Shown here one piece after another: positions 1 to 64,000 of a stretch of DNA of 64,000 nucleotides. Under the pieces are notes generated by a model, which saw only the letters and a list, made by a program, of their open reading frames with translations, was not told the DNA's origin and searched no databases. Position 1 is the first letter of the stretch. Every line of letters begins with the position of its first letter. Origin of the DNA: Thalia democratica (taxonomy: Eukaryota); contig OZ241831.1 of the NCBI GenBank assembly GCA_965202585.1, positions 52,948,001 through 53,012,000 of the forward strand, read 5' to 3'. The position numbers and the translations under genes were made by a program.

Positions 1-1094
1 ACTATTTAAAAGTATTTTAAAGTAAACTTGTAAATTTTTTTGTTAGGTTATTTTACATAAAGTACTATTATTTTAAGTAATCTGTCAGATTAAAAACATT
101 CATGTAAAATTTAGAATAGTTAAAGAAAAATGCAGAATATACTGTAATACTTTAGGGTCCATCAAAAAAAAAGTTTTAGTGGTCATAAATACGAATAAAA
201 TTATTTAATAAGTTAGACCTATAAATTAAATTCAGATCCTATAAAACTTCCCTTCTTAAAAAATATTTGTTAAAGTGTAGTGCACATTTACAACTAAAGT
301 TTAATACGTGCGATATATTGATTGAATTGTTTTTTTTTAATCTATAGTAGTAGAAGTACTATAGTTTATTAAAAATCGCAAAAAATTGGGAAAAGAAGCA
401 AAAATTTGCCAAAAAATAATGTTTAAAAACTGAAAATATATATCTAACAAAAACTATTTTTATTGTGTCATATACATTTTTTTAAATGTGTCTGTACAAA
501 CAAAGATAATACTCATAGAAATAATAATAATAATACATTATTTTCAAACTTAATTTACTCTAACTAAATATTAAAAAAAAAGCATCTGTGTACACTTTTT
601 GCATACGAATTAATTTAAAGTGCACAAAAAACTTCTAAAAAATCAAAAAGTGTCGAAAAAAAAATATAATAAACCTTTGTTTTTATTATTGTGTTATTTA
701 TAATGTGTTTGTGGACACTTTAATGTAAAACATCTGCAGGAGAAACATAGGTGTAAATTACACGTTAAACTAAACTTGTAAAGAAATGAAATTTTAGTAA
801 ATTACTGTGCATTAACTCTTGTAGATAATGGACAACATGTGCGTTTAGTTTATTTATTAGATAATTATTGTATATATGACTTTCTAAATCTTTACACTCT
901 GTTTCAGTTAATAGCTTCATGTTGTAAGAAAAAAGTTATTACAAAACTTAAAAAAAAAGTAGTCGAATGCTATTCTGTCTTTTTCGCATATTTAAGCCAA
1001 AGCAGTAAAGTCTTTTATTAGTTTTTAAATGTTATACAAGGACATATATCAAAACACTTCAAATTAAATCAATCTACCGAAAGAAAGTTGACTG

Positions 1095-1240
1095 AAAATA
1101 ACTTTTCGCTCAGCGGGTCACATTAATATGCTCGCGGGCTACACGATATTATTTCAGAGGCCGTATTCAATTCGAAAAATAAGCGTGCTTGCGGGCCGCA
1201 GACTTGCTCTTCGCGGGCATCAGTTTATCCAGACCTGCTC
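1095..1240. mobile_element. Terminal part of a GC-rich non-autonomous hAT (Charlie/Buster-like) MITE
   Basis: Clustered gcggg(c/t)(c)gc motifs (gcgggtcac, gcgggctac, gcgggccgc, gcgggcatc) in AT-rich DNA, ending in ccagacctg. Related motifs occur at ~22620-22830 and ~52240-52790. Boundaries are approximate. Confidence 0.4.
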
Positions 1241-2585
1241 TCGATAATCGACGTTGAAAAAAAATGAACCACAAGTAAAATAGCATAGTTTTATTATAAG
1301 GCAAGAAAAGTAAATTTTCACCAGAGCAGAACTGTTTTTGTTATAAAAGACCTTTTGTTCAAAAACGACTATTCGGGTAAAATTGAGTTCGTACAAAAGT
1401 GAATCTTCGTGCATAATTGTCCCTTTGTGATTTTTAGACTACCATACCTTACTTATCAATAAAATTATTATTAGCTTAAGTGTTTAAAATAGTAAAGATC
1501 GTAAGCATTGAAAACCAAATTATTATGCAACCAGAAATTAAACAAAACTATTATTCACACCTGAATGTAAAACCTATAAAGCTAGTAAAAATCGTTAAAT
1601 ACAAATAATTTTGCAACTAAAGAAACGAATCATGCTTTAACAAATTTGTAGCTAAAAGTTCATTAAAAGTACAGTCGTTAAGCATCAAGTATTAGTTATT
1701 TTTATGTAAAATATTAAGTAAAATGTATGCTAAATAGATTAAATTAGTTATGTTATTATCTATTTGCTGTAGAAATTACAAATATGAGTTGGTTTTTTCA
1801 GTTCATTAGTATTTTCTTAGTATATGTTATCCATAATAAATAAAATCAAGTTTGGTAAAAGTAGTGTTTTTAATCTGCTTTGTTTCGTTTAATGACAAGC
1901 CTATACTATAAGTTTTCTGGTTTTGGTATAATTCATTATAAATGATTAAAAAAATAATTTATCAGTGTCCGACTTTAGTGTTTGCTAAATATTACAAAAG
2001 ACACATATCAGGCAAGGTTTTAAACTATAAATCTTTACTAACAATAAATTATCTAGTTAAACAAATGTTTGTGTTTTATTTCATTTTTATGAAAACGTTT
2101 TTATTGAAACTATATGTCACTTTCAACTTTTATTCGTTGTTAAAATTATGTTTACATATAATAGAGAAGACAACAGTATTCGTTTTTTTTTCCTCATGTT
2201 TATTTAAACGTATAAAATAACTTGTAATATATAGATCCTAAAACATTAAATAATTACGATTAAAAAAACAGAAAAAGAATTTAGAAATTTTTCTAAGAAA
2301 ACTTGCAAAGCATTTTCCTCAAGAATTTTTTGAAGTAAAGAAACCGAAGTGGGATTAACATTAACACCTAAAACCAAATAGACACATAAACAAATTCAAT
2401 TAAAAACATCTTACTATTATTACTTTTTAAACTTAGAAACAAAAAGTTAAAATAAAAAACTTAGAAACAAATAAATTAAAGTTAAATGTTAACCCAATTT
2501 CATTAACTAAAAGTATTTTAAACTAATTTTACATATAACTTTTTCAAAATAATAAGACAAGACTGTTATTACATACCTTACTTTA

Positions 2586-4286
2586 TTATTCATCTAACTC
2601 AAATATAATTAGGTAGGCTGGAATTAAGTCCGAACGATTTCTTACACTACCGTAGTCGTTATTTCCAAATATACCTTCCCTTGTTACACTTTTCCTGCTA
2701 TCCTCGATAATGTTCTCCTTTTTCTGATCTTGATAGTTATCCTCTGAACAGACAACAAAAACAAATGACAACTTTTTTACTGTTTTATCAACTTCACAAT
2801 AATTACTACGACCAACATGTGTTGCTAAACTTAAATTTGTTGTAGTTTGTTGTAGTGCTGAGTTAAAAGTTTTTAGGCCGGTCTGATAATTAAGATAACC
2901 TTTTGTCAGAACATATTTTACTTCATTTGCTTTAACACCATTTAGATAAAGGTACTTTTTTTGAAAGTTAAGAACTTCATTTTTGTCAGTAGGGTTAATT
3001 CTAAACATATGTCTAATTTTTGGCATAACTTTAGCATTTTTGTTATTAAATGAACGCAAAATTAACTTGTAATCATCATTATCTTTATGTAGAAGTTCTG
3101 TACTAAATTTTCTTTTTTCGTCATATTTTGTCTCATAAATGCTGCTTAATTGAAAAGAAAGCTGTTCTATGTTTGAACTAGTATGACATTCTAATGCAGA
3201 TAAGAAACATTTAATTTTTGCTAGATAGTTTCTATTAATTTCCTTCTTTAGCTCTTCTGTTATCATTATAAAGGAATACTCGGATAATTCATTTAAAAGA
3301 TTATTTTTTTCGTTAGTTTTTCGATTTGTATTATAGTTGACAGCATTTTTTGCAAATCTTTTTATTTTTAAACAGTTGTAAAGTATTCTCTTAACTATGT
3401 CGTATACACTTGTTTTTTCTTCAATTTCAATTAAATAAGCAGGCACAACTAAATTATGGTGAGCTAATACTATGTTTTCGTGATTTATATTTTGAAATGA
3501 GCCTTTTAAAATTTTTCTTTTATGGCTATCATACATATCTAGCGAAACTGTTTCAGTTTTAGGAGATTTCTTAAACCAATTATTAAATATTTTTACTGAT
3601 GGATCATTATTTAGATAATCTTCAAAGGACATTTCTTGTGGAAATAGACTACCTTGTAGGCATATCTCAGGACTAGGTACACTGTTAACAAAAAAGTATC
3701 TAAAGTTTTTAATCTTTTTCTCTTCTGTAGCACAACACTTACCGTAATCATATGCATAACTAAAACTATCAGTAAGATAAACTCCAGGTCCATAAGACCC
3801 CTTTTTGGATGGATTAAATCCTGTTTTTAAGATTCCTGCAACATTTTGTGCTTTAGTTCCATGAAGTAGAAGAATTTGGTTAGAATCGCTTGACTCAGTT
3901 GAAATGTTGACGTTTGACACTACTCGGTATATTTTAAAGCTATTAGTTTTCTGTCTAAAATCTAATTGATTTCTAGAGTATTTTGTAGTAAAATTATCAT
4001 TAATTATTATCGAACTTTTTAGGAGTTCGTAATCTGGATCATTTGTTTTCAACAGCTCAAGTTTGTATTTAAAACCAGGAAGCACATATTTTTTGAAACT
4101 TGCAATATCATATTCACATAACTCTTTAGCATTTTCAAATACCATTCCTTTTTCGTAATCATTTTTTACTACATTTATTTCCTCTTCCGCTTTCCTAACA
4201 ATATTTTGTAGAAAATTTCTACAACCAGGGTGACTTTTTGAAAACTTTTCAACTTTATTTTTAATTGACTGCATTTTTAAATTCAT
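2586..4286 (-). CDS. Tandem ADP-ribosyltransferase (PARP-like catalytic domain + degenerate PARP-like domain), copy 1, intact, 566 aa
   Basis: Uninterrupted 566-aa ORF. Domain 1 (~aa 73-289) has LLLHGT (H142), GSYGPGVYLT (Y170), AYDY and ENIVLAHHNLVVPAYLIEI, matching the PARP/ARTD catalytic fold. Domain 2 (~aa 393-564) repeats the layout (ELLHKDNDDY..FRINP..LYLNGV..FVFVV..LIPAYLIIF) without catalytic motifs. Confidence 0.9.
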   Translation of the reverse strand: MNLKMQSIKNKVEKFSKSHPGCRNFLQNIVRKAEEEINVVKNDYEKGMVFENAKELCEYDIASFKKYVLPGFKYKLELLKTNDPDYELLKSSIIINDNFTTKYSRNQLDFRQKTNSFKIYRVVSNVNISTESSDSNQILLLHGTKAQNVAGILKTGFNPSKKGSYGPGVYLTDSFSYAYDYGKCCATEEKKIKNFRYFFVNSVPSPEICLQGSLFPQEMSFEDYLNNDPSVKIFNNWFKKSPKTETVSLDMYDSHKRKILKGSFQNINHENIVLAHHNLVVPAYLIEIEEKTSVYDIVKRILYNCLKIKRFAKNAVNYNTNRKTNEKNNLLNELSEYSFIMITEELKKEINRNYLAKIKCFLSALECHTSSNIEQLSFQLSSIYETKYDEKRKFSTELLHKDNDDYKLILRSFNNKNAKVMPKIRHMFRINPTDKNEVLNFQKKYLYLNGVKANEVKYVLTKGYLNYQTGLKTFNSALQQTTTNLSLATHVGRSNYCEVDKTVKKLSFVFVVCSEDNYQDQKKENIIEDSRKSVTREGIFGNNDYGSVRNRSDLIPAYLIIFELDE

Positions 4287-4301
4287 TTATTTGTTTAACA
4301 G

Positions 4302-4322
4302 CTATAAAATAATTTTAGTTAG
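4302..4322 (-). other. 3' splice acceptor (CTAAC branch point + ttttatAG) 15 nt upstream of copy 1 ATG
   Basis: The minus strand reads aaaCTAACtaaaattattttatAG|ctgttaaacaaataaATG. Equivalent acceptors occur at 26107, 41215 and 63034. Confidence 0.55.
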
Positions 4323-4447
4323 TTTTTAATTATACTTTTGCACCACTTGTTTTTATAAACAACTTCAATACAACTGATAGTTAGGTAAATTTAAAAGAAT
4401 TATTTCTGAGGCACAACAGTCAGAGAGTGGTTTGTCCTGGCTGAGTA

Positions 4448-4482
4448 CCTGATGCCAGATTACCAACAAGAAATTTTATATA
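4448..4482 (-). promoter_or_regulatory. Core promoter of ART copy 1: TATA box (TATAAAA from 4480) and Inr-like TCA with A at 4450
   Basis: TATA-to-Inr spacing is 30 nt. The same arrangement recurs in the other three copies with spacings of 30, 31 and 32 nt. Confidence 0.55.
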
Positions 4483-6664
4483 GGCTTTTAATTAAGTTGT
4501 GAAAACATTCTACGCCAAGAGGAAAATTCAAGATAAAATCAACGATTCTAAACATTTATAAAAAATGTCGTAGCTAACCATTACATTATACAGTTTTATA
4601 AATAAAAAACTCTAAAAAAAATGAAGTCTAAAGCTCTCTGGCTAATACATTTATAAAGTGACACTATTTCACAGTGAAGTAGTTGAAAAGCATTTTTTAT
4701 AAAAGTTTCCAAAAGTCACTTTCTTATTAAAAAAGTTGTAACATTCGATATTCAACCATATAAGTTCAAAATTTAAACTGTTAATATATCTTACAAATGT
4801 TTAAGCAATTAAACATTATATTTTCATTTCAAGCTTGAATACAAATATAATTAAAACTGATAATGAAATAAATAATAATCTTATTACATTAAAACAATTT
4901 TTTAAATAGATTTCTCACAGGAATTAGGGCATACAATGTAATAGGGTACTATTTTTCTAAGCTCTATATAAAAATTGTTTTCAAGAATTAATAATTATGT
5001 TATTAACTATTAAGATAAAATCAGCTGTGTAAAAATTTTTGTATGAAACACAGTTTTTACACTGGTATTTGTTTGGAAATTTCACAAAAAAGTACCACAA
5101 GGTTCTCCCTTTTTGCCTAAAATAAAAAGCACCTTGTGAAACAAAATACCCAGATTAAGTATTATTAAACTAGCCTGAATCAATTTAAGATTATGATAAA
5201 AATCAATAGCCTATATATTATGCAATCCTGTAATTACTACAAACTATTTATTTACTAAAAATTTTCATATAAACAAATTATAATAACAAAATAAAAAATT
5301 GTTAAAAAAAATATATGAGATAAACACTTAATTTCAAATAACAAGAACTAAAATAAAATATATGAAAACATTCAAAGGATAAGTTTTGCAATAACTACTA
5401 GAAAGAGTTTTACAAATCATCTGAAAAATTGTAGAACTATTCAAAGTTTTATAAAATTTTAAACCAGCTTGAGTCTATAACAGCACTTTATATTATAATT
5501 TATTAGTTTCTATCCTAATAAGAAAAGCTTTAAAAAAAAGTTATATTTATATTGTAATAAAAACTTAGTTTTATATGAAAAAAGTATTAAAAATTTAAAT
5601 AAAACAGTCTTTGAAATAAAAAAATTGTTTAATTTTTGAATTATAAATGATGCTTTTCTGTTATAAACCCAAAAAAGTTTCAATTAAAGAGGACATTTTA
5701 TACAATTCTAAAATTTTCATACCAATTTTTAAAATATCATTGGAAGATGAGTGGTCTGAACTTGAATATCAGTTACTGCAAAAGATATATTTAACATTAT
5801 ACTTGAACAGTGCTTTTTAAAGTACTTGTATACAAAAGTTTAAGCTTGTTTGAATAAAAATTCAGAATAAATAATCTATTTAAAGTTATAAAAAAGGATT
5901 CTTATCTTTTTAAGTTTAATCAAACGTTTTAAATGACAAAACTTGAAATTTTACTAGTATTCAAAGTTTCACCTATTTGAGTCAAAAAAGCTATCTCGAG
6001 TTGTTATTGAGCTTTTTTCAAATCTGATTATTTTCTAAACTTTTTAAATTCAAAAAAAAAAAAAACAAGTTCTTAAAATAAGTTGTTTACAAAACACAAA
6101 ATATTTAAATATAATCTCATAAACAATCTTGAAAAAAAACTATCTTCAGATTATAATAAAAAAAAAACATCTTCAGCTTCTTAAGAAATAAATATCGTAT
6201 GTCAGCCAGAGTTTTAAATATAAGACTAAAAGTATCCGGAAATATTGAAAAATTACAAAGTACTCTGATATATCCTGAGTGTATTGTGATCTTAAACATT
6301 TCCTTAGTTTTTATAAAATTAAGGCTTTTTAAAAATTTTATCAGTAAAAATTCAAACTAATTTTTTTGTAATTAAAAAAATCCTATTTTTTTAAATAGTT
6401 AACTAATTTTTTTTTGACTAATATTTTAGATTGAGATAATGAGATTATGCTATACTTAGCTAATGAAAGTTGAAAATCATTTTTGCTAAAATGAAAAAAT
6501 ATAAATACATCGTTTGAAATTATTTAATTTTGTTGAGGCGCCTATAAGTTTAGAAATTTTATGGTGAATTAATTTATAATGCTATTCTTAATAAGGTTAT
6601 TTTTATATAAAATAAAAAGACAACAAAAGTAACTGGTTTGAAAGCTGATTGAAATAACCATAGA

Positions 6665-7111
6665 CATGGTTGTCAAAGGATTTTGTAATTTTCTTCCAGG
6701 TTAAAAAAATCAAGTTTTTAGTCCATTCTTAGTATACAATAAAGCTTGAGATAAATTAAGGATTTTAAATGTCTCATCTAGGTTTTTGAAAGTACAGGTT
6801 TTTTCGTCTATTTCTAGTTTAAAGTTTAGTTAAAGGTTTGAAACTGACTTAAGTAGAAAATAACATTTGAAAGATACTGTAAAGCTACTTTAATTGTTTT
6901 TTTTTAGAAAAATTAGATGATGATACAAAAGTTTCATCTATATTCTGTATGACTAATCTTTTGTTTCAATTTCAAATGTAAAAGTAGTTTGAAATTCAAG
7001 CCTTATTAGTTATTTTTGTTAATTTTTTCGGTTTTATTTTTCAAATATATCTTAAGTTCCATGTATTGTTAGCTTTAATTGTCAGCTTTAATTGGTTTTT
7101 TGGCAACCTAG
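6665..7111. mobile_element. Degenerate MITE of the (C/T)AGGGTTGCCAC-TIR family, predating the duplications
   Basis: catggttgtcaa...tttggcaacctag. Paralogous copies lie at ~28296-28503 and 44704-45108. Confidence 0.5.
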
Positions 7112-7524
7112 AAAGTTTGAAAGATTTTGTTAAAGTACTTAAAATATATTTTAATATAAAAAAGTGAAGTTATACAAACTTTTTTAACCTTAAAATAGAT
7201 TGTCTATCATTTTATACATCTGACTTTACTTCTCTTATTTTTAACAGGTCGGAGAAGATTTTAAAAGTTTGTTAAAATAGCAAATCAGTATTATATTAAC
7301 TTTAGGATAAAAAAAATCATAGTTTTGTAATTTTTTCTGAAGACATATTTAAATATTTATTAATACTTACACTTTGGGAATAGAGAGGTCAATTTTTATA
7401 AAATTAGAAATAACATTTTATCTTATTTGAAAGCTTAAACTACAAACTAAATGCCTGTTTTTAAAGATTGAAAAAAAACCTTATTTTAAATTTGAAATAT
7501 TTTAATTATAAAAAAAATTACTGG

Positions 7525-8045
7525 TACAAGCATATGGACCGCATATTTTTTGGGGTTAATTTTCTTGAAAATTAAAAAAAAAAACTGTTAATCTATCTAC
7601 TCCTTCATTTTTTAAGCTAGATACCTCAAACTTTTACAGAAACACTCCTTTAATAGTTTTTAAGACTTTGAAGTTGCAATTTTAATATTAATTAAAAAAT
7701 TAAAATTTTTGATAAAAAAACAAAAAAGGTAGGTGGTTTTTTTGAAATAAAAATTTCGGCTTTAAAATAAAAAAAAGATCAGCATTCAATATTTTTGAAA
7801 TTTAATAATAGAGTTTCTGTGAAAATTTGAAGAAGATTTCCTAAAAAATGAAGGAGGATATCGATTTGTGAAGAATTGATCTTTTTTCGCGTTTTTAATT
7901 TGCCTATTGAGGTCACTAATTCTGATCTCTCATATCTCAAAAACTACTTTGTATTTTAAGTGTGAAAAAACTCTGATAGCTCAGATAAAACAGTATAAAA
8001 CAAGACCAAGTTGTAAAAATCAAGGTGGACTCCCTATGCCCTTAA
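7525..8045. mobile_element. Decayed non-autonomous DNA transposon (possibly Kolobok-like, ending gcccttaa)
   Basis: A distinct, slightly GC-richer block with internal complementary motifs (tctactccttcattttt / aaaaatgaaggaggata). A related fragment lies at ~42050-42230. The left end is unclear. Confidence 0.35.
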
Positions 8046-9931
8046 TATTTCAATTAATCTGAAAAACTTATTTGAAGACTTTAAATACACTTAATTTCTA
8101 TATATTTTTAGATTTTTAATCAGTTTTTCATTTTAAGCTGTTACTCCTAGCTCTTTTAGTTACTATAAAACTATCAGAAATATCTAAAAACTGCCTTGAG
8201 TTACCTTCGATTGCCCTAAGTCATCCTGATTTTTTTTTCAAATACTTAATAATAATTATAAAACTATCCTCTGACACAAACTGCTCATACATCACAGTTT
8301 TTTTTAGAAATTAAAATAAATACTGTGTATGTATGCTTCTGCATTAGATTCTGACTAAATATATGAAAAATATGGTTTTTAACAATTGAAGGTTAAAATT
8401 TAAATGAATTGAGATTAAGGACATAGGGGATGGTAAAACACTTTTTTCACAATTTTATCTCATTTATATAGTTTTTACTAAGCTACAAGATGCTTAAATA
8501 GTAAAATATATTCAAAACAGTTTTTAAGATATCAACAATAGGTCCTTTAAGGGAGAAGCACAAAAACTTCAAAAACCTTAAAATTCCAAAACAAATTAAA
8601 ATAAGTATGCCAGGTGTGAAATGTATATTATATTCTTTTGTTTAAATAATTTTTACCATAACTTTCAAGTTCAGTAGAAGCAAAACACAAAACATTTTCA
8701 AATGAAAAATTTTAGAAATTTTGGAATCACAATAACATTTCAGTAATGGCCTTATCAACTTCCAATTTTTTTTTTATGTTTTTGTAAATAACTGTTTAGT
8801 TATTGGAATTCAACTGATAAGACCAATGTTAATAGCTCAAGTTATGAAGGATACCTCATTTAAACAAAATGATGTATCCTTGAAACCCGATTGAAATTTC
8901 TTTATAAAAAACATATATTACCTAACATTATTAAACTTCTTTAAATAATGTATACTAAATTTTAGTTGAGCTATAAAAATTTCAAGAACAGTTAAAAGTT
9001 AGGATGATAAACTTTAAAAAAAACATTTTTATTTAACTATTTTGAATATCCAATTTGTTTACACTTTTAATGTGAAAATGGTTTCAACTGTAATAACATT
9101 GTTTTATTTTACTTTACAAGTGGAAATAAAATTCACCTTAACTCAACAAGATTTTCAGAGACAAATTATTATATCCCTAGAGTAAACAGTTGTTATGGTT
9201 CTAAAACCTTATCCTATCTTGGATGTAAAGTATAGGAGGAAATTCCAAGAAGCCTAAAAGGTTATAGCTACCTTAGAGTTTTTCAATCTAGACTAAAAAT
9301 TGTTTTACTCTAAAATCAATCAGATAGAAGTCAAACTTGATTATCTCTATATTTTTATTAACTAAAACAAATTTTTGGTATTGGTGTATTCGTAATAGAT
9401 TTTTGGGCTGATAGATGAAGGTTTGACTGGGTGTGGGCAGATATAGCTTGGTTTTTGAAATTTGGGATGTAGTGCTGCTGTTTTGTCTCCATTGACAATG
9501 TGGCTAAAGATAGATTTATGAGTTAGATGAATATAATTTTTTTTTTTACAGTGAAACAATAATATGTTTAACTATCTTTAATAGTTTGAAAATTATTTAC
9601 TTGCTAGTATATTATTATTGTAAAAACAGCTAAATTCCGATATACAAGTAATAAAAGTTAATAAGTACGTACAGTATTATTAGATAGCATATTTATTTGT
9701 TTGTGAAATTATTTACTATAGTTATTATTTTCCTTGTTCCTTTATTAAGTTTATTCTAATAATTATTTTTTACTTTTTAACCTGTTTTTGTTTAAAGTGT
9801 ATTAGGTATTTATCAAGTATTCTTCAAATTCTACTCTACATTAAAAAGTGTGATTACTTTTTTTGTAGCTATTTACATTGCCTTAATTTTTACAAAAATT
9901 ATAGTTATGGGAATTAGCAATCATAGTTGAG

Positions 9932-10730
9932 CATGGTTGCCACAGATCAGACTGAGACAAATTTCCTAATTTTTCCTGACTTTTTACCAAAGTTTTCCTG
10001 ACTTTTCTAAATCAAACTCTTAAATTAAACTAAACAAATACAAAACTTAACACTTAAAAATATATTAAGTTTTCAATCTAATTTTATTACAGGTTAAACG
10101 TTAAAATATCAGTTTTTTTGCTGAATTCAATTATAAAACTTCTATTACATCACTTGAACCATCTGTGTATGAGTAATGTATTTGCAATAAACAGCTCTAA
10201 CAGCTAAATACTTGTACTATTACCTTATAAACACAGCTTGTCTGAAAAAAAAAACAATTTTTTAGCATTTTCCAGCATAAGTGTTTCTAAATAAACCAAA
10301 CAACATATAAGGAACTTACACAATTAAAACATTAAATTAATAACGAGCTTTAACAAATAAAATCTTAAAACAATAACATACTTGTTCAATATATTAATAG
10401 AAAAATTTTGCAGTTATATAAAATATATTTTACTAATTTATACCAGATGAAGGCATTGGAAACTAAAAAACTTTCTAAATTTCTAGGAAAAATTTGGAAT
10501 TTTGTTCTGAATTTAAAGGGTTTTCAATTAGTTTTTACCATTTAAAGGCTTTGGAAAATAAGAAATTTAAAAAAAAATAAACTGACTAAATCTGGCTTTA
10601 TTTTTTAAATTTCCTCACTTTCCCTGACTTTTTTTCAAAAACCCTTATTTTTCCTGACTTTTGTCTTTTTTATTTATTTTTCATGACTTTTCCTGATTTC
10701 CTGACTTTTCCTGACCTTGTGGCAACCCTG
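9932..10730. mobile_element. MITE with CA(T/G)GGTTGCCACA terminal inverted repeats and a 6-bp TSD (gttgag)
   Basis: Left end catggttgccaca (9932), right end tgtggcaaccctg (10730). Flanks 9926-9931 and 10731-10736 are both gttgag. Subterminal ttttcctgac repeats are present. Confidence 0.8.
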
Positions 10731-13430
10731 GTTGAGTAAAAACATATATTAAAATTGCTAAGTATTTAGATTTGTTTTTTAAATTCATTTATCACATACA
10801 AAAAAAAAATTAGATTATATTAAAGTATAGTACGATTTATTTTTTTCTATACTCATGTTTATTATTATAAATATATTTAAAGATGAGATATATGCTTTTA
10901 TTTTTGACATAATTTTTACTACTTCTCTTTTTTTATGTTATTGTGGAATTTTATATGGAATTTTTTGTGGTTGCTTTTTTAAAAAAAGCAACACGAAAAA
11001 TTTACTTAACTTTTTACATAGTTGTAAAAATTAAAATCTTAGAGGTGAAATGTTGTGATGTCCATGGTAAGACTATGGTTTTCATAGTCAATATTGGCAG
11101 AAATGGGTTTAAAAAATAATGCACACCAATTTAAATTTAATTTTTTTTTTACTAAATTTAAAGTTTGTAGTTGATACAAAAATGATAAAAAATGTGAAGC
11201 CCAAATTTGACTGAACATATCTCAAAAAATAATTTAAATTTTTGTAAATGATAACAAGAATCTTGAAGCTTATAATAAAACTCTATAAAATAAGATCAAC
11301 TCGTAAAAAACATGGCTTAAATAAGTTGAGCTTCTACTTGAAATGGCATTTTCTATTTAAAATACTCAACTCTTATGTTTATTTTTTAATTAAAAGGTAG
11401 AATTTTTAATTGATAAGTTCAAAGATAGGGCAGGTGGAGTAATATATGATGAGCTCTCAAACTCACTCACTTGACTTTCAAAAAATGTTTATTCTTGCAG
11501 GGAGAGTGTTTTCTCTTATTTTTTTCTACCTTAAAATAAAACAGTTCTTTTTTAATCTTAAATATTAGCAATTGTAGTTGTTAGTTTAAACACAATAAAA
11601 AGTGGTATGATTTAACCCTTATGTTAGCTAGGCTTTCAACAATTTTTTATAATACATGACACAAAACTTAAATAGAAATAATAAAAAGTATCTGATAAGC
11701 TGTCTCTAGAAATGACTTAACAATGTTTAAAACCTACAATAAACTATTTTGTGCTAATACAAAAGTAAATATTTATAAAAAGTAAGTTGACAAAATGGAC
11801 TTAAACATATTCTAAACTTTTTCGAAAATTTAAGCAGTGAAGCTATTTCTAAAATTTAAGAAAACACAACATAAAGCATTTTTTTTTATTGCTATATTTA
11901 CTGAAAAATAAAAGCATAACTTATAAAAACAATCATATTACTTGTATGTAGTCTTAAATAAAATGTTTGTTATTCTTTTGTTTGGCTTCTAGAGTTCAAG
12001 AAAATATAGAAGTCTATAAAAAAACAACAAAATGTTTTCATTTTAAGTTCCAATTTCATGCTTGAATAATTTTTGGCAGTTTGCTCTTTTGAAATCTGGC
12101 GACTGAACTCTTTTGTAATGGTAAAATGGTAAAATAAACCAAAGATTATTAATTAAAATATAACTTGTTTGTTATTTATATATATGTTCATATATATATA
12201 TTTATATAGTTGCACATAAAAAAACAAGTACTGTAGTTAATTATACATAATTATATTCTATGTTTTGGATTTAAGAAAGCAAGTATAGAGATCTCAATTT
12301 CTGGAGGAAAAATAATGATTTTTTTTTGCAAACTAAGTTTCGGTCAAAGTTGGTTAATTCATGCATATTTATATATTAAAGTACATAAAATTATTTATTA
12401 AAGTATTTATATACTTTTAAGTACATAAAAATCGTAAAATCTCTTTAATGAAAATTCCTAAAGACATTTAAAAAATCATAATTTAGTTAATAAACTTAAA
12501 ACAAAGTGTTCTAATAAGTTATCAATAATATTTAAAATTATTTTCACATTACTATAAAGCATCACAATATAAAACTGTAAATTTAAAAGATATTAGTTAA
12601 GATTCGTTTTATAAAGAAATTAAAAGAAGTTACTATCGGATATTCACATGTAAATGAGAAAGAAGTCAAAACTTTTGGAAAAATCTTAAATTATTAACTT
12701 GTGTCATTTTTGTATAAGCAATAACTTGTTTCTAAATACATATTATCTTATATGCGTTTATTTTAAACTTGTTAAAAGTTTAAAAAAAACTATTATCTGT
12801 AAATTAATGACGTTTCTTTTAAATTTAATGATTTACAATTAAACAACACCGTTTAAAGAAATAAGTTCCTTTTATTTTTGCTATCTTTTAAAAAAATTTA
12901 CTATGTTTTGAATTTCTCTGTAATTCCAACTTTTATGTAGATATTTTAAAAACAAAATTTTGAATTAAATAGACAATACTCAAATGATTTTAATTCTCTG
13001 AATGTAAATACTGCACAGTACTTAGTTATTAAACATGTTGACGACTTAAAAAATTAATGACTCAAATAACAATTTAAATTTAACTTTGTAAAATGTAAAT
13101 AGTATCAAGAGACGAAAGTAGGATAAATTTTTGATTTTTAAGACAAATGCTTAATCTTTATTTTTTTTTACAATACATAGAGATTAGAGACTAAATAAAA
13201 AATCATTTTTAAAGTTAACATATAAATGTAAAAACATAAAACAAAAGTTAATAAAATTACACAACATGTTGACACTATAAATATAGATTAAAATATGGTT
13301 ATGAAATAATTCTACTAATACCTTAATTTTTTACTTATGGTTTTGAGAGTAGCGTGTATCCTTTTATTTTACTTAATTCGTTTTTTCTTAAATAGTAAAA
13401 ACTAGAAAGATTTTTGTGCTTTAAAAAAAA

Positions 13431-14075
13431 TGGAAACGGGTCACTTTTGCACGCAGGGTCACTTTTGCACGAGGGGACAATTTTGCACGGCGACTCCTCT
13501 TTTGCACGAGCGTCACTTTAGCACGAGGGTACATTTTTGCGCGGCGTCACTTTTGCACGAAGAGTTATTTTTGCACGAATAAAAAAAAATATAACAAAAA
13601 GAAAACTGAATTACAAAAAAAAGCAAAATAAAAAATTTAAAAAGTTTAAGTAATTAAAAAAAAAACTAGTTACCGATCGAGGGTAAGAGTTGGTGGTAAC
13701 AGTTATAATAAAAATAAGAATAACTTGGCAAAATCACAAACGTAGATAAAAACAAAATAAAAGAAAAATAAGTGACCGAGGGTAGAGGTTAGGGATAACA
13801 GTAATAGAAAAAATTTATATACCATATAAAAAATTATCAAAAATAAACAGGAAAAGAATTATAAAAGTATGTTTAAAAGATAATAAAACATAATTTACCG
13901 ACCTAAGGTGAAAGTTAGGGGTAGTGGTGAAAGTAAAACAATCGGTTAAAGTAAATAATTTTTTTTTTAATTTGTGCAAAAGTATCCCCTCGTGCTAAAG
14001 TGACGTTTGTGCAAAAGAGTCGCCGTTCAAAAATTGTCCACTCGTGTAAAAATGACGCTGCGCAAAAATGTCATT
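13431..14075. mobile_element. Foldback-type element with inverted arrays of (c)acttttgcacga repeats
   Basis: Starts tggaaacgggtcacttttgcacg. The left array runs to ~13580 and the inverted cgtgcaaaa array spans ~13975-14075. The internal part carries gggtt(a)ggg-like repeats. Confidence 0.75.
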
Positions 14076-16558
14076 TTAAAAGTGTATAAAATTAATCGAA
14101 ATATTTTTTGACAGTGCTTTAATTTAGTATAAAAAGTCCAGATTTCAAACAAAAAAAACAATAAAACCGATTTCAAACATAGTACTTGAATTGAAAAATT
14201 TAGTTGTTGAAGTAATAAAAATTCAGTGAAAAAACTAAATTAATGGCAATACAAAAATTAAACACATAAAAGTGTTTTGTACATTATTAATTATTCTTAT
14301 TAAATAATTGGAATACATTTTAAAGATATGTTCTTATTTTAAAATCGTTATTAAACAATAAAAATTAAATTGTCTTTAGTTCGCTTTAAATATATAAGAT
14401 TAATTATATTAAAATAGTGTCTTAAAATTAAATATAGTACTGTTAATAGCTTAGCTAGCTAGTAGATGATCAAGTTTGTTTTTTTAGTATAAACTTTTAT
14501 ACATTTTAAAGATAACTAAAACAACAAAATATAAGTTACTTAAACAAAAATTATTACAAACTAAAGTATAAAAATAGTATTTTTTTCATCATTTAAACAA
14601 AACTATAGTTAAAGTAAAGTTTTTACTTTTACGATTGTTTTCGTTATTTAAATAAATAACAGCTCCATAAATTTTAAATTTGTTATGAAATTTTAACTTT
14701 AAAATGATGAAACTAAATAAAGTAGAAAGCTTTATTTAGTACTTTAAGAATAATTATTGAGATAATCATATCATTTTAAATAAAATATTAAAATATTAAT
14801 AACACGTAACGTCGATAAAAGTACTAAAAATTATGTTAATATTATTACTGATTTACTGAAATAACATTTTTTAAACCTTAGTATAAACCTGCAATGATAG
14901 AAATAATGCTGAAATAAACAAATTGTTACATTTTTATATTTGAAATAAAACACTTTTTGTTTAATTTTAAAATAATGTTAAAAAACTTCTTAATTTGATT
15001 TTTAACTTAATTTGTTACTTAAACAGAAATAAAACATCATAAAAACAAGTTTAGTGACCTCTAATTTTGTAATACAGTGCAAACAGCTTATATAATCAGC
15101 ATTAAAACATATTGTAATCATTTTTAATTTTACTGAAAATAAATTACTTAATTACTTGCTTTATAAGTGTACATGTGTAGTGATATATTGGATAGTAACA
15201 ACTTGTATAGAATAACAAAAGCTACAAGTTTTACATAGAATTTGCTACATGAATGTTGCATTCAACGAAATAGCAACTTACTTATTTATTATACTTCGTA
15301 TTCAAAAATAAAACAATATAAAGTTAAAAAAACTAAGCGGTCGTTAGTCTTAATTTGTTTTTCAGTTTTGTTAAAATATACAATTAAAATTTGTCAATTT
15401 GTAGCAATGTTAATTTAATTAACATTTACCAGAAAAATTTGTTCGAAAGCTTAAAAAGGTTTATAGATTTATTTAACAGAGTATTTAGCTTTGCTAAAAA
15501 AGAGACTAAAAACACCAGGTTAAAAACAAGTGTATAAATGATAAGAACTTATAAAGAATAATCTTTAAACTTTTATAAATTTGATCCAAAATAGTAAAAT
15601 TCTTGTAGGAACTCTAAACTTTTATTAAAAAAAGTTATGTTATTTAAATATTCTAACAGTTTATACTTTTTTAAATAAACTAATTTTACTTCAAGCTTAT
15701 TTAACTATTCTAAACAACAAAAGCATTATGTTTAAATAAACTGTTTGTAGATAAACTTTTTTGATTTGTTTTTTATAACAGACAAATAATATAATTATTA
15801 TAAAAAAATCGCTTTTAATGTTTAACAAGTTTCAATTTAATCTTAAAATAATTTAAATTTCAATTTTTATCTTAATTTTAACTTTATCTCTTTCAATTCT
15901 TTTTCTTAATATATAGTTACTCACTGAAGTTTTATGAATTTTTGCCATTTTGTTGTCGATTGGTAAGTTAATTTTTACACAAGCCGTTTTGCATGATTTT
16001 TGATAGTTTCAAATTTAAGTCATAATCTATTTATGTTAAATTTCTTAACTTTCATTTGTGTGTATTGTTTTGTGCTTTATTTTAAACTTGTTTTGATGCT
16101 GATGAGTGCATAAACGCGAAACTCGAGTCCTTTGAGTTTTACATTTTGAAATATACCTTTTTATTAATAAAGCCCTTAAGGTAGGCTCAGTGTGAAAGAT
16201 TTGATTTATCAAGTTAAATAAATTAATTCTATATATTTATATATATACGTATATAAAAAAGAAAACATTAAATAGATAAAACTCAAAATAATTATTAGCT
16301 GTATATTGATAAATATTATCGAAATAGTTTTTTTTTTGTATTTAATAAATGTTTACTTTAAAGTTTCATTAAGAAAAATATTATTTTAAAATATGTCTAA
16401 AAAAGTAGTGGCAGCTAACTTTATTAACTTAAACATAAAATATTTTTCATATATTGTGTAGCCTACGATAACGTGTTTCTTTGAATAAAGTTAGGTTTAT
16501 TAAACATAATATTATTAATGTTAGATACATTAGTTTTCTCAGAAATTTTTTTAATAAT

Positions 16559-16762
16559 ATGGAAAGCAAACGAAAAACTCAAAAGATTGATAAAATCAAA
16601 CACCATCTTTCTGAGCAAAAAGCTGCTCATTGTAGGAGAAAAAATGTTAAAAAATTATTGACATTGGAGTTTAAAGAGTTGAATGAACTAATTAGATTGA
16701 GGAATGTTGTTGATCGGCAAATTATTAGTAGAAGTAAGCATTTTATGTCAACTATTTTATAA
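16559..16762 (+). pseudogene. Decayed bZIP-like coding remnant
   Basis: IKHHLSEQKAAHCRRKNVKKLLTLE aligns with bZIP basic regions such as CNC-type [26 protein letters not shown]. It has one codon missing between AA and C and has lost the invariant Asn. Confidence 0.4.
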
Positions 16763-16928
16763 TAATGAATTTTAAATTCTAACAATAATCTGCTTAATAA
16801 CCGACCTCTTCATGTAATTTTTAAACATCATATATTGCTGTTAATAAATAGTTTTATAAAAATTAATTTATTCTTAGTAAAAAGAAATAAAAGATAAAAA
16901 TTCATAGCAAAAATCTTAAATAGAGAGA

Positions 16929-17300
16929 ATGATATTACCAGTAAAACGATATTACAATCATTTGAAACTTTTACAAAACCAAAAGAAGACTGAATTAGAT
17001 CAAGTTCTTAACAAACAGAAGAATGAACTTGCTGAAAAGCTAGATTGTACAGACCACAATAAATACAAATGTTTAAATGAACAATTTACTGATGCGGTGC
17101 AACACTATGATGAACTTGAAATAATCGGAGATAAAATAAGTGACAAAGCAGTTATTAGTGGTAACAAAACTGAACTAAAAGCTTTTAAAAACAGTGTTGT
17201 GTGTACAATAGATTTAACAAAAGAAGAAACTACAATAAAATCATTACCAAAAGCTGTGAATAAAAACAAAAAGAAAGAACAAGCTTGTTTAGCAGGTTAA
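16929..17300 (+). pseudogene. 123-aa charged/coiled-coil ORF, probably the continuation of the bZIP-like remnant
   Basis: Protein-like composition (K/E/Q-rich, few hydrophobic runs), same strand and 170 nt downstream of the bZIP-like ORF. Further fragments occur at ~17610-17740. No family was recognised. Confidence 0.3.
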
Positions 17301-18311
17301 TAGAAATATGGACAGTGATTATCAAATGTTTTCTATTTTTATAACTGTTATGTTTAAAAAAATTGCAACTAGTTTATAAGAATTTTTTTGTGTTTAACTT
17401 TTTTACTATTTGTAACAAAACGTTACAAGCTCGTGAAACTTATATATTAAATATTAAAGCTCGTTATATTAAATTTTGCTTTAGACATAATAGTAGATTG
17501 TATTCTGTATTAATAGTAGTAGATAGTAGTTTTTCATTTTCACAAGTAACAATAAAGTTCTAACTAAAACTGAATGTAAAACTATAAAGTTATTATCAGA
17601 AAGAAAAAAATTACTGAAATGAAATCTGAATCAGAGTTGAAAAAAGCTGTTAAAATTGAAACCCAAAAGTTTTTTGATATATTTGTCTATTACTTTGAAA
17701 CAAATAGAATTTACTAAGATTTAGTTTTTATTAGTTTCTATTTGTTCTTGAGTGATCCTGATTACTTAAGAACGACTTTATAAAAATTTAAATTTTATCT
17801 TACTTATTTCAATATCAATTTGTTAAGTTTGATAAAATGGCGGAACAGAGGGCTTAGCAAACCTCAAACAAAATAAAAACTAACGTCTCACTTTCCTTAA
17901 TGACTAACGTTTATAATGGTAAAACTCATGGATTAATTAATTTTACAGAAACCAATTCACCTGAATACACAAAGCACCAACTTATTTATCTATATGTTTT
18001 CTTTGACAGTTTCGGATTTTATCTAACTTCTCTAGAAAGAAGTATCCTTGCTAAATTAACAAAACTTAATGAACATTTGGTCAGTCTTTTTGCTAAAATA
18101 AAGAAAATTGCTGTATAAAAGTTGTTTTTATGTTGTTACAAACTGTTTATATATATAATTTCACAATATACATTGATTTTTGCAAATAATAAGCTAAGAA
18201 TATACTAATAAATAGTATTTCAATTTTAAAAAACTTTTTATCAAGTATTTATCAGACTGAAAGTTATTATTTTGATCACCTATTTTAATGATTATAAGTA
18301 TATGATTTAAC

Positions 18312-20198
18312 GGGTGAGTGTCACTTTTGCACGACCGTCACTTTTTCACGAGCGTCACTTTAGCACGAGGAAACACTTTTGCACGGCGACACTTTTGCAC
18401 GCAGGGTCACTATTGCACGAGGGGACACTTTTCACGTCGAATCTTTTGCACGGTGGGTCACTTTTGCACGAGGGGACACTTTTGCATGGAGGGTCACTTT
18501 TGTACGAGGAGACACTTTTGCACGGCGGAATTTTTCACGATGACAATTTTTTACGGCAGCATTGTTGCACAACGTCACATTTTTACGATGAAATTATTGC
18601 ACAGCGACATTTTGGCTCGATGACTTTTTCGCACGGAAAATCAATTTTGCATGCAGGCCGATTAAAAGTTTTTTAGCTACTACCAAGTCTGTAACATAAA
18701 AAGAAACTGAAAACTAAAATTTTATAATATACCTATATTAAAGGCAAAAAATGAAAGGTCTAAAATCTTAAACAGTAAAAGTTAATGTTAGAAACTAACT
18801 AACGAAAAATTAGAATAAAATTATTTATAAAAGATTCATACCAGGGACAATAAAGTTAGTTTATTTAGAAACTAGGATAAAAAATACTTCAAATGTAAGT
18901 AAGTTGTTCTAGTTTATTTTGAATTTTAATATATTAATAAACAACTATGCCTTTTTATGTATTTTACTATACGGTTACAAGTTTATTGTTCATATGATGA
19001 ACCTAGGCATCAAAACCTAGACCACTTAAACTGAAAGACATATATATATAAAAGATAAAATATATACTTTATATATTATCACAAATATAAAATCATAATT
19101 TGATATAAAATTTATAGGTTTTCATAAAAAGCAAACTTTTAACCACAAACTTATATTGATTTACGATTTGGTGTAGAACGATCAACATCAAGTATTTAAA
19201 TGCATTGACTAATAACAAAAATAAACCCTTACGCTCCAAGGACATTAACGATATGCTCTCATCGGCTTATTTCATGATCATGGAATGCTGGTGTAAGCAT
19301 CTCTTGATTTTTCTTATGAACATAAGTTCAAACTTCCAAATGTTACTCTCTCATTGGCTTATCATGATCATGCAACATTATTGTTATGAAATAATCCAAG
19401 TTTAAACCATGAAAAATGCGCTATTTTATTGCTCTTTTTAGTCTCACGCTAAACTAAAAAACAAAAATAAACAACAAGTAAAATCTGAAATACCTTTGCA
19501 CTTCATAAACTAAGTAAATCTTTGTTTTTAATTTAATTATTGTTTGAAATTTAATTAAATTTAAAATATTTATTCAACAACTATATAATGCTAATTATAA
19601 CATTTAGAGAAAACAAGTAAAAAATAATACTCAAAAGTTCTAAAGCCTTACTAAACTAATTTTATTTTCCTGTTTGAATAGTAACAAAATTCAGATTATT
19701 TTCAATTAATATATTCAAAACTGTTTTTATTTAAAATTAAAAATTTGTATTCATCTAGTTTATTTAATATAAGCTAAAATATATAAATTAATGAACTGTG
19801 GTACGTTATTATATTGTTCTACGTAAAATTTCAAACAAAGTCTTTGCTTTAAATTTTCATTAAAAAACTACCACATTTTATGTATTCAAAACAACTTAAG
19901 TTTAAAAGCGAATATTATTCAAAAAAAAAAATATTTAAATAAAAATGTCGCCGTGCAAAAGTGTCTCCTCGTGCAAAAGTGTCACCTCGTGCAAAAGTGA
20001 CGCCGTGCAAAAATTACCCTGCGTGCAAAAGTGATGCCGTGCAAAAGTGTCCCATCGTGCTAAAGTGACGCTCGTGCAAAAGAGTCGCTGTGCAAAAGTG
20101 TCTCCTCGTGCAAAAGTGACCCTTCGTGCAAAAGTGACCTTCGTGCAAAAGTGTCCCCTCGTGCAAAAGTGACGCTCGTGCAAAAGTGACCCGTTCCA
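18312..20198. mobile_element. 1.9-kb foldback-type element with long inverted ttttgcacga arrays and an 8-bp TSD (gatttaac)
   Basis: Left array 18312-~18660, right inverted array ~19945-20198 ending gtgacccgttcca. Flanks 18304-18311 and 20199-20206 are both gatttaac. Confidence 0.8.
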
Positions 20199-22429
20199 GA
20201 TTTAACAGTTTATAGTATACACTTTTACTTAAAAAATCACTAATATATGTTTTTAAGGAAAATATAATTTTATAGTGTCTGTATTTAATAATTTTTTCTA
20301 GCAAAACAAGTAAACAAATAAATAATATATTTTTAGATTGACGAGTGGTTTTTAAAAACAAGAAGCAAAATACCAGAGAATCAAGAACTTTGTACAAATA
20401 AGTAGTTACTAGATAGATGCAATGAGTGTAAAGTGAGAGAAGCTCAACAAAATGAGAGAATAAAAACGACAGGTTCTCTACAGAATGAAAGAATTAAGAA
20501 AAAGAAACAAGATAATTCAAAACTTGCTAATTAAGTTTACTTTTTTGCACGATATTTTGCTAATGTAGTAATAAAAATCAGTATTTAGTTAAAAGGTTTT
20601 TTTTTAATTACTTCTATTTAAACTATCTAGTTCTTACATGTTTTTAGTTTTAAAAATACTTTAGCTTTCATTCAAGACTAAACTAGTTCTAAAAAAAGAT
20701 GTTACTTTGCTTTTACTTATTAAACTGTTAATGTTTTAAAAGAATTTGTAACACGTTTATTTACTTTTTAATAAACTGTTATTTGCATAAATCCTGTAAT
20801 TGTGTTTTAATTGTTTTAAGCAATTGTCTATTTGTACTTATTTTAAACAATTACACTTGATAGTAAACTAGTGAAATTTCTTAAACATATCTTACATTTT
20901 TTAACTTTGCTGACAATGGTTAATTCAAATACTTTTTTATACGTAAAATATGTACAAGTATTTTAAACTAAGTTAATATAATTTGTAGTTAAACCTAAAA
21001 TTTTAAAGTATCTTCCAATAAACTAATAAACAATATTTTAAATATAGACGTTGACATGCAAACTGTTTAGACTTTGGAAACTATAAATGACAAACTGCAA
21101 AACATATTATAATATTCCCAAATATACTAAATTTGCAAAATCTTTATACTAAGTTATTACTTCTAGTTAAAAGAACTTAGATAATATCATATAATTTTTT
21201 ATTTTAAAGTTTTAAAGAAACCCATAGGGTGATAACTAACTAATGCTATACTTTTGTAATTTTAATATTTAGTACTAGTCGATGTCACTAACTATGTATA
21301 AAAACTACAACTTTTATTTTAACTAAAATTGATTTGATATATTTTAAAGTATTAAAATATATAACTTTACCGTGAGAAGGTATCAAAACAAGTATCAGAT
21401 TGCTTTTTGGTGATAAAATTTTAACTACTTATAACTTGAAATAGCTTATTACTAAGAATAACAATCAAATTAGTATTATTTAAAATAATCAAACGATTGT
21501 TCAAAATGGCATATAAAAAATTAAACCGTCGACTAATCGGTATACATATTTTTCTTATTGCAATAAAATAAAATATGTTCAAAGATAGTTAATAATATTA
21601 AAATTTAAGATTGTTTATATTTCTCTGTAACCTTTACTGATTAACAGTTAAAGTATCTTTAATTAACTTACATTAACTTTAATTCAATAACTTGACCGAT
21701 TGCTTAATGATTTTTATATAAAGCAAAACATTAAGCAACTATTGAGCTAACTTGTATCGTTAGTCAATTACTAGATAGTCTCAAAATTTAAAAGTTGTTT
21801 AATGTTTTTTTATAACTTTATCATAATCGCCATCAGTGACTTGCTTCTAAATACTTTAGTTAAATTAAGTAATTATATATTTTTCGTGACTAGCTTGATT
21901 TTGAAACATTTTCTTTTTGTAAATTTTATAAAAAATCATCAACAATACTAGCTTTTAGTGTAAAACCAGATTAAGCTCTGCAATTTAAAAAAATATTCAC
22001 TTGTTTAAGTATGGTTACGAAAAGTTTTAAGTAGCTAACTAATAAAAGATTATATACCTATAAAGATCAGAAGTTAAGAAGTTCATTAAATTTTAATATA
22101 TTATAATACTTTATGTTATGTTTTACAAATATGGACTATGATAGTTATTTGACAGTTTTTTTATCAGTACTAAAATTTTAAGTTATATATTCAATTATGA
22201 GTTAAATCGGCCTGATCGTAATATTTTTTTATTTAGGATCTGGCCGAGTCCTAAATATTTAAGGTATATTTAGTGTAAAAAGAGAAAAAACTTGGATATT
22301 TAGTTAACTGTGCTCAAAAATTTTCAAATTAGCTTTAATCTTATTTGTTGCTTTTTAAAGAACAAAGTTTCCTTTAAAGGTGTATAACATCTGAGAGAGC
22401 TTCTAAAAATTTTAACTCGTAGGCATTTG

Positions 22430-22950
22430 GTATAAGCAGGCCAAAAAATTGTGCGCTGCATTTTATTTGATACATAAGTTAAATAACATATCCGAAATAC
22501 TTGGTGTACGTTTTGAATTACCCGTAAAGTGTACCAAATGTTTCATTTTATGCTTTCAATTTCAGATCCTGATTACTTAATATAAGTTTTAAATAATTGC
22601 ACGCTCGCAAACCACATTTTACCTTTTTTGGGCCGCATTCTGTTTAAAATAAAAAAACAATTACAGGCCGCGCTTCAACCTAGAGCTGTCCACAACCTGT
22701 TTAGAATTCAGCTTGTTTGGTTAAATAAAAACTTCACCTTAAGTAGGAGTGAGCAATGTTTACAGACAGCGAGCCAATTTAGTTCTTAGCGGGTAAGATA
22801 GTTTCGTTTAATTATAAATAAGATCTTAATTGTCAAACTAATTAAGAAAGATTTTTGCTTTGCTTTCCGCTTTAACGTTCAGAGCATCTTGTGTAAGTAT
22901 CTGGTGTAAGTTTAAGGTTAAAAATAATTAAATATATTATTATTTTGTTT
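22430..22950. mobile_element. Adjacent decayed hAT-type MITE fragments in the 3' flank of ART copy 2
   Basis: gggccgc/caggccgc motifs and an end at tccacaacctg. The segment 22620-22950 aligns with 52240-52560 (e.g. tgtttggttaaa..caatttagtt..gcggg.a.gata). Confidence 0.4.
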
Positions 22951-23139
22951 TAAAAATTATATATTTGTTTTAATTTATTTTAATTCACTCGTACTTACTG
23001 AGTATAAGTCTTCCTTAATGGATCATAAAGACAAGTTTGTTAATTTAGCATCTTTTTACCATTTACAAACCAATATTGTTTTTTTTAATCTTTTGAACTT
23101 CTGCGATATTTTTGATACTTATATAGCTTATTGGGGAGA

Positions 23140-23600
23140 GCTCAAATATGCATGAGGATACTTTTGCACAAAAATTAATTTTTGCATGAGGGGTCACTTT
23201 TACACGAAGGGTTTTTGTCGCACAGGTAGTCAAATTTTCACAAGTTAGAACATAAGAAAGTTATAAGAGTATAGGAATAAAAATCTACAAAAAGGTAACT
23301 AAGTGTAGCGCTTATTTTACGGGTAAAATAGGGAGTAATCCAAAGTTAAAAATAAAAAATGAAAAATTAAGAAAAAGAATAAGTAAAATAACAATAATAA
23401 CAAATTAATTACCGACCAAGTTTAGGGTTAAAATTGATAAATAAAATAAAAAAATATAAATAAGTTAAAAAAAAAATTCCTACCAAGGGTTAAGGTAATA
23501 GCGATAAAAAGTAATAAAAAAGTTTCAATCTGTGCGAAAGTTTTTTTTGCATATATGTTTTCATGCAAAAGTTTCGCTTCGTGCTAATTGACATCTACTT
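23140..23600. mobile_element. Degenerate foldback (ttttgcacga) element
   Basis: Left repeats at 23150-23240, inverted repeats at ~23530-23590, and internal ttaccgacc..tagggtt motifs like those in 13431-14075. Confidence 0.6.
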
Positions 23601-24394
23601 AAATTATCATTAATAACTAAAAAACAAAACTTAACAGCGCAAAACATCATTAAAAAAACCTATATCGGGCAGGACTTTAAATTATAATCGATTTATACAC
23701 TACTTAAAGTAAGTTTTATAAATAAAGAAACTTCTTTGTTTTTGTTTTTTTTAATATTTTTTATCATTTTTTTCTTATATTTTCTTGAATATGGACATGA
23801 CATGACATTTAACTGTATCCTGGTGAATGACTGAATAACCGAAAGGTTTTTTCGAACACCAATTATTTGGACCAAATTTTTGAGGGCTTTATTTTTCGTT
23901 TAATAAACATCTATAACATTTAACTTATATTCGTAGTTGAAAATACGTTTCTACATAATATAGAAAACAACACTATTTATTTTATTTTGTCATGTTTATT
24001 CAGTACATAAAATAACCTGTTAATCTAAAACTCCTAACATATTAAGAAACTATGATCTATAAATCAGAACAAGATTTTAAAACTTATTTCTATAAAAATT
24101 TTGAAAAAATTTTACTGAATAAGATAATTTGTTTTTAAATAGAAAAAGTAAACAAATCGGAAAAAGGTTAACACTAACACCTAAAAGAAAACATATACAT
24201 ATATAATGTCTGTTAAAAAGTCTTCCTACTAATATTTTTTGAACTTATAATAAATAATTAAAATTTTAAACTACTTTTTTTTAAGTTAAACTAAAAAATT
24301 TTAAATAATTTTTTTACTCAGAATATTAAAAACTATTTTAACTTAAAATTTATCAAAATGAAAAGAAAAGTTTTTGAGTATAATTTTTACTAAA

Positions 24395-26090
24395 CTATTC
24401 ATCGAACTTAAATACAATAAGGTAGGCTGGAATTAAATTCAAACGATTTTTTACAACTCCATTCTCCAAATTACCAAATATTCCTTCTCTTGTTACACTT
24501 TTCCTGCTATCCTCAATAACTTTATCATGTTTCTGATCTTCATATTTTTCTTTTGAACAGACAACAAATACAAATGACAACTTTTTTACTATGTTATCAA
24601 CTTCACAATAACTACGACCAACACGTGTTGCGAAATCCAAGTTGGTGGCAGTTTGATGTAGTGCAGGGTCAAATTTTTTCGGGCTGTTTAGATAATTAGG
24701 ATAACCATTTGTCAGAACATATTTTACTTTGTTCACTTTAACTCCGTGAAGATAAAGGTACTTTTGTTTGAAGTTGAGAACTTCATTTTTGTCAGTAGGG
24801 TTAATTCTGAACAGTTGTTTAATTTTTGGCAAGTTTTCAGTATTTTTATTACCAATTGAACGTAAAATAAACTTGTAATCATCATCTTTATTATGTAGAA
24901 GTTCTGTAGTAAATTTTCTTTTTTCGCCTTGTTTTATCTCATAAATGCTGCTTAGTTTACAAAAAAAGTTGTTTCATGATTAAATCAATGTCATTTTCTA
25001 ACGTTGTGGTGAGATAATCAATTTTTGCATAATAATTTCTTTTTATTTCCTTTTTTAAATGTTCTGCTATCATTGTGAAGGAAAATTTTGAAACTTTATT
25101 TTTAGAATTATCTTCTTTGTTTGTTATCTTATTTAAACTAGAATCAGCAGCACTTGTATACCTTACTTTTTTTAAGCAACTATAAAGTATTCCATCAACT
25201 ATATCACCTATATGAGTTTTTTCTTCAATTTCGATCAAATAAGCAGGCACTACTAAACTATGGTGAGCTAATGCTATGCTTTCTTTATCAACTTTTTGAA
25301 ATGAACCTTTTAAAAGTTTTCTGTTATAACCATTATGTACGTCTAATTGAGATTCTTCAGTGTTTAAGGGTTTACCTAGACTTTTGCTGTACATTTTTAT
25401 TGATGGCTCTTCATTAAGATAATCTTTGAAAGATGAATTTATTTGATACTGATTATATCCTCGACATATCTCAGGATTAGGTACACTGTTGACAAAAAAG
25501 TGTCTAAAATTTTTGGTTAAATTTTTTTCTGTAGCACAGGACTTACTGTAATCATATGCATAAGTAAATCTATTTGTAAGATACACTCCAGGTCCATAAG
25601 ATCCTTTTTCGGATGGTTTAAATCCAGTTTTTAAAATTCCTTCTACGTTTTGTGCACTAGTCCCATGAAGCAAAAGTATCTGGTTAGAATCGCTTGACTC
25701 TGTTGAAATGTTGTCGTTTGATACTACTCTGTATATTTTCAAATCTTCAATCTTACGTCTTATGTCTAGTTGATTACTAGAGTACTTTGTAGTAGTTTCA
25801 TCTTTAAATTTTACTGAATTTTCTAGGAGACTGTAGTCTGGATCGTTGGTTTTTAATAGCTCGAGTTTGTATTTAAAACCAGGAAGTACTGATTTTTTGA
25901 AATTTGCAACATCATATTTACACGACTCTTTTGCTTTTTCAAACAAGAATCCATTTTCGTAAATATTTTTTTCTTTACTTATTTCTTCGTTCGCTTTCAT
26001 AACGATATCTTGTAGAAAGTTTCTACAGTCAGGGTGACTTTTAGAAAACCTTTCCACTTTGCTTTTAATTAACTTCATTGTTAGTTCCAT
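24395..26090 (-). pseudogene. Tandem ART/pseudo-ART gene copy 2, with a +1 frameshift in a T7 run at ~24961-24967 (real truncation or assembly error)
   Basis: The 377-aa ORF (24957-26090) carries the complete catalytic domain (LLLHGT, GSYGPGVYLT, ESIALAHHSLVVPAY). The next frame resumes KLSSIYEIK.. and reaches the same C-terminus as copy 1 (stop 24395). Removing one T restores LFCKLSSIY, matching LSFQLSSIY in copy 1. Confidence 0.85.
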
Positions 26091-26106
26091 TTTATTTGTT
26101 AGAAAA

Positions 26107-26127
26107 CTGTAAATTATTTCTAGTTAG
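26107..26127 (-). other. 3' splice acceptor with CTAAC branch point upstream of copy 2 ATG
   Basis: The minus strand reads aaaCTAACtagaaataatttacAG|ttttctaacaaataaaATG. Confidence 0.55.
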
Positions 26128-26254
26128 TTTTTTGAAAATATTTTTTACTCTTTGTGTTTAAGCGAAACACAAATACAACTGATAGGTAAGTAAGTTTATA
26201 AAAAATGTTCTTGTAAGCACAACAGCCAGAGAGTTGGTTTGCCCTGGCTGACTA

Positions 26255-26289
26255 CCTGATGCCAGATTACCAAAGAGAACTTTTATATG
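26255..26289 (-). promoter_or_regulatory. Core promoter of copy 2: TATAAAA from 26287, Inr TCA with A at 26257
   Basis: 30-nt spacing, homologous to the copy 1 promoter. Confidence 0.55.
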
Positions 26290-29200
26290 TGCCTTTAAGT
26301 GTATTTAAGATATGGAAACACGCTAGAGGGAAAGATAAATTCAAGATAAAATCAATAATTATAGATATTAACAAATTTTTACAATGTAGTCAAACATAAT
26401 ATTAATATAATTCTAAAGAAAAACAAGTTAAAAAAAAAGTCTAAAGCTCTCTCTCTGATACATTCATAAAGTGACACTATAACACAATAAAGTAACTGAA
26501 TAGCATTTTTTATTACAGTTTACAAAATTTTCGTTTTTATTGACTTATTTGTAACATTCGACATCTAACTTTATAAGTTCAATATTCAAACTGTGAACAT
26601 ATCTTATGAATTTTTAAGCAATGAAATTTGAAACTTTTATTTCAAGTTTAAATACAATTATATATAAACTTTATAATTAATTAAAAAATAACTGTACCAC
26701 ATTAAATTATTTTTACAATTAATTACTTACTTGACTATGTTCTAGTGCAATACTTTTATAAACTATTATATAAAAGCAATAACTAAAATGGTATTTTTTT
26801 AATCTTAATGAAAATTATATTAACTTCTAAAATAAAGTCAGCCGTGTAAAATTTTTGTATGAAGTGCAATTTTTAGACTGATATTTGTCTGGAAACTTCA
26901 CAAAAAAATGCAACAGGGTTCTCCTTTTTTTGTATAAAACAAATAGCAGCTTGTGTGTCAAAAAACCTAGATTAAGATTTATCAAAATAGCCTGAGTCAA
27001 TTTACGATTGTGATAACAAACAATAGCCTAATTTTATTGCAATCCTGTAGTTGCTACAAACTATTTTATAACTAATAATCTTAAATAAATCATAAATATA
27101 TAAACATAATAACAAAAATAAAATTATTAAAAAATAAAAAGTTTTAAGATAAAAACTGAATTTCAAGTAACAAAAACTAGAATAAACTATTTAAAAAATT
27201 CAAATCCAAAGTTTTGCAATAATTACTAAGCCGAGTTTTACAAATCATCTGAAAAATTTTCAAACTTATCAAAATTGTTAAAAATATTAAACTACATAGT
27301 TGAGTCTATAACAGCACTCTATAAAGTAATTTAAAATTTTAAATCTGAATAAGCAAAGCTTTAAAAACAATTTTTTTTTTGTGGTAAAAACTTAGTTTTT
27401 TATGGTATAATCAATAAAATTTTAATAGAAAACTCTTTATAGTGAAAGAAATTTAAAGTTTTTTATTTATAAATGATTATTTCTGTTATAAACCCAAAAC
27501 ACATTTCTATTGAAGAGATCTTTTTAAAAGACGAAAAAAAAATATGCTAACTCTTTTTTAAAATATCATTTTAATTTGAGTGGTCTGAACTTGAATTACC
27601 AGTTACTGTAAAAAACATATTCAACATTATACTTAAAGACTGCTGTTTAAAAGTAGTTGTATACAAAACTTTAAGCTTGTTTAAAAAGAAATTCTGAAAT
27701 TAATTTAAGCTTGTTAAAAGCAAAAAAAAAAGTTCTTTTACAAAATTTTTTATAAAGTACAAATTATTCAAACTTAATTTCATTAACAATCTTGATGACA
27801 AAAATGTCTTCAGATTATTGAAAAAAATACTAAAACTATCCTGAGTTAAAAAGAAAATCCTGAGTCAACCGAAGTTCAAATAAAACTTAGAATATCTTAG
27901 ATAAAAAAAAAAGCTCTGATGTATCCTGAGTGTGTTGTGAACCTGAATTTTTCCTTAAATTTGATTAAAATAAAGCTTTAAAATTTTTTTATTTGTAAAA
28001 TTCAAAATAACTTTTAGGTAATACACAAAAAAAGTCTTACTTGTTCAAATAAATCACCAACTTTTGAACTGATTAAAACTGACAGTATGCCATATTTGAA
28101 TAATAATTGTCTAAGTTAAAAAACTTTCTAGCCGTAATAAAAATTTAATAACATCTTTAAAATTTTTAACTCTGTTGAGGCCTGTAAGTTTGTAAATTTA
28201 ATGATATTTCATTTTTGGTTAGTTTTATATTACCTATAAAGAAAAACAAAATCTAACTGGTTTAGAAGCTTATTAGAATAACCATAGACAGGGTTGTCAA
28301 AGGACTTTTGTATATTTCTTCTAGGCTTAAATTTTTTTTTGATTTATTAACAGTATTAAATCAAACTTAAGATTAAAAAAGTTCTTGAGAAACTAGTTTT
28401 AGGTTTTAAAAAGTTTTATTTTAACAACTGTCAAATTTCAGGGTTTTTAGTCTAAATTATTAGGCTCTAAGTTTTTCCAGGAGTTTAGGTTTGCTGGCAA
28501 CCAGGAACATTAGAAAAAAATTTAAAGCAATGTATAATATGTTTTCAAATAAAAATAAATTATTAATACAATATTTTTTTATCCTATATATAGATTGCTA
28601 CACCTAGGTAAAATTGTGTTACTTCACATGTAGAAGAAGTTTAAAACTACAGGTGTATACAGGGTTTTAATAGTTTTAAAGAAATTTTATGTTCTTTACA
28701 AATGTTCTTCAATTGAAAATTGTTCAAGGTTTTTTTGCACAAAATTTAAAATTCCAGATTTTCTATGATTTCAGGTTTTTTTGCAACCCTGTATAGATAT
28801 AAGAAGTTATATGAAAAATAAATAAATTAACTAACTGCAAAAACAAAACTAAAATGAAAAAAGCAAAACATGACAAAAAGGGATCAGTGCAATGATTCTT
28901 GATTATATTTAAACAAATTATGTTAACTGAAAACAAAATAAACTTAGAAAACATACTTTTTTTTTTGTAAAAATATTTACAATAAATTTTGTTTTTATTA
29001 AATTTTTCAAATTTTTTTTAAATAAACTTATAAAAATCTATTTTCAGTAAAAAGTTAAATTAATAAAAAAATATAAGCTGGTGCAAAAGTAGTAGATGTA
29101 GTAATTAGTATTAAGATACTAAAAGATAAAACAGGTAAAGAAATTATTTTATTGGATTTTGTTTACATAAAATACTAATATTTAAAGCAATCTGTAAGAT

Positions 29201-30479
29201 TAAACACCTTTATTTATAGTTAAGAAAAATTAAAATTGAGATATTCAAAATGTACTATATTCTTTAAGTGTTCATTAAAAAAAAAAACTATTCAGTAGTA
29301 GTAAAAATGAATAAAACTAAATGATATATATATAATATTTAAAATACTCAATACATTTTTATCAACCTTAAACATTTTATACTGTAGTTGTTGATTATAA
29401 TACTTAAACATATTAAAAAGTGGTGTGATTAAACATTTATACATATCAAGCAAAAATCAAGCATATTCAAAAACTTTAGTATATGTCCATGAACTAATCA
29501 TTAACAATGATATTTTAAATTTTTGATTTGATAGCTGTCCAATTTCTTATTTAAAAAAGGCAGACTAGCTTTAAACCGTTCATTATAAATAATTTTTGCT
29601 AAGCATAATTAAATTTTAATAAAATGGAATTTGACAAAATGGACTAAAACGGGTTCTAAACTTTTTCAACAAAAATAAGCAGTTAAGCTGTTTAAAAAAC
29701 AAAGTAAGTAAAAATATATGCTATATTTTTATAACAAGGCTTATTCTAGTAAACTTAAAAAAAAAAAAATTAAATCATCATACCATTCATACTAAGTTAA
29801 AATAAGAAAAAAAAAATCGGATTTTTTATGCCTTCTAAAGTACCAGAATAAGTTGAATCCTAAATAATAAACAAAAATCTGTTTGTATATACTTTAAATG
29901 TTATGCTTGAGTAATTTTTAGCTTTTTGCTCAAGGAAAATCTGGGAACTGTTCTATTTTTTAACAGAAGACTTATTTAAATATGTAAAACTCATTGAACT
30001 ATTTAAAAAATAACATTTTTTAAAACTATAGTATCCAATTAAATAAGAAAAAAACAAATACCTTTTCTAGTTAGTATTTACTTTTAAATAAAAATTCTAA
30101 AACATATTACTTATTAATAAGTTTTGATTTTTGTTATATCGTGTTGCTAAAGTTTTGACAAACTAAGTTTTAAAGAAGCACTTAAACTAAAAAAAACATA
30201 CATTTCAACTATGAAACTGATCTCTTTTTGCAAACATTTTATCAAAACTATTGTTGCAATGTATGAAACTTAGTTGATTTCTTAACAGCTAAAAAAGTTT
30301 CTCCTTATCATAAAAATGTCGTTTTGAGAATAAATATAGGTTTCTTTTTACACATTTTATTTATGTTGAGTTGCAAAATATTTTTTAATAAGGCTTCTGC
30401 AGTTTGTTTCAGTTATATGATATTTTAATTAAAAACAACTTTTAAAATTACCTTAAACCTGCTTTTTTGCTCTATTTTA

Positions 30480-30630
30480 TTTTTCTCTTCATCAGCAACT
30501 CCAGAATATACAGTTTTAGTTTTAAATTATGACCTCATTGCCCCTATGGCTCTTTTACCGCTCATACCCCCTGAATATCTGTCATGGCTCCAACGGGGGC
30601 CGCATAGTCCACTTTGGAAAATCTTGCTTA
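30480..30630 (-). mobile_element. Degenerate copy of the 37350-37637 hAT MITE family
   Basis: ctcttcatcagcaactccagaatat..atatctgtcatggctc..ccactttggaaaatcttg is the reverse complement of the 37350 element. It is duplicated at ~32030-32200. Confidence 0.7.
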
Positions 30631-32029
30631 TAGTAAGGATTTTCAAAACTAGTTAAAACATTGAACAAGAAATTGATGTGACGATTGCCAACCGTAAAAC
30701 CATTTTTTAGTTGAAGAGTCGAAAGTTAATTTTTCGAGTTTACACATTTTAAATTGTTGTTTTCTTTAGTATAACTATTAAAAAAAAGCCTATATTTAAA
30801 ATTTTTTCCAACTGTAAAAAAATTAACAGCAGAAAACTTAAAGGTTACATTTTAGTGTTAATAACTTTTATTTTTGAGAAAAAATTAGAGTACAGCCTAA
30901 ATAGATTTTTTATCAAATCAGCTGAAACGCAAGAAGTTGTTGTGACGATTGCCAACCGTAAAACAATTTTTAGCTGTAGGTCTACGGCCAAACTTGGCGT
31001 AATAAAGTTTAAAGTGTAGTTTTTTAAGAAAAAAAAAGTAAAATAGCCTATATATAGCGGGGACTTTCGTAATCAGCTAAAACTTTACACTTGAAGTTGT
31101 TGCGACAGTTTTCAACAGTAAAAATATTTTTAGTTAAAAAACTTGGGGTCACAATAATCTGGTTTTTACAGTATAAGTAGTTGTTTTCTTGAAAAAAATC
31201 ATAAAATAGCCTACTTATAGAGGTTTTTCAAAATCATTGAAACTTTAGCAAAAGCAGTTTTTGTTACGAATATTAACTGTAAAACAAACTTAGTTGAAAA
31301 AATCAAGTTTAGTTTCATCTTTTTACAGTTTGAATTGTTGTATTTTTGACAAAAAATTGGAAGAAGCTTATATGTGAGGGTTTTCCAATTCAGGTAAAAA
31401 TTGCAACAGAAGTTGTTGTGACGATTGTCAACTGTAAAATATTTTTGAGCAGAAAACTCTGAGATTGCATATTTTGGATATCTATAGTCTAAGTAATTAT
31501 TTTCTTGAGAAAAATTGAAAATTAGCCAAAATATTGAAAATTTTCATAATCATTTAAAACTTTGCAAAACAAGTTGTTGCGAAAATTTTCACCTTTAAAA
31601 CAATCTTTAGCAAATAACTCTAAGGTTCTTTTTACGATACAGTGGTATTTGTTAGAAAATAAAATCAAAATGTTTATATATGAATGTTTTTTTTATTTAA
31701 CTTAAACTTCGCAAAAAGTTATTTTGATGATTACCAACTGTAAAACTATTTTCAGGTGAAAACTCAATAGTCACATTTTTTGAAATTATAAAGTCGAAAT
31801 TGTCTTTTCCACAAGAAAAAATCAGAAGTTAGCCTTCATATCAGAATTTTTCTAGCATTTTTTAACGGCCCCTTTAAAGAAATTAGAAAAGCTGTAGTCC
31901 TCTACAACAAGTCTACTAAAACAACTACTATTAAAAGCAGCTAAAATCTTCTTTTTTTATGCTCTTCATCAGGAAATTCAGAATATAAAGTATAAGCTTT
32001 AAAACTACCAATAAAATCATCTACGACCT

Positions 32030-32200
32030 TTTTTTTGCTCTTCACCAGCAACTCGAAAATATATATCTTATGATCTTAGAATTACTTGATAAGTTTCAAT
32101 TAATGACCTCATCGCCCCCTGTGCCTCCTTTACCGCTCATAACCCCCTAAATATCTGACATGGCTCACAAATGGGCTATTTAGTCCACATTGGGAAATCT
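32030..32200 (-). mobile_element. Second degenerate hAT MITE copy, made by a ~1.55-kb tandem duplication within the satellite
   Basis: Matches 30480-30630, including the downstream satellite flank (gaagagtcgaaagtt). Confidence 0.7.
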
Positions 32201-32516
32201 TGCTTTATATGAAGGTTTGTAAAAATTTGCTAAAATATTGAACACGATGTTGATGTGACGATTGACAACCGTAAAACTATTTTCAGCTGAAGAGTCGAAA
32301 GTTTAGTTTATACCGTTTAAATTAATATTTTCTTAAGTAAAAATATTAGAAAATAGGAAAATATATATGAAGGTTTTTCCAAATTAGTCAAACCTTTGCT
32401 CAAATTTTTGTAGTTGCAATTGCCAACTGTTAACTTATTTAGGTTTTTTTTAAATCAGCTTAAACTTTGCACAAGAAGTTAATGTGATGATTGACAACCG
32501 GAAAAAAATTTTCAGC

Positions 32517-33347
32517 GGGTAGCTGTCTAAATTGCACGAAGAATTTACACCAAGATACCTTTATACGAGGGGATAAAATTGCACGAAGATAAATTTGAAA
32601 AAGATACTTTTGCACGTAGGGTCAGTTTTGCGGGAGGACTTTTTTGCACAAGCAGACGATTTAGCACGGAGTCATATTTGCACGGGTTATTTTATTTATT
32701 TTTTCTTATTACTTTTTCTTTTAATTTAGTTTTTTTTCACTACCACTGTTACCCCTAACCCATACCCTCGGTCTGTAAGTTTTCTGTTTTTAAAAGTTTT
32801 TTTATTTTATTTTATTTATTTACTAATTTTAATTTTTTATTTTTTATTATTTGTTTTTATTTTCGATTTTTTTACTACAATTGTTATCTATAACCCATAC
32901 TCTCTGTCGGTAAGTTTTTTTTTAATGATATTTTTTTGATTTTTTAAATTATATATTTTTATTTACTATTTTTTACAATCACTGTTAACCCTAACCCTTG
33001 CCTTCGGTCTTTATTATGTTTTTTTTAACTATCACTGTTACCCCTAAACTTTACCTAAGGTCAATTGTTATTTTTTTAATAAATTTCCTAATAGTTGTAT
33101 TTTGTTCTGATTATTTTTATTTCTATTTTTTTCTTATTTTTTTTACTCAAGTGCAAAAATGTAACTCGTGCAAAATTGACCCTTGGTGCAAAATCATCAT
33201 CGTGCATTATTTTTTCTCAAGTGAAATTTTGTGCCTTTGTGCAATTTAGTTTACTCGTGCAATTTAGTTTCTTCGTGCAATTTAGTTTCCTCGTGCAGTT
33301 TAGTAACCTCGTGCATTTTTGTCTTGGTGCAACTAGACCCGTTCCCA
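32517..33347. mobile_element. Foldback-type element inserted into the 158-bp satellite
   Basis: Starts gggtagctgtc..ttgcacga and ends gtgcaactagacccgttccca. Flanks ttttcagc / ttttctgt match at 6/8. Excision restores ttttcagc-tgtaggtctacgg, matching the unit at ~30967. Confidence 0.8.
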
Positions 33348-35047
33348 TTTTCTGTTGTAGGTCTACGGTCAAAATTGGCGTAATAAAGTTTAAGTTGTAG
33401 TTTTTTATGAATAAAAAGTAAAGTAGCTTATTTCTATCGAGGAAATTAGCCAAAACACTTAAAGTTGTTGTGACAGTGACCAACAGTAAAAATATTTTCA
33501 GCTAAAAAACTTAAGGTCACAATTTTCGGGTTTAAGTAGTTGTGTTTTTGAGAAAAATACAGTTTAATTTAAATTTTTTGGGAAAAAGTCGGAAATTAGC
33601 CTATATATGGAGGTTTTTCGAAATATGCTAAAACTTACCTCAAGAACTTTTTGTAACGATTGCAAACTGTAAAAAAAAATTCAACTTAAAAAAAAATAAC
33701 ATTTTTCGGTTTATACTGGTTAAAGTTTTTTTTCTTGATAAAATCGGAAAATAGCTTACACATTAAGATCTTTCAAAATCAGCTGAATCTTTGAACATGA
33801 AGTTATTAAAACGATTTATAAGTATATAAATAAATTATGTATTATAACGAAAATCAACATCGGTTTATGACGGAAACTTGAATATGTATTCTTTTCCCAT
33901 CTTACAGATTGAGTTACGTTTTTTTTCAACTTGTTTTAATTGTTTTAAAAAAGTAAAAGTTTTTACAATTTTTTAACACATAGTTCATGTTATACTGTTG
34001 TTAATGCTTAAATACAAACATTTCTCCAAATTAATCATGTAAAGGGCGGCTATATATTATGCTTGATGTATTTGGATTATTAAATTAATTTGTTTTAAAA
34101 CTTTGATTTAAAATTACTAAAACATTTCTTTATCAAACATACAGTTTATTTTAATCGACACTTTTCTAAAAGAGTTTCAAAGTCTATATTTTTATTGTTT
34201 AAATACGCAATTTTAAAATGAACTTTTTAAGATAATGTTGCCAGTTTATTAAAAACTTATACATTTTAACTGAGGCAAAAAAAAGTCACTGTTTGCTTCG
34301 CAGAATAAAGTTTTTAAGACTAACAAAAGTTTTTTTAGTGGTTTTTTGTTTGTTTTCAAAAATGTTAGCATTTACTCAAGTTAGTTTAAAGTTTGTTATA
34401 AGAACGTCTTCAACTTTTTTAGAACACTTGGCTTTAAATTGCAATTTAACAACTTTTTTTCATATATAAATACAACTTATACTTCAAATAAACAAGACAT
34501 GTTTGTACTATCTCATTATTTTTTCACAAAGAATTAAAAGTTTAGGTTTTTTAAATCGGAAATTACAAAAAATTTGAAATTTAGCCTATAGATGAAGATA
34601 TTTAAAGTCAGCTTAATCCTGTCACGAGAAACTGTTGTTATGAATGTCAGCTTAACGAATTTTTGGCTGAAAGTTCTTAGGCTACATTCTTGGTAAATAC
34701 AGTTTAGGTTGTTGTTTTTATAAAAAAAAGAAATACACTATATTTAAAGTTTTTCTTAATAAGCTAAACCTTTTTCAAAAAGTTGTGCAATTTTTCAAGT
34801 TTAAAAAAGTTTAACTTTAAGCCATGAGGTCGTATATTTGGTCCCATACAGTCGTTCACTTTAAGAAGAATCGGAAAAAAGTCTAAATATTAAGCTTTTG
34901 CCAAGTTAAATTAAACTTTGTAAAAGAAGTTGACGTTACGATTGCCAACTATAAAACTTTTTCAGCTAATCATTATGAGGTCCAAATTTTTAGGATATTA
35001 CAATGTGAATTGATTTTTTTTTGAGGAAAACCATAAAATTAACTAAT

Positions 35048-35305
35048 AACACTACAACTAGCACATCACAGTAGCTTACAACACTTCAACTAGAACATCA
35101 CAGTAGATTCTAACACTACAACTATCACATGACAGTACATCACAACACTTTAACTAGAACATCACAGTAGACTGCAACAATATAACTATCACTTCACAGT
35201 AGATTACAAAAATACAACTATCACTTCACAGTAGACTGCAACAATACAACTATCACTACACAATAGATTGGAACATTACAATTATCACTTTACAGTAGAT
35301 TGCAA
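35048..35305 (-). repeat. ~8 copies of the 32-bp minisatellite, inverted relative to 53419-55164
   Basis: Units of the form aacactacaactatcacatcacagtagattgc are the reverse complement of the large array unit. Confidence 0.8.
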
Positions 35306-36582
35306 GGGAACCGCTCAGTTCCAACTCGTGTATAATTTCCAGCTGATCAAGTCTGAACTAATTTAACTTTTGACTATATAACCTGGATTTGAGACATTTT
35401 TATTTCTTATTAAACAACTGAAGAGTTAAGCATAAAATATGTTTTGTCATTTGAGATTTTTGTATCTTAGTATTGCAAAAATGTGATTCTATGTTTATAG
35501 ATTGTTCTTCATTGACAATTTTTTTTTATTTTAAACAGTTTTAAAGCGTTCATAGCGTTGCTGTTTACAACTGCAATATTTTAAAAACGTTGTCAATAAA
35601 TTCAATATCATATCCATTAGTATAATAATATATACATGATTTGAAAATATTTACAATAAGATGAAGTTTAAGCTTAGAAATAGAGTTTCTCAAAGTGAGT
35701 CTATAAGCTGCAAAGTGCCTAAAGGGAAACCCTGAATAGTAAAAAGGTTAAAATTAAAAATTTTATCTAGAAACTCTTGACTTAATGATAAATAGTAAAA
35801 AAAAGACCTGTGGTGAGTTCAAGTGTAGATTTGACTTACACCTGATATTACTGGAGTTTTTTATTCAAATACTCGGTTCCAGCCGTATACTAGTTTTATC
35901 GATCAAGAGTGCATATTGTGCCTAGTAGATTTTTGAGATATTTTGTTGTTAAGTTTTTTTTAAGAGTTAACGTAATTAAATAAAGATTGGGTAACCCTGG
36001 TTAAGAATTGTTATGCTCTTTTTTTTAGCAGTGAACATAATGTCTATTCAATTTAAAATAAATAAGAAATAATTGTGTTATTCTATATATAAATAAACTA
36101 AATCATTTTACTTTAAAAAATATTGTACTTTTAAACGCATTATTTCATGATCTGTTTAGAACTTTTAGGTTGTTGAGCTTAAACTTTTATGTTTATTAAA
36201 CATTCAAATCTAATCATTCTTTCCGTTTAAAAGCTATAAAATATCAAAACTGCCTAAAAAGCATTTATGCCTTTCAGTACGAACTTTTACAAAAAAGGAA
36301 CTTTCACAAAAATTATTATAACACTGTTATAAGTTTATAAAATCACAAAAGTGTGTCAAAAAAAAGTTTATTCAATTATCAAAAAGTTACTAAATTTGAA
36401 AAAGTAAGGAATCATGTGTTAGTAAAAACAAAATCATTTTATATTGTAAATAGGTATATATTTAACTGCAACAATATTACTGCAATAAATATGGTTGTCA
36501 AAAACTGCTTTAAAGTTTTGAAATTAAAAACACAAGAGCTAAAATAAGCAACAGTACGTGACTGTACCAGTAAACAAAATTT

Positions 36583-36735
36583 CTATTTCAAAAAGTTTTG
36601 AAGTTTAAAACTTCCCCACCTTTCTCTCATCCTCTGATTGTAATAAGAAGTGCTCTTCTTCTGCCCGCTACAGTTGTGATCCTGGGGATGTCTGTGTCGC
36701 AAACAGAAGTTCATCCTGCACTTTTTGCACTCAAC
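36583..36735 (-). CDS. ZFAND2: AN1-type zinc finger protein 2 (AIRAP-like), exon 2
   Basis: Acceptor aaaaatAG|GTTGAG. Encodes VECKKCRMNFCLRHRHPQDHNCSG..QNFLK*, completing the second AN1 finger. Phase 0 join with exon 1. AATAAA lies at 36367-36372. Confidence 0.9.
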   Translation of the reverse strand, partial: VECKKCRMNFCLRHRHPQDHNCSGQKKSTSYYNQRMRERWGSFKLQNFLK

Positions 36736-36934
36736 CTATTTTTCATTGTTTTCAATAACATTAACTGTAAAAACTAAAATCTTTAAAAAATAAATAACAT
36801 CATTGTTAGTAGTGATGATTAGTTGAATGGAATGTTTTTTATTATAAAGTTATTTAGATGGATAAAAATTGACAGTTAACGTAAAACGTAAAAAGTTTAT
36901 CAAAATGTAAAGTATTCTACTTATCGCTACCTAC

Positions 36935-37243
36935 CTTAATTGACTCCTTATTTTTACACCTTGCATGTGAACACTTGTAGGCGCTACTTGCAGGTTCACC
37001 TTTGCAACCACGTGAAATGTGCTTGTTTACAACCTCATCCGGCGTCTGGGTCGGGAGAATTGGAACCGGTTTGTTGCAAAGAGGGCAGACAGGCACTCTT
37101 TTGTCTATTATTTTTGCACAATTGTGCTTTCTTTGTTCAAAGTGATCTTTACAGAACACTTTATTGCACGCATTGCATGTAGTTGGCAAGTAATCGTTGA
37201 TGTTGCAAACAGCGCAATGTTTCCCAATTTGTGGTAATTCCAT
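36935..37243 (-). CDS. ZFAND2: AN1-type zinc finger protein 2 (AIRAP-like), exon 1
   Basis: MELPQIGKHC..NDYLPTTCNACNKVFCKDH..HNC..VPVCPLCNKPVP..DEVVNKHISRGC..KCSHARCKNKESIK matches the ZFAND2A/2B N-terminus. Donor AAG|GTAGGT at 36934. The spliced product is 153 aa. Confidence 0.92.
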
Positions 37244-37349
37244 GTTGTGTTTATATGTATATTAGTTTTAGTTTATAAATTATCTAAACAGTAATAAAAC
37301 TAATACTAATTAATTTCATTTTAAAGCATTACAATGTGACCATTTAAAG

Positions 37350-37637
37350 CAGGGTTTCCCAAAGTGAGCCAAATGGCTTCCTTGAGTGCCATGACAGATA
37401 CTCAGGGGGCAACGAGCAGCAAAGGGGCCAGAGGGGGCAACGAGCAGCAAAGGGGCCACAGGGGTCCGTAAAGTCATAGCTGAAACTTACATTAGATATT
37501 CTGGAGTTGCTGATGAAGAGCAAAACAAAAAGGTCTTAGTTGTTATTAATGGTAGATTTTTGTATAGTATTCTTTGGGTGTCATATCTATTTAATTTTTT
37601 GAAGTGGTCCATTCGAAAAAAAGTTTGGGAAACCCTG
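37350..37637. mobile_element. 288-bp hAT (Buster/Charlie-type) MITE
   Basis: TIRs CAGGGTTTCCCAAA / TTTGGGAAACCCTG. 8-bp TSD atttaaag / atttaaaa with central TA. Internal direct repeat gggggcaacgagcagcaaaggggcca x2. Confidence 0.9.
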
Positions 37638-40600
37638 ATTTAAAACTTTGGTCAGCTATTTTATTTGGTAATAATGTTTTGCAAACACGGCTAAACTTAA
37701 ATTAGAAACTCTACAATGCTAAGTTTTAAACTTGAACACTGTATACTGTACAAACTACTTAATGCATTTCTTAGTTTTTTAAACTAAGTTGTTATAACAA
37801 AGAAAATACTCTAGTATTACGCAGTGAAAAACTGTGCTAACCCACCTTAAAAAGTTTAGACATGCGCTGCTCACAATTTGTTTTTAGTAGTTAATCTTAA
37901 CTTAGATTAGTATAAAGTAATTATTACGGTTATTTTGTACTCAAAAGCAAATAACAAAATTACACAATTTAAAAACAAACATAAATAGTTCTGTTACTTT
38001 AAATTTTTTCTTGACATATAAAGCTTGCTTCAATAGACTGAATGTCTATCAACATATTGTATTATTTACAACAAAACTTTTACCGTTTCTATCTATTTTC
38101 TACTTAAACTATTCTAAAAACTATTAACGTGGTGGAACAAATGCATAGATAGTGTTTTTTTTAAAGGCAGCAACTAGTTTAAATGGTAATCTGATTGTAT
38201 TTTGGAATTTTTTTGAGTATAATTCAATTACCTTATATACTTCTTTTAAGTTAATATGAAAATAGCTAAAATAATAGTTTATAATTTACCTCTTTTAAAA
38301 AATAAAAACTTTAATCTAATTTATAATATTATTTAAGTTTTTTAAAATAAAATTAAAAAAAAAATTGTAAAAATATTTTTTAATTGCTTGAAAAATCTTT
38401 ATTAATAAATATACTGGTAAAAAATGGTCCTATAAGTCTTATAGGTTTTATCTTTTTAACTTTTTATAAATCATGATAAAATTGTTCTACCTTGAGTTTA
38501 ATATTAAACAACCAAAGCTAATTAGTTTTTTAAAACCATTCTAATTTTTACTAATTAGTTAATAAACTGCTATTTACAACATTGTTTTTACAGCAAACTT
38601 GAAGTTATTTGGACAAAAGAAGTTCAAAATTTAATAAAAAAATAAAAATAAGTAAGCAGTATTCCTTTTGTTAAAGAGTTTTATTGTTGATAACAAACAG
38701 CAAGTATTTTAAACTAGAATATTTAAATTACTAAAAAAATTATTAAAATTAATAAGCTGTAGAAACTAGTATAACAAAACTAAAACTATACTCTTAAACT
38801 AATTTAAATGCCGTTTTTATTAAAACAGTTTTTGATGAAGACTAAAAATTTTATAAATAGGATAGACTTTTTATGTAAAATTATAATTTTACTACTCAAT
38901 ATGTAAAAAAAAGATAAACTCCATGTTGAATATTGATTGATGATCAAAATTCCAGGTTTTTTTTCAAAATTTCTCAAATTCCATGATTTTTTAATCTAAA
39001 TTGTCAAATTTTAGGCTTTGTGGAAATTCCGAGTTTGAATATATTCTTTTATTTTTTTTGCTAGTTTTTAAAACAATAAGTTTCTTGGTTTGAAAATATT
39101 TTACTGTATGTTTAAGGTAAGAAACTGTCTTAAGCAGTATAAAATATATTATTGAAAAATAATTTGCAAAGAAACTATAAAGGTACTTAAAATGTGTTTT
39201 TAATTAAATTAAGTTAATTATAAAAAATATTTTTTTATTAGAAAGTGTTTTTCATTTTAAATAATTCAGTTACATAACATGTAATTTTTTATTAAATTAT
39301 GTTTCTAATGATTTCTGTTCAAAATTCTTGGTTTTTCCAACTTTTTTCATAATTTCCCAATTTCCAGGTTTTTTATCAACCCTGTCTATAAAACCAAATA
39401 TCATCACTTTAATTAAGTAAGCAGTATTTCTACTGATAAAGAGTTTTATTGTTGTTAATAAACACCTAGAACTTCAAATAAGAATATTTAAATTATTAAG
39501 AAAATATTAAAATTGATTAAAATTAATGTTAACAAACTTAAATAAAAAAAAGACTTCATCACACTTTATATATATGAAGTACTAATACTTAAAAAATGTG
39601 TTGGATCTTGTAATTGTTTTATTACAAGCTAGAAAAGTTCTAATGACTATATACAATATGTACTACAAATATTTATTACAACTTTTGATAGTCAAATACT
39701 TTGTGTGGTATAACAGTGAAGGGATCCTAAATGAGGAATGCAAGATTGAAATCCAGTGGTCAACACATATTCAAAAATAAACTAAAATAAATTGTGAACA
39801 CAACTAACTGAGGAACTTAAGCTTCTATCCAATATAGCATATTTTTGAATAAAAGTTTACTATTTTAAATCAAATTTACTAAAAAGTTTATAATTATCTT
39901 AAAATCTTTCAACTGTAGTTGTTTAAATACTTATATACAAAAAAAAATGTTAAAAATTTACAAAGTATATGTGGAAATGAAATAAATACTAAAACTGTGA
40001 TGTCTAATATTAATATATTTTTTTTAATTAATATTTTCAAAGATAATTTGACAAAGTAGACATAAAAAGTTTCAATCTTTTAAAATTCCAAATTTAAAGA
40101 ATTTAAGAGCCCTTATAACAATTTGTTTGTTTTCAATCAAAGTTTTAAGTTCGAGTAACTTTAGGAAATTGGATTATGAAAAACTTGGCTACTTTTATCT
40201 TTTGTAACATATATACTAATAAAATTAAAGCACCATTAACTTTTTAAAACTTCAACATATTTATCTAACTAAGTATGTAAAAGATGTATAAAAGGTTATA
40301 CTTTTTAACATATTAAAATAAATACAAATTCAAGGCTTTTTCAGGTTTTTTTTTAGTGAGTTTTGTTTAAAATTCCAGGTTTTTCCAGGCTTTTTCAAAG
40401 TTTCTCAAATTCAAGTTTTTTCCTAGTTTTATTTTGGTCTAAATTGTCAACTTAGTGGTGTTTCAAGGTGAAGTGGAAAATATTCCCTAGATAGATTGTC
40501 CCAACAAGATTAAACTTTCTAACTTAACATTTAGAAAGAGTTCAAAATTACTGAGTTTCTATAGGTTTAATATATTTTTAATAATTTTTATTTCTTTATA

Positions 40601-40904
40601 AAATTTCTTAAATTTAAAGTTTTTTAAGGTTTTTTTGCCTAAACTATTAAATTAAAGATTTTTCCAGGATTCAAGGTTTTTTGGCAAACGTGCTTTAGAT
40701 ATAAGAAGTTATAATGAAAATAAACAAATTATTTTACTATAACAATAAAACCAAAATGAAGAAAGCAAGACATGACAAAAAGGGATCATTTTTTTGTGCA
40801 TGAATTTTGCAATTTTGTTTCATGAAACAAAAGTATTTTTGAGTTACTAGAACTGCTTAACTCTTTCGAAGTTTTTTTATTTGGGAAAACTCTTCAAATA
40901 AAAT

Positions 40905-41196
40905 GTTGTCTTTTTTAACTGAATTTTCTAGAAGGTTATAGTCTAGATCGTTGTTTTTCAAAATCTCCAGATTGTGTTTAAAACCAGGAAGAGCAGGTTT
41001 TTTAAAATTTTGCAACATAATATTCACAAAACTTATTAGCTTTTTCTAGCACCACTCCTTTTTCGTAATCATCTTTTTCTTTATTTATTTCCTTTTCTTT
41101 TTTCTTAACAAAATTTTGCAGAAAGCTTCTACAGTTAGGGTGGCGCTTTGAATATATTACAATTTTATTTATTTTGGATTGCATTGTTAGATTTGT
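40905..41196 (-). pseudogene. Truncated 5' fragment of the ART gene (copy 3)
   Basis: MQSKINK..SKRHPNCRSFLQN..YEKG..CEY then, after a frameshift, LPGFKHNLEILKNNDLDYNLLENSV. The first ATG codon is changed to ACA. Homology ends before the HGT motif. Confidence 0.9.
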
Positions 41197-41379
41197 TATA
41201 TATTTTTTTAAATGCTAAAACTCAAATTAATTTAGCTTTGGAAAATATTTACCAGTATTTATTTTTAAAGATAACATTTTTTTAAAAGAAAAATAGTTGC
41301 AACTGTTAGGTAAGTAAGTTTGTAACCAATGATTGTTGTAAGTCCATTAGTTAGAGAATGGGTTTGGCCTCGCTAATTA

Positions 41380-41413
41380 CTTGATACCAGATTTCAACCA
41401 AGTCTTTTTTATG
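41380..41413 (-). promoter_or_regulatory. Relict core promoter of copy 3 (CATAAAA from 41413, Inr A at 41382)
   Basis: Homologous to the copy 1 and 2 promoters, with 31-nt spacing. The upstream region is interrupted by unrelated DNA from ~41447. Confidence 0.4.
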
Positions 41414-44400
41414 TACATTCGTTTTAAGAACTTTGAATAAAACTTTAGGGCAGGGTTTACTTTTTTTTTTTATAAAGCCGCCTTTAATAAAACGAAAATC
41501 TAATAACCCTCCCTCAAAATTGCTCATAAAACTATTATTGAAAACGCAAAGGACCTTTCTTTTTGCTTGTTTTCATCAAATTAAGAGTATCTAGTGTAAG
41601 TTTTAAATTAGGAACTTAAGACTCCCTTTTTACAGCTATGGACCTTAAATTTCTAAAATATTCCAATAATATTTTGTATAAGTATTTAAACTACCATACC
41701 ATGCCTCAAAATTCATCAACTCTAGGATATCTAGTGTAATGTTCAAATAATAACCTTCAGGCCCTTGTGATAACTTTATAAATAATCACGCACTCACGCT
41801 TTAGCCATTTGCTGCTATGACTCCTTACCGCCGACATTAGGAAATCTCACTCTAGGAAATTTATTTTTAGTGTTTGTAACAGTAAAAATATTTCAATTAT
41901 ACTTTAAGCTACTCAATAGAAAATACCCTCTTAAATACTAAATGGTTTATAAGAACATTTTCGAATGACAAAAACAACAAACTTATGTTATAACAAAAAT
42001 TTAAAAAAAAATTCCTACAAGTTGTCTTAATTAGTTAAAAATTATTTTTAAAAAGTTTTAAAAACAATTGCTCGAAAACTAAAGGAGGATATAGGTTTTA
42101 TAGAAATAGCCTATTTTTGACCTTTTATTTTGAAACTCCAATAAAGAATTTATTGAACGCTCTAGTTTTGATGGCTTATATACAAAAGAATACTTTGAAC
42201 TTTAATAACACGTAACAAGTACTTAATCTTATTTTAGTTAGACTAATTTAGTTAAGATTAAGACTTATTGAAAAAGTGTTTAACCTCCAATAAAATTTTA
42301 GTTCTTACAAAAAAAACTAAAGTTCAAAAATTTGGCAAAAATTATTAAATAAAGTTGTTAACTTTTTTATAATATTTGCTGTATAATTGTTTAATTGCAT
42401 ACTAAAGTGAAAAATATAATTTAATTTATTATATAAAACCTTTGGTTTTTAATTTATATGTAAACTGCTATTAGTAATCAATATCTAATATCTAAGAACT
42501 ACTTTTATTTTAACTAGTTTTGTTTTAAATTTTTATCATAAATTTATTATACATAAAATTTGTAGTGATTATTATACTTAACTATTGATTATAGTGGTTA
42601 CTTCAACTGAAGAAAAAAATGATGAATATCAAAAAACTAGACTAATCAACCTGATTTTATTATAATATTTATAAACAAAAAAAATTTCTTTGTTATAAAA
42701 TTGATAAATTTAAAAACTATAACAACAATAACTTGACTTAATTTATAGATTAAGGGTAACATACATTATCAAATTATACTATTTGTATTCAAATTAAACT
42801 AGTGTACAATAAACAGTTAATACTAATTTTAATTTACATACTGGGCATAGTAAATGTTTTAGGACAATCAAGACATTTTATAAAAGCAATAACTTGAGTT
42901 TATAGTCTTTTTTCTAGAGTTTATGAAAATAACTTTAAAGATCAAACTGACTTTTTTTAAATTTCATTTTCAAATGTTTAGAAGAGTATGTTTTACTTTT
43001 AATTATTATTTAACAAAAAAATCTGTAAACAGGGTCGTCATGCTTTGAAGCAAATAATAAAAAAAGGTTGAAAAAAGGTCTAAACACTACTTTATGTTAT
43101 ATTAAACTAGCCTAAGTTTGTAATACATATAAAAATGTGTATGAACTATGATTGCACTCTTTGAGTCGAAAATGCCAGTCTAAAAAACAAAAATTAGCCT
43201 GAGATAAAGTGAACATTTAAAATAAAATCTATGTATGCAAAAACTTTATATAAAACTGCTAGTCAAGCTTAAATACTAAAACTTACAAAATTATTTAAAA
43301 AATGGTTTTGAATACTACAAATTGAATTTAAAACATAATTGAAGGATTGAAAGTGTTGTAAGATATAAAAGATATATCTTTGAGTGTTTTTATTTATAAA
43401 GTAATTTTAATAATGGTTGTTGTTTTAATTTAAAAATTTTATATACTTTAAGATAATTATCACTAATAAGATTAAATTTTGAGAAAGGTTTGTAAGATTT
43501 TTTTTGCATAAAGGAGAATGTTTTATTTCTGACTTTCGCTGAATTTAGAAAAGTTTACCAAGAATTAATCTTTTTTACTGTTATTAATGTGAGATAATTT
43601 CAGAAAGATTGCGAAGTTACTCTAGGATAAGATGAATTTTTTTAATGAAAAAGTCTCGTTTTGTCTTTATATCTAGGTCTTTCCATGAAAGATTTATTTA
43701 GCTCCTGACTTAGTACCTTCTTATCTCCGAAACTATTTTGAATTATTTCACTAATAAAACAGTAAAAAAGAAATTATAGCTGAGTTTAAATATTATTATA
43801 ACAAGTCAATTAAGTGACTTATCCTCTTATTAGCCTTGATATATTTTGGTAACTAAAAATATTTCAAAATTTAATAAAACACAAAATATTTACATTTAAA
43901 ACCTTGCAAGAAACTTTTAAAATATTCTAAGTAGCCAGGATGCAAAATATGCAGACAACATTAAGTTGGCTTAAAATTTTTAAAACATTAAAGTTTTCCT
44001 GAGTAAAAGACAACCCTGTATATACCAAAAGCTAAAATACTATTAATAATTTCGATTACTTAGTAAATCATAATAACAACAAAAACATTTACTAAGCAGA
44101 AAAAAAAAACTTTTATTCTGGAAACATAGCAAGAAGTACGATAATTTGACTTTAAATTTACAAAAATATTTGAAGTATGAGTTCTGCAAAAAAAGACAAT
44201 TTTTTTAATCACCATATAAAAAGTTTTAAACTAGCCTCAGCTAAAATAATTTTCTTTATATGAAACAGACTTTTTATAAAATTATAAAACATTTGTACAA
44301 AGTAAATTTTAGTTTCTAATCAAGATATGCAAATTGAAAAAAACTGTTAGAAAGATAGACTTTATTTGAATGTTGTTATATCACCTTTTAAACAGCCTTT

Positions 44401-44703
44401 AATATATACAACAGTTATAACATATACCTTTAACCAAGTGAATTAACTACACTCAAAGCACAAAGCTGTAAACAAATTTCCTACTCAAAATTTATCCTTA
44501 GTAATTTTTCCTAAATCTTGTTGGTTTACCCATTTCTACCCATTTGGGCTTATAGCTAGATAAATCTATGAAGCCTTTTAGTTTGGTTGGCAAGGCTAAA
44601 TCTATTAATACCAAATCTTTTTTGAACATTTTTTAACCTTTTAGAAATTTTAAATCAATTTCTTAGAGATGTCCCTTGTAAAAAATCTTAAGAAATAGAG
44701 TTG

Positions 44704-45108
44704 CAGGGTTGCGAATAGTTTTTGTAAATTCTTCAAGGTTTTTTAAATTTCAAAAAACTTGTACTTTAGCCTATTTTTAGTATAAAAGTAAACACAAGGT
44801 GAAAAAAACTGGTTTAAATAGTAAAATAATATGAAAAAACTTTTTTGAAGCTACTTCGAATGTGTTTTTTTTAATGAAAAAATTTGAAAAGGTTCAAAAT
44901 GTTTTTATGTTTATGACTTATTTTTTGTATGGAATAAAATTTAATTACTTTAAACATAAAAGTAGTTTGAAATTTTAGCTTTATCAGTGATTTAAGTTCA
45001 AAGTTATAGGTTTTTCAGTTTTATTGTAAGTTTCTCAGTTTCTATGTTTTTAGTCTCAATTATGTACATCTAGGTTTTTCTAGGATTTCAGTTTTTTTGG
45101 CAACCCTC
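44704..45108. mobile_element. Degenerate CAGGGTTGCC-TIR MITE (paralog of 6665-7111)
   Basis: cagggttgcgaa...ttggcaaccctc, at the same position in the duplicated upstream block. Confidence 0.55.
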
Positions 45109-45886
45109 AACAAAATAAAACTTTAATTTCTTTCACAAAAGTTTTCTAGCATCTTTACAAAAACAAATCTCGAAACTTTCTAAACTATGCTTTAACTTAA
45201 ATATATTCAAGGTTACAAGGAATTCCACTTTCACTGTCAAAAAACTTTCTTAATTGACCAAAATCTGCACTGACTGATCTAAAACATCCTGAATTTTTTT
45301 TTTAAATCTTTCAAAATGATTTTTTTTAACTTTGAAAATGAATATAAATCTAGTTTCAACTAAGTTGGTTATAAAATAACAAAATTTTGGAACTGAATCA
45401 ACTAAATTTTATCCGAAACCTGTAAAAATATGTAGTGAATAAAACTAAGGTATCTCAAGTTAGCCATATTTTTAACAACAACATTTATAGTACTTTAAAA
45501 TATCCTTTGTAAGTTACAAAAACCAAACATTTTTAAAGAAATTCACATTTTAACTTATTGTTTAGATGAAGCAAACTAATTCTTAAACATCTTATAAAAT
45601 ATCATACATAAAAGATATACTGAAAATGTTTAACAGTTTTGTTTAAAATAGGCAAAAAGAACATTTTCAATGACAAAGAAATCCACAGTTCAGTCATCTG
45701 TAAAAAAAATTCTCTTTGTTTTTAGTTCACTCACTTTTAAGCATTTGATCTTTTAAATAATGATATTTTTTAAGTATTGTCAAAATAACTGATTAAGCCT
45801 TAAGTGTATAAACCGTTTTTTACAAAAATTGTTAATATTAAAACACATTTTAATGAAAGAACAAATATATACAGGGTTGAAATTTA

Positions 45887-46217
45887 TAGGGTTGCCACTG
45901 GATTTTTAGAAAATTCTTTCAAGATTTTGATAGCACATGTTTTTGTTTTTTGTTTAGCTTAAAGTTAAGTTAAAGTTTAATAACTGTTTAAACTACTATG
46001 ACAAATATTAAAACATACTGTAAAGCTACTTTAAATATGTTTTTAAATATAATAGATTTAGGTGTCAAATCAAACTTTTACTACTTAATATGTAAAAAAA
46101 TTTTCAAATTCCAGCCTTAACAAGAATTTATGTTCACAATTCAAGTATTTTTTTAACTTATCAATTTTCTGTTATTTTAACCAAAAATTTCAAATTATAG
46201 GTTTTGTGGCAACCCTG
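45887..46217. mobile_element. MITE with TAGGGTTGCCAC/GTGGCAACCCTG TIRs and a 6-bp TSD (aattta)
   Basis: Flanks 45881-45886 and 46218-46223 are both aattta. It is inserted just inside an older cagggttga end at 45872. Confidence 0.75.
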
Positions 46218-47639
46218 AATTTAAAATACTTTCCACTAATTCTTTTATTCAGGTTTTTACCGAGAGCAATTATTTCAAATACAAATATTTAAACTACAAA
46301 AAACAATAAGTTGATTCAAAGGTGATTAGGATTACTAATAACAAACTTAAATAAATAAAAAAAAATTAACAGTTTTTCTTAGTCACACTTTGTATAAATG
46401 AAATACTAATACTATACAATGTGTGAGATGCAACATATTTTTCAATTATAAACTAGATAAGTGAAAAGTTATAACAGAAATATAAAATGTATACTACAAA
46501 TGTTAATGGGAATTTTTATAGTCATATATTTTGAGGGGTAGGGGTCTTAAATTGAACTTTGCAAGATTTAAACCCAATGGTCAACATATATGAAAAGAAA
46601 AATTGCAAACAATACTAATTGAGAAACTTTAGCTTCTATTAAAAACAAGATTATGTTTAAGAAAAACATAAATATTTTATAACAAAGTACTAAAAAATTT
46701 ATTATTTATATTTTACTTTAAAAATTTCACCTGCAGTTGTTGGTTTATACACTTGTATACAAGTAAACAGTATGTGTAAGTAAATTGGATACTAAAACTG
46801 TATATTTTTTTACCAAATGTCTTCAAAAAACATTTTACAAAATGGACTAAAACAGATTTCAACCTTTTTAAAAAAATAAACTAATTTAACGATTTTTAAA
46901 ATTTGATCAAGCAAAGCTTAATAACAATGTTTCATATAAAGTTGATGTTTTCTTATTAAAATATAAAGATCTTATAGTGCAAAGAATATTTGTAAAAAAT
47001 CATAAAAATATTCTAATTGTTTTGTATGCCTTTAGAGTTATATTGATAAAAAATTCTAGGAATTGAACAATAAGTTGTTTGTTTCCACTCAAAAGTTTTA
47101 TATTCGATTAACTTCTGGCAAATATATAATGAAAAACTTAGCAATTTTTTTCTTTTGTAACATACATATATACATATATATAAATATATAAAACTAATTA
47201 TCATTAACTTGTTAAAATTCAAATATTCTTGATTAATTAAGAATTAAAGTATGTAAAACAAATTTAACAATGAGTAGTAGCTGAAAAAAAAAGCCAAGTC
47301 GGTAATTTTTTTCTTTAATTTTTAGTTTTATCAATAAATCGTCTCATATCTTCATATTTTAAGTTAATCAAAAACAATTATAAGAATTAACGTTATTAAA
47401 AACATTATTTTTTTTTTGATGACTAAGATTGTTTTAGCTTTTTAAGCTCAGATATACTTTTAAGTATATTGTCAACTATATATATATGTTAATATTTATA
47501 ATATATAAAACAACAAATTTTCAAATCGTTTACTTAGTTTCGATACTTAATGCATCTTCTCAGAACGAAATAAAGAAAAAAGTAAGACTTTTAAAGAATC
47601 ACACAAAAAACACATTGTGACGTTTCAACTATAGTATAT

Positions 47640-47642
<3 letters not shown>

Positions 47643-47685
<43 letters not shown>
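47643..47685. repeat. (TA)n microsatellite, ~21 units
   Basis: Direct inspection. Confidence 0.95.
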
Positions 47686-47691
<6 letters not shown>

Positions 47692-50600
47692 TGTGATTTG
47701 CATAAATTTTAACAACTCAAAACCACAAAGTTTTACTAGCTTTTAAAAAAAGAAAATATATACTATAGATTAAACCCTAAAAATCTTTTGGCGAATAGTT
47801 TGTTGAAAATGTTTTCAAATTTTAGAGGTTGTACACGCTTTGCTTTCTTTAACATGCGTCCTAATTCTGACGAAATCAAGTTAGTGTGTTCGGCTTTTAT
47901 TTCGCTAATATTAAGATAAAATCATTTATAAAAATTTGCTTTTATTTTATTATAATAAAATGCTATTTATATATTTTACATAATATTTCAAAAAAGATTT
48001 TTGTTTAAGTTTGTTATTGTAGTTCAATTGTTTTTTATAAATTGAAGCTATAATAACAAACTCTTTTGTTAGAACAAGCGCTTTTTACTAAAAAACGTTG
48101 TTTTTAAACTCTGAAACTAACTAAATATAAATTTTATTTTTTTTTCTTTTTTATGTTCTTTCTATTCAATACAACTAAGCAAAAACAACAAAGTAATAGT
48201 TCCAAAGTATTAATAAAAAAGCAGTAAAACCAAAAAAAAATAACGAAAATAGAGAACAGTGCAGTTTATATATAATTAATAAATCGTTAAGTGACAAAAT
48301 AACACATAAAAATTTGATTTCAAGACCTGTTGTCAAAAATACCTTGGTTAATCTAGTCATAAACCACGAATACCTTTTAACATCTTGTACATTGAAATAA
48401 CAAATAGTGTAATTTAAACTAGTGTCATAGTTAAAAACTTGATAAACTTTTTGTTTAGAAGGCAATGTTTTTAACATACTATGAATTGGAAACAAGAAAC
48501 AGTTAAATTCACTTTAAACTAAATGCCTAAAAAACATGTCTAAAATAAAAGCATTCTTTTATAGGTATGGTAAATACATTTTGATGTTCATAAACTCTTT
48601 GATTTATGAAAAGTTATGAAACCGTAGATGTAAATTTTCATTATTCTTACCAACAGTATTTTTGTTTTAATTCTATTTAAAACATTATAGGCTTTTAGTA
48701 TACAGAAACTAGACATTATGATAACTTAAGTTCACTTTTTTTTTTGTTCGAAAAGGGACGCTAGAGAAGACTGTAACTGCAAATTAGGTTCTTTACTTAG
48801 CTTTATTTTATAATCGTAATTTAGTTGCTAATCGTAATATTTTGTTATGAAGGTTCTATAAACATCGGGTGTTTAAACTTACATGTATTTGCAAACACCT
48901 CATTAGGAAAATCTTAACATAAGACAGCTAAATTCATGAATTAATTATTGTCACTTACAATATTGAGTTAGTTATAATAATAAATTTAATTATTTTAGCT
49001 TCGATTTTAGCAAAATTTCAGCTGCCAAGGTTGTTGTACATCTCTTAATTTATCGCTTTCTTATCATTTTTTAGTAAACGAAAATCTACGACCTTTTTAC
49101 TCTTGTTTTCAAAACATTTTGCAGCCGTTTTCTGTTTTTTCTGCAATTAAAACATTAAAGATGCATTAATTGATTTAATCGAAATAAGCTTTTTTGTACA
49201 TTTTGGGTTCATTTTTATCTCGAAAACAGCATGATGAAAAAAAAATGAAATAGTTTTTTTTATTTAAAATACTTGAAACTTTTTATAGTTTTATTACAGT
49301 AACAAGTTGTTGCTGTAAAGGAAACTTTTTTTACAGTTTCAGTTTAATTTACAGTAATTTTTTAAGTAAAATGACAACTACTTAGATAAATCTGTTAAAA
49401 AATATAAAAAACTGTTTATAGCTAGTCTAAGTAATTTTAAAGTTGTCATTTGAAACTATTTAGAACTATTTTTGCTTCAGTTTAATAGCTTTGTAATAAA
49501 AATTTAATCAATTTTTGATCAGTGTAATACACAATTTTAGCTAATCTAGCTAGTTTTAGTTATTTATTTTAGTTGTTAGTCAACTCATGAAAAATAATTA
49601 AATGTTTTTCAAAATAACTTGTTTATGCTCTTATATATGAAGTAGTTATATCAAAATATCATTTAAGATCATAGGAAGACAAACAAAATACGCAAAAACT
49701 TAAAATAATCTTTATTTTTAATAAGTGCTGATAATTTTTAAACTAACAATAGAGGCAGTTTTCAAAACCTTTTATTTATAAAAGAATCAACTCTACCATT
49801 TACTAAATATTTAAATTCTTTAATTCTTGAAATAGGGTTTTCCTACAATAGGCAAAATTGCCTCTTTAATCGCATTCATTATAAGGAAGCAAAGTGTAAA
49901 TAAACAATTAACTAGCAAAGTTGCGATAACAAAAAATATAGGTAGTTATATAATAAATTTCCGCTTAGAGGCCTTTATCAAACTAAATTTAGGAAACTGT
50001 TGTCTCTGTTATATTCTAAATATCCTAAACAAACAAGCAAATAAGTTAAAGACTATTTACTTTTAAGTTGTTAAGTATTCCTGTTCTTAATGTTTTTCTA
50101 TTCTCTTTTGTAAGAACAAGTTATATTCGAAACAATTTTAAAAAATAAAAATACTGACAAGTGGGTTGAACTTATAAAACGATGTTAATCACTCTTTTTC
50201 TAAATAAGTAGATAATTATTGTACGGACAACTAATTACAAAAATAAAACTATTCTGCATCTAAAAAATATTCAACAGTAGCCAACAGCAAGCTCAAGTTT
50301 TCTCAAAGACAATCTTGTTAAAATTAATAATTTTGTTATCCTACGAGATCATTAGTATCAATTTATCAAAGTATGATGGATTTGATTGAAAAAACACCGT
50401 TTGAGTCTAAATACAACGTAAAAAAAGCATTACTGATCGAAGTATGGAATAATTGAATACAATTGAACTTTTTTTACTAATGTGTTAAAAATGAGTTTTC
50501 CTTAAAATAAAAATGTATTCTTATTTTCAAAACAAGACCAGAATATAAAAGAACTATTTTATATAAGCAACAACAATCCTGTGAAAAACTCAGCAGAATA

Positions 50601-52239
50601 TACTTAAAGTTTCGATTAGATTATCTTTTATTTTATATTTCTAATTGTTTTTCATCTATATTTGATTTTGTAGCTACCATTTTATTGGAAAATTAATTTT
50701 TAAATAAGTAATACAATTTGTTGCTTTCACTGTAAAGTTTTTTTTTACATGAATACTTCAGTGTATAATTTTTTTGGTAGCTACATTTACTAAAAAAATC
50801 ATAGACTGTAGACTAAAGACATTCAACATGTTTTTAAGTTTGCGTGTTATCTTATGTTTAAATAATTTTTTGATTTATAATTGTTTTCATAGTTAAATTA
50901 ACTAACTTTTAGTCGATAAGTTTTTATAGTTAGTTTATTTACAATATATGAGTTTATAAAAGTGATTGTGTCAACAACAGAACAAAAAGAAGCTTTTTAG
51001 TATTGCTAAAAAAATTTTTGTATGTAGTTTTCTGTTTAAGTTCAATGATCCCAGAATAAATAAACATACGTTTCAAGTATGTAATTAACTAGATCTGTTC
51101 TAAAATTTTTAATTTAAAATCTTTAATTTTGTGAAACCACACAAGTAATATTCGTTTACACTAGTTTAATTGTGGATAAAATTGTGCATAACTTAGATTA
51201 TAATTTCTCGGTATAACTTTTCATTTAGTTTTGTAAAACTTTCTTTCTTTGGAATAATTTTTTATTTCTTTATATATGTTTTCATCACCTTGTTTATGAT
51301 TATTTTTGTCTTACAGTTAATTTCTTTAAATTTTAAACTATATAACTGATTATTACAAATAATTAACTTTTGATGAATTCACTTTTTTGTTGAATGCAAA
51401 TTAAAGATCATTTTAAGTCTAAAATAATCATAATTGAATACAGTTTTAATCAAACATATCATCGTATTTTTAGTTCTTTACAAGAAACTAAAATGAACGA
51501 AATCAAAAAAGAGTAAAAATTTATAAACTTATACAAAGCACATTTACATTGGTTGTAAATTTTATTTAAACAAAGAGTCTATTCTTATGTTTAGTTTTAC
51601 ACCATTGGTTCCAGTGTAAGTTTGAAACAATAACTTTTACCATTTTGTTACAGTTACATTAAATTAGGAAAGTAATTTTAAATTAAAGTTTTAATAATGT
51701 CATAATTTTAGATAAAGTAGAACATTTTTTATCCTGAAAGCATTTTAATTTCATTAAAAACTATTTAAAATATTTAATAGACAGTTTAAGGTTTAACTTT
51801 TAGTTTAAGGTTAAGTTTTTGCATTGTGAAAGGATGATATTTTATAGAAACTTATTTTTGAGTTTATTAAAGTTTAAATATCAAGTAATTAAACATAGTA
51901 ATAATAGAACTTTGGTTAAGTGTTAAATTTTATGTATTGTTTTTAAAAGCTATCACAGAACTTCTTTTTTTTTATTGTTATCATTGCTTCTTAGACTAAA
52001 ACCAGGAGTCAGCAGACATTTAATGGTCGCAGACCAAATTTCGAAAACAAAAATTTTAGCAACAATCAGGTGTAGTTTTGTTTTTGTTCTTTATAACATC
52101 CCCGAAATGCACAGTGCAAGTTTTGAGTTTTCCGTAACATGTACCTTATTTGAAATACTTTGTCTTCAACTTTAGATTTCTGACTACTACGTAAAATTTT
52201 TTAAATATTTACATATTGCAAAACGCATTTTAGTTTTCG

Positions 52240-52790
52240 TGGGTCGCATTCCACTCAAATTATTCCATTCAAAATAAAAACATTATCACGGCCAGCACTT
52301 TAACCCATAGAAGGGCACAGTTTGCCGAATCCTGCTTTTAACTCTGCATGTTTGGTTAAAAAAAAAGTACGCTCTAGAAAATGGGGAAGCAGCAATTTGA
52401 GAAATAGGGTCAATTTAGTTTTTTGCGGGCAGGATAAATTCATTTAATTAAAAAAAAATCAATTATTCAACTAATTTATAAAGTTTTATTTATTTAGTTT
52501 CCCGCTTCAAACTTCAGAAAATATGGTGTAAGTTTGAAATTTCCCGTGTAATCTGTTTATACTCTTAATTTCAAATATCTGGAAATCTAATTCAAGATTC
52601 AAATATGTTGTTTTCGCGGGCATGAGTTTGTACCTTTTATGGGATGCATTTTGTTTTACTATTCATAGGCTGCAGTTCTCCGACCCGTTATCTAGTGTAA
52701 GATTAAAATTTTATTTTGCAGGCCGGATTTACATGCTCGCAGACCGGGTCACTTAGTTTATTAAACATTGTCGGGCGAATTTACATTCAC
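52240..52790. mobile_element. Decayed hAT-type MITE fragments (paralogous to 22620-22950 and 1095-1240)
   Basis: gcgggc/gcaggccgg/gggtcgc motifs. atgctcgc..gggtcac is shared with the 1095-1240 element. Confidence 0.45.
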
Positions 52791-53129
52791 TACAAAAAAC
52801 TTTTTATTTGAATTTATATTTTATAATACTGTACTAACATCAACGATAAAACAGCAACCAGATTATGAGTTAGACTTTTAATGCCGGACTAGTTATAAAT
52901 AATTTATTACTAATGCAGCTGTTCAATCAAGCTTGTTAATTCCAACGCTTCCGTATCACAATATATTTAAAAGAGATAATAGGAGTAAAAAAATGGTCAA
53001 AACAATGTTTTGATCTAGTCATTTCTTATGAACTATTTTTTATAGAATATCTTGATCTTTATTAGAATATTAAATTAATAGTTGACAATATTCGTTGCAA
53101 TAAGTAAATCTTCTGTACGGTCATTAGTC

Positions 53130-53405
53130 AAATATGCACAAAGACACTTTTTAACAGAGTGTCAAATATCAACGAATAGTCACTTTTGCACAAAAACACT
53201 TTGGCACGAAGGAAATTTTAGCACAAAGACACTTTTCACGAAGGTTCACTTTTCCACGAGCAAAACTATTTTCAGAAAAAAATACCCTTTGTGAAAAGTG
53301 ACGCCATGCAAAAGTGTCTTCGTACAATAGTGACTATTCGTGCATATTTGACAATTTGTTTAAAAGTGTATTCGTGCATATCTGACCAATTACTGTGCAA
53401 AAGAT
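53130..53405. mobile_element. Degenerate short foldback (ttttgcacga) element
   Basis: cacttttgcac repeats at 53170-53260 and inverted gtgcaaaag repeats at 53290-53405. The flank tcaaatatgca is shared with 23143. Confidence 0.55.
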
Positions 53406-53418
53406 ATACTTGTTGAAA

Positions 53419-55164
53419 TAGTGTAGTGTTGCAACTTAATGTGATGTGATAGTTGTAGTGTTGCAATTTTTTTTGATGTGATAGTTGTATTGTTGCAGCT
53501 TACTGTGGTATGATAGTTGTAGTGTTTTAACTTAATGTGATTTGATAGTTGTAGTGTTTCAGTTTACTGTGAAGTGATAGTTGTAGTGTAGTAACTTAAT
53601 GTGATGTGATAGTTGTAGTGTTGCAGATTACTGTAATGTGATAGTTGTATTGTTGCAATCTACTGTAACGTGATAATTATAGTGTTGCAACTTAATGTGA
53701 TGTGATAGTTGTAGTGTTGTAACTTAATTTGATGTGATAATTGTAGTGTTACAACTTACTTTTATATCATAGTTGTATTGTTGCAGCTTACTGTGATATG
53801 ATAGTTGTAGTGTTTTAACTTAATGTGATTTGATAGTTGTAGTGTTTCAGTTTACTGTGATGTGATAGTTGTAGTGTTGCAGCTTACTGTAATGTGATAG
53901 TTGTAGTGTTGCAACTTACTGTTATGTCATAGTTGTATTGTTGCAGCTTACTGTGATATGATAGTTGTAGTGTTTTAACTTAATGTGATTTGATAGTTGT
54001 AGTGTTTCAGTTTACTGTGATGTGATAGTTGTAGTGTTGCAAACTACTGTGATGTGATAGTTGTATTGTTGCAGCTTACTGTGATGTGATAGTTGTACTG
54101 TTGCAAACTACTGTGATGTGATAGTTGTATTGTTTCAGCTTATTGTGATGTGATAGTTGTAGTGTTGCAATCTACTGTGAAGTGATAGTTGTATTGTTAC
54201 AAACTACTATGATGTGATAGTTGTATTGGTGCAGCTTACTGTGATGTGATAGTTGTAGTGTTTCGACTTACTGTAATGTGATAATTGTATTTTTGCAATC
54301 AACTGTAACGTAATAGTTATAGTGTTGCAACTTAATGTGATGTGATAGTTGTAGTGTTGTTACTTAATGTGATTTGATAGTTGTAGTGTTGCAACTTGCT
54401 GTGATGTGATAGTTATATTGTTGCAGCTTACTGTGATATGATAGTTGTAGTGTTTTAACTCAATGTGATTTGATAGTTGTAGTGTTTCAGTTTACTGTGA
54501 TGTGATAGTTGTAGTGTTGCAACTTACTGTAATGTGATAGTTGTATTGTTGCAATTAACTGTAACGTGATAGTTATAGTGTTGCAACTTAATGTGATTTG
54601 ATAGTTGTAGTGTTGTAACTTAATGTGATGTGATAGATGTAGTGTTTCAGTTTACTGTTATGTGATATTTGTAGTGTTGCAACTTATTGTGATTTGATAG
54701 TTGTAGTGATTTAACTCAATGTGATGTGATAGTTGTAGTGTTTCAGCTTACTGTAATGTGATAGTTGTTTTGTTGCAGTTTACTGTGATGTGATAGTTGT
54801 AGTGTTGCAACTTACTGTTATGTTGTAGTTGTAGTGTTTTAACTTGTTGTGATGTGATAGTTGTAATGTTGTAACTTAATGTGATGTGATAGTTGTAGTG
54901 TTGTAACTTGTTGTGATGTGATAGTTGTAGTGTTGTAACTTAATGTGATTTGATAGTTGTAGTGTTTCAGTTTACTGTGATGTGATAGTTGTATTGTTGC
55001 AATTTATTGTGATGTGATAGTTGTATTGTTACAGCTTACTGTGATATGATAGTTGTAGTGTTTTAACTTAATGTGATTTGATAGTTTTAGTGTTTCAGAT
55101 TACTGTGATGTGATAGTTGTAGTGTTGCAATCTACTGTAACGTGATAGTTATAGTGTTGCAACT
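53419..55164 (+). repeat. 32-bp minisatellite, ~54 copies, consensus gtgatgtgatagttgtagtgttgcagcttact
   Basis: Regular 32-nt periodicity. Variant patterns recur at 160-nt spacing (agttgtattgttgcagcttactgtgatatg at 53771 and 53931). Confidence 0.95.
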
Positions 55165-56938
55165 TTAGTTATAACTTTAAAATTTTTTAAGTTTAAAATT
55201 ATAAGTTTTTCGAAAATTATTAATGCTTTAAGCACTTACTTACGCTAATAATGTCACAAATTGTTTTTAGGCTGCAGCATTGATTTGATGAAGCTAGATA
55301 ATTCCATACTTCCTGTAAAAAAATTACCATAATAAATTTTTTTTAATAATTATAGCTTCAAAGGAACTTCTATAAAACAAAAGTGCTATTAACATTCGAG
55401 ATCACACTGAAAATAAAATCATCATGACCATACTGTTTTTTTACCTATCACTGCTTTGAAAACTCTATAACACATATTAACACATATTTACTGTTAATAG
55501 AATGCATTTTTTAATTTGGTTAAAAATATATAATAACTAAGACTTTTTATTGTTACTTATTTTAGCTGTTTATAATTTAACTAAACCTGAAATGAAACTT
55601 AATTTATAAAGCAACATTAAAACATACATTTTTATTTGATTTTACTTAAACTTTAAGTTACATAATTTATGCTCTTCAAACAGAAAAACATCATTAAATA
55701 TTTTTTATTTCATCTTTTTTATTTTTTTTAATTTATCAACGGTTGCAAAGAAAAGTTTTAGGTTTATGAACTGAATGTTCGGCGTTAAGAGTTCTCAATA
55801 AATTGAAAGAAATGTTCAGTAAATTTAAACATAAGTAAAGGTTTTGTTTGTTTAAACTACTATTAAACAAAACAGAAGTTAATTACAATTTAAATGAGAA
55901 GAAAATGAGGTTAAGGTTTAAAAAATAAATCAGAATGAGAATCTTGAAATCTTGATCAAATAAACCATAATTAATATATATAGACAATTTTTTTTATATA
56001 ATTTTATTTATCACAACCCTTTCTTTACAAATTTAGCGTTTTTTAATTAAAATTCATAAAAGCTTCTTTATTCACAAAAATTATAAACTTACTAACTTTA
56101 AAAAAACACTTAACTAGTTACGAATAAAAAATACTTTTCTAAATAAAAAATGTTTGTGCAAGTTATTTGATAAAAATAACGAGGTTATAAAAATCTTGTT
56201 AAGGAAAATCTTATCTAAAGCATATAAAACTTTTTATCCAATTAACAAAATAAAAGGCAAAATTTATTTAGATATAATACAAAAGTTATACAACAAATTA
56301 CATCTAATAATGTCTAATAACAAAAAAATTTATATAAAATCTATAACTTTTATTTGAAGTATCAAAAATGTTTTAACAGTTTACAAAAGTCAAAAAGCAA
56401 AATTTAGTCAGACTTTGCTTTTAATATAGATAATTAACAAACTAAGCGAAACTCATATAAAAATACCTGATTTGCAAGCTAAAATATTTGTAAATAATTA
56501 ATCTAACCAAAAATTGTAAATTAATCTGCTATTTGTAGGTTATTTTACAACTATAAGACTATATTACAAAAACAACTAGAAACATTTAATCGTAGCAACT
56601 TTTACTGAAACACAAAGTTAAGTTAAGCCAGAATAAGTTATAAATACAAGTTTAAAAAACAAAGCAAAATCTATGTAAAAGTTCAGCATTGTATACTAAC
56701 AAAACTAAAATTTGTAATATATCCTATAAGCATTAATATCTAGTCGCTAAAAAAGTAATCAATAACATCTAATGTTTCTGAAAACAAATACAAATTGAAT
56801 TCTTATCACAATTAGCATTCAATAAACAAAGTACACAAATAATTTTGAATATTGGAAATAGTTCACTTTTTACAACTATAATATTAATATTTTTTGAATA
56901 AGCCTAATATAAATAACAAACAAAATTGATCAAAAGCA

Positions 56939-57440
56939 TTAAAATGATAAAAACAAAACTAAATATTTTTCATATATGGTGAAATGCATCCTTATTTGTT
57001 TTCTTATGATAAACATTTCCGATATCTTCGAATTAAAACTATCACAATTTTTGATTTGATCTCGGCCAATTGATAACAGATCCAAATAATTAAATTTTGA
57101 CTGGCCTGTAGTGTTTCTCAGACAATTTTTTATTCTTTTGAGAGCTGAAAACGTTCTTTCTGCATTTGTTAAATGTTTGGATTGTGTCTTTTTGATTGTG
57201 TCAAACATTTTTATTTCTTAATATGTTTCGTATCTAATCACACTTTATTGTAGCGAAGTTGTTTTGTATGTTTTAATGTATTTGAACTATATAAAATAAT
57301 TGTTAGTATGTAACAAAATGTATATTTTGTTGTTTTTTAAATGACTGCCAGGGGGCGTCAAATCAAATTGTTTAACTAATCACAAGTGTTTCTTAATTTT
57401 TTTTATTCTTTTGAGAGCTGAAAACATTCTTTTAGCATTT
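56939..57440 (-). mobile_element. Remnants of hAT transposase C-terminal dimerisation domain (ZMYM1/THAP12-like), two tandem 3' fragments
   Basis: AERTFSALKRIKNCLRNTTGQSKFNYLDLLSIGRD matches the ERSFSxLKxIKTxLRSTM motif. A second partial copy lies at ~57384-57440, followed by a TIR-like gacgccccctg (57349-57360). Confidence 0.8.
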
Positions 57441-58261
57441 CTAGAACATATTGGTGTTGCTATTAATGTTTTCAAAATTTTTGCTGTTAATGTTTTCTTA
57501 AGCTTTGCGATTTATATGAATGACTACACTAGTTATTTTCTTCAATGTCAGTTAAAGGTTTTTACCAAACCCCACTTATAATGCCATGAGAGAGATTGAA
57601 AACTTAAATTTTATAAAAACATTGAAAAGTAGGGGTAAGTTTGTTTTTAAGGAAAATAAAGGAAAATTGTAATAAAAAAATTAAAGCAAAATACTATAAA
57701 ACAACAACAAAAACAGTTTAACAACCTTGTGATATAATTAAAATTAAATAACTTTTTCAAAAAAAAAATGCATGAAACTTGTGAGTTAAAATACAGGCTG
57801 ATTAACGTTAAAATAAAATAAATATGTATTAAAATTTATTTTCCTTTAAACATATTTTTTAAACTTTTAAATATTTATCTAATATTTTTGTGTAAATTAA
57901 ATTAATAAAAACTTGAATGTATAATTATTTTGGATACAAAGAGTTATTTTTATATATATTATAAAATTGAGTCCATTTGAATGTTCCAGTACTTTCATAA
58001 GCCAAAAATCTTAAAACAAAGATTTGTACAAATTTATTTGTTTTTTTTATTGAAACACATGCCTATATTAATAAAGTTAACTTTGACCATTACATACTTG
58101 CAAAATAAATTTCAATTTTGACTGAGAGTTTATTTTCTGAAAAAACTGACATGCACTAACTCAACTATTAATAACGGTTAGACATAACTTCATTGAAGGT
58201 TTTAACAAACCTTAAAAACAGCTTAAAGTCTAATTGCTTTCTGTCTTCTTGACATTTAAGA

Positions 58262-58610
58262 CAGGAGTTTCCAAATGGGTTGATTGATGCCTTAGGGTGC
58301 TTTTTGCTAACAACGGGCAATAAAAAGCTTGAGGGCGAGAACTAAACTGGTAATTAATCAGTAGATTTGTTATATATATGATAATATCAGTTGACAATAA
58401 CATTTTTATTTTATCTCAAATATATTTTTAAGTAGTTTAGGGTTTTTTAATTGTGCATTTAAAAATATTTTTAGCTTGTAAGAAATAAATATAGAGTAAA
58501 AAACTTTATAAACACAATACTCAAATAATATAAGTAGTTAACTATTTGTATTTTTACTTTCAATCATTTTATTTTCAGTGGGATTCAAAAAAAAATAAGT
58601 TAAATTTCTA
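58262..58610. mobile_element. Old degenerate copy of the 37350 MITE family
   Basis: caggagtttccaaa start, aacgggcaataaaaa..gggc internal motif and agtgggattc.aaaaaaa near the end. Confidence 0.4.
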
Positions 58611-59379
58611 TGTTAAAAAAAAACAGTAAATTTTAAATAAAACATTATAAAGTTGTTAATATGTTTTTAATTCATAACACAAAATTAATAAATCAATAAT
58701 CATGTAGTATTATTTTACTTTTTGTAAGTATTTTATAATTATAGAGACAAAACCTAAAACTAGTTTTCTTGTATACGATTTTACCACCAGTATCTTCAAA
58801 TTCATTGTTTTTTTAACAGTTTTTAGTATATAGAAAAGTTATTTGCGCACCGTATTTTTGTTACATGCGTTATTTAAGTGAACTTAGTATGCTTCATCGA
58901 CAAACGAAACCTAGAAATAATTTTTCCACGTGAATTAAGTTGTTGTGTGAGCTGATTGAAATGCTTTTAATCAGTTTTAAAATTCTTTAGAAAATAAATA
59001 ACCGCATTTAAGCATGAAATTATTTGTGTATTGCGGTTAGTGCTAAATGGGGCTCTGACAGTTAAATTTAATTATCCAGGCCTTCAAACCTTAATCAGAT
59101 TAAAAAGTGTAACAAATTTGATTGAGTTTTATCGAAGTTGAAATTTAAAGCTGCTGATAGAGATCTCAAATGAAAAGTTGCAAATAATTTGTTGGCATTT
59201 ATTTAAATTTAACATTCTCAACTATTGATATCTTTCAAAGAAAACTTGGAAAAAATTAATTCTGTTTTTTTAGAAGTATGCAGTCTTAAGCAAGCGATGA
59301 TTATACGAATTTAAAAGCAGAGCGTTAAATAATTACAAAGTATTACGTATAAAAACGTAATTTTTAAATTTTAATTTTA

Positions 59380-59430
59380 AGTTTGCAGTCAGGCTAATCA
59401 GCTTGTTGCTGATTAGAGTGACTGCAAACT
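59380..59430. other. 51-nt near-perfect hairpin (12 bp + 2x2 internal loop + 9 bp, 5-nt loop)
   Basis: agtttgcagtca-gg-ctaatcagc-ttgtt-gctgattag-ag-tgactgcaaact. Both stems are perfectly complementary. Function is unknown. Confidence 0.85.
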
Positions 59431-61316
59431 CTATAGTAACTAAACTCAATTTAACAGTATCATTGGTAAATAACAAACAATAAAAAAAGAGTATGTGTGA
59501 GTTAACATTATTTTACAATTGTACAAAGTTTGTAATTTACTTTAAATATGTAAATTACAATTTTTAGATGATAAAATTTATGAAATTAATTTTTTATGAA
59601 ACTACAAGTTGTTCTCAACTGTGGTATCATTTTCAAATACCAACAATAAAACTAATACTTTAAAATAAGCTATTTGTTATACTATATAAATCAAATAACT
59701 TTTATTAGATTACAATTTATGACTATAAGTACAAAGATAAGTAATAAAAACTCAGTTCAAGTCCCAAATTTTAAACATATTTTTAAATTAATAGTTTTTA
59801 TATATTAAATAATATAGAGTTAGTTTAAGTATGTAGATAATATTTAAAATTTTTAAGAGATTACTGCTTCGGGTTTTTAGTAGTGATCGCGGAGATTTGT
59901 TTAATAAATAAGTATGTAACACCAAGTCATATCATCGTAAATATAAGGTAAACCAAATAGAAAGGTCAATTAAAAAGAAGATCAAATTATAGATTTCAGC
60001 TTCAGTTTTTAAAAGGTTTGTATGTAAATATAAATAAATTTTAAGAAGAAAAGCACTAATTAAAGTATTTACGTAGATCCATCACTAGCGGCGCTTATTA
60101 AAATTAGATCTTTAAGTGCACCGATTATATGCTTTTCAGCTTGATGTTCACAGAATTTAATTAGCTTGACAACTTGTCTAACTTATTAAAAAATACTAAA
60201 TTAACTTGTTTAAACTGTTTAAAAAGTATTATTATAAGTACAATTATTAAAAATACTATAAAAGTCACTTAATAAAAGCATAAATTTTAATTGTTTTGGA
60301 CATACTATTTATTTTAACGCTACAAGTTATGATCATATCATATTTACCATTAGATCAATTAGTAGATTGATGCCATAGCTTGGTTCTCATAAAATATTTT
60401 CGTTTAGTCGTAACTATAGATAGCTGTAATGGTTATTATACAAACATTGGTAATTTCTATTAAGAAAATTTTACATACATTGGTCTTATTAGTGAAACCT
60501 ATCTATTCAACTGCTGCGCAAAGTAAATTAATTATTAAGACATCTGATGCACTTGCAGTGTGATGAGATCAAATATAAAACGTCTCTTTAAGTCTAACGA
60601 GCTGAAACCTATTTTTTATACAATCTAATGGGAGCATGTTTGAAAACATGAACCGATGATTCCAAACTTATCGAGCTTTTAAAAAAATTTCATTTTTTGC
60701 ATTAAAGTGTATAAATATAATATAAGTGTTATTTCGCATTAAAATTTTAACTGTAATTCTGATCCACCAATATCTTAGTAAAATAATAAACGGATCTAGT
60801 TAGATTCCAATTTGTAGATCCGGTAAATCACAACTAAATGTAAGCTTTTCTAGCTAAATTTTTAACTAAAATCCAACTAATTTACAATAAAGATAAAATC
60901 AATCTCATTACATTTTACTAAATTACATAAAATAAACAAATTACAACATATATAATACTTTTTATATTTATTACTTTATGTCAATTAGTATAAAAATCAA
61001 AAATTCTGAAGTAGTAAGTAAACAATTATTCAAAGCATTTTAGGACTTTAAACTTTACTACAAAAAATAAGCATCAATCTATTTAACCTAAGAAATTATT
61101 TTGTTCACAAAAAGCTTTATAAAAAGGAAAAAAAAATAGTTCATCGTAACACATAACATACAACAAGGTAAAATATGTCTGATAATTTGTTAAAAATAAC
61201 AAATTTTATTAGATAAGGTTTTCAGAATAAGTTTTATAAAAAACTAGAAGAACCAAAAATATTGACCAGTAAGCATACTTCGACAGAAAAAATTTACGAA
61301 TATCTTTGTTTTTTAC

Positions 61317-63018
61317 TTATACTTCGTCTAACTCAAATACAATCAGGTAGGCTGGAACTAAACCAGATGGATTTTCTACATATCCATTATTACCAAAGAA
61401 TCTTTCTCTTGTTACACTACCTCTGCTGTCTTTGATCAATTCGCTATCTTTTTGGTTTAATTTTTTATAGTTTTCTTTTGAACGTAGAACAAATACAACC
61501 GATAACTTTTTTACAGTGTTATCTACTTCACAATAATTATGAACACTACTAAGTGCTGTACTTAAGTCAGTTGTAGGGTCATATAGTATTATATCAATAT
61601 CATCTAGGTCATTCTGTTCTTCAGGATAACCATTTGTAAGTATATACTTTATATTTTTTACTGAAACTCCATTAAGATAAAGATACTTTTCTTTAAATTC
61701 ATAAAATTTATTTGTGTCAAAAGGGTTGATTCTAAACAACTGCCTTATTTTTGGCAAATTTCCAGGATTTTTATTATCAAATGAACTCAAAATAACTTTG
61801 TAATCATCATTATTCTTATCAAAAAGCTCAGTACTAAATTTTCTTTTTTCGTCATCTTTGAGTTTTATTGTACTGCTTAACTTAAAGGAAAGTTGATCCA
61901 TATAATAAGTTAAAACTTTTTCTAACATAGGAGTAATTAAATCAATTTTTCCAAGATGAATTGCTTTAATTTCTTTCTCGAATTCTTCTGCTAACATTGT
62001 AAAGGAAAACTCTGAATTTTCTTTATGAGTACTGTTTTCTTTGTTTATATTCTGATTTATCGTAGAAATAACATTGCCTTTTCTATAACTTCTTATCTTC
62101 AAAATGCTATAAAGTGTTTCACTAACTATATCGTCTACATTAGTTTTTTCTTCAATTTCTATTAAATAAGCTGGTACTACTAAACTATGGTGGGCCAACG
62201 CTATCTTTTCTTGGTCAATGTTTTGAAATGAACCATTCAAAATTTTTCTGTTATGACTATCAAACAACTCAAACAACAATTCTTCAAATTTTAGAGGTTT
62301 TTCTAAGCTTTTGTTAAATATTTTTATAAATTGACTATTTCTTAAATACTCTTGAAAAGATATATTAAATTCACGCTCATTATATGGTAGTTGTTTTTCA
62401 GGGTTTGGTACACTATTAACAAAAATGTATCGAAACTTTTTAATCGAATTTCCTTCTGTTGCGAAACACATACCGTAATTATAAGCATATTTAAAACTAT
62501 TAGTTAGATACACTTCAGGTCCATAAGACCCTTTTTGAGATGGATTAAATCCGGTCTGTAGGATTCCTTTAATATTTGGTGCTTTTGTTCCGTGAAGCAA
62601 AAGTATCTGATTAGAATCATTCGAGTCTGTTGAACTATTTTCGATTGATACTACTCTGTATATTTTTAAACCTTTAATTTTTTGTCTGATGTCTAGTTGT
62701 GATCTAGAGTTTTTCAAATTATCGTTAAATTTTATTGAACTTTGAAGATTTTCGTAGTCTGGATCATAGGTTTTTAACAGCTCAAGTTTATACATAAAAC
62801 CTAAAAGAACAAACTTTTTGATATTTGCAACATCATATTCACAAGATTTTCTTTTTTTTTTCTTGCTTAAACATCAACTCCTTTTCGTAAGCATTTTTTT
62901 CTTCTTTTATTTCCTCTTCCGCTTTTATAACAGTATCTTGTAGAAAATCTTTACTGTTAGGGTGACTTTTTGAAAACTCTTCCAGTTTATTTTTAATGGA
63001 CTGCATCGTTAGTTTCAT
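61317..63018 (-). pseudogene. Tandem ART/pseudo-ART gene copy 4, with a 5' frameshift (~62845-62885) and a downstream 492-aa ORF carrying both domains
   Basis: The ATG at 63018 gives MKLTMQSIKNKLEEFSKSHP.. and hits TGA at 62839-62841. The segment is 7 nt longer than in copy 1, within an A-rich run. The next frame gives CEYDVANIKKFVLLGFMYKLELL.. to the stop at 61317. LLLHGT is intact but the motif reads GPEVY instead of GPGVY. Confidence 0.85.
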
Positions 63019-63173
63019 TTTACTTGTAAAAAGCTGAAAAACTATTTAGTTAGATTTTCGAAAATACTTTTTAAAAGTCACAAGTACAACTGATATTTAA
63101 ATAAATAAGTAAGCTTAAAACAATTGTTCTTGTAGGCACAACAGCCAAAGTATGGGTTTATCGTGACAGAATA

Positions 63174-63208
63174 CTTGATGCCGGATTTCAAAACAGACTT
63201 TTTTTATG
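63174..63208 (-). promoter_or_regulatory. Core promoter of copy 4 (CATAAAA from 63208, Inr A at 63176); acceptor AG at 63034-63035 with CTAAC at 63049-63053
   Basis: Homologous to the other copies, with 32-nt spacing. Confidence 0.45.
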
Positions 63209-64000
63209 CGCGTTTCCTTAAATTTTAGGATCATTCTAGAGCGAGAGGAAAATTCAAGATAAAATGATTTTTAGTATTATCAATAATTTTTTTTTATTGT
63301 AGCCCATCATAACATAATAACATTTTCCGAATAAAATACCTAAAAAGTCTATAGCTCTCTGTTTGGTACATTCAAAAAGTGACACTAATAAAAAAAGTAA
63401 ATAAACAGCATTTTTTACTGAAGAAAGTCGCATTATTATTGACTAATTTCTGACATTAGACATTCAACGTTAAAGTTCAATATTCAAAGTATTACGAATA
63501 TTTAAGCTACGAAACATGACATTTTTGTTTAAAAATTAAATACAATAAGAGTTAAACCTGACAGTCTACTAAGCAATAGTTGATTCAAATTAAAATCTTT
63601 TTTTTAAATTAATTAATCATAGAAAAAAGTTATAGGGCAATTTTTTAATTAGGATTTACATGAAATAAATAACTCGAGATAGTATTTACTTTTTAGAGTT
63701 AAGAAACTGTTGTTAACTACTAAGGATAAATCAGCAGTGTAATTTTTTTTTATAAAATGCAATTTTTTGCTGCCATTTGTTTAGTTGTTTCACGAAAAAT
63801 ATAACTGGGTTGTCATTTTTGCAGAAAATAAAAAAGGAGCTTGTGTGACCAAAAACATATCTGAAGATTTTTCAAAAAAGCCTGAGTCTGCTAAAATTAA
63901 TGATAAAAAACAATAGCTTGAATTTATTGCAACCCTGAAATTGCTAAAAACTGTTTAATTACTTTAAATCTTAAATATTTTTATAAGGCATAATACAAAA

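What the first reader, a model, noticed from the sequence alone, without database searches (positions are those of the whole stretch)
2586..63018. Birth-and-death tandem array of intronless double-ART (PARP + pseudo-PARP) genes: candidate invertebrate innate-immune effector family
Seen: four same-strand paralogs with ATG sites at 4286, 26090, ~41190 and 63018. One is intact, two are frameshifted and one is truncated. Each is carried in a multi-kb duplicated unit, and the CDSs have no introns and none of the WWE, macro, BRCT, WGR or ankyrin domains of canonical PARPs. Known: ARTD/PARP enzymes such as PARP9/14/15 and PARP13/ZAP act in antiviral defence, and immune effector families typically evolve as tandem arrays with turnover. 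Inference: this is a lineage-specific expanded ART family, possibly an NAD-consuming or ADP-ribosylating defence system. I do not recognise it as a named gene.
Basis: partly seen in the sequence, partly recalled or inferred. Interest (0 to 1): 0.8.

Follow-up and report, generated by a model that had tools for sequence, protein, structure and literature searches.

The report
Huge array of double-PARP genes
This marine animal's genome carries at least 77 copies, packed into 3.4 million bases of one chromosome, of an unnamed gene whose protein joins a seemingly working ADP-ribose-transferring (PARP-type) unit to a worn-out copy of itself; it may be a defence or stress family, but no activity or expression data exist.

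Summary
The window has four minus-strand paralogues: one intact (566 aa), two frameshifted, one truncated. One frameshift is a single extra T in a T7 run and could be an assembly error. Each protein has two PARP-fold modules. ART1 passes Pfam PARP. ART2 has no Pfam hit, but profile comparison (E 9e-19) and fold search (Z 12.7) show it is a degenerate copy.

There are at least 77 copies, about 68 of them on contig C7 between 51.08 and 54.50 Mb, and 50 of 70 fetched copies are intact. The same genome has at least 150 PARP-domain loci overall.

Each gene has its own TATA/Inr promoter and a splice acceptor 16-25 nt before the ATG. No transposon features were found.

His, Gly, Thr and Tyr of the NAD pocket are invariant in all 50 intact copies. 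The third triad position varies. dN/dS is about 0.4-0.5, with a fast-evolving patch in ART2.

All relatives are unnamed marine-metagenome proteins. Fish Gig2 is the closest described analogue.

A defence role is plausible but untested, because no RNA data could be obtained. This scan had already noted PARP-like arrays elsewhere in this genome.

The parts
2586..4286 (-). Copy 1: intact single-exon CDS, 566 aa plus stop
   Evidence: ORF list, translation, Pfam PARP E 8e-12. Aligns end to end with relatives, for example P0004 at 100% coverage.
4116..4286 (-). Copy 1 N-terminal helical region, aa 1-57 (three helices, pLDDT about 90)
   Evidence: AF2 model m41ccf6a41fbf. Lowest dN/dS of the protein, about 0.27.
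3411..4109 (-). Copy 1 ART1, aa 60-292: PARP-type ADP-ribosyltransferase fold with H142-G-T, G168, Y170 and Y181. The third triad position is E270 in this copy.
   Evidence: Pfam PF00644 over aa 117-287. VIA Z 16.2 to PARP3 and 15.8 to PARP1 over aa 59-292. H, G, T, G and Y are invariant in 50/50 intact copies.
3132..3410 (-). Copy 1 inter-module linker, aa 293-385, with a disordered stretch (aa 315-332) and a long helix (aa 339-376)
   Evidence: AF2 secondary structure. dN/dS about 0.55.
2589..3131 (-). Copy 1 ART2, aa 386-566: degenerate PARP fold. N449-G-V replaces H-G-T, and the G-x-G-x-Y motif is lost.
   Evidence: hhalign of ART1 against ART2: probability 99.1%, E 8.8e-19. No Pfam hit. 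The ART2-only model matches PARP3 (Z 12.7), PARP1 (12.4), PARP13 (10.3) and the TASOR pseudo-PARP (8.4). dN/dS 0.40.
2787..2876 (-). Fast-evolving patch in ART2, aa 471-500. It corresponds to the lost nicotinamide-pocket segment of ART1.
   Evidence: pN/pS is 1.04-1.36 in 20-aa windows across 21 independent sister pairs. Fisher OR 1.97, p 1.5e-4 against the rest of the gene.
4302..4482 (-). Copy 1 core promoter and leader: TATA 4476-4482, Inr-like ATCAGGTA 4446-4453, branch point CTAAC 4318-4322, acceptor TTTTATAG 4302-4309
   Evidence: Conserved across diverged paralogues and in Tara contig L072. The A of TCAG lies 31 nt from the first T of the TATA box.
2121..5867 (-). Duplicated unit around copy 1
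   Evidence: 76% identical to 23919-27698 over 3.85 kb.
24398..26090 (-). Copy 2: full length, with one +1 frameshift in a T7 run (inside 24948-24973). Promoter intact: TATA 26281-26287, Inr 26253-26260, acceptor 26107-26113.
   Evidence: tblastn, nucleotide alignment, promoter scan.
40804..41193 (-). Copy 3: 5' fragment (aa 2-148, 42% identity) with no ATG. The downstream sequence (40522-40788) resembles 28621-28886.
   Evidence: tblastn, self-BLAST, upstream sequence.
61323..63018 (-). Copy 4: full length with a 7-nt insertion (inside 62850-62875) that shifts the frame after aa ~50. A 492-aa ORF remains (61317-62795). The TATA box is degraded.

Best explanation
Shown:
- These are ordinary nuclear genes of the host, not transposon cargo. 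They encode a lineage-restricted, unnamed two-module PARP-like protein.
- Module 1 is an N-terminal helical region plus ART1. It keeps a complete NAD-binding signature (H-G-T, G-x-G-x-Y, Y).
- Module 2 is a long helix plus ART2. It is an ancient internal duplicate that kept the PARP fold but lost the His and Tyr.
- The family grew by tandem and multi-gene block duplication into an array of at least 77 genes on one chromosome. It turns over by birth and death: about 70% of copies are intact and the rest carry stops, frameshifts or truncations.
- Each copy has its own TATA/Inr promoter and a 3' splice acceptor just before the ATG.

Inferred:
- The proteins are cytosolic. No signal peptide or membrane segment is evident by eye in the hydrophilic N-terminus and none is annotated by Pfam; no predictor was run.
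- ART1 binds NAD+ and mono-ADP-ribosylates targets or itself. Paralogues differ at the third catalytic position (E, G, Q, K or D).
- ART2 acts as a non-catalytic recognition or regulatory module, and its former active-site surface diversifies between paralogues.
- The most likely biological role is in a conflict or stress response such as antiviral defence, by analogy with antiviral vertebrate PARPs and the fish Gig2 family.
For: Copies and array: (50 of 70 fetched copies have ORFs of at least 540 aa).

Block duplications: the pairs L029-L001 and L030-L003, and L012-L011 and L010-L009, recur in the same order about 1 Mb apart.

Fold and internal duplication.

NAD-pocket residues: H142, G143, T144, G168 and Y170 are invariant in 50/50 intact paralogues, although overall amino-acid identity to copy 1 falls to 52%. 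The NAD core, aa 141-200, has a depleted N/S ratio (OR 0.55, p 5e-5).

Selection: NG86 dN/dS is 0.42 overall, 0.40 in ART1 and 0.40 in ART2, so the pseudo-domain is maintained. The ART2 patch at aa 471-500 has pN/pS up to 1.36.

Promoter and acceptor: conserved in paralogues, in the dispersed C1 copy and in a relative's contig.

Not viral, not a prokaryotic family, not a transposon:
- no IMG/VR relatives;
- no PADLOC or NCBIfam hit;
- no transposon domains among 18 of the window's other ORFs of 59 aa or more; the only hit is a ZFAND2-like zinc finger.

Analogy: the Gig2 family is PARP-like, virus- and IFN-induced and lineage-specifically expanded, and some members have 2 or 4 tandem units (PMC3617106).
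Against: - There is no expression evidence.
- No activity is shown.
- Ser904 of PARP1 is replaced by a near-invariant Ala178 (alignment).
- The catalytic Glu position is not conserved: E in 18/50 copies. Its assignment rests on motif and strand register, not on a residue-level superposition.
- dN/dS below 1 overall does not prove an arms race. The ART2 hot spot could reflect relaxed constraint.
- No formal site-model test was possible.
- Macro-domain erasers are not co-expanded, with about 15 loci.
- Some near-identical pairs, such as L010/L012 with dS 0.006, could be uncollapsed haplotypes.
Confidence: 0.5

Rival explanations
1. The biochemistry is the same (a mono-ART with a pseudo-ART partner domain), but the role is not pathogen defence. 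It could be a proteotoxic or heat-stress response, or a reproductive or developmental function with high dosage demand.
For: Two heat-shock-element-like trimers (aTCnnGAAnnTTC, 8/9 core bases) sit about 81 and 62 nt upstream of the Inr in many promoters. A score of at least 7 occurs in 92% of promoters against 25% of background windows. A ZFAND2-like AN1 zinc-finger ORF is co-amplified 7 times inside the array. Overall selection is purifying.
Against: The promoters are homologous, so the HSE enrichment is not independent evidence. No perfect HSE was found. The ZFAND2-like gene has no HSE within 500 nt upstream. High paralogue diversity, common pseudogenes and a diversifying patch are not typical of dosage amplification, which tends to keep copies alike.
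Confidence: 0.2
2. The proteins are not enzymes. ART1 serves as an NAD+ or ADP-ribose binding sensor or scaffold, as in pseudo-PARPs such as PARP13, TASOR or RCD1/SRO.
For: The third catalytic residue is not conserved: E18, G11, Q11, K6, D3, I1. The Ser904 equivalent is Ala. ART2 is clearly a pseudo-PARP and matches PARP13 and TASOR.
Against: Known mono-ART PARPs also lack the Glu (established knowledge of PARP6-8, 10-12 and 14-16). The absolute conservation of H-G-T and G-x-G-x-Y in ART1 contrasts with their loss in ART2 of the same protein, so loss is tolerated where activity is not needed.
Confidence: 0.12
3. The array is a selfish system, such as a toxin-antidote or drive element or a transposon-borne ORF family, and not a host-beneficial family.
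For: Very high copy number. A few dispersed copies lie on C1, C6, C14 and on small contigs. ART domains are common toxins in conflict systems (established knowledge; PMC3482391 was listed but not read).
Against: About 88% of scored copies lie in one 3.4-Mb array with conserved local gene order. Homology between subfamilies covers only the promoter and the CDS and ends at the stop codon. No terminal repeats were found around the units in the window self-BLAST, and no transposase, RT or integrase ORF was found. The dispersed C1 copy carries the family promoter, so it is a DNA-level duplicate and not a retrocopy. No partner 'antidote' gene is consistently linked.
Confidence: 0.08
4. The array is largely non-functional, decaying DNA, or is inflated by assembly artefacts.
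For: About 30% of copies are broken. Some pairs are nearly identical. One frameshift in the window sits in a homopolymer.
Against: Fifty intact ORFs of 544-590 aa exist in a 25% GC genome where random ORFs are short: only 13 ORFs of at least 90 aa occur in 64 kb, 4 of them PARP pieces. dN/dS is about 0.4 and the catalytic motifs are invariant. Orthologous clades occur in other species' metagenome contigs.
Confidence: 0.03

Closest known systems
Fish Gig2 (GCRV-induced gene 2) family
   Same: Small proteins weakly similar to the PARP catalytic domain, with no other known domain. Lineage- and species-specific expansion by duplication. Some members consist of 2 or 4 tandem units. Distant relatives were reported from 'marine water samples' (PMC3617106).
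   Different: Gig2 tandem units are highly similar to each other, whereas here unit 2 is old and degenerate. The Gig2 unit has its own C-terminal domain. Sequence homology to this family was not shown: no named Gig2 appears among hits at E <= 1e-5. Gig2 is known to be virus- and IFN-induced, and nothing is known about expression here.
Vertebrate mono-ART PARPs of the antiviral group (PARP7, 9-15) and PARP3/PARP1 catalytic domains
   Same: The same ART fold with H-Y-x motifs. The best structural matches are PARP3 and PARP1 (Z about 16), and sequence-profile matches reach PARP1, 3, 4, 14 and 15.
   Different: No macro, WWE, zinc-finger, WGR or BRCT domain, and no helical regulatory (PARP_reg) domain by Pfam. 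Only 12-19% identity. Two ART folds in one chain. No one-to-one orthology.
Pseudo-PARP domains (PARP13/ZAP C-terminus, TASOR, plant RCD1/SRO)
   Same: ART2 has the PARP fold without the NAD-binding His and Tyr, and it matches these structures (Z 10.3, 8.4 and 7.4-7.7).
   Different: Those pseudo-PARPs are fused to RNA-binding or other domains, not to an apparently active PARP domain of the same origin.
Binary actin-ADP-ribosylating toxins (iota Ia, C2I, VIP2)
   Same: From established knowledge: two tandem ART folds that arose by duplication, one active and one degenerate adaptor domain.
   Different: They belong to the R-S-E clade, not the H-Y-E clade. They are bacterial and secreted, and the domain order is opposite (inactive N-terminal, active C-terminal). 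No sequence relationship was tested or expected.

Membership tests
PARP / ARTD (H-Y-E clade ADP-ribosyltransferases, Pfam PF00644) | Match to PF00644 above the gathering score | tested here: met
   ART1 scores 45.5-46.1 bits against a cut-off of 26.7. ART2 has no hit.
PARP / ARTD (H-Y-E clade ADP-ribosyltransferases, Pfam PF00644) | PARP-type ART fold | tested here: met
   ART1: Z 16.2, rmsd 3.4, 190 aligned residues to PARP3. ART2: Z 12.7, rmsd 3.4, 159 aligned residues. The top 17 of 48,161 chains are all PARP domains.
PARP / ARTD (H-Y-E clade ADP-ribosyltransferases, Pfam PF00644) | NAD-binding His and Tyr of the triad (H-G-[ST], G-x-G-x-Y) | tested here: met
   H142, G143, T144, G168 and Y170 are invariant in 50/50 intact genome copies. 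HMMER aligns them to PARP1 H862 and Y896. In ART2 they are replaced (N449 in 36/50) or lost.
PARP / ARTD (H-Y-E clade ADP-ribosyltransferases, Pfam PF00644) | Third triad residue (Glu for poly-ARTs; I, L, T or Y for mono-ARTs) | tested here: inconclusive
   The position was assigned by motif and strand register (Y284 to PARP1 Y1001; strand 271-275), not by superposition. Residue 270 is E18, G11, Q11, K6, D3, I1, and residue 271 is N, S or K.
PARP / ARTD (H-Y-E clade ADP-ribosyltransferases, Pfam PF00644) | NAD+-dependent ADP-ribosyl transfer | not testable with these tools
   Needs recombinant protein.
Canonical multi-domain PARP subfamilies (PARP1-3, tankyrase, macro-PARPs, CCCH/WWE PARPs, PARP16) | Accessory domains (WGR, BRCT, PARP_reg, ankyrin, macro, WWE, zinc fingers, ARTD15_N) and one-to-one orthology | tested here: not met
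   No such Pfam domain at E <= 1. All close relatives are unnamed metagenome proteins.
Fish Gig2 family | Gig2-specific C-terminal domain and sequence homology to Gig2 | not tested
   No tool gave me a Gig2 sequence. No named Gig2 protein was among the hits. This is an analogy only (PMC3617106).
Fish Gig2 family | Induction by virus or interferon | not testable with these tools
   No RNA runs hold the gene.
Birth-and-death multigene families (typical of immune effectors) | Tandem array, mixed intact and broken copies, species-specific clades alongside older subfamilies | tested here: met
   At least 77 copies, about 68 of them within C7 51.08-54.50 Mb. 26 of 77 have internal stops, and 50 of 70 are intact. 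Metagenome orthologues P0001-4, P0006 and P0007 nest among the genome clades.
Birth-and-death multigene families (typical of immune effectors) | Diversifying selection on a recognition surface | tested here: inconclusive
   pN/pS is 1.0-1.36 at aa 471-500, enriched over the rest of the gene (p 1.5e-4) but not shown to exceed 1 significantly.
Transposon-encoded ORF family | Terminal repeats or TSDs, linked transposase/RT/integrase, dispersed insertion pattern | tested here: not met
   Homology between subfamilies is limited to the promoter plus the CDS. No transposon domains were found in 18 of the window's other ORFs of 59 aa or more that were scanned. Copies are clustered, not dispersed. Each copy has its own TATA/Inr promoter.

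The most novel reading that the evidence does not exclude
This animal lineage has built a large innate-immune repertoire on the PARP fold: hundreds of stand-alone, double and fused ART genes. In the double-ART family the degenerate ART2 would be a rapidly diversifying sensor or decoy, for example for pathogen factors that target or reverse ADP-ribosylation. It would gate the NAD-dependent activity of ART1. That would be an ADP-ribosylation-based counterpart of the NLR and TRIM expansions of other animals.
Probability: 0.15. Interest if true: 0.85.

Novelty: new variant of a known kind. Interest (0 to 1): 0.6.

Why it matters
PARP-type enzymes are known to act in virus-host conflict, but animals usually have one or two dozen of them. 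Here a single genome holds at least 150 PARP-domain loci above the Pfam cut-off, out of 851 first-look candidates. One sub-family of at least 77 genes has an undescribed active-plus-degenerate double-ART build.

If these genes respond to infection or stress, they would show that ADP-ribosylation can be the basis of a diversified effector repertoire outside vertebrates. The natural series of H-Y-E, G, Q, K and D paralogues would also be useful for studying how the third catalytic residue and a fused pseudo-domain tune PARP activity.

If they turn out to be silent, this remains a clear case of birth-and-death evolution of an unannotated family known only from marine metagenomes.

Tried and rejected
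- Expression: two run searches found only low-coverage DNA-like runs of the same organism, a related organism and marine metagenomes, with no RNA.
As a result, the T7 frameshift of copy 2 and the transcript ends stay unchecked.
I used independent sister pairs instead.
- Viral origin: no relatives in IMG/VR.
- Prokaryotic defence or other prokaryotic families: none in PADLOC or NCBIfam.
- PARP16-like N-terminal domain, a lead from the Atlas: no Pfam ARTD15_N hit, and PARP3 and PARP1 score better than PARP16 in fold searches.
- Tunicate test through GH6 (PF01341): no hit, but the control also failed, so it is uninformative.
- A Logan contig of a relative (L097) was inspected for a spliced leader or a poly(A) tail. 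Neither was evident.
- One contig look-up failed for lack of a free slot.
- HSE link to the co-amplified ZFAND2-like gene: no HSE lies upstream of it.
- Literature searches found no report of proteins with tandem PARP catalytic domains and no report of PARP expansions of this size.

Full report
**1. What is in the window**

The window is 25% GC eukaryotic DNA. It lies at C7:52,948,001-53,012,000 of an 802-Mb assembly.

A tblastn of the 566-aa ORF at 2589-4286 (minus strand) against the window finds four copies on the same strand:
- Copy 1 is intact.
- Copy 2 (24398-26090) changes frame once.
- Copy 3 (40804-41193) covers only aa 2-148.
- Copy 4 (61323-63018) changes frame near aa 52-57.

The copy 2 shift is a single extra T in a T7 run. 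The copy 4 shift is a 7-nt insertion. Multi-kb units around copies 1, 2 and 4 are 73-76% identical.

**2. The protein**

- Pfam finds only the PARP catalytic domain, in aa 117-287 (E about 1e-11). It finds nothing in the C-terminal half.
- Pairwise BLASTP between the halves is marginal (E 0.055).
- A profile-profile comparison built from 44 family members aligns aa 70-290 with aa 390-566 at 99.1% probability, E 8.8e-19.
- An AlphaFold2 model (pLDDT 80.5, pTM 0.71) places aa 59-292 on PARP3 and PARP1 catalytic domains (Z 16.2 and 15.8; Swiss-Prot models).
- A separate model of aa 335-566 (pLDDT 84.5) was searched against 48,161 PDB representatives. It returns only PARP domains at the top: PARP3 (Z 12.7), PARP1 (12.4), PARP16 (11.6), PARP13 (10.3), TASOR pseudo-PARP (8.4) and RCD1/SRO (about 7.5). 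The next, unrelated hit drops to Z 5.9.

The 'PARP plus pseudo-PARP' reading is therefore correct. Each ART fold is preceded by helices: aa 1-57 before ART1 and a long helix at aa 339-376 before ART2.

**3. Catalytic residues**

In 50 intact genome paralogues, H142, G143, T144, G168 and Y170 of ART1 never vary. HMMER aligns them with the PARP1 H862-G-S and G-x-G-I-Y896 motifs.

The Ser904 equivalent is a near-invariant Ala178, and Y181 matches Y907.

I placed the third triad position at residue 270 by register. The steps were P282-x-Y284-L-I against PARP1 K-Y1001-L-L, strand 271-275 against strand 988-992, and one extra residue in the turn. This is an inference, not a superposition. Residue 270 is E in 18 copies (including copy 1), G in 11, Q in 11, K in 6, D in 3 and I in 1.

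In ART2 the His position is N in 36 of 50 copies, and H in a minority of distant relatives (10 of 44 in alignment A1). The G-x-G-x-Y segment is gone.

**4. Family size and organisation**

Searching the whole assembly with copy 1 scored 77 matches out of 1,163 first-look candidates. About 68 of them lie on C7 between 51.08 and 54.50 Mb. The rest are on C1, C6, C14 and small contigs. The frameshifted copy 2 of the window is absent from that list, so 77 is a lower bound.

Of 70 loci fetched, 50 carry an intact ORF of 544-590 aa. By my count, 26 of the 77 matches have internal stops.

Orientation is mixed between 51.08 and 52.43 Mb, including four plus-strand genes followed by four minus-strand genes. 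It is uniformly minus from 52.78 to 54.50 Mb, with a spacing of about 10-25 kb.

A maximum-likelihood tree shows many well-supported subfamilies. The same neighbouring pairs of subfamilies recur about 1 Mb apart:
- L029-L001 at 52.94-52.95 Mb and L030-L003 at 54.14-54.17 Mb.
- L012-L011 at 52.90-52.91 Mb and L010-L009 at 53.80-53.82 Mb.

This means multi-gene blocks were duplicated as well as single genes.

**5. Not a transposon, and not strictly intronless**

Between subfamilies, homology covers about 430 bp upstream plus the CDS and stops at the stop codon.

The upstream block contains these elements:
- a TATA box;
- an Inr-like ATCAGGTA whose A lies 31 nt from the first T of the TATA box;
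- about 130-150 nt further on, a CTAAC branch point, a pyrimidine run and an AG, 16-25 nt before the ATG.

The same layout occurs in the dispersed C1 copy and in a 63%-identical gene on a Tara Oceans contig. This fits a pol II gene whose leader is removed, either by spliced-leader trans-splicing or as a 5'-UTR intron. Other readers of this genome noted acceptors 17-19 nt before ATGs elsewhere. I could not verify either option.

Eighteen of the window's other ORFs of 59 aa or more were scanned. None shows transposase, RT or integrase domains, and the only domain hit is a ZFAND2-like AN1 zinc finger.

**6. Selection**

Pairwise NG86 dN/dS for pairs with dS between 0.05 and 1:

| Region | dN/dS |
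|---|---|
| Whole protein | 0.42 |
| N-terminal helices | 0.27 |
| ART1 | 0.40 |
| Linker | 0.55 |
| ART2 | 0.40 |

The pseudo-domain is as constrained as the active one.

Using 21 phylogenetically independent sister pairs:
- pN/pS peaks at 1.04-1.36 over aa 471-500 of ART2, the segment that corresponds to the lost nicotinamide pocket (Fisher OR 1.97, p 1.5e-4 against the rest of the gene);
- it reaches 0.95 over aa 201-220 of ART1 (p 0.02);
- the NAD core (aa 141-200) and the last strand (aa 271-290) are depleted (p 5e-5 and 1e-4).

This is compatible with diversifying selection on a surface of ART2, but it does not prove it.

**7. Relatives**

Two word-based searches and one exhaustive HMM search found only unnamed metagenome or SRA-assembly proteins. 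There are 108 50%-identity clusters at E <= 1e-30 and 334 at E <= 1e-10.

The contigs inspected came from Tara Oceans marine samples. They are 25-29% GC and gene-poor around the ORF.

P0001 is 49-64% identical to every genome copy, and P0193 is at most 47% identical, so these come from other, related organisms. P0002 nests inside a genome subfamily on a very short branch.

**8. The wider genome**

A scan with PF00644 scored 150 loci, all above the Pfam cut-off, out of 851 candidates. They lie in many clusters on most large contigs. Most of the double-ART array is not among those 150, because its scores fall near the bottom of the list.

The other loci sampled include:
- stand-alone ART ORFs of 210-250 aa, related to ART1 (E 1e-24 to 1e-29);
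- three more diverged double-ART genes on C1 and C2;
- ORFs with the PARP domain at the C-terminus, one with a PARP_reg-like stretch;
- an ORF of more than 1,343 aa that starts with an ART.

Macro domains number only about 15 loci. An earlier agent of this scan had already described one of the minimal-PARP clusters.

**9. Comparison with what is known**

Literature searches found no description of a protein with two PARP catalytic folds of this kind. They also found no animal with PARP expansions of this size.

The closest described case is the fish Gig2 family. It consists of PARP-like proteins that are induced by virus and interferon. It has expanded lineage-specifically, some members are built of two or four tandem units, and it has distant relatives in 'marine water samples' (PMC3617106). 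I could not test homology to Gig2.

By fold, ART2 belongs with the pseudo-PARPs (PARP13, TASOR, RCD1/SRO). By logic, the active-plus-degenerate pair recalls the two-ART-fold binary toxins, but that comparison rests on my own knowledge only.

**10. Verdict**

Structure, duplication history, gene autonomy and selective maintenance are well supported. Enzymatic activity is a reasonable inference from the invariant NAD-pocket residues. A defence role is a hypothesis that fits the evolutionary pattern and the Gig2 and PARP precedents, but it has no direct support here. A stress-response role is a live alternative, hinted at by HSE-like promoter elements.

Noticed in passing
window 36917-37243 (-): A 108-aa ORF with AN1 and ZFAND2-type C2H2 zinc fingers (Pfam E 3e-16 and 6e-9). 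Seven copies at 90-100% identity lie inside the same C7 array, all on the PARP strand, so it was co-amplified with the PARP blocks. More distant matches lie on C6 and C5.
   Followed up: partly
whole genome (G000), e.g. C1:0.6-1.7 Mb, C2:90-98 Mb, C5:79.4-80.3 Mb, C7:39.5-39.6 Mb: The PARP catalytic domain is hugely expanded genome-wide. 150 loci scored above the Pfam cut-off, out of 851 candidates. Most are single-ORF genes of 210-290 aa arranged in clusters, and there are further double-ART genes (L081, L090, L092) and an ART-led ORF of more than 1,343 aa (L083).
   Followed up: partly
window 4522-4534 and about 19 nt downstream; same positions in most paralogue promoters: Two heat-shock-element-like trimers (aTCnnGAAnnTTC and cTCnnGAAnnTTC, up to 8/9 core bases) lie about 81 and 62 nt upstream of the Inr-like motif. 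They are conserved as part of the promoter block, so this is only a lead for stress induction.
   Followed up: partly
window 53418-55165, and 35048-35305 in the opposite orientation: A 32-bp satellite with 54.7 copies at 82% match. It causes the strong GC skew at 54-56 kb. A short 8-copy array of the same unit lies inverted 18 kb away.
   Followed up: no
window 18316-18613 and 19941-20192: Two arrays of 17-18-bp repeats (GTCACTTTTGCACGAGG-like) in inverted orientation, about 1.3 kb apart. They sit next to a run of plus-strand ORFs (16481-18118) with no Pfam hit. This may be a DNA transposon or a MITE-like element.
   Followed up: no
L093:9025-10908 versus L094:8328-10211 (Tara Oceans contigs of a related organism): The same double-ART locus was assembled from two samples and is 99.6% identical over 12 kb. 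Within the gene the two differ by two C-to-T changes, one of which creates a stop at codon 330, between ART1 and ART2. This may be a segregating loss-of-function allele.
   Followed up: partly
G000:C7:51.08-51.77 Mb: The 552-aa subfamily (L041-L049) is arranged as four plus-strand genes followed by four minus-strand genes. This suggests a large inverted duplication at one end of the array.
   Followed up: no
downstream of stop codons in several paralogues, e.g. L006, L017, L018: A conserved GGTAAGT ... TTCCTAG pair about 30 nt apart lies 40-70 nt after the stop codon. It looks like a splice donor and acceptor but is very short for an intron, and it remains unexplained.
   Followed up: no

Follow-up and report, generated by a model that had tools for sequence, protein, structure and literature searches.

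Background

Domains of the PARP catalytic superfamily (PF00644) carry an H-Y-E triad, of which the catalytic Glu is required for poly-ADP-ribose elongation. In the mono-ADP-ribosyltransferases of the superfamily (such as PARP10, PARP14, PARP15 and PARP16) the third position is not Glu, and is occupied by I, L or Y. Some domains have kept the PARP fold and lost the NAD-binding triad altogether. These pseudo-PARP domains (PARP13/ZAP, TASOR, RCD1) are important regulators, each of which arose alone. They occur alone or fused to unrelated domains, and in PARP13/ZAP, TASOR (DUF3715) and RCD1/SRO1 the triad-less fold is kept by selection; the assignment of TASOR as a pseudo-PARP is documented (PMC7532188).

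Two further systems combine ADP-ribosyltransferase (ART) units within one chain. The Gig2 genes of fish and amphibians, which are induced by virus and by interferon, encode proteins in which two or four units stand in tandem, show lineage-specific expansions and have distant homologs in marine metagenomes and algae (PMC3617106). The clearest precedent for an active ART joined to a dead ART twin is provided by the binary-toxin A components of Clostridium and Bacillus (VIP2, iota Ia, C2I, CDTa), which have two similar ART-fold domains thought to result from gene duplication, one being catalytic and the other a non-catalytic adaptor (PMC4179152). They are secreted bacterial toxins of the R-S-E (cholera-toxin-like) ART clade, and it is their N-terminal domain that is dead and serves to dock the B component. 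Here we describe a gene of Thalia democratica whose product belongs to the H-Y-type PARP clade and carries two ART modules, the second of them degenerate. The window is a stretch of 64,000 nucleotides from contig OZ241831.1 (positions 52,948,001 to 53,012,000).

Organization of the gene and its product

The features of the locus are listed in Table 1. The open reading frame is recovered as a 100% self-match within its own genome (C7:52950589-52952286). Relative to described PARPs, the protein lacks the accessory domains found in most of them (macro, WWE, zinc finger, WGR), it carries a second, degenerate ART module in the same chain, and its gene is intron-free and present in at least 77 copies. 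In the full-length AF2 model (pTM 0.71) long helices lie ahead of both ART cores. The N-terminal region (aa 1-67) is modeled with a pLDDT of about 88–94, and a Pfam scan of it gave no match. The linker between the modules (aa 293-338) has the highest mean entropy in the protein. Inspection by eye showed no signal peptide, and the protein would be of a cytosolic type.

Table 1. Positions of the two-module gene, its parts and its relatives in the window (window numbering)
Feature	Position	Strand	Remarks
Two-module PARP-like protein ORF, 566 aa, intact, intron-free	2586..4286	-	stop codon 2586-2588
N-terminal helical region, aa 1-67	4086..4286	-	helices 2-18, 20-46, 48-58 in AF2 full-length model
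ART1, aa 69-289, PARP-type ADP-ribosyltransferase module, NAD-binding residues retained	3420..4082	-	Pfam PF00644, PDB profile matches
ART1 NAD-binding core, aa 139-182 (LLLHGT ... GSYGPGVYLT ... YAYDYG)	3741..3872	-	H142 at 3861-3863, Y170 at 3777-3779; lowest ω of protein
N271, candidate third-triad position of ART1, not Glu	3474..3476	-	motif spacing; strand 271-275 in model
Inter-module linker, aa 293-338, partly disordered	3273..3410	-	pLDDT below 50 at aa 315-333
Long helix ahead of ART2, aa 339-376	3159..3272	-	helix 339-376 in full-length model, 4-41 in domain model
ART2, aa 389-563, degenerate ART1 duplicate (pseudo-ART)	2598..3122	-	hhalign against ART1, domain model
N449, ART2 residue aligned to ART1 catalytic His	2940..2942	-	hhalign alignment
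ART2 variable loop, aa 465-495, in place of GxGxY/Tyr region of NAD cleft	2802..2894	-	ω, length variation
D529-S530-R531, family-specific motif retained in ART2	2694..2702	-	conservation in paralogs and homologs
Paralog copy 2	24398..26090	-	frame shifted near 24960-24995 in T run; ART2 His site is His
Paralog copy 3, fragment, aa 2-148 only	40804..41193	-	tblastn, 42% identity
Paralog copy 4, both ART modules present	61323..63018	-	frame shifted near 62845-62862 in A run
Duplicated genomic unit: CDS with flanks of about 0.47 kb (downstream) and 1.6 kb (upstream, approximate)	2119..5903	.	shared with copy 2 at 23916-27737

Internal duplication

An earlier note on this DNA had proposed that the two halves repeat the same series of elements, listed as six motif pairs. 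All of these motifs are found in the reading frame, in the order claimed, and the duplication is confirmed by profile-profile comparison (hhalign), which aligns five of the six pairs with each other: LELLKTNDPDY/TELLHKDNDDY, KIYRV/HMFRI, LLLHGT/LYLNGV, YFFV/FVFVV and VVPAYLIEI/LIPAYLIIF. With profiles of 51 sequences, ART1 (aa 69-289) and ART2 (aa 389-563) match with a probability of 99.0% (E 7.1e-18), and profiles of 29 sequences give 98.9% (E 2.2e-17) over 172 columns, while reversed and ten column-shuffled controls gave E values of 0.16–0.5. A BLASTP comparison of one half with the other as single sequences gives no more than a borderline match (23% identity over 139 aa, E 0.036), so it is the family profiles that carry the proof of duplication. 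The sixth pair, KAEEEIN/ELKKEIN, is present in the sequence, but the homology of the two helical segments was rejected (hhalign probability 0.7%), and their part in the duplication is not demonstrable. Single-domain relatives of 217–264 aa carry the ART1 motifs, and these sequences would fit an ancestor with one module.

ART1, the NAD-binding module

ART1 is recognized by the Pfam PARP model PF00644 (E 8.3e-12, 45.5 bits against a cutoff of 26.7), the match placing aa 117-287 on model positions 29–196 of 199. Among PDB sequences its profile matches PARP1, PARP15, PARP4, PARP3 and PARP14. The full-length structural model matches PARP1-4 in Foldseek (E 5e-8), a match given for the whole chain with the query range unspecified. 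Like the PARP superfamily, ART1 keeps the triad's NAD-binding His and Tyr: H142, G143 and Y170 are invariant in 47/47 paralogs (the recovered ORFs of at least 545 aa, on which residue counts are based), and in the metagenomic homologs Y170 occurs in 28/28 and H142 in 27/28. Compared to PARPs, the His-Tyr spacing of 28 residues is short, with the loop GSYGPGVY.

The third position of the triad is less conventional. N271 lies 13 residues before the Tyr of P-x-Y-L-I, and from this motif spacing we take it to be the residue in register with the PARP catalytic Glu. The paralogs have Asn (21), Ser (17) or Lys (7) at this position, the homologs K, I, N or L, and the neighboring E270 is unconserved. 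When the C-terminal 57 aa of ART1 were compared with PDB sequences by phmmer, only chance matches were obtained. The lack of Glu is shared with the mono-ADP-ribosylating PARPs, from which ART1 differs in the residues that take its place; to our knowledge, N, S or K at the catalytic Glu position has not been seen in characterized active PARPs. Because the position is variable and does not hold the Glu, ART1 would be a mono-ADP-ribosyltransferase at most, a prediction made from sequence. Alternatively, it could lack activity or rely on a different residue, such as the invariant H276.

The motifs of the R-S-E clade (Arg, Ser-Thr-Ser, Glu-x-Glu) are absent from ART1, which is of the H-Y type and has only PARPs as structural neighbors. 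The resemblance to binary-toxin A components is an analogy, with no homology beyond the ART superfold.

ART2, a pseudo-ART

The second module has the predicted fold of an ART domain and has lost the residues of the NAD site. In the AF2 model of the domain (pLDDT 84.9, pTM 0.81) the top Foldseek matches are all PARP catalytic domains (probability 1.00, E 6e-6). A VIA comparison with 48,161 chains places PARP-type ART domains, and no others, in its top 17 ranks (Z 12.3–7.7), headed by 3c49 (Z 12.3, rmsd 3.2 Å, 154 residues), and the pseudo-PARPs PARP13, TASOR and RCD1/SRO1 are found among these 17, with the pseudo-PARP structures scoring 10.7 (4x52), 8.2 (6tl1), 8.2 (5ngo) and 7.7 (7plq). The Atlas comparison of ART2 with PARP clusters gives TM values of 0.54–0.63, and between them the folds of the two modules match PARP1-4, PARP10, PARP15 and PARP16. 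A profile of ART2 detects PARP3 (3c49) among PDB sequences (E 4.2e-4), while a Pfam scan with the single sequence gave no match. There is no specific sequence relationship to PARP13, TASOR or RCD1/SRO1, and ART2 differs from these in being an internal copy, within one polypeptide, of an ART that seems competent. The earlier note had stated that domain 2 keeps its fold motifs, and had named the lack of an ART fold as the finding that would speak against its reading; the model matches PARP-type ART domains by AF2, Foldseek and VIA, and the scaffold is under purifying selection (see below).

The motif GxGx[YF] is absent from ART2 in 51/51 sequences examined, which extends to the wider family what had been noted for GxGxY in the window. 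At the site that pairs with the catalytic His, copies 1 and 4 have Asn and copy 2 has His, just as previously described, and in the 47 intact paralogs the residue is Asn (33), Ser (7), Lys (3), His (2) or Asp (2); metagenomic homologs have His in 8/28. Q479, which is aligned to Y170, is variable. The surrounding loop (aa 465-495) differs in length by tens of residues, is Cys-rich in divergent homologs, and is modeled with a pLDDT below 50 at aa 468-473. With His and Tyr gone and no GxGxY loop left, ART2 is not expected to bind NAD+ in the canonical manner.

Other parts of the module are well kept. D529 is invariant in the 47 paralogs and 28 homologs, and R531 is present in 26/28 homologs. The counterparts of the motif D529-S530-R531 are D253-S254 in ART1 and DSxxRKI in the single-domain relatives. 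The invariant residues L460, G463, D529 and P556, together with the two-module architecture, are conserved down to 23% identity. Models and profiles thus support the assignment of ART2 as a degenerate pseudo-ART duplicate of ART1 that is maintained by selection.

Selection on the two modules

Constraint is mirrored between the modules, being strongest in the NAD core of ART1 and weakest in its ART2 equivalent. The ω value is 0.28 in the ART1 NAD core and 0.60 in the remainder of ART1 (Fisher p 6e-7); the ART2 region 446-495 has 0.75, against 0.28 in its ART1 equivalent (Fisher p 3e-6), and within it the loop 465-495 reaches 0.89, indistinguishable from 1. Both modules nevertheless have ω below 1 (p below 1e-15). 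Measuring dN/dS in domain 2 had been put forward in the earlier note as a check on neutral evolution, and neutrality is rejected (ω 0.48–0.51 overall, p about 1e-15 to 2e-22; scaffold 0.44). The N-terminal region (0.41), the linker (0.67) and the helix at 339-376 (0.40) complete the picture, and the value for the whole family, about 0.5, is elevated. These data also bear on the description of ART1 as an active module: its invariant His and Tyr and its NAD core, the most constrained part of the protein, agree with that description, while the missing Glu at the third position leaves mono-ADP-ribosylation as the most to be expected, and activity is presumed only.

Per-site counts were drawn from 20 independent sister pairs. 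Nonsynonymous differences are most numerous at Q479 (11.5, against 0.5 synonymous), H490 (13:1), S494 (11:0) and K505 (10:0), which lie in or just after the former NAD cleft of ART2. No site shows positive selection after multiple-testing correction, and no window has ω above 1.

Paralogs and distant relatives

The genome contains at least 77 scored copies of the gene (from 1163 first-look candidates), mostly within about 3.5 Mb (C7:51-54.5 Mb). Of these, 51 are without stop codons and 26 have in-frame stops. In the window, copy 1 is intact and two of the three long copies (2 and 4) are frameshifted. Both frameshifts are in homopolymer runs, and may be assembly errors.

Outside this genome the family is rare. 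An exhaustive HMMER search of 1.84 billion representative proteins gave 184 clusters, and the ART2 profile matches full-length members twice. The homologs are from Tara Oceans marine metagenomes. Neither this search nor word-index searches returned a named relative, the matches being unnamed metagenomic proteins, and no relevant report turned up in a literature search on PARP catalytic domains that are duplicated or in tandem.

The family resembles Gig2 in consisting of small PARP-like units that match PARP weakly, and the two share HGT-x8-I[IL][RK]xGFxxSxxGxxGPGVY and the 28-residue His-Tyr spacing (Table S1, PMC3617106). However, the C-terminal halves look different, and word-index profile searches gave no significant alignment to a named Gig2 protein. 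The tandem units of Gig2 reportedly resemble each other closely; in the present gene the duplication dates far back, and its second unit has degenerated. The likeness appears to be at the motif level only, and does not establish membership of the Gig2 family.

Possible role of the second module

The explanation we favor, with a probability of roughly one half, is that an ancestral single-module 'mini-PARP' unit duplicated head to tail within the gene, giving a likely mono-ADP-ribosyltransferase (ART1) followed by a selected pseudo-enzyme that binds or targets (ART2), in a family of the conflict-driven type. ART1 retains the NAD+-binding His and Tyr and a short GSYGPGVY donor loop. ART2 has lost all three of its corresponding features, leaving in the former NAD cleft a variable loop that evolves nearly freely. 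Since its fold and motifs are under purifying selection, ART2 would be a pseudo-enzyme domain with a non-catalytic job, and the conversion of the cleft into a variable loop suggests that this is most likely binding or targeting on behalf of ART1. The predicted form is recognition of a substrate or partner, or else regulation within the molecule; possible parallels are seen in PARP13/ZAP, TASOR and RCD1, with their pseudo-PARP domains, and in binary-toxin A components, with their dead ART copy. The conflict-driven part is suggested by a large, tandemly clustered family that appears to gain and lose copies: clustered families of this kind with elevated ω are typical of conflict-driven (immune-type) genes. 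An overall ω of about 0.5 is also seen in young duplicates under relaxed selection that have no immune role, and an ω of about 0.9 in the ART2 loop fits a recognition surface or plain relaxation after the loss of NAD binding equally well.

In a second and rather less probable explanation, ART2 is a structural partner only, forming an intramolecular pseudo-dimer that stabilizes or autoinhibits ART1 with no ligand, while the loop drifts without function. A scaffold more constrained than the ART1 periphery beside a near-neutral loop is in its favor, the pTM of the full-length model is compatible with a defined arrangement, and the existence of single-module relatives marks the second module as an add-on. 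However, the invariant surface-type residues D529, S530, R531, G463 and Y464 suggest more than packing, and a rigid, obligate interface is hard to reconcile with the disordered linker of some 45 residues.

It is unlikely, on present evidence, that ART2 faces pathogens as a sensor (an idea raised in the earlier note) or as an integrated decoy, with a degenerate cleft that varies so as to catch the viral or parasite factors aimed at host ARTs, such binding releasing or directing ART1. The fastest-evolving stretch of the protein is indeed the former NAD cleft, the sites with the most nonsynonymous differences are in it or just past it, homologs show large loop indels and Cys-rich inserts, the family is large and clustered with copy turnover and many broken copies, and there is the motif-level likeness to the virus-induced Gig2 genes of fish (PMC3617106). 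Against this, the single-site excesses fail multiple testing, ω stays at or below neutrality throughout, and relaxed constraint predicts the same pattern. The full version, in which the dead cleft evolves rapidly to trap pathogen factors directed at host ADP-ribosyltransferases and thus activates or steers ART1, with the clustered genes, at least 77 in number, forming an innate-immune repertoire, is a shade less likely again.

That ART2 is itself an enzyme with a non-canonical active site (e.g. D529-S530-R531, or E537/G538), acting on another substrate or nucleotide, is very improbable. The family-wide invariance of D529 and near-invariance of R531, and the His kept in some homologs, would be in its favor; however, ART1 and the single-module relatives carry the DSx motif too, so that it is read as a shared structural or acceptor-side feature rather than a new active site, the residue at the His site varies, a region hypervariable in sequence and length has taken the place of the loop with the Tyr, and E537 is unconserved in homologs. 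The least credible view, which takes the entire family for selfish DNA or DNA in decay, recent segmental duplicates drifting to pseudogenes with domain 2 as the more decayed half, can point to the in-frame stops, the frameshifted copies and the high ω, but is largely refuted by a 566-codon open frame that cannot persist by chance in DNA of 25% G+C (with at least 47 copies intact), by ω below 1 in both modules, by the structured constraint, by the conservation of architecture and ART2 motifs in marine relatives, and by the possible origin of the two frameshifts in assembly.

If the favored explanation is correct, a live enzyme and its dead twin are found in one chain, with dozens of natural paralogs that differ mainly in the former NAD cleft of the twin, and these paralogs offer ready material for working out how a pseudo-ART serves the catalytic module beside it. 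The family would extend the little-studied 'mini-PARP'/Gig2-like branch beyond vertebrates, and suggests that this branch can reach immune-gene-like copy numbers. Should ART1 be active with Asn, Ser or Lys in place of Glu, the catalytic repertoire of the PARP type would be widened. An integrated decoy, if that were true, would mean an unrecognized repertoire of innate-immune receptor-effectors in a marine eukaryote, all built from PARP folds.

Genomic surroundings

The host DNA is that of an AT-rich eukaryote. The duplicated unit around copy 1 is 75% identical to its counterpart around copy 2 over 3.9 kb (blastn self-comparison). Carriage by a mobile element or virus was considered and is unlikely: the repeated unit (about 4.5 kb) holds no other ORF of at least 80 aa, and the copies form a cluster on a single chromosome arm rather than being dispersed. 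The only sequencing runs that contain the locus, none of them an RNA run, are DNA-like unitig sets, in which genic and intergenic DNA are covered alike.

Gene structure and internal duplication

The two-module PARP-like protein is encoded on the minus strand by one uninterrupted ORF (see table), in a window with a G+C content of about 25% where other long ORFs are almost absent. The source assembly comprises 1833 contigs totalling 802 Mb; the window lies on one of 67.7 Mb. TAA, TAG and TGA each appear as occasional in-frame stops in broken copies of the gene and never in intact ones, so the code in use is the standard one. Sequencing runs that contain the locus are DNA-like, with intergenic DNA covered equally. 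Pfam recognizes a single domain, PARP catalytic (PF00644, E 8.3e-12, aa 117-287), while nothing in Pfam matches the C-terminal 230 residues.

The earlier note described the protein as an active ADP-ribosyltransferase (ART) module fused to a catalytically dead twin, on the strength of six paired motifs. All six pairs are found in the sequence, in the order described. Comparison of the two halves by BLASTP yields E 0.036 at 23% identity over 139 aa, a marginal result, and family profiles were therefore built. A word-index search returned 40 relatives, none of them named and with identities to the query as low as 23-27%; all that are full-length share the two-part architecture, and the two whose contigs were looked up originate in marine metagenome assemblies of Tara Oceans. 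When the first-module profile (A3) is compared with the second-module profile (A4) by hhalign, the two align over their whole length (172 columns, probability 98.9%, E 2.2e-17). With 51 sequences the values are 99.0% and E 7.1e-18, pairing aa 69-289 (ART1) with aa 389-563 (ART2). One reversed and ten column-shuffled templates gave E values of 0.16-0.5, so composition does not account for the score. By itself the ART2 profile picks out human PARP3 from the PDB sequences (E 4.2e-4), and when 1.84 billion representative proteins were searched exhaustively with HMMER it matched full-length members in at least two stretches. Taken together, the profile alignment, its clean controls and the ART2-profile matches establish the internal duplication as real. 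The helical pair KAEEEIN/ELKKEIN cannot be shown to belong to it, having no detectable homology (hhalign probability 0.7%); long helices precede both modules in the full-length structural model.

That model (AlphaFold2, 51-sequence alignment, no templates) has a mean pLDDT of 81 and a pTM of 0.71, and Foldseek matches it to the catalytic domains of PARP1-4 (E 5e-8). Modelled by itself (aa 336-566), ART2 reaches pLDDT 84.9 and pTM 0.81, and every Foldseek match listed for it is a PARP catalytic domain (probability 1.00, E from 6e-6). Against 48,161 PDB chains, compared exhaustively by structure, the best 17 matches are PARP-type ART domains, headed by PARP3 (Z 12.3, rmsd 3.2 A, 154 residues) and including PARP1, 2, 10, 16, 4, 15 and tankyrases, as well as the pseudo-PARPs PARP13, TASOR and RCD1/SRO1. 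Below them the list is filled almost entirely by unrelated chains that align to the long helix only, with Z < 6. A search of the ESM Atlas agrees (TM 0.54-0.63 to PARP clusters). By its predicted structure, ART2 thus has an ART fold.

Catalytic residues and selection

Residues were surveyed in 47 intact same-genome paralogs and 28 metagenomic homologs. H142, G143 and Y170 of ART1 are unchanged in all 47 paralogs; among the homologs, Y170 is present in 28/28 and H142 in 27/28 (one has Gln). N271, which precedes the Tyr of the P-x-Y-L-I strand by 13 residues, is taken here to be the position that registers with the PARP catalytic Glu; the Glu-to-Tyr spacing is 13 residues in PARP1, tankyrase, PARP10 and PARP15. 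Across the family this position is N, S, K, I or L, and never a conserved Glu. On sequence grounds ART1 would thus be an H-Y-x domain, and could be a mono-ADP-ribosyltransferase; that it is active, we infer. An invariant His lies five residues after the catalytic-Glu position in ART1 and in single-module relatives, where it reads AH or CH before IPRYLI.

In ART2 the site aligned to the His is Asn in the intact gene (N33, S7, K3, H2 and D2 among paralogs) and His in 8/28 homologs. Q479, aligned to Tyr170, is among the most variable residues of the protein, and the absence of GxGxY is general, the GxGx[YF] motif being missing from 51/51 second modules. ART2 has invariant residues of its own (L460, G463, D529, P556), with Y464, R531 and Y558 nearly so; its D-S-x motif is common to ART1 (D253-S254) and the single-module relatives.

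Values of ω were obtained from Nei-Gojobori counts for 21 phylogenetically independent sister pairs (dS 0.01-1), or 20 pairs for windowed and regional analyses. Whole modules give 0.53 for ART1 (p 6e-16 against 1) and 0.48-0.51 for ART2 (p 1e-15 to 2e-22), with 0.67 for the linker (p 0.007). ART2, being significantly below 1, is not evolving neutrally. Within ART1, ω is 0.28 in the NAD core (aa 139-182) and 0.60 elsewhere, whereas the counterpart of that core in ART2 (aa 446-495) has 0.75 (Fisher p 3e-6 against the ART1 core). The ART2 loop (aa 465-495), at 0.89, does not differ from 1 (p 0.26), against 0.44 for the ART2 scaffold (Fisher p 0.012). From these contrasts, constraint is inverted between the modules: ART1 guards its NAD site, and ART2 guards all but its former NAD site.

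The former site also differs in length by tens of residues across the family. Nonsynonymous differences are most numerous at sites 479, 490, 494 and 505, inside the loop or just beyond, none of which would survive correction for multiple testing. In divergent homologs (P0025, P0026, P0028, P0029, P0032, P0033, P0035 and P0040; family alignment A6), the loop that takes the place of the GxGxY/Tyr region bears a CxxxC ... CxC pattern that is absent from the window's lineage; it is possibly a small zinc-binding insert.

Family size and genomic organization

At least 77 copies were scored in the same genome, from 1163 first-look candidates. Nearly all lie on the window's contig between 51.0 and 54.5 Mb, with 52-97% identity, and 51 have no in-frame stop. 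The window holds one intact copy, two long frameshifted copies and one fragment. Both frame breaks lie inside A/T homopolymer runs, and these frameshifts may be indel errors of the assembly rather than genuine pseudogenisation.

Features of the window
Feature	Position	Strand	Description
Two-module PARP-like protein (copy 1)	2586-4286	-	one uninterrupted ORF, 566 aa
Copy 2	24398-26090	-	frame break at 24960-24995
Copy 4	61323-63018	-	frame break at 62845-62862
Region 5' of copy 1	4287-5903, 6053-6705		69-75% identical to 26091-28331, upstream of copy 2
High-copy repeat	400-800		many contigs terminate at 466, 779, 814
Repeat ORF	18314-18676	+	HEGTLLHGGSLL-type units
Repeat ORF	20014-20397	-	HEGTLLHGGSLL-type units
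Satellite-related block	35032-35305		270 bp, orientation opposite to satellite
32-bp satellite	53418-55165		54.7 copies, 82% matches, consensus begins ATAGTTGTAGTG

The duplicated unit measures about 3.8-4.5 kb and is 75% identical between copies 1 and 2; besides the CDS it takes in 0.47 kb on the downstream side and about 1.6 kb on the upstream side. No further ORF of at least 80 aa lies within it, which together with the clustering of the copies favours tandem or segmental duplication and argues against carriage by a transposon or provirus. The conserved region of about 2.2 kb 5' of the gene, likewise free of ORFs of at least 80 aa, could contain the promoter together with an untranslated 5' exon.

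Beyond this genome the family is rare: only 184 representative clusters match the ART2 profile at E <=0.001 in the exhaustive search, 58 of them at E <=1e-30, and all 184 lack a name. Single-module "mini-PARP" proteins from marine metagenomes (P0171, P0199-P0202 and P0164; alignment A7), of 217-264 aa and complete at both ends, share with ART1 the motifs LLxHGT, GSYGPGVYLT, FVFVNEI, DSxxRKI and AH..IPRYLI. A one-module ancestor is therefore plausible, and these proteins probably represent the ancestral form.

Proposed origin and comparison with known systems

The duplication, predicted fold, residue losses and ω values support the architecture proposed in the earlier note and the pseudo-enzyme status of ART2. 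In the general picture favoured here, which we hold at a probability of about one half, the family would derive from a mini-PARP; ART1 would act as a mono-ART, and ART2 would be a pseudo-enzyme maintained for binding, targeting or regulation, its former NAD cleft having become a plastic loop; and copies would be gained and lost in the manner of conflict-driven genes. Within it, the loop may be a recognition or sensor surface, ART2 may be a purely structural or autoinhibitory partner, or the loop may simply be relaxed.

The family combines known kinds (pseudo-PARP, tandem Gig2-like units) and is not a categorically new system; the inverted selection pattern and the estimate of rarity from exhaustive search are what this analysis adds. 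Pfam and fold both place ART1 in the PARP catalytic superfamily. Accessory domains and the Glu are absent from it, and its His and Tyr are closely spaced, at 28 residues. ART2 qualifies as a pseudo-PARP of the kind known from PARP13, TASOR (PMC7532188) and RCD1 but, unlike these, is the internal twin of an adjoining ART. A fish/amphibian Gig2 sequence (Table S1 of PMC3617106) has the HGT-(28)-Y spacing and the GFxxSxxGxxGPGVY loop of ART1, whereas for PARP11, also listed there, the spacing is 32 and the loop differs. Profile word-index searches for named relatives, Gig2 included, returned no named protein, so the likeness to Gig2 is at the motif level only and short of established membership. 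The best-known pairing of a live ART with a dead twin, also by gene duplication, is in the A components of binary toxins (VIP2, iota, C2, CDT; PMC4179152). Those belong to the R-S-E clade and have the reverse domain order, so the likeness is one of analogy only. A full-text literature search for tandem or duplicated PARP catalytic domains gave nothing relevant.

Other features of the window

In the 32-bp satellite G strongly exceeds C (skew of 0.36 for the 54-56 kb bin), and a related block lies elsewhere in the window. The repeat near the start of the window is of very high copy number: in sequencing runs X1-X3 its summed unitig depth is about 45,000, where the flanks have a few hundred. It probably represents a short, abundant fragment of a transposon or satellite. 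Two ORFs on opposite strands, about 1.5 kb apart, translate into repeated units and resemble two inverted copies of a simple tandem repeat rather than genes.
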